A stretch of DNA of 40,573 bases from Asterionella formosa (GCA_002256025.1 NKIB01014788.1:1-40573); one strand, 5' to 3'. Shown: positions 1 to 40,573, numbered from the stretch's first letter. Translations and numbers: made by a program. The notes: generated by a model not told the origin, from the letters alone.

Positions 1-1004
1 TTTTTTTTCAGAACACACCATTTTGTCTGAAGAAGACCAAATGCCATTTCTATTCTTATCCTTAGCTGTGAAAGGAAAAAGTTAAATGTATCCTGTGTTG
101 GATCATCACGTTGTGAGCCAACAAAGGGAACAAGCATTACATCAGACAATGTGTAAGCTGCATCGCCGACCAGATAAAAACCTGTGTTGAATGCTGCAAC
201 TTGATCGAAAATGGAAGTTTTTTCAAAAGCTACTTGGTCACTGCATTTTCCCGGTGCAATTACACCAAAATAAATAAATCTTGAGTCAGCATCACAAACA
301 GCCTGGACATTGATTCCATAAGTCATGTAGTGACCGGAAAAAAATGAACCAGGGTTGTTGCCACTTTCAACTATAGTCGGGCGGTTGATGGTGGCAAGGA
401 AGCCGTCAATAGCACCAACACATCCTCTCATCACGCCCTCTGAGCTTTTGCATTCAAAGCTGGAAGCCAATTTGATAAATTCTTCTTTTTCTTTTGGAAA
501 AATAATTTCGAGTTCTTCACAGTTTAGTACAGCATCAATGAACAAATCACGACATCGATAAAGTGAAGCAATGCTCCACCCGTAGGCATGACGAATGTCG
601 ATGTAACTGCCACCAGCCAGCCATCGCAAACCAATGGCTACCACAATTTCGGGAATTATGGGCTCAGAAGTGCCACATTTGGAATAATTCCCTGCAATCT
701 GAATTTCCAGCATGGAGGTGAGTTTTTTGAATGCTCTGTGTGACATTCTGTATGTCTTCTCGAAAGCAATCTCGTGATTGAGTTTCTCGACATGTGATTG
801 CCAGGAGATTCTTTCGTGGTGCCACTTGTGCCTTCGTTGTCGTCGTCGTTCAGATGACTGAAGCTGCCGTTTACAGCGTCGCCTTTGTCGTTTGGATGAG
901 TGTTCTTTTTCCTCTGCTTCCTTAGTTAAATGACAGAGGAAGAAGAAATCAAGATCACTACTGTCATCGTCATTATCATCAAGTAAATCAAATGGCGACG
1001 ACAT
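1..1004 (-). CDS. PIF/Harbinger DDE transposase (DDE_Tnp_4/HARBI1-like), runs off the window at its 3' end
   Basis: Manual translation from ATG 1004 is open to the window edge, so the ORF track missed it. It contains YRMSQRAFKKL, LRWLAGGSY, CVGAIDG (D), GINVQAVCD, YLVGDAAY (D) and RIRIEMAFGLLQTKW (E). Confidence 0.92.
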   Translation of the reverse strand, partial: MSSPFDLLDDNDDDSSDLDFFFLCHLTKEAEEKEHSSKRQRRRCKRQLQSSERRRQRRHKWHHERISWQSHVEKLNHEIAFEKTYRMSHRAFKKLTSMLEIQIAGNYSKCGTSEPIIPEIVVAIGLRWLAGGSYIDIRHAYGWSIASLYRCRDLFIDAVLNCEELEIIFPKEKEEFIKLASSFECKSSEGVMRGCVGAIDGFLATINRPTIVESGNNPGSFFSGHYMTYGINVQAVCDADSRFIYFGVIAPGKCSDQVAFEKTSIFDQVAAFNTGFYLVGDAAYTLSDVMLVPFVGSQRDDPTQDTFNFFLSQLRIRIEMAFGLLQTKWCVLKK

Positions 1005-1301
1005 GATTCATGCAAATGTGTGTTTTTAATATTATATTTAGTTTCCCGGTAATTATATTTTGTTGTTGCTTGATATCAAGACCATCATTATATTCTGGAG
1101 GGATATACACATGATCTTCGCCAGCCTGTTGCCGTTGAAGATTCATTTTACTCCATGATACAATGTGATCACAAATTAGTGATACAGTGACACTTTTGGA
1201 ATGAATGAAATTCAGTTCAAATCGAGTTACCGTTGCTGATACATTTTCAAAAAAATTCAAATTCCGTGATACACGAAAAAAAATGATAAGAACGACCCTA
1301 A
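1..1301 (-). mobile_element. PIF/Harbinger DNA transposon, one end with candidate TIR and TAA/TTA target site
   Basis: About 300 bp upstream of the transposase the minus strand reads TTA|GGGTCGTTCTTATC (TAA at 1299-1301). This fits PIF-type GGG..GTT termini and TWA target duplications. The partner end is outside the window. Confidence 0.6.
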
Positions 1302-1903
1302 GTTTCATGTTGTACCTATCCCTTTCCCACCATGACATTTGTTCTTCCATCCAATGGCAGTAATGTTAGTAGCATATCGTCATCTGCAGTGAATGAATCT
1401 TCCCCGCTGCTGAACGATGGTTCTTGGGAATGTCGTATTTCTGAACGCCATCAACAGCATCCTGATGACCATCATCATCGACGCTCCTCCTATCTTTCAG
1501 AACGTATCTGAACATTGGGCTCCAGTAGCCAGACATGATGGCGAGACAAGTACTGACTGAACCATGCACATCCATATTGCTGGCCATCTTCTTTGGAGTA
1601 TCGATTGTCACCATTGCCGTATCCAATATCATTATGATCCCTCAAACAATGGAACAATGGCAGTTTATACCGAATGATTGTATATCTTGTGGAGGGTAAG
1701 TTAAAACATAATGATGGGTAGGTATTTGTATTTACATATAAACGACCAACCATTCATACGTATTGGTGAAGCATACACACGTTTGCAGTCGTTTACCAAT
1801 GTCCATGTCCAAAAGTATGGTGTTTCTGAAATTACTAACTCATGGTTGTTATCTTTGGTGGCCACATTTTTTTTTGGGGGGGGGGGGATTAATTATTTGC
1901 TTA

Positions 1904-3680
1904 TCATTGCAAGTCAAACAAAAGTGAAGGATCGTTTCGTAACAAAAAATACGTCGTACTGAGATCACAATCAAACGTAGTGGCCATCCAAAGAGGCGCC
2001 TTGTCAACGTATCGAGCATCACGAGTTTGACATGGTTCCACTTTGGATATTGGGTACACCTCCAAAAGTGCATGAGTTAACCGAAAGTTTGCTTGAGATT
2101 CCAGCGCCACATGCAGGGGCAATCGACCCTTGTTGTCGCGAACAGTCGCAGCCTCTGGATATGATCCAAGAATATCCTTAAGAACAACATCGATAGCTTC
2201 ATCCGTAGTCGTGTTGGACATGGCAACATGAAGAGGAAGCTGGCCTTGGCAATTGATCTGTCGGATCTCGTTATCGCCGAAACGCTCCAAAACAACCTTG
2301 AGAACAGATGCACTAGATCCACAACTCAAAGCAGCATGGAGATGGTAAAATTTGCAATTCCTACTTTTGTACGGACAACAAGGGCAATTCGAAGTTTCCG
2401 ACAACGAGTCTGACCTCGTCCGTTTCTTCGTCAAACCAACCGGAATGGGCGATCGCTTTTTTGATACTCGCTCCTCAATCACAGGAGACTTGGGTCGTAC
2501 GGAGCTATCGTAAGCTTGTCTTGTATCGTCGACTTCTGAGTCTTGTATGGTTTTGGATAGGATGGCAAGGCCTGGCCTTACTGGTTGTCCGAGTGTCGGG
2601 CGAAAATCATTGCGCTCGTTGCACAGTGTCGGACATTGCAACGCATCACCATCCATGTTCACGATGACTTTGTCAGTCCTTGCCAATAACGTGCAATTGT
2701 TAAAATTTTCAACACCTCCTCTTAAACATAGCTCCAGTATATTATTATCCCATTCGTTGACATTGTCGTCTGCGGTAACATGTTGCAATATGTGTTTTCC
2801 GCCCTTTGGCCACGCTTGCAGCAAGCAAATGACAAGGGCGACATTCCCAGATCGAACTGCCGGAAAGAGAGGAATTTCCCCTCGCATGTTGGCAGTTGAA
2901 AGGCCAAGAGGATATAGTTTCATCAGGAATTGGGTCATGTCTATTTGCCCTTCCCTCGCAGAGTCATGTAGAGGCAATGAGCCTTCCCAATCGAACGCAG
3001 CCACACCGGTCGGATGGTAGTACACCAAGTCTTGGGCAACCAGCATGTGGCCCCAGCGAGCTGCAAAGTGAAGAGGAAGCTTTCCTTTCAAAGAAGGAAT
3101 GACTGCACCTTCTGGATTGACTCGTAGCAAGGCCCTTACGACGTTGGTATGGCCTTCACCAGCGGCGAAATGCAACGCGAGCTTCTTTTTCTTCGTTGGG
3201 ATACGAGCAGTCAAAGGATCCACTTGAAGCAAAAATTGGACCATTTCAGTCCGACCTTCTCGAGCAGCATAATGCAGAGGAATCTTGCCTTTCTTGTTGG
3301 CTGCTGAAGCAGCTTGTGGGTACTGAGCGACGACACAGATAGTGAGAAAACACAGAGGACCGCATTTACAAGCCACGGCCTCGTCACCCAAAGGCGCTCC
3401 TTACCATTGCAATCAATGCTCTCGCCACTCCAATGTCCCCTATAGAAGCTGCAAAGTGTAGAGGGAGAGATCTATCTTCTACTGAGGCCGTAGACGCAAG
3501 GTTCGGGTCTCTCCGGAGCAGCAAGCGCACGATACTCTCCAAGTCGGCAGTTGATTTTTCACTGGCGTTGACAAACGAAGGAAGCATTTCTCTTACTAAT
3601 TCGAACGATGCTTGAATCTGATCTCTGTCGTTGCTCATGACAGAATCCAAAAGCCGGAGAAGTGGAGTTGTCGACGGCAT
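1904..3680 (-). CDS. Ankyrin-repeat protein, 2 exons (3680-3405, 3322-1904), ~564 aa
   Basis: Repeated (G)xLPLHxAA ankyrin motifs occur in both ORFs. An 82-bp GTAAGG...CTCAG intron (3404-3323) joins them in frame (ALIAM|YPQAA). Confidence 0.9.
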
Positions 3681-5411
3681 GATCCTGAAGGGCGAATGTG
3701 ATGTAGCAAAGTTTGGATTGACGGAAACTATTTTGCGAAGTTATGTACTGTGTGATGTAAAGTGCACGGGACAGGGTATTGCTGTGGCGGAAACTCAGAA
3801 CAACTTCACCATAGAGTGCATTACTGCCGGTACCTGATACCTGGTACCCACTCTGGTAGAGTCGACATGTGGCCTTCCTTGTCATGTGCCCATGATACAT
3901 CATATCGAAATAATCAAGCTAAATTAATACGCCGGTAAAGGCGTGCCTATAAGTAAATGTGAACATGCGCCTACGAGAAGTTATGTAAACGAATAAAGAA
4001 CGCTTCAGTTATCATATATATATTAAAATTTCGACTCGGAGTCTAGGACTCCTTCATTTATTTCTAGATTACCGGTAGTTACTGGTGCACTATTGATATT
4101 TCGGATATTAGTACCGGGTACGACTCTTTTGGTTGACGTGCTGAGCGACCGGGACTGTGCCCTGGTACCAGGAACCAGGTATGCATTCACAAGATTGAGA
4201 GCACAAATCCTATGGCCACGCGATCACCGCTACCCCACATGTCACAGGAGGTTTGTGTCGTCAATTTGATTGGTCGATCTCAAATGCCACGGTGTCAATT
4301 ATGTTCGCAGGACAGAGTATGGGACAATATCATGAATAATTTCAGTTTGCTTGATATACCTACCGGCATATGGAATGTTTTTGACATGGGCATAAGTAGC
4401 GATTTACTTATCTTACCCGGTTAATAAATAATATGTGAACACACGCTATAGTTGGTGGAAGGTACCCGATACATGTACCAACCTATTCCAACACATACAT
4501 GTCCCAAATCATTTTCAAATATTTATAAACAATAACGGTATGTCGATGGTACCAGTGCACCAGGTCCCTCTGTCCAATGTTACCGGTAGTGCATCGATTT
4601 TTCAAATTTATCTGTGGCCATTTTGACTCCTACGATTTTCTCCGGCTCAATTGCCCTTTTGTGCGACTAGCTCGAAGCTACGGATACATGTAAATTTAAT
4701 GTATATATATATTTTTATAGAAAGACAAAAATTGGCAACTACATTGAAAAAAAGCTTTTCGAATTTTTCGATTTTCACACATGGCTATCTCAATCGAAAT
4801 GCAGATGCATGAGGACCCATTTTTCTTCGAACCATCCATTCTCACCATACATACAAAGGGCGAAATAAAAGTAGAACAACGGCAACTTGCATTCAATTAT
4901 TGAATGCGCAACCCCAAATGTGGCAATGATGGGAAGGAAGAAATCAATGGTATGCTTCTTTTGAGGATTGTAACCATTATATATCCAGCAGTATGGTCCA
5001 TGTAGGTGCAACAACAATAGAAAGTATACCAGACGACAATTATTCTATTCATGTCATAATTATGTTAGTGGCTTGTTGTATTTCTTGGTTTCCCGCAAAT
5101 ATTTGAGTGGCCAGCCAACAATTTAAAACATCATTGGGCAATATGTACATGTATGGAGCTCAATGTACTTATTGTAAACTGGTTTTGATTAATTTAATTA
5201 GATTTCAATAATTTAATTACAAAAAGAGTGGGTATGTTCATGTCTATGTAACTCATTAAAAAACGCATTTTTTCGAGTACGCCAATCCGCTCATAGACAG
5301 ATGGTATATTTGCCACGTGATCCTTCATATACAAACAGTTAAGACACTAGTGGTGCCGACAAATCGATGCAACTTATATTGGACAGACGGAGTTCATAAC
5401 ATGTGATGATA

Positions 5412-5773
5412 AAGGGAATGGCTTACCGGTAGTGGTTTAGCACCACGTTGCCTTTGATCAGAGGTTGTGAGGTTCGATTTGCGCAATTTTTTGAGAAACA
5501 ATTGTTGGATTCGACTCCCACACTGCTTACCATCCTGCACGGTCTTGCCTGCTGGTGTGCAAGAAATAGTGGGTTGCCCCCTACAAGCAGCTTGTTCCGC
5601 CTTCCTAGGCGCTCGGAGTTTCTCCTAACGCTGCAGCTATGACAATCGCCTTTCGCGAAAGGTGGTTGGGGACTCACCAATGCTAACAAAACTAGGGAAG
5701 CACAGGTCTTGTTGGTAGGTAGCACAAAGAAAGACTTGCCTAGAAATAGGGGAGTACGAATTGGCTATAAAAC
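5412..5773 (+). mobile_element. tRNA-headed SINE-like repeat, copy A
   Basis: Aligns end to end with the reverse complement of 9468-9833. It has an A-box-like TGGCTTA[CCGGTA]GTGGTTTAG, a B-box-like GGTTCGATTT and an internal hairpin at 5643-5668. Confidence 0.7.
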
Positions 5774-6793
5774 ATAGTAACTGTATATAACATGTGATGA
5801 CAATACGTATATTTCAAAAAAGTATTTGAATAAATATGAACACCCAAAATTTTTTAATATGCAGTGAACCCTCCCCATCCGCGACCCTTGACCACTTATG
5901 GACACTTCATGATCCACAAAGCAAGGGCAAAAAATATCCTCCTCCACAAATGGAACACCAGACTCATCTGAATGTGATACCAGCATGCAGTTCCATCAAC
6001 ACCACCAGCACCTTACCCCCTGCCTCCACCAGTCGCATTCCCCGCCTCCCCTAAACCCAGGCCATTCCAGAGGACTCTTCCTTCATGAAAAACAATGGAT
6101 TTTTTATTATTCCACCATTCTTTCAGTTATTGATTCATTTCACCTGTGGCAAATCATTCATCGGGCTGCATATATAGTAACTTCTTATTACCCGAATTCT
6201 TAGCATTCAAGATATTCTTCCATCTCAATCGCCTTATCAATCATTTCAGGACCCAATCTGCAGGTGCATTTGATGACAGGTTGACGCATTTCGGCCAATT
6301 GTCCTATTATCTCAACAACTTATCTATGGTTCAAGCTTAATCATTGGTGATGCTGTAATTCTTTTAATTTCTCCTCCTGTTATATCATGTTTCACTTTGA
6401 TCTGGTTTTGATTGTTTCTAGAATGTAGTTCATCTGAGAAAGAGATATAGTACCAAGCACCTCTTTTTGTCCCAAACTATTACTATGCAGGTGCCATTAG
6501 TTAGTCTTGCTTTATCTTCCTGTTAACTCTGTTTTCTCACTCTTGTGTAGTACCACTTTTTGACAGAATAATGGTACTCCTCGACGGAATAATGGTAACA
6601 ATGCTTGATGTTTGTGGCAAGCAAGATTGAAGCTAATTTGCTTTCTCCCTTTGGCCTTCCACCCCAACAACAAAACTAGTAGATTCAGTAGCTGGTTGCA
6701 ACTGCAATCTATACTATCATTAGCCATATTTTTATCTCCATTCAAAAAAAGACATCACAGTATCAGCAGCACACCTATCTTCCACATCGTCCA

Positions 6794-6856
6794 GGGGAAT
6801 GCCTTAGGTGGTTAACACATCTTCCGAGGTGGCAGGTTCGATTCCTGCATTCTCTA
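6794..6856 (+). pseudogene. tRNA-like sequence (tRNA pseudogene or SINE head) with defective anticodon arm
   Basis: Perfect T-arm GCAGG-TTCGATT-CCTGC, acceptor-like GGGGAAT/ATTCTCT, D-loop-like TTAGGTGGTTAA and a downstream T-run. It is too short for a full cloverleaf. Confidence 0.55.
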
Positions 6857-8484
6857 CCTGTTTTTTATGTAGTCCCCAGGGTTCTGTGGTGTGACTGACA
6901 GAAAGACAGGTCCTTTTGTATTAAAACCCATACAAATTGTCTTTATTTATTATGGCCCGAGTGTGGTTATTGGATTGCTTTAATGTACTATAAATTAAAT
7001 CGACATTTTTTGTCTTCCAAATCGTCCATCATATCTGTACTTGCTGGTGTCATAGTAGACAATGATGAAGTACGACAAGTTGAGTTATGATGGGGAGAAC
7101 TGCCCCCAAAGGAGCTTTTTTGAATGTGACTAGCTACAGCACTTTCGATGTTAAATTTGCGACGAATCATACAGCAACCTTTCTCGTTTGTCAACAAAGA
7201 GAGAATCACCTTTTTTCGACAATTTACTTAATCGCCCATAGGGAAAAATGCCTGTGTTATTTGCCCTCTGAACCTCTAATTTGGACACTATGTTTTTGAT
7301 TATGAGAATCATCACCTCCTATCATGGATGGAATATTTTGGTGTTTGCTTTTTTTTGTCGTTGGTATAGACAATTTGTTTGTGATGGAATGGAATGGAAT
7401 GGAATGGATTCTATGTTATTGGTCTCCTGTCTGGTGCAATTTTTTATTGAATGTTGTGATGTGCCTGCCATCAGAACAGCTACTTTTTTCCAAAAAAGGT
7501 CGATTGATACTTTCAGGAAAATATACATCGATCAAACAACAGAATATTCAGCGTAGCTCCTAAATACATGATAGAGAAGAGCTACATGCTCATCAACAGG
7601 TGGATCAATTGCTTCAGATTTGTAAACAATTAGAAATTTGTTGCAAAATGTGTTTTATTCTACGTACAGAGGTTCAAAGCAGTTTTGAACTGCAAGTTGC
7701 GGTCATTTTGCTTAAATCAGCAATTAAATCTGGGATAAAGATAAATAAATCTTTAGTTCAGCAAAATTACCACAACTTGCTGGTACCAGGGTACTAAAGG
7801 TAAACTATTTGCGGGGTCAGGCATAACATATTTTCAGAATCAAAGATACGTAAATCTATATACATTTCAGTACTAATCGACTACAAAATGAGAGATAAGA
7901 ATATAAACCTAAAAGTTGCACGTATTGTGGACCGGCATCTGCTATAAGCTAATAAGTTGCGTGACTGCAAGGTGAAAGCTTGACAAAAGAAGCAAGAGCA
8001 TGGTTAAGAAATAGAATACATTCACAATACAACAAGAATATACCTCCACGAATTCGGATTACTTAAATCATTTTGCATGAAACAACTGGAGCTGACTGTT
8101 TCCTTTCCAATCACTATACCATTCAATTAATTTTCAATTACATCGAAAGGAGCACTTAGACGGAGATGATGTTTCTGAAGCACTCGTCCTGAAATGAACA
8201 GAATCATAACGACCGGTGAAAAATGCATAATGTACAGACAAATTTTCATAAAGAACAAGAAAGTGGTAAGACCCACATGCTATTGGGTTATGAGACAATT
8301 TCAATTCATCGAACATGGCACCTTATCAATGATAGTGCGCATTTCCGCCCTGTTCACCCGGAGATGAGTAGAATAATGAGAAATGGTTGACGCACAAAAT
8401 TGTAAAGGATTTGAAAAAATTTTGATGCATTATTTTTGAATTGTCAATAAATGGTTTTGGCTCAGTGATGTCCCGCCAGTTTGT

Positions 8485-9340
8485 ATGTTATACACTCAAT
8501 ACAGAATAGTTCAGGTGGCACAATATGCCACCAGAAAGACAGAAAGCAAATTTTTTGGAATTTTGAAAGTATATTTTTTCTGGATCATCATATACAACAA
8601 AAAGCGACAGTCAAATATAATCATCATCATGCTTTACTATGATCTTGTATGTACTCTTTACCAGCACTATAGACAAGTAAAGGGTTGACCTGCCTTGAAT
8701 GGCAAAATATCATCGCCTTGAATTGGAATTTTTGACCATGCATTGAGATGTGATGTAGCCAAATCCATACAGTGAGAACCTTGAATTGCCAAATATCGTC
8801 ACCTTTCTTAGGAATTTATTACCTTCTTGCTTGTATTGTTGGGACATGATGTAATCCATTCAAAGCCCAATACAGTGGCAAACTTGAATTGCAAAATATC
8901 ATCACCTTGTATTAGAATTTATTACATTGTAGCCAAAAACCAATACAGGGGTAACCCTGAATTGCAAAACGTCGTCACCTTGTATTTGAACAAATGACCT
9001 TGTATGAGGATGTGACATAGTCCCGCCAATACCCAATACATGGACAACCTTGAATTGCAAAATATCGGCGCGGCCTTGTATTGCAACTTTTGAACTTGTG
9101 TTTGGAAATAAACAAAGCCCAACAAATGGAATCCGATGTATTGGATGATATTATCTTTGACTTGCTTATTTTTACCTTGGATTAGACTTGCTTGACATAC
9201 CAACCTTGGCCTATACAAGTTTAACCTTTTATTGGAATGTTATATTTCCCTGTATTGAAGAATTTCCCCTTGTAATGGAAAATAAAATTTCATATGTCTG
9301 ACACCTTGAATTGAAAAAAACCGTTGTGACTCCCAGTACA
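8485..9340. repeat. Dispersed repeat with an internal degenerate tandem array (~75-105 bp period)
   Basis: Core CCTTGAATTGCAAAATATCRTCACCTTG recurs near 8693, 8779, 8883, 8957 and 9048. The 5' part matches 20790-21165 (ACTATGAT..TGTATGTAC..TTTACCAGCACTATAGAC). Confidence 0.75.
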
Positions 9341-9467
9341 ATGTATGCCTGGATTTGAAGGACGAAAACATGGTGAAAGGTAGTACTTAAACTTGCCAAA
9401 ATAAGTGTAGCATGAAACCACCACCCGGAAACATTGCTGACAGTAGCTACCAGATAAAATGATAATC

Positions 9468-9833
9468 TGCTTTATAGCCCATTATTACTCCCCTTTTTCA
9501 AGGCAAGTATTCATTGTGCTACCAGCCGATAAGAGCGACCTCCTGTGCTTCCCTGGTTTTGGTAGCATATGTGATTCTCCAATCACCTTTTGCGAAAGGT
9601 GATTGTCTTCGCCGCAGTTTTAGGGGAAACTCCGATCGCCTAGGAAGGCGGCACAGCAAGCTACTTGTATGGGGGCAACCTACTATTTCTTGCACACCAG
9701 GCAAGACCGTGCGGGACGCACGGTAATGAGTGTGGTAGTCGAACCCCAGAAATGCTTCTCAAAAAATTGCGGGAATCGAACCACACAACCTCAGATCAAA
9801 AGCAACATGCTCAACTGACTAAGCCATTCCCTT
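9468..9833 (-). mobile_element. tRNA-headed SINE-like repeat, copy B
   Basis: Minus strand starts AAGGGAATGGCTTAGTCAGTTGAG...GGTTCGATTCCC. Hairpin at 9580-9605. Shares the GGGGAGTA..GGCTATAAA tail with copy A. Confidence 0.7.
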
Positions 9834-10594
9834 AGTTACTACCGGGTAGTACTATAAATATGGTGATTATTCTTATTCTATTCTGATGAGCTGCTGTTGT
9901 TGATTGTTGATCCTTTGCTGTGATGTTTGTCTGATAGATTACTTGATCATGCTCAGTCCCCATGATCTATATTGAATCAGCAAAGATAGTCTTTTCCAGT
10001 CCAACCCTTAAGCATTTGAAACTGGATACTTCCTGGTCCAAGGTAACCAGTGATGACTTACAGTTGCTGGACATTTATTTTTATGAAGAATGTAGGCACT
10101 AGCTAGAAACACCCACTGTTGCCCTATTTCATAATGTTTCCAAATACATTGAATGAGAAAAATGATTCAAGGAACATGTGATGTGAGTTCTTCAGCCAAA
10201 TTTTTGATTTTGAGGACAAGGAGAATGAAGATAGTGACCCTAGTAGCATGATGGAATGGATTGATTTGTTCATTAAATTAATCGTTAAAAGAAGTGAATC
10301 CGCCCATTTAGTAGAAGCAAGATTGATATCATTTTGTGCTTTCCATTACAAAGCTTCTAAAGAAATTAATGAATGGGTACGTAATATTGTCTTGAGCGAT
10401 TTGTGATATTGATTCCTGCAATTTCTCAAGAATAAATTGTTGAGTTAAAGTCCCATATGCATAGTCTATGCATCCCTCCTGCATAGTCTGGCCTCATGAG
10501 AGAAAGAAGTGGGGTTTCAGCCACCTTATGAGCTGTTTTTGTCTTCTTCTGAGGTGATTCGATTCTCCTTAGTGATGCAACCTAGACATCCACC

Positions 10595-10918
10595 TTTGAA
10601 AATGGTGTTTGAGGATTCACATATTCTGAAGAAACCAGACAGGAAAGTTCTCGGCAACAGGGAATGCAGCAATGAATACAAACATAGAAAATGCTTGAAA
10701 GTAAGCTTTATAGGTGACTTCCATTAAATGTCTAACAATTTTCTTCTTTCTAGTACATTTGAAAATGGTGTTTGAGGATTCACATATTCTGAAGAAACCA
10801 GGCAAGGAAAGTTCTCGGCAACAGGGAATGCAGCAATGAATACAAACATAGAAAATGCTTGAAAGTAGGCTTTATAGGTGACTTCCATTAAATGTCTAAC
10901 AATTTTCTTCTTTCTAGT
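10595..10918. repeat. Near-identical ~160-bp tandem duplication (10595-10754, 10758-10918)
   Basis: Both copies run from TTTGAAAATGGTG to TTCTTTCTAGT and differ at about 3 positions. Confidence 0.95.
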
Positions 10919-11386
10919 CAGGTTACACCGCCCTATTTGTTTTTTCAATTTTATTTCACCACTGTTGAATACCTACCTGCTGCGACATACAATATTTACT
11001 TCATTGGAGGAAGTAGCAGAAATGGAAGCGAATGCTTCAACGAGATTAAAAAAGTTCTCTAAAGTCTATTACATGTTATGGTCGTGGCCTTCCCCGCTCC
11101 TAGCATGATCTTGGTTTCATCATTTACTGGTAGACTTGTCGATCCTGGCTAATTATTTAGTACTTATATTAGCAGTCCACCTACTACCGGTAGCAAGACA
11201 TAGTATTAACGAAGGGAAATACTTTCTTCGCCATTTGTCATTAGGTTCTCATTGTTACAATCAACATCTTGAACAAAACTTCGAAATTAGTTCATCATCT
11301 TTGCAATGTAAGCCTTGTGTAAAGTTAGTCCATTGAACCATATCAACATCTCCACAACTACTTCGAATCCTTTACCTCACCTCTTA

Positions 11387-12640
11387 CTATCTGGACTCTT
11401 CCATACTAGTCTCATCTACAATACGCTTCAACCATTCTGACTCCATACAGTTGGCTAACGTCCATCTCTCACGTGGATTAATGTGTAGCACACCCTGCAA
11501 CAAGGTCATTGCATGTTTGGAAAGTTGTAAATGTGCCATGGCACGTTGAAGTAGAGGTTGTTGTTCTTCATCGTTATTACCTTGAAAGGTTTCAATGAGG
11601 ATCTCCACAGTGCGATGGTTCATAGGCTCATTGGACAACCCCTGTGCCAAGAGAAAGTAACGAAACAGTACATCAGATGGATGTGGTTGGAGGAACAATC
11701 TCATGGTGGTTAGCAAATTATACAAGATACACCCGCTGGCCCAAACATCAAGTTGGTATGCATCAAATGGAGTTCGCGATATAAGTACTTCTGGATTCCA
11801 GTAGGGTGGTTTTCCATAGGCTCCCTGAGGTTGAATGAGTTGCCGCCGACCATTTCCATTGGGAATGATCAGTGACATGGCCAAGTCACAAAAGACAAGT
11901 TTGCCTTTGAGTTGCAATATGTTGTCAGGAGATAAATCGTGATGGCAGATATTATGGGCCTGTAGATAATGCAAGTTTTCCAAAATGCTACAATAGATTT
12001 CCTTGACGTCGTATTCCACAACCGTGTCCGGACTACTATCCCAAGGAATCACATCCATCAACGATTTTCCTTCACAAAAGGGCATGACAGTATAAAGATA
12101 CTTATCATCTTGTAAAGCTTCAATACAAGATAGAACATGTTCGTCATCTCCAATCGATTGCATGCGACTAATGGCGTGGTATGGATTTTCGCGACCACCC
12201 CTTTCCAAATATAGCGCCAAGGGCGCCGTGTGTAGTTTCTTAATCGCAACCGTAACGTCTGATTCTTGGTAACAGTTGTTCTGGATATGATGGAGCTGCA
12301 TGGCAAAAATAACATGGCCAAACTTGACGGCAACAGTTTTCTTTTGTAACTTGGGTATTCGTCGATAGGCAAACTTTGGGGCTTCGCCCTCCTGCATCAA
12401 GTACACAAACTCGTCTCGCATTGACCCATCCGCCTTTTGGACCACCGTGACACGAGGTCTACGCTTGGCTCGTTTAATAATGGGAGGATCCCCGGCTTGC
12501 GGTCCCGGATCAGTGGCAGGGCCATGTTGCTCCACTTCCTGGAATGTGAATTTGGCATGCTCGCCAATCGTCGTTCGGCACTCGTTGTTTTCAGTGCCAA
12601 CAAGATCTGTTGCTGATGAACGTGCTCCTTCGCAATTCAT
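11387..12640 (-). CDS. Ser/Thr protein kinase-domain protein, 417 aa
   Basis: VAIKK, catalytic loop ICHHDLSPDN, DLA in the DFG position, YGKPPYWNPE, DVWASGCILY and INPRERWT. Confidence 0.9.
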   Translation of the reverse strand: MNCEGARSSATDLVGTENNECRTTIGEHAKFTFQEVEQHGPATDPGPQAGDPPIIKRAKRRPRVTVVQKADGSMRDEFVYLMQEGEAPKFAYRRIPKLQKKTVAVKFGHVIFAMQLHHIQNNCYQESDVTVAIKKLHTAPLALYLERGGRENPYHAISRMQSIGDDEHVLSCIEALQDDKYLYTVMPFCEGKSLMDVIPWDSSPDTVVEYDVKEIYCSILENLHYLQAHNICHHDLSPDNILQLKGKLVFCDLAMSLIIPNGNGRRQLIQPQGAYGKPPYWNPEVLISRTPFDAYQLDVWASGCILYNLLTTMRLFLQPHPSDVLFRYFLLAQGLSNEPMNHRTVEILIETFQGNNDEEQQPLLQRAMAHLQLSKHAMTLLQGVLHINPRERWTLANCMESEWLKRIVDETSMEESR

Positions 12641-14429
12641 ATATAACAGAAGATGTGTGTTCGATGGGAGGAAAAATTATGCTGCATTGAATGCGGGATG
12701 ATGTCCTGCTCTTGGTCGTTTTTCTTGGGGAACAAAAGAAAACGAGCAGACTAAATTTATTGTGAGTCTATGTTCAAAAAATATTGCTGATTTAATTCAT
12801 GACTACCAGGTATCACTGGTAGACTACCCCTGGTACCTGGTACCGGTACTGGTAAGACCATACCGGTAGTGCAACTCTTGATCATCGGCATAAACCAGAG
12901 CACAGCTAAATAATATAACCGGTATAATAATACCGTATAAAAGCAAACAAATAAGAAAACTGGATCACTCGCTCGCTCTATATGATGTGTGTATGTATAC
13001 CGGTATGCAAATCATTGGGAATACTACAGGTACAAGTATAGGTGAAGTACAGATTGTATGATCCGAATACCGGTAGGTACCAGGTAGTCTAGGTACCAGG
13101 TATTGTCCCAGTGCCGGTGGCTGGTCGAAACTCGAACCATCCATATGATATGTCTGTACACGTTCAGTACCAGGTACTGTCTGCCGCTACCGCATACATG
13201 TGTTTCAAACGTGCATTTAATCCTGAGCCTGCGTATATTCCTGTTGCTCCGAGTACCCGGTATACAGCACCAGGACATTTCAGACGTGCATCATTCGATG
13301 CTGATCCCCGAGTAAATCGTAGTACGACCATACATATTCATCCCTCGTAATGCAGGGTCTTGTACCCACCCTGGTACCAGGAACCAGGTACTCTGGTACA
13401 TGGAAGTTGTTGCAGTAATTAAGCTGGAAATAAAAGTCTAGCTTTCTTTATCCCATATTAAATTGTTTATTTAAGGTTGAGGCCCCTGATAAACCCTAGT
13501 TTGGAGAAAACATCGCTAGGGTTGTTAAGATGGCAGGGTACAGCCCGCCTGCAGGGCTTCGAAACCACAACTAACCGATGGAGTCGGCTGACTTTCGAGC
13601 CAGTGGTTTTTTCTTAAGTAAATTCAAATTATAACTGTAACTAAGAAAAGGTAATAACTGCTAAACCAAGCCAACTCACAGTGAGCAAAGAATTTAGATA
13701 TTGAGCAAAAAGGTTCAGGATAGAGCAAAAGGAAAAAGTCATGGGCGAAAAATAAAACCTCGTAATATTTGGGCTGAAACAATTTCGTCTTCATATGTCG
13801 GAATCAGAGCAACAATTAAGTAAATTCTTTGCAATACCGATCATTGAGCAATTTTAGTTATACCAAACTATGGTTAAAATCACATTGACCATGTCGGTAT
13901 ATTCTGTTGGATAGTAACTCATCAATTTTACAACCTCCTGCGCCGCTTGATTTATCAACATAACCGCCATGATCAGCGCTTTCAGTAAATGCATCAAGCG
14001 AAGCGGGAGCACACGATTTCGTTTAAATACGACCTATTTAGTGTTGAGCATGGCAAATCCATGCCTACATGACCAACCAAATCACGTGCAAAACCTCTTG
14101 AGCTTGACAGTAGGATACCTGGAGTTGAAAATGTACAGGAATTCCTCAAATAGGGTGCTATAGCAGTAACAATATAGCTACTTCAGCGATTCCACAACCA
14201 TCGCTGTGCAATGGACTCGATTTCAAGGTCATCATGAATGAATTCAGCCATGACAAGCAACAACGATATTGGATGGTAAAATTATTTAAATGCATACATA
14301 ACATTTATTCATGTGTGTGTTATTTATGCAAAAAATTTTACTGATGCTAAAATTATGTTGTACTGGTAGCTACGGTGGCTACCTAATGTAGTTTCAGGAA
14401 ACAGCCAGCCATATAATATTTATTTTAGT

Positions 14430-14800
14430 GAATAGAGCTGATCGCTTATTCCCATAGCGGCTCTTGGGCAGCCGCTCATGTGTCCAAGAATGGCAAAGGC
14501 TCTGGAGATATACCATATAACCTGCTGCTGGATTGATTACAGAGAGCATGATGAGGGATTCCTCTGCAGCATGCTGAATCAATTCAACAAATCCATTTCT
14601 AACATGATTTTTTCTCCTTTTACCCATGCCTCTCGGCTCAATCTCAAGAAGAAGCAGGCACCTTGCTTGTTCTGGGCATATGGTGTAAGCCATCCTGGTT
14701 TGTGTTCAATACACCAGCGAAAAAAGGCCAAAGTGTTTGAAATGTTGTATGCCCGGTGGCGTGTCCCCCCTGAGACTACATTGTCCATCATCATCTGCTC
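14430..14800 (-). pseudogene. Frameshifted protein fragment, possibly the N-terminal part of a tyrosine-recombinase (Crypton-like) element
   Basis: Two frames give MDNVVSGGTRHRAY..AFFRWC..WLTPY and GYMVYLQSL..KSRYGNKRSALF. This recalls integrase core-binding helices. No catalytic residues are visible and the assignment is from memory only. Confidence 0.3.
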
Positions 14801-16270
14801 ATTGATTTCCTGTAAAGCAATGATGCCATGAGGATGAAGAGGAGTGACATCTGGCATCATGACGGTGAGTACAAAGGGAAGAGGATGCAACCAAGAATGT
14901 GAAATGAGCAATAAATGTGATGATGAATGTGCACATAAAAGCGATAGTAGTGGTTACAATAATTTTTATGTACCATAGTACTTGTACTCACAGAAATGGT
15001 ATACGTTATACGTGGTTAGAGTGATGCTGGGCGGTGCAAATCTAAATAATACTAGTTGCACCAGCCATATAGTATGGTGTATCACACTTGTATTGACAAA
15101 AAACGCACATGTTCGCTCAATCAGGATTCCATTTAAAAGATTAGCCTTTGGTAGTAGAGAGCTACTACAAGCTAGTAGTGCTAGATATCTACAGGACAAT
15201 GATCGGGTAGAACGTCGTGAAGGTGATCTTCACTATAACCTCAACCGAAAATCACTAGCTTCACCGTGTTGTCTTGATGAACAACAGTTTGATCCTTTTC
15301 TCAAATACTGGACGATTGGTGTCCTGTGGAGGTACACAGAATCCTGGTACTTTGTCCGGAAGAAGTGATATGATGAGACCCGTCGACATGGATGGCTAGC
15401 TCTTCATAAATCCGGGCGTGCACAAAACTTTGTGTTCCTACATACCGGTATGATACTAAATAGACCAAATCTTTGTTTAGCTAGAACGAAGGAATTACCG
15501 TACTTTTTGTCGAGAAATGGATGCTTTTATAATTTATGAAGTTTGCTTCTTCTTTGGCAAAGTCTATACTATATTAATAGCTCATATGGCAAAGGCCAAT
15601 ACAGCCAGGTAAGTGAGCTGGCCAGAGATAAGCAATTGGCTGAAGTGATCCATTTAGCAGTATAGGTACCAATAAAAACTACCATGACCTAGTATTGAGA
15701 ATATTTTTGAACTGCCGTGACCCAGCCATTGAACGCAGAATAACACATCTTGCTATCAATACCTGAGTAAATGTAAATTCTGAGAGTTCTGGTTCCTTCT
15801 CGAGCATATAGGCTAGTCAGCCATGTATTTAGTTTGAGATTTGGAGTCAGTTGTTCGTCTCTATAGATTGCCGGAAATATTGAATCGACCCAAAAACATG
15901 GATTAGGGTAAGTTTGGAGTTCTCATCGTCATATAATATACAACGAATATACAAACATTTCGACATTGATTTAAATAGTGTCTGAACGTCAACCACGTTT
16001 ACAACAATATAGATTTTGTTTTCGTATTGGATTGTACAGAGATGGCAAATGGTACCTTGGCTGACAAAAAAGAAAGTCGACTAGTACTGGTTACGAAAGG
16101 CAGGTGCTAGTGCTGTCCCCATCATGGGTAAAGTATAAGGAGATTCTCAGGCAGATATGCGCTCATTTTCCTATTCAAGTAGTTGTAGAACATCTAATTT
16201 GACAAGAGAATAGGATGATGACATGACAGTAGACAATAATATCAATGATATTAATAGGTGATCTACAACT

Positions 16271-16480
16271 ATGACTGCTACTGCAGTTAGTGTTCCTTCA
16301 GTCATTGTCCCCATGACCACCATACTTACTGGATGCAGGCCAAGAAAGGGAACCACTCAAATGGCATCAGCATCGAGGCAAAGAAAAATAGAAGAATGCA
16401 TTGTTCAGTCGGCCACAGAATACATGAGGGTTAGAGAAGAACTGCAGCAAAAGAACAAGAAAGCAACAAGCATAGGTTGA
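16271..16480 (+). pseudogene. Degenerate TE-like coding fragment with an AT-hook-like G(C)RPRKGTT motif followed by a charged helix
   Basis: Short isolated ORF next to other TE debris. The family is not identifiable. Confidence 0.25.
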
Positions 16481-16569
16481 GGAAATCTTGAACCAGAGAA
16501 ATTAGCATATGCGACAGATGTTGCTACACCATTGTCTTCACTCTCCCCTCTATTCCAAGATCAGTGGAG

Positions 16570-16890
16570 TCAATCGCAGCACTTGTTGCATGCATTGCCT
16601 GCTCGTTGCTCAATTCTTCGAAAAATTTGTTTGGCGTATCTCACCACCTCAGCAGGGCATGTTGGATCCCCAGTTGGTTTCTTAACTTTGTGCAGCTGTG
16701 TAAACTTTTGGCAAAGTGAACAAGGTCCTGTCTGCTGTTTGCTCTTTGTCTCGGAAATTCTTGTTGTGCTGTGAAGCAACCACAACTTCCCATTCATGGG
16801 ACCCAATTGGCAGGTGAGTACTAGAAATGGAGTCCAGCAATGAGAGGATCTCATTGATCCTGAACTGTTGACCCTGACTCTGCATGCTTC
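16570..16890 (-). pseudogene. Frameshifted DUF6818-like (Myb/SANT-like) domain fragment
   Basis: Frame 1 gives EILSLLDSI..HLPIGSHEWEVV..HN.NF. Frame 2 gives QKFTQLHKVKKPTGDPTCPAEVVRYAKQI. The LPIG..EW and KKPTGDPxCP motifs are characteristic. Confidence 0.65.
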
Positions 16891-17139
16891 ATCAAGCCCT
16901 TGGAAACATTGGTGATTGCCAGGGGTGCCTATTCGTACTACCAGGTTCACCAAATTTGGTCAACACAAACACAAAATTTGGGGTTATGTATGTTTGAATA
17001 CTCATGATATATATAAATAATAAAATTATATATTATCTGAGCATGCCCAATATGCCAGTATGTATGTCCCGATAACAATACCAGGTAGTCAGTGTCATCA
17101 TTCCGGTATCACGATACCAGGTAGTCGTTTCAAATCAGC

Positions 17140-18018
17140 ATGCCAACAGCTCCACAAATTGATTGTCCCATTTCGTTGGGAGGATTCTTTCCTGCAGAAA
17201 GCGATGACGATGACGACGATGACGAAGAAGAAGAACTGAATCAATGCTTTGAAGTACAAAATGTGGAGCTGGAAGGCGCCACTTTGAAGATTCGACAATT
17301 TGCTTGGCACTCGCACAATGCTAATCGAGTTTGGCCTGGTACTTTCAATTTGGCTTCGTATTTATTAGTCAAGGGAGACGACGGCTGCAAGTATAAGAAT
17401 GATTGGGGGAGGGTTTTGGAATTGGGGAGCGCTACTGGAATATTAGCAATTCGATTGGCCATGGTCTCCAAGAAGCATCATGCTACTAAAACTGCTACTG
17501 CTGCTTCCACCGGTACTCCACTCGAAGCGATCGAGACGGTTTGCGAATCGATTGTTACCAGTGATGTAGCGGATGGGGAAGTAGGAGAACACGTGTTGTA
17601 CAACTTCAGACTCAATGACTTTGCCGAAACCAGCATACCGGTACATGTCCCACATACGTGGGGGACAGGATGGAAACACTGTGCGGATGAGTTACTTGGT
17701 GGGACAGATTGTCAACCATTCGATACCATTGTTGCTAGCGACATACTACTCTATGTCTCGGCATATCCAGCCTTGGTGAAGTCCATCACTGAGATCATGT
17801 CTCGCACCACCATTTTGGTCATGTCGTGGAATCGAAGAATGAAGGAATCGGGAGAATTCTTCGAGCGCATGGACGAGGCTGGGTTTGATTGTCGTCATGA
17901 GGGGAAGTGCATATATACATGTTCATGGAAGAAGAAATGTAAGCTGCCAGTCGGGGAGGAACAACACGTGGGTCATGGTGAACTTCAGGTGATGCCGGAG
18001 GACAGGAATCACTCTTAA
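17140..18018 (+). CDS. SAM-dependent lysine methyltransferase (Methyltransf_16; METTL21/23-like), 292 aa
   Basis: NRVWPG, motif I VLELGSATG, TSD, (HT)WG and DTIVASDILLY (DxxY-like). Confidence 0.9.
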   Translation: MPTAPQIDCPISLGGFFPAESDDDDDDDEEEELNQCFEVQNVELEGATLKIRQFAWHSHNANRVWPGTFNLASYLLVKGDDGCKYKNDWGRVLELGSATGILAIRLAMVSKKHHATKTATAASTGTPLEAIETVCESIVTSDVADGEVGEHVLYNFRLNDFAETSIPVHVPHTWGTGWKHCADELLGGTDCQPFDTIVASDILLYVSAYPALVKSITEIMSRTTILVMSWNRRMKESGEFFERMDEAGFDCRHEGKCIYTCSWKKKCKLPVGEEQHVGHGELQVMPEDRNHS

Positions 18019-18256
18019 GCGACCTGTTATCCAGACATTAGAAGCAAATTGAGATGAATTTCAAGTAAGAAACAAAGTATGGGTTGAAACACTCGTTGCC
18101 ACATGTAGCATGATATACTAAATTAAACTATCTGAATGATGGAGGCACAGGAAGGTATCACTTGACCAAGGAACTTTCGTTGGAAGAAAGCGGGCCTGTG
18201 ATAAAAAAAGACATAAACTTTGGACAAATTTTGGAGATTTCATCACTCATCGATTA

Positions 18257-18931
18257 TCACTCGGCGTTGCTTGTATAGTTCAAGGACTCGATTAGTGTTG
18301 TTTCTACGACTTGAGCTCTTCTGGTCTCGGATGCGATCCTGGAAATTAAGTCAGTCATCTTGCAATGCAATCCCATGTGAAGCAGACCCTGTTCCTCTTG
18401 CATGGCTACGCGGAGCTTTTGCCATTGATCCTTGTCATTCAGAAGTATTTGCGCCATTTTGTGGTGTACATTGGACGATTCGATGACACTCGGAGTTTGG
18501 TGATTGGCAGCCTCGAGGGACTCATTAGATTCGTTACAATCAATGGTAATTGAGGCACTGTTGGCCAAGTTCATGGCGCGTCTCTCTTCCCCTTTCATGA
18601 GATTATCAATTGACTTTTGAAAGGGCATGTCATCGCGATCTAGAAAGTTGCATTCAAGGTTACGAAAAGAGATAGATTTGGGAATGGAAAAGTGTTTCAT
18701 TGCTGTTGAGATGGTGATTCAAATTAGTTCCTTTTGTTTCGAGTCTTTATCATTGTCACGGCGGTTGAATGATCCACCATGTTCGAACTTACTCGGTGGT
18801 TTATGGGTTTCAACTTGAGTTCTGGAGGTTGGAGGTCTGTAAACTTCATCCTCCAGGCAACTTAGTAGTGAGGACCTTCTCCAGGATCGTTCCTGGGATA
18901 TAGCCTTGCTATTTTCTTGTTGATTGTTCAT
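18257..18931 (-). CDS. Unknown protein, 2 exons (18931-18793, 18702-18257), ~194 aa; paralogous domain with 25669-26595
   Basis: A 90-bp intron (GTAAGT...CTAAT...CAACAG, 18792-18703) removes the single in-frame TGA between two same-frame ORFs. Confidence 0.7.
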
Positions 18932-20055
18932 GAAGCAAATAACTTTCGGTTTGAGGGGAACCCAAAATAATAATGTTGCCTGGAACTATATTTCTGGACT
19001 GCCGGTAACTTGTGGACTATAATTATACCGGTACCAGTAGTATGATTCGCTGCTAGGAGATAATTTGGCCCCGCCATCACAGTTTAGCATTGCATTGATG
19101 ACTTCGCAGTTTCAATCACCCATGACATTAAACAATCTTTTACGAAGTACTATCATGTATCGTGTACACTAGATATTTTGACAGTGCCTACTTACAAAGG
19201 ATGATGTAGACGAGACACAACAATGATGTAGAACACTCAACGACAAAATGAGCATGTCACCTCCATGATCATGACCAGTTTTTAGTAGATGAAAATCTCA
19301 AATGGTCTCTTTTTGTTTTGCTGGCTTTTCTTTATGCAATAAGAGGCATACCGATTCCTTCCCTTCGGAGAAATTGCAATATGTATGTAAATATTAAAAC
19401 CCTAGTACCAGTACTCAGTTCAATCTCAGTTCCATCCTACATCTACGATTGAACTGAGTACATGCATAAATTAGAAAATTCAGGCAAGGACACATAAACA
19501 TGATAACACCGACTTCAACCATGATGTGTTAAGGACAAAGGCATTAGTCTACTGGTACCAGTTACCAGGTACTATTGAGTTACCGTAGTACCTGGTAGCT
19601 ACTACATAGCATCAAATGGAACACAAACTATTTTCACAGCAACATCCTCATCTGCCCTCATGGCATTCATGAGAATATTCTTTGCTGCGACGTATTCACT
19701 GGTACTCCAGGGACCAGGTACCAGTTCTTCACCGATGCGTTCCCGATGCAATGACTTGAATTTCTTGAATGAGGAACATTTAAGGAATTGGGTCATTTAA
19801 ACCAGCTTGAACATCATTCCTTCCATTGTTAGTATGTCGTCGTATTTTAACTTTAAATCACACATTCATATACCGGTATATAACTGATGTGAAAATTGAC
19901 TTTAGCGTGCATAATGCAAAAATATAGGCATGGAGTCCTGATGGAGTCATTACTCCGAGTCATACTGCACTTGGTCGCGATGCGATGCGGTACGATACCC
20001 AGGTAGACCCGGTATGTACCCTGGACAAACATTTCCTTCGGATATTAACGAGCGG

Positions 20056-20565
20056 TACTTTGTTGCGACAGCAGGAGCTCGGCAAAATAATCAGAACGAG
20101 ACGGTACGTATACGCACAAGAAACTCCCACAGGTAGAACCGGTATGTACGCTGAACAAGCATTTCCTCCGGACATCCAAAAGAGCGGCTGTGACCCACTG
20201 AGTTCTCCTATTCGTTTGATTAGTTCGACTAAACCTATTCCATGTCTTGCGAGAATCAAACTTGCATGTCTTGTTAACCAAAGGAGTCAGCAGGTTGTGG
20301 ATCTGTCGATATTCTCATTGAAGGTCGAGGTACTGAGATACGAACCCTTTTGTGTGGACAAAATTTGCCGGTAATGGGTCACAGCCGTACTTAAATTTTT
20401 ATGTATAGTTGTATATAATTTTATATACCATTACGATCACGGATTACCCCGTTTGGTTTTCGCAAAATTCAGTGGGTCACAGCGGTTCCAATTTTTTTTA
20501 GTGGGTCACAGCAGTTTTTTACTGGTACTAGGTACCTGATACTTTGTTGCGAGAGCAGGAGCTCG
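20056..20565. repeat. Cluster of short direct and inverted repeats, probably a non-autonomous transposon remnant
   Basis: TACTTTGTTGCGASAGCAGGAGCTCG at 20056 and 20540. GGGTCACAGC at 20376, 20474 and 20503, and inverted at 20187. Confidence 0.6.
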
Positions 20566-20789
20566 ATCGTGGAGAGTTCACGAACGACGAAATAAACAGA
20601 ACCCCAGTAACGGTATACGGCATTACTACTATTTTTCGCCGTAGTGAAAGCTTGTGCACTATTAGTGTACTATCATGGCGTACAAAGCACGCACTGGACG
20701 CTTGACCTCCACATCAACTGCACCTGCCTTCCCCTTCCCACATCCCCTCCTCATGCTGATTGATGGAAAGCCTACAATCCTCACCATGG

Positions 20790-21165
20790 CTATGCTATAC
20801 TCACTCAATACAAAATAATTTGAGTGACAAAATATGATATGCCAGCCAGACAGATTAAAAAATTTGAATGTATATATGAGCGTTTGATCATTTGAAACAA
20901 AAAGTGACAGTTTTATATGATCTATATGCATTGCAGAAACATGGCCAATTTTTTTGAAAATGTTAAAAGTAGTATACATCACTGAGGAATGATCATATAA
21001 ATCAAAAAGTGACAGTTGTATTTGATCAATAGCTATGCATTACTATGATACTGTATGTACATTTTACCAGCACTATAGACCAATCATAATACAGGGTCAA
21101 CCTTGTATTGCAGAATATCTTCACCTTGTATTGGACCTTATAACATTTTATTGGGTTGTGACATT
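20790..21165. repeat. Second, truncated copy of the 8485-9340 repeat family
   Basis: Shared blocks CACTCAATACA, AAAAAGYGACAGT, TTTACCAGCACTATAGAC and AATATCxTCACCTTGTATT. Confidence 0.7.
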
Positions 21166-21169
21166 GTAC

Positions 21170-21790
21170 CACCAAAACTCAATCTATCAAAACCAGGTAA
21201 GGAGCACTGGAAAGCACTTGAAAGACTGGTTGGAGACATTAAAGCAAGATACTACAATGGATTGATGTATTGGAGCCCACAAGAGCTCAGGCCTATATCA
21301 TTTTTGGACTCAGACTATGCAAAGAATATTGATGAAAGGAAGAGCATTTCTTCTGGTGGTCTACATTCAGTCGGTGGCAGTACATTGGTGAACTAGGAGT
21401 CGAAGACACCACAACATGTGGTTGCGTTGTCAAGCACAGAAGCTGAGTATAGTAGTTTGGCAAAGGAGCATGTGAGAACAAGTTCATATCTATGCTACTT
21501 GAAGTGAAGAGGTGCGTGATGCAACATCCAAACAAGGAGAAATTGGTTGGGCGTGTATACGAAGACAATTTAGGAGCTATCTATTTGGTAAAGAACCAAA
21601 ATGTGGCTGGGTGCACGGACAAAGCATATTGATCATTTCAGGGCACATTTCATCCGAGAACTTGAAGATCAAGCATAATTGATGGTACAGTTTGTACGAT
21701 CAGAAGAGAAATCAGCTGAAATACTAAGCAAGATCAGTCCAGAGAAGTTGACAAAAAGCACGGGGCAAGAAGAAGGATAGCTAAGGAATA
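21170..21790 (+). mobile_element. Ty1/copia LTR-retrotransposon remnant (end of RT plus RNase H), pseudogenised
   Basis: HWKALERL, DSDYAK..DERKSISSG, VALSSTEAEY, YEDNLGAIYL and RTKHID, interrupted by stops and frameshifts. Confidence 0.9.
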
Positions 21791-22657
21791 AGAATCTTGA
21801 ATTTTGGAGGGAGGATGTTGAGGATAAACGACTAATGTTAGCAGACAGTTGTTTAACTAGTACTGCAATGACTGCACAGTCTGCACGACCGAAAGTCATG
21901 AGGAATTCTATGGAACAATAAGTTCAGTTCAGGAAAATATCTTTATGCAGGATTCGTAAATGGAATAACAATTCCTACTGATGGAGTCCAACATGCAAGA
22001 TGAACTTGCAAGACTGAAACGATTGGAATTTTGAATCATACGAAATTGGACAATGAGAAAGAGTGGATTGAGGTGAAGAAAAAGTCCAAGATTGTAAGGT
22101 TCATGAAGCAAGATCAAATTGGTAAGACCAAGTCATTTGGCAAGATTGATAGGAAAAATAATTTGAAATAATCACAAACATTGAAAAAGGCAAATCTAAA
22201 AATAGATTAAAGTGTTGTCAAACTACTACATCTAATCCGCGAAATACGCCACTTTTCGAAATTTCATCAATGTAGGAGTGTTAATTATGTGGTACATCAC
22301 ATGAATTAATGCCACCATTCCCAAACAAAATGTTACTTTTAATGGTTTCATGTGAAGTTTCGACAGCAAACATTGAACTCAAGACTGAATTAGTCGATAT
22401 TTCAAATGATTCGTTTCAAATAATTCATTTCAACATCCGTCTAAGATCCTGCTCTTTGGGATAATTCATTTACGACATCCACCTTAATTTACGAAAATAG
22501 TAACGATATTTGTTTTGAAAAATTTGATGCATTAACAATCAGCCACTTACCATTGAGCCAATCAATGAAATAAAATGATCTTTCTAATCATCAAGATTAC
22601 TCTTCCTAGCTTTCATGTCATGTTTCAAAATCATACAGTGATTTCAAGGCGGAAATA

Positions 22658-23395
22658 ATGTTACAAGTTTCTCCTGTCGTTGTATATAGCATATGCCAAG
22701 AGTGTATGAATCTTTCCAGAAAATGACGAAGATACAAAGGAAGGACATTTTGCCATCCTGATGCACCAAATCGACTCAGCCGCCTACATCGCCGCTGGGC
22801 TTATTGAAATGCACATTGTCAACAATGTAAAACTCTCTTAACTTTTGATTTTAGCATACCGGTAAATCATTCATTCGTCATCCCTCATCAACAAACCAAC
22901 ATGTTACAAGTGTCTCCTGTCGTCGTATATAACATATGCCAAGAGTGTATGAATCTCCCAGGAAATGACGAAGATACAAAGAAAGAAGGAAATTTCGCCA
23001 TCCTGGTGCACCAAATCGATGCAACCACCTACAACACCGCTAGGCTTGAAGAAATGCGCATTTTCAAGAATGTAAAACTCTAAAATTTAATTGGTGCATA
23101 AATCATTCATTTTTCATCCCTCATCAATAAACCAACATGATACAGGTGTCTCCTGTCGTCGTTTATAACATATGCCAAGAATGTATAAATCGCCCAGCCA
23201 GGAGGCAATGACGAAGATACTACAAAGAAAGGAAATTTCACCATTCTGATGCGCGCAGCCACCAAATCGACACAGCCGAATACATCGCCACTAATAGGCT
23301 TATAGAAACACGCATTATCAATGTAACACTCTAAAATGTAAAACTCTAAAATTTGAAATATTTGCACAAATCATTCATTTGTCATCCCTCATCAA
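22658..23395. repeat. Three diverged tandem copies of a ~240-bp unit (starts 22658, 22901, 23137)
   Basis: Each copy has TCTCCTGTCGT..CATATGCCAAGA..ATGACGAAGATAC..CACCAAATCGA..ATGTAAAACTCT..AATCATTCATT..TCATCCCTCATCAA. Confidence 0.92.
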
Positions 23396-24027
23396 TTTTT
23401 AAATTAGTTGATCAACCTTCGGGAAATTAGTTCAATGAACTTGAGAAAATTTTGTGAAGGAGATTATAGAATTATATGAATACAATTATAGAATTATGTG
23501 AACGAATCAGAGAATTACTTGAAGTATTATATAAATTACGTCAAGTATATCAAATAATTATATGAAGATGCATGGTGCTGATCACGTCATATAGTGATGG
23601 TCATGAATGCATGCATGATACTCTGATGAAATAATTGAGGTGATGTGCGTATTCAAATAATATATTGATATATTCAAGTAAAATTTTTGATGTATTCAAC
23701 TAATTCATGTGATGCATTGTTATAAATAAATCAACTAGGTTTATTTACGTGAAGGTCACTTCATGTAATACGCGGCTTAGATGTGGAGAACTACTACCAT
23801 GTGGCAGCACTGGACGTGTAAGTACTACTATCAATGAGATCTGGAACATCTCAGCACATATTTTCATATTTTCGGATCTTACTACTCAGAATAATGAACC
23901 AAAGAAGGCCAAGCACCAGACCTCGAGCAGAGTACAGAGTTATTTGTAAGTCTCTAGATAAGGATTTAGTAAAGCTTGTTCTAAACAACATTTTCAGAGA
24001 ACTAGAAGCTACAAAGGCTAGCTAAGA

Positions 24028-24959
24028 ATGGAGGAGCTTTACCATATGATGCTATCATCACTAGCTAGATTAGTGGCAAACAAAGTCGGCACAATAACAT
24101 GGCTAACAAAAGACATGGTGAAGCGCCATTTGTTGAAGAAATAGAACAACGACAACAAGAATCTCCTAGGAGTAGGGGTTGAAATTCTACAGTGCTATTG
24201 TTGGATTGTTCCCCGCCCAGCAGAACGAATTTAAACTAGGAGCACACTAACCTTTGCAACCAGAGCCTCCACTACGGCATCCACTTTTACACCAGTTACA
24301 TTTAGCTCAGATGAAAACAGCAGCGTGAGAAATAATAATCTAGCAAATAGACCTGAACAGCATGAGACTCAAACAAACACAACTTGCCTGTGAGAAACAA
24401 GGGGGGACGAGTACAAATGAAAATAGTGCTGTTTTTGAGACCACGCAACTTCCTCCAGAATAACCAGGAGCAAGTGGTCGGCATCAATCTTGATCAGATG
24501 GCTCGCTTAGGAAAGAAGTCGGCGCCATTGACGATCGCGCAACATAAAAGGTATATGGCAGATCTTCATGTGGCGGCTGGGCGCTTTAAACTGGGAACGA
24601 AAACAATGGACGATATGACCAGGAGGAAAAGAAGAGCAGAGGATAAGGAGATTGAGAAAGCGAATAAGAAAGTTATGGAACATGCAGCAACATTGAACAA
24701 GGTGCAAGCGATCAGCAGAGGGCTTAACAAACAGCCACATGAATAGAAGGTGGTGCAAACAAAAACAATGGCGTTGTGGTACAAACAAATTGGCGATGCG
24801 CCATTACCTGCAACAAAACAACTACTGCTTATCAGCTATATCGTTGATACAAGGGGATGTGGTAATGCACCAGTCCCAGTTGCCAGAGCCATACTACTGC
24901 CACCAGTAGCCTCCTCAGCTGAAGAGGACAACAAGGATGAAGTTTTGGTGATGGAATAG
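24028..24959 (+). pseudogene. Degenerate, probably internally deleted transposon-derived coding remnant
   Basis: Protein-like segments broken by stops (WLTKDMVKRHL; AGRFKLG..; same-frame PHE*KVVQTKTMALWYKQIGDAPLPATKQLLL) with AT-rich flanks. No catalytic motif is seen. Confidence 0.35.
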
Positions 24960-25668
24960 TGATTTATGTGTTTGCACAATAAATTGATGTTAGTTGACAC
25001 AAGAAATTTGAGAAAATACGGAAAACGAGGTAATATTTTCTAACCGTTTATCATTAAATAATAAGTATACATGACGAAAAATATATGAATGGCTGAAGAC
25101 CACTGAAATGCAAAATGAATGACTTAAAAAGTTCGATATCGTAAGATAAATACTTTAAATTGTTAAAATGATTCATTTATCTTCTAGTACTTGCATGCAG
25201 TTGTCGACCTGGCTTGGCTGAACATCTTTCTAATTTTAGTCCAAAAACGGGGTGATTATCACACCATAGTGGGCGGTCTTAAACTGACACTCCGTACCTT
25301 TACGTCACCATCTAAACCTATCTACAGCGTCATCACACATGTAAAAATGCTGCCTATATTTGGAGGTACCTGGTACCAGGTACCAGGTACCAGTACAAAC
25401 CAGCACCAGTTATAATTATTGTTCTTGACACCAATGTGGAGCGACTAATTTATGCAGAGGGATGTGGAATTATTATATACGCGGATACATATTAAGAGCT
25501 TTACGGCAATGCATACGGTATTCATTTTCACCACAAGCAACGAACCAAATCCTTCCTCGCTCTACTATCATGTACTAGCCTTTTCATGATATTCCAAACC
25601 AAACTCTCCTTGCTTGCGAACAATCATCTATTGAAAGAGTCAACTTATAACCTACGCGCTAAAGGACC

Positions 25669-26595
25669 ATGAGAAGAAACAATTCATCCTTGAACCCCTC
25701 GGTGAATTTACAGGACTACGGAAACATAAACCTGAAGGATTTGGGCAGCGAGGACGCCTCCTCTAATCGTGAGAAAATACCCTGATTCAGTTTGTGTAGT
25801 GCGTCATGTCATCAGTGACAATTCCTCAAACGCTAACCCATCGCCACCTCATACAACACAACAGCATCGGCCCGTACCGCAGTCAAACGAGGTTCCATCT
25901 TTTCCGGATTTAACATGGGAGCCATGTTGGAAGATGAATTGGTCGACAGCAAGAAGAAAGCCCAGGGCCTTCCGACACCCACGTCAATGCTCCGAAACCC
26001 CTCCGGCCACATGATAACCGAGCAAGGTGTTGCACAGCAAGTCATCAATGACGATGTTCAATGGAAGAAACTGCAGGCCGAAATGAAAGAAAAGGGAGCT
26101 GTAAGTGGCATGTCGTTGAAACAGAATTTAAATGGCTTACTCCAAGGTCGAGCGAAGGAATTACCGTCGCAAGTGAGACGAGCGTCGGCGTCTGCGGTGC
26201 CGAATAAACGGCGAACGAGTTATATTGCCGATTTTGCTACCTCGCTGATTTTGGGAGAAGGGGAACACGAACCAGCTCGACGCATGTCGATGCAAACACC
26301 AGTGCAACTGAGTGCACCAAATCCGGGGCGCCGCTTTTCTTCGTTTTTTGCTGATTCGCCATCCACCAACATCACTGCTAGGGAAGACCAAGACAAGAGC
26401 ATACGTCAAAATTATAATGGCGCTTCTTCCTTGGCGCCCGTAATTGATCTGTCCAATCTAACAACGCAATTTGAACAGCCTCAGAAATGGAATGAACGTG
26501 GCTCTGTAGCAAGAACTTTGTCCATTTCCAGCCATGTCATTCACGAAGATTTTGACTCAGATGATGATTCAGACGAAGATGACAAAATATCATGA
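25669..26595 (+). CDS. Unknown protein, 2 exons (25669-25768, 25865-26595), ~276 aa, Ser/Arg-rich
   Basis: A 96-bp intron (GTGAGA...CTAAC...CAACAG) joins ATG 25669 in frame to the 226-aa ORF. It has several RRxS motifs and an acidic tail. Confidence 0.75.
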
Positions 26596-27157
26596 TTTTT
26601 TCTGGAAGGATTGAAAGGATAGTGGGTGCAAAAGTCCAAGAAAAAGTGAAGTTGTTTGGTGAACTTATTAATGAAGAAAACTGTTCTCTCATGTCTGTAG
26701 TTCCTTGCAAGGCAAGCACAAACGAGTGAAGCTGTATGGTAAACTAATCAACAAAGAAATTTCCCCTCAAATATATAGATTCCTTGCAAGGCAAGCAAAT
26801 AAATGTGGTTTTGTAAGCAACCTAGCAGTTTCATGTTACATTTGTCAGATTTGTCTTTGTTGACCAATTTGATTGATTGCAATTGTAGAGGGATTGATTG
26901 CAATTGTAGAGGAATGCAAGAAACAACGAATTTGCGCAAATAGGGTCTTTACCTGCTAGATCAAACAGTTTTGACCTCCAGTTTCAACTACTGATACTTC
27001 AGATTCTAGCTTGAAATTGGTCTGATGAGAACCCACACAATTGGACTATGTTATATATACATTGCATTGAAGACAAACCTACTGTTTAGCATTATTATTA
27101 GTCTAGGAGTCTAGCAAATATCAATTGCAATAAATGATATAATATTTCTTGGCAGCA

Positions 27158-28693
27158 CTATGTCAATTTGTACTTGTCAAGCATTGCAACTGCCTTTTTC
27201 ACAGCATCCTGTAATGAATAAGCCCTTGCCATCATGCTTCTGTCTTCATCCTTGCACCCATCCCAACTCGAAAAAGCCACACTCAATGTATTTGTTAACT
27301 TGTTAGAAACTTGATCCAAGTACACAAAGGGTATTCCTGATAGATAAGATAAAATTGCAGCATGGAGTCGATCACAAATGACAATTGATCCCATGGACAA
27401 GAGTTCCACTGATGTTTTATCAAATAGCTTATTTGTTGTCCTGAATATATCCAGACGATCTCTCCAGTCTACCATTCTAAATGTCAAACCTCTGGCAGGA
27501 GGAGAATATTTGTCCAACATTTGTTGAATGGTTTTCCGATTGTGGTCCCTGCTTGATACTTTGGATTCATAATCGTTTCTCAAGAACACAACAATATCAA
27601 CTATTTGCCAGTAATTTCGAGGTCTAATAGGTTCAAAGGGTCCAAGCTGAAATGCAATGTCAGGAACAAGTTTGTTGGTGACAAAAGGATACAATCGTTT
27701 GGCTTCTTCATATGATCCCTCCTCTCGCCATGTGAAGATCAATTTGGACTGTGCCAATAAAAGTGAAGCTGCAGAATCTAGCTCTTTCACATTCAAACCT
27801 TGCATAATGGACGAGATAATCATTTGAGTTTGCTGTTCTTGCATAGTAATATTTTTGTAATACATAGACTGAGGCATTCCAATAACAGTAAAACCTGAGC
27901 GAAGCAGATCCCTAAAGGATTCAATACGAGGCCACTGGGCATCAATCCAAAGGTCACCCCAATTCCCACCAGCGTGCCATAGGGCAATGTTGGATGTTTT
28001 AGCCATTTCGTAGATATTCATCCTACAGGAGGGAGCTTTGAAGTTGGCTTGTACATAATGGCATTCCAAGATGGATTTGTTTTTCCAACCACTGTTTTGT
28101 AAAAATGATTGCTCCCCTACAGTCAACATGTTGTCACCTATGATAAAAAGGTGTTCATTAAGTTAATCATACAGCCGTTAGCAAACATGTTTTCGTGTAA
28201 GCAATGCACACACCTCGAGTTTTCAAATGAATTTACCAACATTGTCATGATAGGCGGGATCAACCAAGAGAATTGAGGGAAACGATGAATTCACTGTCAT
28301 TTGTACCAATCCCAATAGGGCGTCATCTTGCACCTTTCGAATGGCCTTGATACACTCATGGCGAATCGCAATCGCGATTTGAAAATGAGTATTATTAGTA
28401 AAATCTACGGCCCTTCGATGCTTCAGCATGAGGACTTTCGTTTGTCGTCGATCTCGCAGCAAGATATAGCACCCAAGGAGGAGGATCATGAGATTAGCAA
28501 ACTCGTGCTTGGAACCTCGTGTCACTTTCTTCAGGATCCAGCCAGCCAGCATTCGGATACTGGGCTTGTTTGACTTCTTGTGACCATGGTCTGTTTCGAG
28601 CTGATCATTGTTGATTATTGACGCCGACAAAAATGGCGCCTGTGAGGACTCGATTTGTCTGGCCCTGATTGCAGCTCTCAGATGGGCACTCAT
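27158..28693 (-). CDS. Polysaccharide pyruvyl transferase family protein, 2 exons (28693-28237, 28137-27158)
   Basis: A 99-bp intron (28236-28138) restores YHDNVGDNML (NxGD). Also GGNWGDLW, PQS, WRE..S, VPDIAF, DRLHAAIL and an N-terminal TM segment. Confidence 0.88.
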
Positions 28694-30101
28694 ATTGGCT
28701 ATGAAAACATTTATCAAAATCAAATGCTTTACACCAGCACGGAGGAGTGATCAATCCATTGTTCTCCTTCTTTCTCAGAGCGTGCGATCAATCAAAAGAA
28801 AAAATACGATTTCTTTCATTTTTGTCAGCCGACCCTGGATGCCGATGATGCGGCTACCTGACTTGTTTACTAACTATTTTAGCTACCAGGTACCGGTAGA
28901 CTACATAGTACATACGGTGTAGCAGTGATACTCCACCTGTTAGTACCTGGTACCTGGTACTTCTTGGTGGTCAGTACCAGGGTACTGGGACTGTACCGGT
29001 ATCAGGAGCGGTACTCCTTCTGCCATATGGTTCAGTGTGAAGTCAATGTACATAGACACTAAATAACGGTTATTACATTAGTCCAAACAATTCCTTGCTG
29101 TTCTTGTTATGGTGTCGCTATGCATGTGTTCTACATACCGGTAAGCCAATCGGAATCCGTATCCCTAAACCTTCAAGAAGGTGAACAAAATCCAAAATTC
29201 GTGCGTTGGCCGCTACATAGATAGGGTACCGGGGTACCGGTATTGTATTTGGTATACATGCAGGATGAAAAGAAGTGACTCTCATCCTTTCACTGCCTTG
29301 ATGTTACATGACATCACGCAGAAAATCGACGATTCCTCTTTCGTCTTTTACTGAAGCTCACTCTCGTTGTTAGAGGTAAGACGATTCTGCTATTCTGAAT
29401 GAAAAGAGAGTAGAAGGAATGAAACACTTTGTTAATTTGAGACGAAAAGACTGCGTGTTCAACGTGATGGTTTCCAATCGCTGCCTACACGTAGAATGAG
29501 TACGGAGTACCTTGAACAAGAACGGATCTGTGGGCTCTTTACCTATTGGCTATTTTGTCAAATGGATCCAATGGAACAGTTTTCTTTCCTTTTTTCGTGG
29601 ATGGAGCAGCTTTCTCTTTGCAAGTTGCCGTTGCTTGTCAGCAGGGAAAGGACCTCACATTTTCGAAAGGCGGGGAGGCTTTCAGATTGGTCAATTCGTT
29701 GTGTCTGCGATTTGTTCTTTCTGACGAAGGACTCTCCTGTCGTTGTCCGTTTTTCCTCGTCCGTTCTTCGCCGCTTTTCTCGATGTATCATGTACGTCCA
29801 CACGTCATTGTCTCTCTTCTATTAGACTTGGCGCTTGGTTCATGGATCGCGGGTTTCTGGAGCTTGCGAAAGGAGTTCAAACATCAGTTGACAGTCCTTA
29901 AATCATCCCAGACGCCCGCGGAACAACACGTGTGTCAACTGCGAATTATTTAGCTGAATGAAAAAACCATGCCTATGGACGTCATGTATTTTCGAGATGC
30001 TTGTTTGATGGGATTCGTCAGCATTCGTTTTGACTATTAGAATTTCATTTATTAACAATTAATCGTTGTCCCGTCTCTATATAGCGACTGGCTCTAACGC
30101 C

Positions 30102-31550
30102 ATGACAACAATCTCCACTATGCAATCATTTACGCAGCCAGTTTTCGCCAGTGCCAACTGTGAAAGTCAGTATAATAATGCTCCAACAACATCATGGGGC
30201 GGGTCTGACAATGGTGCCGATGGGTTTGACTTCGACCTGTTGGCCGAATATCTTCTAGATGATGGGTCAGCTCCTAGTGCATACACAGGAAACATGCCAA
30301 CTTTTGATTTCAAGTGAGTATTTCTCAGGAACTGATTCTCTGGTTTTCATCCGACACCATTCTCACTCAAATCGTGATCGTATGGTCGTTTTGCCACATA
30401 AAGTATTGACCCTGGTTTAACCTCTGGTGTCGTTTCACCCGAACAAAGTGATGACGGCATGCCTATGATTTCGCCAGAAGGGCAACTGGCACCTGGATCA
30501 TACCAAACCACACAGCTTTTAGCTCCATCTCAGTCTGCATATTATCAACCCTCGTATGCTCCACAAGCCCCGCAGCCAATGCAACCACCAGCCACTTTGG
30601 GCCATACTGCTTTGCTGGCATTGCCTGCGTACCAACCTACCGATATGCATACTCCAATAATGCCTCCTGTGGCCAGCACTGCTGCCGTGGCAGCTGCGGT
30701 GGCTGGAAACAAAAGGCGTCGTGTGGATGCTCCAGTGATGCCTCCTCGAGCCCCAGCGTCTCTTGTCAATCAAGGACATGCGATGGCAATGGCAGTTCGC
30801 GGCAGACAAAAATCGCAAGCTCAGGTAGATCGTCGCCGAGAGAGAAACCGTATCTTGGCACGACGAACACGTCTCCGAAAGAAGTTCTTCTTTGAGGGTC
30901 TCCAAAAGGAAGTTACCGACTTGCAACTTGAAAATGCTGCTCTCAAGGAAATTGCCAAAAATGAACTCCCTGAAGAGCAGTCCAAGCAGCTACTGGAAGA
31001 CTGCAAAGCTATGGACAACCTGCCAGAGGGCATTGCTGAAGCATGCAACGAAGGTTTGGATCTTGATTCTCAAGATTTTAGCCTTGTTCGAAGTATACAA
31101 AGATCCCAGCGGTGCTTTATTATCACGGATCCAAGTCTTCAAGACAACCCCATTGTCTATGCCTCAGATGATTTCTTGTCTCTTACTGAATACAAGAGAG
31201 AAGAAGTATTGGGACGTAACTGTCGCTTCCTGCAAGGTACTGAGACTAGTACGCACAAGTTAGAAGAAGTACGCAAGGCTATCGCGAATGGAGAAGACGT
31301 TAGTGTTACAATGATCAACTACACGGCAAACGGTACCGCATTCTGGAACAAACTTTTTATAGCTGCCCTCAGAGACGCACACAATAACATTGTAAATTTC
31401 ATTGGCGTTATCGTGAAGGTCGCACACCCTGATCCCGAAGATCCCGAGTCTGGCAAGCGATTGCCAGGCGAGCAATCAACTGGCTCTGACGAAGACGACG
31501 ACGGGGATTTCGACGACGCTGCCATGGGATTCGACTCTCATGACATGTGA
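30102..31550 (+). CDS. AUREO2: Aureochrome (bZIP-LOV), AUREO2-type, 2 exons (30102-30313, 30404-31550), ~452 aa
   Basis: bZIP RRRERNRILARRTRLRKK and LOV domain with GRNCRFLQG. The ending FIGVIVKV lacks the usual Gln, as I recall for diatom AUREO2. The 90-bp GTGAGT...AAG intron is in frame. Confidence 0.9.
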
Positions 31551-31934
31551 GGATAAATGGCGATAAAAATCACACCACACTCGAGATGCAACAGGTTTGG
31601 TACACCAGACGCACAAAGCAATCAAAATCAGCGAGTACCATTCTATTTATTATAAAACAATTGTGACCTAACTCATGCTAAAGAAGGGAGTTGTGAAACC
31701 TATGAACACATTTTCTGATCTTTGCATTGAAAGCGCAGTCTTCGTTACTGGATTTTCTCGATTGTTTTCTTACCCCTAATGCAAAGCGAACAGTCATAGT
31801 CTGTAGCATCAATGTGGAACTCTGTAGAAGAGTCAAAACGAGTGTGCAATGAAAACTAATTCTTTGTTCGGGGTATTGGGGCAGAACTTCGTTTTTCTAG
31901 AAATATGGCGAATGCATCGATGCTGTATTCTTCG

Positions 31935-33666
31935 TTACAAAGGTGTCCTACCATCACAGAGAATCAAATTGAAAGGGGATGGAGAACCAGGGTGACTGAG
32001 ACTATTAAAGGTTGGAGAGCCGTTGCGGGCCACGCACGAAGCATGAGCCCTCCTATCACAACCACGCAGTCCGCATTGACACGACTTCATCATTCCAGAA
32101 GCCGCTTTGGAGCAAATTGAACAAATTGACGACTTGGGAGTACAAGACGCGGTAGACACATCTCTGGCAGGTGTCAAGGGTGGAATGTAAAATGGCTTTC
32201 GATGGTCAGGAGTATCCTTCTTTGTGGAAGCTGGAGCTTCCTCAATAGGTGGTGGATACATGAGTGACGTTGCATCCTTTAGGCGACGTTCGAGATTGGT
32301 AATTCGAATCTTTAGCTGAGTAACTTGTTTCTCGCAAGAGTTCTTCTCCGATCGAAGGTGCTGCACCTCCTCGTCGTGGCTAGCTGCCTTTACACGCAGG
32401 CTTTGACACTCACGTTCAGCATTCCCCAAAGACTCGTGTAAACGTTGCTGCTCATGTCGAGACTTGTCTTGCATATCACGTATACCCTCATGCAAAGATG
32501 TATTCTCTTTCTGTAGCTCCTGAATAGTGCCTTTCAAAACAGAAGTCGTTGTTTCCGTTTCTGCTGCAGTACTGGCAGCATCCACCAACGTGGATCGAGC
32601 TTCACGTAGTTCCTTTTCTACCATGGACGAGCGATCTTTGCGTGCTTGCTCCACTGCGTCACGTCCCTGTATATCCCTTTTTGAATGACTCAATTCTTGC
32701 AAGTAACATTCTAGCTTCGACTCCAACTGCTTTCGTTCGTCCTCCGCCGACTTTGCTTTGAGTCTCAACTTTTCTTGTTCTTCCACTAATTGCTTCCGCT
32801 CTTTCTGAGATCTGTAAAATTCTGTCTCTCTTTGTAGCAACTTAGTTTCCAGTGATCTAGCTGCCTGCGAGATAAGCTCATGTTCTTGGTACAAGCTTTC
32901 TGTTGCTCTCTTGGTTTCATCCACGACGGACCGGAGCGATTCCAGCTGAGTGGCCAATGACGACGCGTAGGATTCGGCCGCATCTGCGTCACATCGAGCC
33001 GAGGCCGAATTTTGACCAGCAATACGAAGGGCATCTGTCACCCGTTCCATACGATCATTCGATGCCGCAGTGGACTCGCGAAGGGATGTATTTGCCACGG
33101 TTAACGCAGTCAGGCTGGCTTGTGCATCTTGGAGTTTCTGATTTGGATGATTCAAATGAGAAGAAACAGCAACAATGTGAGCAGATGAAATAATATTTGA
33201 GAGAAATCTAACTACCTGCACTCTCATTCACCTTTTGTAGCAGAATACATTCTGCAGTCTTCTCTTTTGCCAAATCAGCCGCATGAGCTCCAGCGTCCAT
33301 AAATCTCGCGCGTTTGGTGGGCGTTGAGTCGTCATCATCCTCGTCAAGAATATCTTCCAACAAAGGACGCTTCCTAGCTTCCCTTCCATCAATACACGCT
33401 ACCAGCTGCAATGCGTCTTCCACAAAGTTTTTGAGACGACTGCCTTTGCGAACAAAGTCATCCCACGCATTGTTGTTGACAGAATAATTCTGTTTTGGTG
33501 ATGGCGGGAGGTTTTGTGACTGCTCGTTTCTCGAAATCGGAGGAGACAGCTGGCGTGGACCTTCTTCCTCCGAACTGGAATCATCTGGATCTGGAAGTTT
33601 AATGTCCTGAAAAGTTATATTTGGCTGCATAGAAGCTAAGGACAACGATTCTGTTCCGCTGTCCAT
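31935..33666 (-). CDS. Long coiled-coil protein with a C-terminal Cys/His (PHD/RING-like) zinc finger, 2 exons (33666-33232, 33137-31935), ~545 aa
   Basis: 94-bp GTGAAT...AATCAG intron in frame. Heptad-rich E/K/R/L region followed by CSIC...CQC...C...HASC...C. Confidence 0.8.
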
Positions 33667-34659
33667 TTCAGTGGTGACCCGGTCAGGAGAAATGGTCGGA
33701 AAACAATGTTCGTTTCGAAGTTAAGGAAATAACCAATGAGAGGGAGAGAGATTACTCGCCCTGCTTGCTCGTCTACTTGAATAGGAGCAATGGTAATGAG
33801 CGAGGCAGCAGATTATGATGGATTCAGGGTTTATGTGATTATGTGATAAATATAGTGTTACCTAGTAGTTTCAGATTGACGAAGCCATCACTTTGAAATC
33901 ACGTCGGAAGCAAGAATGAAGCGCAAATGCATCATATACTAGGTATGATTTTCAGGAAATGACTTCGACTTAGATCAGAAAATTCCTACTACCGGTATGA
34001 ATTTCAGGAAATGACTACATATATGACTTCCAGGAAACGTAAGGAAAAGCTTAAAGAAAATCGCACTGTCGCATGATGTATGTTGAACAGTATCTAACGG
34101 ATCGAGGTACCTGGTACCTGGTATGCTGTTCAGTGTTCACCACTCGCTCGTTTTTGCAACACTGGAAGAATCTAATTATTTACTTCTTTAAATCGTGGAA
34201 TGAAGTGAAGACGTTCTTTACATATGACGATTTATGCGCTTGTCCGTCGCGACCTTGCTGTCCGTTTCAGGATAATGACCGCAATTTCCTGATTTTTGTA
34301 CCCACTCTTGTGGACATATCTAAATAATTAAAACTGTCATTGTACCAGATGCCAAGTACCTCTTGTTGTACATATTGATGATAGGAATATCATACTGAAA
34401 CCATACAAGTAGAAAATGAGAAGGACAACGAATGAGAACAATTATGCTGAAACTGCACAGAGCGACAAAAATCGTTGGTAAACTGCACAGAGAAAGATCT
34501 GCACGCCTTTGGTTTAAAATGTGTCGAAATCCTCGCCGATGCCGCAGCAACCTACCGGTAGGTACTATTTTTCAAAAGGTACCTTACAGTTGCGTTTTTG
34601 AAGGCAAGTGTAAACAACAACAGCTCCTCTTTCTTTCTCTCTGCATCTTGTTGATGATA

Positions 34660-36598
34660 ATGATCCAGAAGTGTGCTACGCTGGTGTTGTTGGCGTTGGT
34701 TCACACGCCGGCGGTGATCGCCAACAATCTGATGCAGGTCGATACATTTGAGCTTTCTGATCTCCTTTCTGGACAGCGCTTGCACGACTTGTCCACGACG
34801 TTGAGTACGACTGGTCTGTTGGCCATTCGATCTAGTCACTTTCGTTTCGACGCCTTGAAATTGGTTTGTCGTCGTCAGCAGAATCTCCTGGCTTACAAAG
34901 GGGACGCTACGACGAGCGTTCTATTGCAAGATGGCGTCACCACTCGCACTACTTGGGCCACAGCTACTGTCGGAACTACCCCTTTGCCACTTGGCACAGA
35001 AGCAGAGGAGCTTGACGCCTTGCGTGACCAGGTGGCTTTGGCGTCGAATGCATTCGTCAAGGCGTTGGATCGACTGTTGTCAATTGCAGACAAGGATGAT
35101 GTTGACACGCCGTTGCTACGAACGGACCGTGGTGTTCAGTATTCGTCAATTGAATCCATTGTGAAGGCGTCGGTTCACTTGGAACACTTCCACCTCTATG
35201 AAAAGGGAGACACAACATCAAATGAGGAGACTTTGGAATGGCACACTGATGCTGGACTCTTTCTAGCCTTCGTTCCAGCGTGCAATTGTCGCGGTGGAGA
35301 GGAGCATGACTCATCCCTTTGGGTTGACAATAGCCCTGTTGTGTTTCCTCCCAACACGATTGCCATTATGTTGGGTACAGGAGCTGAAAATTGGCTTCAG
35401 ACGCACCTAACACTTCGAGCGACTCGACATGCTGTCAAGATGAACGCTGGAGATCTCAGAGCATGGTACGGCATGAGTAAGTCATTCAAGTCGTGACTAT
35501 ATCGTATTGCGTTTCTTAGCTCAACAATTTTTTTCATCACTGACTTGTTTCAAACTTCATGTATACACAGTGCATCTGGTTCCTGATAGTGCTATCATTC
35601 AAGCGAACCCCACACGTACCTTGGGAGAGATGCGCCACTCCATGGCTCATGGCGATTCGCCAGACATTGGCTGTGGAACTGCCCCCATCCCAACTACCTC
35701 GATTCATGAATCGACTGTGGTGGTAGCAAGACGCCGACTCTCCATGGTGGCGGATGCCAGTTACTGCAACAACTCAACCAACTTGTTCTGTTGGATGAGT
35801 TGTCTTGATATACCAAATGCCAGCCAAGCTGCGAACTATGTGGCAAATGGCAAATCTCTCTATTGTTTGGATCCTTCAATCCTTGATGCCGGAAGCGGTG
35901 TGGCAGCAGCTGAAGCTCCCTGTGCAAATAGTGCCATGAATCCCTCTTGTGTGGGAAGCTGGCAAACCACAGTGGATGGTGTCTCTGCTGTGACGTTGGT
36001 CAGGGGGGACACTAGCAACTCCACTAGCAACTCCACCAGCAACTCCACCAGCAACTCCAATAGCAACTCCATAAGTAACTCCAATAGCAATAGCAATAAC
36101 AATGCTCAATTTTGCTCCGGAGGAATATCCATGTACATGGATGGCTTCAATTGGCTCGGTTCTGTCTGCGTCATCTTCCTCTTCCCCTCGTGGGTGTTGA
36201 GCACTCCAGGAAAATTGGCAGGGGCGTGCATTGGAACAATTGTCCTTTGTATTCTTCTTGAACTTTTGATTCATGGCCGTCGTCAATATATTGGAGGCAC
36301 CATGTCGGCTGGCTACAAGCGCCTCGTTGCATCCGCACTTTCCTATGGCCTTCAGTTGACCATTGGATACTTTATCATGTTGATCATCATGACATACTCT
36401 GGCCCACTTTTTGTAAGTGTGGTAGTGGGGCTTATTGGTGGACATGTCTTGTTCAATGCCCAAGACGCAGTGTTTGGAGCCAAGACGACGAGTGATACCA
36501 CTAATAGCAGTAAGGATACCGACTCGGAGGAAGGTGATGTCCTCATTCCTGAGGGAGCAACTCCTTGCTGCCTTAATATATCGTCGTCTCCTGCATGA
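34660..36598 (+). CDS. Signal peptide + 2OG-Fe(II) oxygenase-like domain + Cys-rich linker + Ctr (SLC31) copper transporter, 2 exons (34660-35476, 35571-36598), ~614 aa
   Basis: 94-bp GTAAGT...CACAG intron in frame. Oxygenase-like motifs WHTDAG, TRHAV and R(AWYG). Ctr motifs MYMDGF, IFLFPSW, MLIIM (MxxxM), GLIGG (GxxxG) and C-terminal PCC. ATG 34654 is an alternative start. Confidence 0.85.
36013..36103 (+). repeat. Coding 12-bp minisatellite (Ser-Asn-Ser-Thr)n
   Basis: AGCAACTCCACY units decay into SN dipeptide repeats. Confidence 0.9.
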
Positions 36599-37200
36599 TT
36601 CACAAGCAGCTGATGCTGTGGATTGATTCATGTTGTAAACACCGGTAAATGCTAATTTCAAAAATTAAATATATTTATATGATATACCCGGTATTCTGGT
36701 ATTCCTTACATTTCATTTACCATGATTAGGAGGGGAGTGATGATACTCGGTGGTGTGAAGAATAGTTTTTTCGTTTGTTGGTTGTGATAGTTCTCCTATA
36801 GTAGTCCCTCAACTTCGAACACTATTTGTTTATGCATTCATCATTGCTGTGCAAAAAGGCAAATACCTGGATTGACCAAAATAAAGGATCTCCTTCTAAA
36901 CTCTACTTTTCAAATGATTTTTCCACCTCGATTTAAATAAAGTAGAACCAAAACTGTAAACTATACCTGGCGTGTTGCCCTATTTTAATTGCCAGTTTCT
37001 CTTCAAATCAAGACCCGACCTGCAGTTTATACCATGTCATCATTTTGATCATAACTTGACTCTTAAAAAATTTACCAACATTTTAATTCCTAATTGAATT
37101 CAAAGGAGTGATAGTGAACATGCTCAACCACTGCTGTACCATAAAACGCCGCACAACTTTCTCGTTCCAGATGTATTGAATTTATTCTTCCAAAAATAGA

Positions 37201-37989
37201 TTACCTCATTTTGTAATATCCCTCCACATGCTTGTCCACCTCCTTTTTATAATTCGGCCCATGCTGACGCACTTCTCCATCTCCGTGGAAGTTCAATGGA
37301 CGCCTATAGTGACTAGTGCCAGAGAGGGGTCGTTCCCAGTGCTTGCATGCCGATCGTTCGTCCTTGACCATGGAAGCGATCTTCTGTGGAAGGAAGTTGT
37401 CTTGATATTGCGCCTCATCCTGTCTTGGCATGCGGTATTGAGGTTCCCTGACCAAATAGTTCCACCCCCGTTTCTTGGCAAAGTAGACAGCATCCGAAGC
37501 GGTCCTAAAGTTCATCTGGAGCCCAATGCCAGAATATGGGTCCGCTCCACTGACCCATCCCATTAATGGATTGATCCATTGATTGGCCGCTTCTCCGTTG
37601 GCTTCAAACGAGATTGTCCACACTTGTTCATGAACTGTCGGAGATTGCGAGGCACGTGCCGCCAGTTGCGTAATCACCACGGTTCGCTGTGTTCCATCAT
37701 GCATAATGTTATCGCGCTTTCCCGCAATATCCAATGCCGCAATTTCAGCAGGATTGTCTGGCAAGACGGGTTCTTCCATCTCTGTCAAGGCCCCAGTTAC
37801 CATGTAGGGGTCCAATTTGGTCATGGCTTCCACCCTGCGTTGTGTCGCTGATTTGCTAGCTTCGATTTCATTCCGAGCTTCTTCGTCTTTCTGATTGATC
37901 AAGGCAATATCTGAGATGCTGCGGATGTTGGTGCTGGTGCTGGTTCGGAGGAGGAGGAGAGTGCGGAGAAGAGGGCGAGCAGTCAACAT
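37201..37989 (-). CDS. NDUFS4: Mitochondrial complex I accessory subunit NDUFS4 (18-kDa family), 262 aa
   Basis: R/L/S/T-rich presequence, W.NPLMGW.S.ADP, F.T..DAV.FA.KRGW.Y and Y.DNF. Confidence 0.92.
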   Translation of the reverse strand: MLTARPLLRTLLLLRTSTSTNIRSISDIALINQKDEEARNEIEASKSATQRRVEAMTKLDPYMVTGALTEMEEPVLPDNPAEIAALDIAGKRDNIMHDGTQRTVVITQLAARASQSPTVHEQVWTISFEANGEAANQWINPLMGWVSGADPYSGIGLQMNFRTASDAVYFAKKRGWNYLVREPQYRMPRQDEAQYQDNFLPQKIASMVKDERSACKHWERPLSGTSHYRRPLNFHGDGEVRQHGPNYKKEVDKHVEGYYKMR

Positions 37990-38010
37990 CGTGGAAGTGG
38001 ATACATAACA

Positions 38011-38391
38011 NNNNNNNNNNNNNNNNNNNNNNNNNNNNNNNNNNNNNNNNNNNNNNNNNNNNNNNNNNNNNNNNNNNNNNNNNNNNNNNNNNNNNNNNNN
38101 NNNNNNNNNNNNNNNNNNNNNNNNNNNNNNNNNNNNNNNNNNNNNNNNNNNNNNNNNNNNNNNNNNNNNNNNNNNNNNNNNNNNNNNNNNNNNNNNNNNN
38201 NNNNNNNNNNNNNNNNNNNNNNNNNNNNNNNNNNNNNNNNNNNNNNNNNNNNNNNNNNNNNNNNNNNNNNNNNNNNNNNNNNNNNNNNNNNNNNNNNNNN
38301 NNNNNNNNNNNNNNNNNNNNNNNNNNNNNNNNNNNNNNNNNNNNNNNNNNNNNNNNNNNNNNNNNNNNNNNNNNNNNNNNNNNNNNNNNNN
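38011..38391. other. Assembly gap (381 N)
   Basis: Run of n characters. Confidence 1.
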
Positions 38392-38709
38392 CTACTACCT
38401 GGTACTCCCCCAGGCAGTAGAATGCTGGTAGATTTCTATTTGGTGTGCGTTTCCCTTGATTCAGGACCTGGTACAGCGGAGACGAAGCACGAAAAATCCT
38501 CGAGGAATGCTGAGGATGAGGATTGACTTGCAATAATATTTTTTTTATATATGCATTTTATATTCCTACAGGGACACCTTCTGTTTTGCTTTTGCTCTTA
38601 TCAGACAGTTGAAAGCCAGCCTTCATAGATACCACTACTGCTTGAACCCGTGTGTGCCAAGCAACTATTCTGTAGACCTACCTCGCACGACCTACCTCTG
38701 CCTACCACC

Positions 38710-39312
38710 ATGATCCAGTGCATTCAACTTTCTCGACGTGGCCTTGCGACCGGCACACGGATCTCAACAACGCCATTGCTGTTTGCACGTCTCACAGCAG
38801 CTCGTATTCGTAGTAGTCCGTCAATGACAGTCCGACAGTACAACTATGTCACCAACCCCATGACTCCTCAAGAAGAACAAGACGAAAAGGACCGCGTCGC
38901 ATCACTCACTCCCTTTCAAAAAGAAATGGAACTCCGCAGTTTGGATCAACAACTTGCCAAACTACACATGCTTCGCGGCATTGCCACAGGAGAGCTGTAC
39001 ACGTGGCGAGGCAAATTCAAAGCTCTGGCACGAGACTATGGTATGCCCTTTATGATGTGGTATTGGACATGCTGGGTGGCCACGGCTGGCATGACCTATG
39101 GGGCGATAGAACTTGGGGGTTGGGATGCCATGGCATTGATTGCGCAATTGGATAACCTCACCGGCTTTCATTTGGTAGACAAGGTAGATCCCACAGTTGG
39201 AACCATTGGTGTGACACTGGTGGTGAATGAAATGCTGGAGCCATTGAGATTGCCCATTGTTATCATGACCACCAAGCCTGTGGTGCATTTCTTGAGTCCG
39301 CCTAAATATTAA
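38710..39312 (+). CDS. DUF1279/FAM210-like membrane protein, probably mitochondrial, 200 aa
   Basis: Presequence-like N-terminus, KFKALARDYG, a hydrophobic helix, and NEMLEPLRLPIVI..TKPV. Confidence 0.8.
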   Translation: MIQCIQLSRRGLATGTRISTTPLLFARLTAARIRSSPSMTVRQYNYVTNPMTPQEEQDEKDRVASLTPFQKEMELRSLDQQLAKLHMLRGIATGELYTWRGKFKALARDYGMPFMMWYWTCWVATAGMTYGAIELGGWDAMALIAQLDNLTGFHLVDKVDPTVGTIGVTLVVNEMLEPLRLPIVIMTTKPVVHFLSPPKY

Positions 39313-39464
39313 ACCTAATGTGGTGGCTGGACTTATTCATAAAGGATAGTAAGTTTACCCGGTAGTGCACTTTGCTGGTTTCATCATCATCTATACTGCA
39401 GTAGCAAGTAGTTCAGGACAAGTAATATCATAACTGCATAACATAACTATACTACATACCAGTA

Positions 39465-39902
39465 TCAATTTGGTTCCTTGGAAAGAATGGCCTTTATGTC
39501 CATGTCCGTCCACGATTCTTTCCCATTCATCATTGCATTCGCTTCGTCCATCGTGATTGTTTCTCCTGCCACTTTCGCCAAATCCACGAGTCCCTGTGCT
39601 GTCATTAGCGGCGGCACTAAAAAGTCATCTCCTCCTCCTTGGTGTTCCGTTTGAGACATAAGTATATCCAAAACTACATCTACTGTAATGTTCTCAGCTA
39701 CCCCCAGCATGGCAGTCAATTCTTCAATGGATATTTTGCCATATCCCAATCCCAACCAAAGAGTTTGAAAGGTCCTTACATCAATAATTCCAATTTTATC
39801 GTCGTCCAATACATCAAAGGAGGATCGAATGGTATGTTCTTCATGTTCTTTACTATGACTACTGCTCGTTCGCTTTCCACATTGTTGTTGTTGTTGTGGC
39901 AT
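39465..39902 (-). CDS. Divergent EF-hand (centrin/calmodulin-like) protein, 145 aa
   Basis: IRSSFDVLDDDKIGIID (EF-hand), LGY, and L..AK.AGETITMDEANAMM resembling the centrin C-lobe. Confidence 0.7.
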   Translation of the reverse strand: MPQQQQQCGKRTSSSHSKEHEEHTIRSSFDVLDDDKIGIIDVRTFQTLWLGLGYGKISIEELTAMLGVAENITVDVVLDILMSQTEHQGGGDDFLVPPLMTAQGLVDLAKVAGETITMDEANAMMNGKESWTDMDIKAILSKEPN

Positions 39903-40573
39903 TGCAGATGATGAACGATTGTAAATATTTATATTTTATACTTCACTCGAACTATAAAATAAAATTGGATGATGCTGTCCATTTGATGAGGATACATTTG
40001 TTTTTGCTTCTTGCTTTCTCGTCGTCTCGTTTTGGTACCAGGTACCAGGTACCACAGGTACTCACAGCCCGGCACGTCGTATCAGTCGTTGTCGTCGTAT
40101 ACCGGTAGTAAGTAGAAATAGTATCACCTAACAATTTATATGCAGCAGGCGCCAGCGGTCGACACATACCCGGTATTCCAGATTCCAGATGATTTCATAT
40201 GTACAATGCCTCTGCCTGGTAGAATATCATATACCAGGTCGTTAACATATTAAATTATGAAATACCATCATGCTTTGCTGCAGATAAGTCCACTCTGCAA
40301 AAACAGTCATAGCTTCAATTCCCATTACACTAACGATGTCATCCATGTCAAAAGTCTTCAAGATGATGATAATCCCTTGTAAAAAATCATCTTAATCTCC
40401 TCGCCAAGCTCAACATTCAAGCAGGTGCTCTCACTCATAAAGCCTATATAAAGTCTGCCCTTTTGACACTACTCATTACTTTTCACCTACAGGAGTCAAT
40501 GCCACTCTGCTGCTCTCTGGCCATCCAGTTACCTCTCAACTGGTTGCAACCACAATGACTGCATATTACACCA

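Follow-up and report, generated by a model that had tools for sequence, protein, structure and literature searches.

Known and probable footprints of TA-targeting transposons

The Caenorhabditis elegans transposon Tc1 commonly leaves the footprint TACATGTA, and Stowaway elements share the conserved end CTCCCTCC. To our knowledge, there is no report of Tc1 scars that are enriched a hundredfold or that compose promoters. In two accounts (PMC1925063, PMC9632168), the scars of Stowaway, Osmar5, and Ppmar2 consist of TA, one to four end letters per side, and a second TA, and elements are already reported to re-enter the same TA, beside an older scar. A third (PMC6943129) gives the Sleeping Beauty footprint as TACAGTA or TACTGTA.

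Here, we analyzed a 40,573-nt stretch of nuclear DNA from the freshwater diatom Asterionella formosa (the window), in which words of the form TA-CC(N)GG-TA are likely the end-joining scars of a TA-targeting cut-and-paste element with ends CCAG…CTGG, a resident MITE being one such element. The 8-letter form, TACCGGTA, has the 2+2 build of the Tc1 scar, i.e. TA, two end letters per side, and TA. As far as the plant papers describe mariner-like and Stowaway elements (Osmar5 and Ppmar2 in yeast; the Triticeae beta-amylase intron), the diatom locus resembles them in its probable TA target duplication, in having several scar types per site, and in probable re-insertion next to old scars; like Stowaway MITEs, its element is short, non-coding, and hairpin-forming, with terminal inverted repeats. 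It differs from the same accounts in its ends (CCAG…CTGG, while the published scars read TACTCC…AGTA and similar), in the concentration of scars in 5′ intergenic DNA, and in having no known autonomous partner. The grass cases described there are single loci, whereas the diatom has 47 scars in 40 kb, amounting to ~1/10 of promoter DNA. Compared with the Sleeping Beauty footprint as that source gives it, TA-C(A/T)G-TA is the three-letter analogue of the diatom TA-CC(A/T)GG-TA, with a free central A/T; the diatom core has five letters, which would require more end letters to be kept or 3+2 joining, and it is natural and genome-fixed, whereas the Sleeping Beauty footprint is experimental.

Enrichment of the words

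The window contains 20 copies of TACCGGTA, where ~0.3 are expected (100 dinucleotide shuffles: mean 0.26, largest 2), and 27 copies of TACCNGGTA, where ~0.4 are expected (mean 0.41, largest 3). All 20 coordinates that the initial annotation listed for the former are exact on pattern matching, and the 27 bear out its count of more than 20 further sites with a one-letter centre, which is A in 12, T in 9, C in 4, and G in 2. The longer variants that it described are present as well (TACCAGGGTA at 7784 and 28975, TACCCAGGTA at 19996, TACCGGGGTA at 29227); in the window, two-letter centres number four and three-letter centres two. No 8-mer composed of A, C, G, and T alone is more over-represented than TACCGGTA (20 vs. 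0.18); GGTACC (32 vs. 4.2) and CCGGTA/TACCGG (59 vs. 6.6) are also in excess. Regardless of flanks, there are 74 CCGG and 85 CCWGG. Their most frequent flank by a wide margin is TA on each side (20 and 21, respectively; the next combination reaches 5 and 3), but other flanks occur too, which qualifies the claim that TA always flanks the arms. The letters outside the flanking TA are approximately random.

A resident MITE with matching ends

The initial annotation's reading depended on a TA-targeting element with CC termini, and such an element does exist. This is a ~95-bp MITE, TA/CCAGCAAGTTGCGGTCATTTTGC…GCAACTTGCTGG/TA, whose ends TA/CCAG…CTGG/TA match the grammar of the scars. It is found in the window at 7689–7783 (copy A, plus strand) and ~13399–13475 (copy B, minus strand, partial and diverged, both limits approximate), as well as on the related metagenome contigs L009 (885–984) and L063 (389 onward). 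Its copy number is at least 100, and its depth is ~106,000 compared to ~900 for single-copy DNA (~115-fold). Across three runs, reads yield …CTTGCTGG as the consensus of its end, drawn from 30 to 109 contig ends. Copy B is continued in reads as …GCAACTTGCTGG TA by 59 contig ends in run X6 and 30 in X7, and contig ends extend it as CAAAATGACCGCAACTTGCTGG TA; the X1 consensus (109 ends) reads …GCAACTTGCTG followed by TTAAG, without TA. The terminal inverted repeats agree at ~21 of 23 positions by eye (CCTTGCAAGTTGCGGTCATTTTGC against the reverse complement of the other L009 end), and the arms form a hairpin (z = −7.4) that none of 200 shuffles equals.

TA stands beside four of the seven readable MITE ends (copy A right, copy B, L009 left, and L063 left), and the remaining three have ga, ga, and cg. 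The right end of copy A is …CAACTTGCTGG, followed by TA at 7784–7785, while the left one carries mutations (ga/ACTGCAAGTTGCGG); copy B has TA at 13397–13398, then scar units. Elements also sit at the TAs of scars, as in CTGG/TA/CCAGGG/TA (7780–7793), TA-CCAGG-TA/CCAGCAAG (L063), and CCAGGG-TA/CC (L009). The first TA of the TACCAGGGTA scar at 7784–7793 (CCAG+GG) is the flanking TA of copy A, which therefore appears to occupy the TA of an older scar.

The MITE is Stowaway-type in manner but, judged by sequence, not a member of that group; its ends read CCAGCAAGTTGCGG, unlike CTCCCTCC. Among 118 one-sided TA/CCWGG ends, we found no recurrent family sharing a longer end. Locus L076 carries a single 468-bp element with ends CCAGG…CCAGG, the right end being CAGG rather than CTGG. 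A candidate decayed element, TA/CCGGTATATAACTGATGTGA…TCACAGCAGTTTTTTACTGG/TA, spans 19871–20527 within a repeat of ~200-fold depth; its arms agree at 16 of 20 positions, GCTGTGACCCAC repeats lie near its ends, and the TACCCAGGTA at 19996 lies inside it.

Junction grammar

What stands between two TAs reads like a prefix of CCAG plus a suffix of CTGG. We counted variants that only this grammar generates (CCA, TGG, CCAG, CTGG, CCAGGG, CCCTGG, CCATGG, CCAGTGG, CCACTGG, and CCAGCTGG), among which CCA/TGG, CCAGGG/CCCTGG, and CCATGG alone are independent predictions, because the termini CCAG/CTGG were taken from the same data: a second diatom yielded 206 vs. 31.3 expected over 266 kb (6.6-fold), the window 17 vs. 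5.4, and all 76 loci below 50% GC 335 vs. 51.0. CCACTGG and CCAGCTGG are lacking in the second diatom. A mirror control with ends CCTG…CAGG gave 25 vs. 32.9 (0.8-fold), 3 vs. 4.2, and 43 vs. 52.9, respectively. If single letters were lost from CCWGG at random, CCAG and CTGG should be as frequent as CCTG and CAGG, yet they number 64 and 52 compared to 7 and 4; likewise, there are 21 CCAGGG/CCCTGG and one CCCAGG/CCTGGG. Such a two-ended grammar is not expected from point mutation or slippage.

Filled and empty sites

Empty TA alleles, as the initial annotation anticipated, are found among repeat copies, which served as the comparison in place of true orthologues. The TACCGGTA at 22857–22864 lies in copy 1 of a 236–245-bp tandem repeat, which reads GCATA(CCGGTA)AATC, while copy 2 reads GCATA/AATC and copy 3 GCACA/AATC, i.e. 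a 6-bp insertion at TA. The site at 5424–5431 belongs to a pair of tRNA-like repeats; the left copy, which holds it, reads GGCTTA(CCGGTA)GT, where the inverted partner (9468–9833) has GGCTTA/GT, in an untidy local alignment; an isolated TACCGGGTA (9840–9848) lies 11 nt beyond the right copy. The L063 MITE copy has GCTA(CCAGTA CCTGGTA CCGGTA)A for GCTA/A, an 18–19-nt block not in three other copies, and a 10-nt block, CTGGTT-GGTA, is also missing from these. Further TA to TA-X-TA indels occur in a duplication on L035 (4.6 kb, 97% identical).

Between populations, the densest island is indel-rich: an X7 contig over 12951–13409 has 12 letter differences and 43 gap letters, whereas a contig over coding positions 11000–12048 has one difference and no gaps. 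The 12 indels listed out of 134 are all 1–4 nt, none at a motif. For the high-depth repeats at 22857 and at 15443–15450, the latter an isolated TACCGGTA in a high-copy repeat, there is no 6-nt indel among those listed.

Placement upstream of genes

The ten recognized 5′ intergenic regions hold 37 of the 47 core sites, with at least one in every region, and core-site density is 5.1 per kb there compared to 0.13 per kb in coding sequence. The 1.9 kb of 3′/3′ DNA has only two core sites, a TACCCGGTA at 36685–36693 and a second site at 39356–39364. The 47 sites do span the window as first described, but their placement is not random across the genome and concentrates in 5′ intergenic DNA.

From left to right, island 3838–4120, 5′ of an ankyrin gene (1904–3391, minus strand), comprises a chain of TACCTGGTA (3838) and TACCCACTCTGGTA (3845), TACCGGTA at 4070, and TACCGGGTA at 4112, with a further TACCGGTA at 4581. 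The densest island (12804–13398; ten core sites plus variants) lies 5′ of a kinase gene (11387–12640, minus strand), where scar-type units make up ~12% of 12641–13426; an isolated TACCGGTA (11185–11192) is 3′ of the kinase gene, and a kinase-based search for relatives gave no match. Two TACCAGGTAGTC (17079–17123) stand 17–61 nt upstream of a methyltransferase ATG at 17140, and TACCGGTA at 19026, TACCAGGTA at 19563, and TACCTGGTA at 19589 (19026–19597) lie 5′ of ORF 18257–18700 (minus strand). A chain at 25364–25393 is 5′ of ORF 25915 (plus strand), followed by the island in the divergent 5′ region of pyruvyl-transferase and aureochrome genes (28884–29242; seven core sites plus TACCAGGGTA and TACCGGGGTA). 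Within 33990–34123, another divergent 5′ region has a TACCGGTA (33990) plus a chain, TACCTGGTACCTGGTA (34108), and TACCGGTAGGTA (34553–34564) is near the start of putative ORF 34432–35496. In the NDUFS4/FAM210 divergent 5′ region, TACCTGGTA (38396–38404) stands beside a run of 381 N at 38011–38391. Finally, island 40034–40175, 5′ of ORF 39465–39902 (minus strand), has a chain, TACCGGTA at 40100, and TACCCGGTA at 40167.

The TACCGGTA at 17636–17643 is within the methyltransferase gene (plus strand), where it encodes Ile-Pro-Val. Homologues conserve these residues, so we attribute this site to chance rather than to excision.

In the second diatom, represented by independent assemblies from metagenomes, promoters are packed with these words too. 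TA-CCWGG-TA is common to both, and density in the second diatom is 3.09 per kb in divergent spacers, 2.09 in tandem spacers, and 0.08 in 3′/3′ spacers (one site in 12.7 kb). This placement in both diatoms, together with the shared vocabulary and the excess of perfect copies (301) over those with a changed flanking TA (48), would suit functional promoter elements, i.e. nucleosome-excluding DNA or sites that a general palindrome-reading factor binds, kept by selection ahead of almost all genes; the MITE would then only resemble them or prefer them as a target. Precedents are homotypic clusters of transcription-factor sites and, in yeast promoters, general words like poly(dA:dT) tracts. The diatom words are similarly short, recur in many copies ahead of most genes, and show no strand bias, but unlike these precedents, their units share letters, arise by insertion, obey a two-ended junction grammar, and correspond to the ends of a resident mobile element. 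A palindromic site does not predict that length variants have A by CC and T by GG, and sites that overlap by TA, spaced 6–7 bp apart, would clash. Moreover, new copies are exact 6–19-nt insertions at TA and not point mutations, islands vary between populations chiefly by indels, sites also occur within unrelated repeats (5424, 15443, and 22857), the words show no preferred strand with respect to the gene downstream, and our literature search returned no such diatom motif. Altogether, we regard promoter function as an unlikely origin of the words, while the scars may have a secondary regulatory use.

Chains of unlike units

The TA-sharing chains noted initially are real: TA-CCTGG-TA-CCAGG-TA-CCAGG-TA-CCAG-TA at 25364–25393 and TA-CCAGG-TA-CCAGG-TA-CCACAGG-TA at 40034–40061. 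The densest island has TA-CCCCTGG-TA-CCTGG-TA-CCGG-TA-CTGG-TA (12825–12854), and island 28884–29242 combines CCAGG with CCGG and CCGGGG with CCGG. Such islands could in principle be low-complexity DNA, seeded by GGTACCW and expanded by replication slippage or error-prone break repair at promoters (templated insertions) without any transposon. Consistent with this, Tandem Repeats Finder marks nine stretches as 7-nt arrays, four of 12 neighbouring pairs in the window are identical, neighbours across all loci have the same W in 136 cases and a different one in 78, and the L035 duplication also has ordinary slippage indels (TTG, TTGTC, and GCCTGC). However, the other eight window pairs are mixed, which argues that the units are not slippage copies, and in the second diatom, the W of neighbours looks independent (40 same vs. 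35 different; AA 22, TT 18, TA 20, AT 15). Chains mix 6-, 7-, 8-, and 9-nt units, lone 8-mers stand within unremarkable sequence, their flanks nearly random, and CCGGTA at GCATA/AATC cannot arise by slippage, which also leaves the mirror-asymmetric grammar and a MITE with matching ends unexplained. We therefore find this route improbable. That the words are assembly or library artefacts, e.g. linker remnants, is scarcely credible: nothing in favour was found (the window does have the 381-N gap), four runs from as many studies have contigs over the clusters (for the densest one, contigs of three other studies), which argues against an assembly artefact, an X1 contig matches 12421–13467 with zero differences, and the same words appear in independent metagenome assemblies.

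Search for a transposase

No Tc1/mariner/pogo-type transposase was found in 139 ORFs of ≥170 aa from related loci, none of which has a transposase domain, and no transposase in 67 ORFs from the gene-poor parts of the window. The sole transposase in the window is a PIF/Harbinger DDE_Tnp_4 fragment (ORF 3–1004). PIF/Harbinger elements duplicate a 3-bp TWA target, while here CC/GG directly abut TA and the outer letter varies, so this ORF is not a likely source.

Proposed mechanism

The grammar, the MITE ends, the filled and empty repeat copies, and the mixed chains support the excision-footprint reading. The element would enter at a TA and duplicate it, as the flanking TAs suggest. Upon excision, the grammar implies that zero to four terminal letters would stay on each flank, and joining of the flanks would give TA-CC+GG-TA, TA-CCA+GG-TA or TA-CC+TGG-TA, TA-CCAG-TA, TA-CTGG-TA, TA-CCAG+GG-TA, and so on. 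Each scar would supply two new TAs for further rounds, which could account for chains of unlike units. These steps would presumably depend on a Tc1/mariner/pogo-type transposase with its gene elsewhere. Insertion would heavily favour the intergenic DNA 5′ of almost all genes, as the distribution of sites indicates, with open chromatin as the probable cause, and this bias would explain why ~1/10 of promoter DNA consists of scars. Such scar-rich DNA would turn over fast via indels, and the words may have a promoter function, original or acquired. If the scar reading is true, the promoters of this diatom are partly made, and kept in flux, by transposon traffic.

Gene content and authenticity of the window

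The window's ORFs encode, by Pfam, a bZIP-PAS (aureochrome-type) protein, a protein kinase, a Methyltransf_16 enzyme, NDUFS4, a Ctr copper transporter, an ankyrin-repeat protein, and a PIF/Harbinger DDE_Tnp_4 fragment; scanning for tRNAs and Rfam families gave no match. The aureochrome-type gene (bZIP + PAS/LOV; 30120-31547, plus strand) has one short intron, and a database protein is 100% identical to its 446-aa spliced product. The next relatives are ~72-73% identical, and all named relatives are diatoms. Runs that contain window DNA carry the labels algae, freshwater, or lake metagenomes. The Methyltransf_16 protein (17140-18018, plus strand) has an Asp run and a ~14-residue insert (KTATAASTGTPLEA) missing from most aligned homologs; a variant from another sample is 98% identical, with one extra Asp and a few substitutions.

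We compared contigs of four runs from four studies (X1, X2, X6, and X7) over window 11000-30999. The motif clusters are real: X1 shows no difference over 12421-13467, a region also covered, with differences, by X2, X6, and X7. Depth in the four runs marks 13.0-17.0 kb and 19.7-25.7 kb as repeats (50-300x single-copy). These stretches (13000-17000 and 19670-25670) are gene-poor and are probably non-autonomous repeat families; the 67 ORFs of the window's gene-poor parts gave no transposon protein domain, and there is a DUF6818 match at 16573-16959. Separately, an inverted repeat pair (5412-5774 / 9468-9833; ~360 bp, ~80-85% alike, 3.7 kb apart) has outer ends that look tRNA-derived (GGGAATGGCTTAGTCAGTTGAGCA…GGTTCGATTCCC), like SINE-type element heads; ARAGORN called no tRNA in the pair.

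TA-flanked words are enriched and concentrated in 5' regions

By pattern search, TACCGGTA occurs 20 times in the window, against a mean of 0.26 and a largest value of 2 in 100 dinucleotide-preserving shuffles, and it is the window's top over-represented N-free 8-mer. All 20 coordinates in the initial annotation were exact. The one-letter-centre form TACCNGGTA, of which more than 20 had been claimed, was counted 27 times (0.41 expected). With centers of up to six letters there are 58 matches, among them the longer variants also reported by eye: TACCAGGGTA (twice), TACCCAGGTA, and TACCGGGGTA. The TA-sharing chains at 25364-25393 and 40034-40061 likewise read as first described. TACCGGTA and the chains explain the window's excess of GGTACC (32 observed, 4.2 expected) and CCGGTA/TACCGG (59 observed, 6.6 expected). 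The letters outside the TAs are near random at TACCGGTA sites; at TACCWGGTA sites (W, A or T) chaining makes them mostly GG and CC. Overall, enrichment is roughly hundredfold in the window and roughly two-hundredfold for TA-CCWGG-TA in the second diatom described below. A 12-mer, TACCAGGTAGTC, which parses as TA-CCAGG-TA-GTC, lies at 13078, 17079, and 17115, and once in the related metagenome contig L009 (~808). In the open-access literature, the motif strings matched primers and barcodes, and searches by subject (diatom transposon footprints, palindromic motifs, and mariner-like elements) yielded no relevant work; no paper on these words in diatoms was found there.

Core sites (center of zero or one letter; n = 47) were assigned to region classes from our own ORF and Pfam annotation. 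The scars had been called window-wide; they do occur across the window, yet 37 of the 47 core sites are concentrated in ten 5' regions (7.3 kb, 5.1 per kb), each of which has at least one. Coding DNA has 2 sites in 14.9 kb (0.13 per kb), 3'/3' spacers 2 in 1.9 kb (1.03 per kb), and repeats plus gene-poor DNA 6 in 15.9 kb (0.38 per kb). One of the two coding sites, the TACCGGTA at 17636, spells Ile-Pro-Val, which is kept or nearly kept in 11 of 11 aligned homologs; it is thus a chance match, not an insertion, and drops out of the 20 words originally read as footprints. The densest island lies 5' of the kinase gene (11387-12640, minus strand), and none of 47 pattern matches to relatives of this gene in the metagenome contigs was confirmed. 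A scar unit at 38396 borders an assembly gap of 381 N (38011-38391) in the 5' region shared by the divergent NDUFS4 and FAM210-like genes; the N run may therefore conceal others.

The same pattern occurs in a second diatom

Scanning metagenome contigs for GGTACCWGGTACCWGGTACC returned at least 124 stretches, forming 123 loci; high-GC and some other matches were bacterial, with the seed only. The second-diatom set consists of 24 contigs of at least 5 kb (42-48% GC, 266 kb) with eukaryotic genes, and the named relatives of a phosphoglucomutase from one of them are all diatoms (50-55% identity). In this set, TA-CCWGG-TA was observed 301 times (1.3 expected), TACTAGTA 147 times (2.8), TA-CCAG-TA / TA-CTGG-TA 116 times (6.2), TA-C-TA / TA-G-TA 1862 times (422), and TACCGGTA 18 times (1.7), with two to three CCWGG units per locus forced into the counts by selection of loci for containing a chain.

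Divergent 5'/5' spacers in this set carry 3.09 core sites per kb and tandem spacers 2.09; the densities are 0.08 per kb for 3'/3' spacers (a single site in 12.7 kb) and 0.04 per kb for ORFs. Neither orientation is preferred with respect to the gene downstream (TACTA 331 / TAGTA 315; TACCAGGTA 55 / TACCTGGTA 47). The words are thus specific to promoters, symmetric between strands, and shared by more than one species. Restriction this strict would also fit a function of the words, whether original or acquired later.

The second diatom's promoter islands (e.g., locus L014, 2380-2980) also contain many TAC/TAG runs (TACTACTA, 416 observed vs 5.7 expected), TACTAGTA, TAGCTA, and TACTCGAGTA, and TA-GTC-TA / TA-GAC-TA is enriched 6-fold in this diatom. 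The extra words TA-C-TA, TACTAGTA, TA-GWC-TA, TA-GC-TA, and TA-CTCGAG-TA point to possible additional element families whose ends differ; the TAC/TAG runs, TACTAGTA, TAGCTA, and TACTCGAGTA may be scars of families ending C…G, CT…AG, or CTC…GAG.

A junction grammar and the ends it predicts

Among length variants of the core in the second diatom, TA-CCAG-TA (64) and the complementary TA-CTGG-TA (52) show ~20-fold enrichment, and TA-CCTG-TA (7) and TA-CAGG-TA (4) are at background. Random loss of one letter from CCAGG/CCTGG would make both pairs equal, but the observed pairs are far from symmetric. We tested the rule that the letters between two TAs are a 0-4-letter prefix of CCAG plus a 0-4-letter suffix of CTGG. 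As control we used the mirror rule, whose ends CCTG…CAGG are equal in composition and symmetry. Rule-only variants numbered 206 in the second diatom's 266 kb (31.3 expected), 17 in the window (5.4 expected), and 335 in all 76 loci below 50% GC (51.0 expected), vs mirror-only counts of 25 (32.9), 3 (4.2), and 43 (52.9); within this test the CCAG/CTGG class is circular, as the ends were derived from its own excess. The three independent classes all deviate in the direction predicted by the rule: CCA/TGG, 63 vs 24.6 expected (mirror CCT/AGG, 13 vs 26.4); CCAGGG/CCCTGG, 21 vs 0.3 (mirror CCCAGG/CCTGGG, 1 vs 0.2); and CCATGG, 4 vs 0.2. Judged from sequence, this grammar is the signature that two ends, …TA-CCAG and CTGG-TA…, would leave if variably trimmed from inside and then joined.

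Slippage, by which units would arise as copies of their neighbors, does occur to some extent, since same-letter pairs outnumber different ones across all loci (136 vs 78). It does not produce the CCAG/CTGG grammar, and neighbors are often unlike: the window has 8 unlike pairs (e.g., CCTGG then CCGG; CCGGGG then CCGG) vs 4 like pairs, and neighboring units of the second diatom have independent central letters (AA 22, TT 18, TA 20, AT 15). Neither a palindromic protein-binding site nor point-mutational decay would give rise to the grammar.

Candidate elements

A ~95-bp repeat with ends CCAG…CTGG, here called the MITE, has inverted arms (CCAGCAAGTTGCGGTCATTTTGC / GCAAAATTACCRCAACTTGCTGG), a hairpin fold z of -7.4, and no coding capacity. 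Copy A (window 7689-7783) has right end CTGG, then TA at 7784-7785, and a mutated left end; copy B (window ~13399-13475) is partial and diverged, with TA then scar units at its flank. The copy in L009 (885-984) has left end TA-CC and right end CTGG-ga, and that in metagenome locus L063 (from 389) reads …TA-CCAGG-TA-CCAGCAAGTTGCGGTCATTTTG. Scar units adjoin all four copies, and 7780-7793 reads CTGG-TA-CCAGGG-TA, so the element sits at the TA of an older scar. Among contig ends that continue past 13475, the 59 in X6 and the 30 in X7 share the consensus CAAAATGACCGCAACTTGCTGG TA, and the 109 in X1 share …GCAACTTGCTG, without TA. The summed depth of ~106,000, vs ~900 in single-copy bins, indicates a family of about a hundred or more copies.

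The MITE thus combines inverted ends with the structure seen in the scars, and agrees in part on the target, with a flanking TA at four of seven readable ends and in the read consensus. The MITE is a candidate for the TA-targeting element with CC…GG termini that the initial annotation had proposed. Pfam gave no transposase among 139 ORFs from the loci or the 67 from the window's gene-poor parts. The window's sole transposase is the PIF/Harbinger DDE_Tnp_4 ORF (3-1004, minus strand, running off the window start; E 2.9e-23), and a Harbinger-type enzyme is an ill fit to TA targets as the scar source. The MITE end sequence rules out membership of Stowaway proper. The MITE end had no match in the prokaryote-genome or the viral collection.

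Among 118 one-sided TA-CCWGG ends there was no recurring family; repeats are under-represented in gene-rich metagenome contigs, and the end of the MITE is CCAGC rather than CCWGG. Apart from the MITE, no repeat boundary derived from loose ends showed a TA-CC pattern. A gapless inverted-repeat search with TA-CC ends was swamped by island words and gave two candidates. One, 468 bp long, lies inside a second-diatom scar island (locus L076, 7465-7936; TA-CCAGGAAGAGAC…GTCTCTTCCAGG-TA); its arms match at 17 of 20 positions, its right end is CAGG, and 540 kb held no second copy. Its ends read CCAGGAAGAGACAGTA… / …TACCGTCTCTTCCAGG, and it has ~14 internal copies of a ATTAGGAGCATTT-like unit. The other (window 19871-20527) is decayed, with arms matching at 16 of 20.

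Filled and empty TA sites

A tandem repeat of 236-245 bp at 22620-23400 (2.3-3 copies, ~84% alike, inside the high-copy region) reads GCATA[CCGGTA]AATC in copy 1 vs GCATA-AATC in copy 2 and GCACA-AATC in copy 3, and the BLAST gap is equally 6 nt. The left copy of the tRNA-like inverted pair has GGCTTA[CCGGTA]GT vs GGCTTA-GT, in surroundings that align poorly. Compared with the three other MITE copies, the L063 copy has an extra 18-19-nt block, CCAGTA-CCTGGTA-CCGGTA, at GCTA-A, and an extra 10-nt block, CTGGTT-GGTA, at TTTA-A. Metagenome locus L035 has a 4.6-kb direct duplication (1-4646 / 4905-9610; 97% identity) with one very long ORF in each copy. All 17 indels are confined to the non-coding tail, the final 450 nt, and include GAA[TAC]TATTC, GAT[CTA]CTATC, ACT[TAGCTAGC]TAGAAC, and ACA[TAGCAGTAGC]TAGTTC beside ordinary slippage. 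Two further comparisons were uninformative: homology between L049 and L063 stops at the island start, and the duplicate at 19960-20205 has the CCGGTA word in both copies. None of the comparisons paired an element with its own scar at a single orthologous locus.

Between populations, the X7 island contig (12951-13409) differs from the window at 12 letters and 43 gap letters, and the coding contig over 11000-12048 at 1 letter, with no gap. Among the 12 of 134 indels listed for contigs aligned on the window, all are in repeats.

Interpretation

Excision footprints are textbook knowledge, usually as rare curiosities at single loci. Triticeae Stowaway scars are described as TA, 2-4 letters of one end, 1-2 of the other, and TA; different scars have been reported from a single site, as has a complete element inserted at the same TA beside an earlier scar (PMC1925063); Ppmar2 and Osmar5 keep 1-4 end letters (PMC9632168), and the canonical Sleeping Beauty scar is TACAGTA or TACTGTA (PMC6943129). 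TA-CC+GG-TA and TA-CC(A/T)GG-TA are built in the same way, with other end letters.

The best-supported reading, which we consider probable, is that the words are scars of a TA-targeting, CCAG…CTGG-ended family, accumulating specifically in 5' intergenic DNA. Variably trimmed CCAG… and …CTGG ends would be joined between two TAs, and the Tc1/mariner/pogo transposase gene responsible would have its own ends beginning CCAGCAAGTTGCGG. Promoter restriction would require an insertion bias. Mechanisms of this kind are already known; what is new, as far as our searches reach, is the scale, the restriction to promoters, and the clean grammar.

It is conceivable, though we think it unlikely, that in one diatom lineage, with freshwater and other members, a TA-targeting transposon system that seeks out promoters wrote a sizeable part of nearly every promoter and that the scars were co-opted as cis-regulatory or nucleosome-excluding DNA. 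Scars make up ~10-12% of promoter letters, and on this view their chains would record successive visits. Were co-option true, transposon traffic would be the main engine of promoter evolution in these diatoms, and each promoter would hold a readable insertion-excision log.

Under the footprint reading itself, footprints here appear to be a bulk promoter component in at least two diatoms, and the grammar names the ends of the responsible element. A prefix plus a suffix between duplicated target sites, with a mirror control, is a simple signature that can be searched for in other genomes. If confirmed, these scars would represent a natural, datable transposition record in algae of ecological importance, a case in which a TA-inserting element targets promoters to an extreme degree, and a concrete source of fast indel-driven promoter change between populations.
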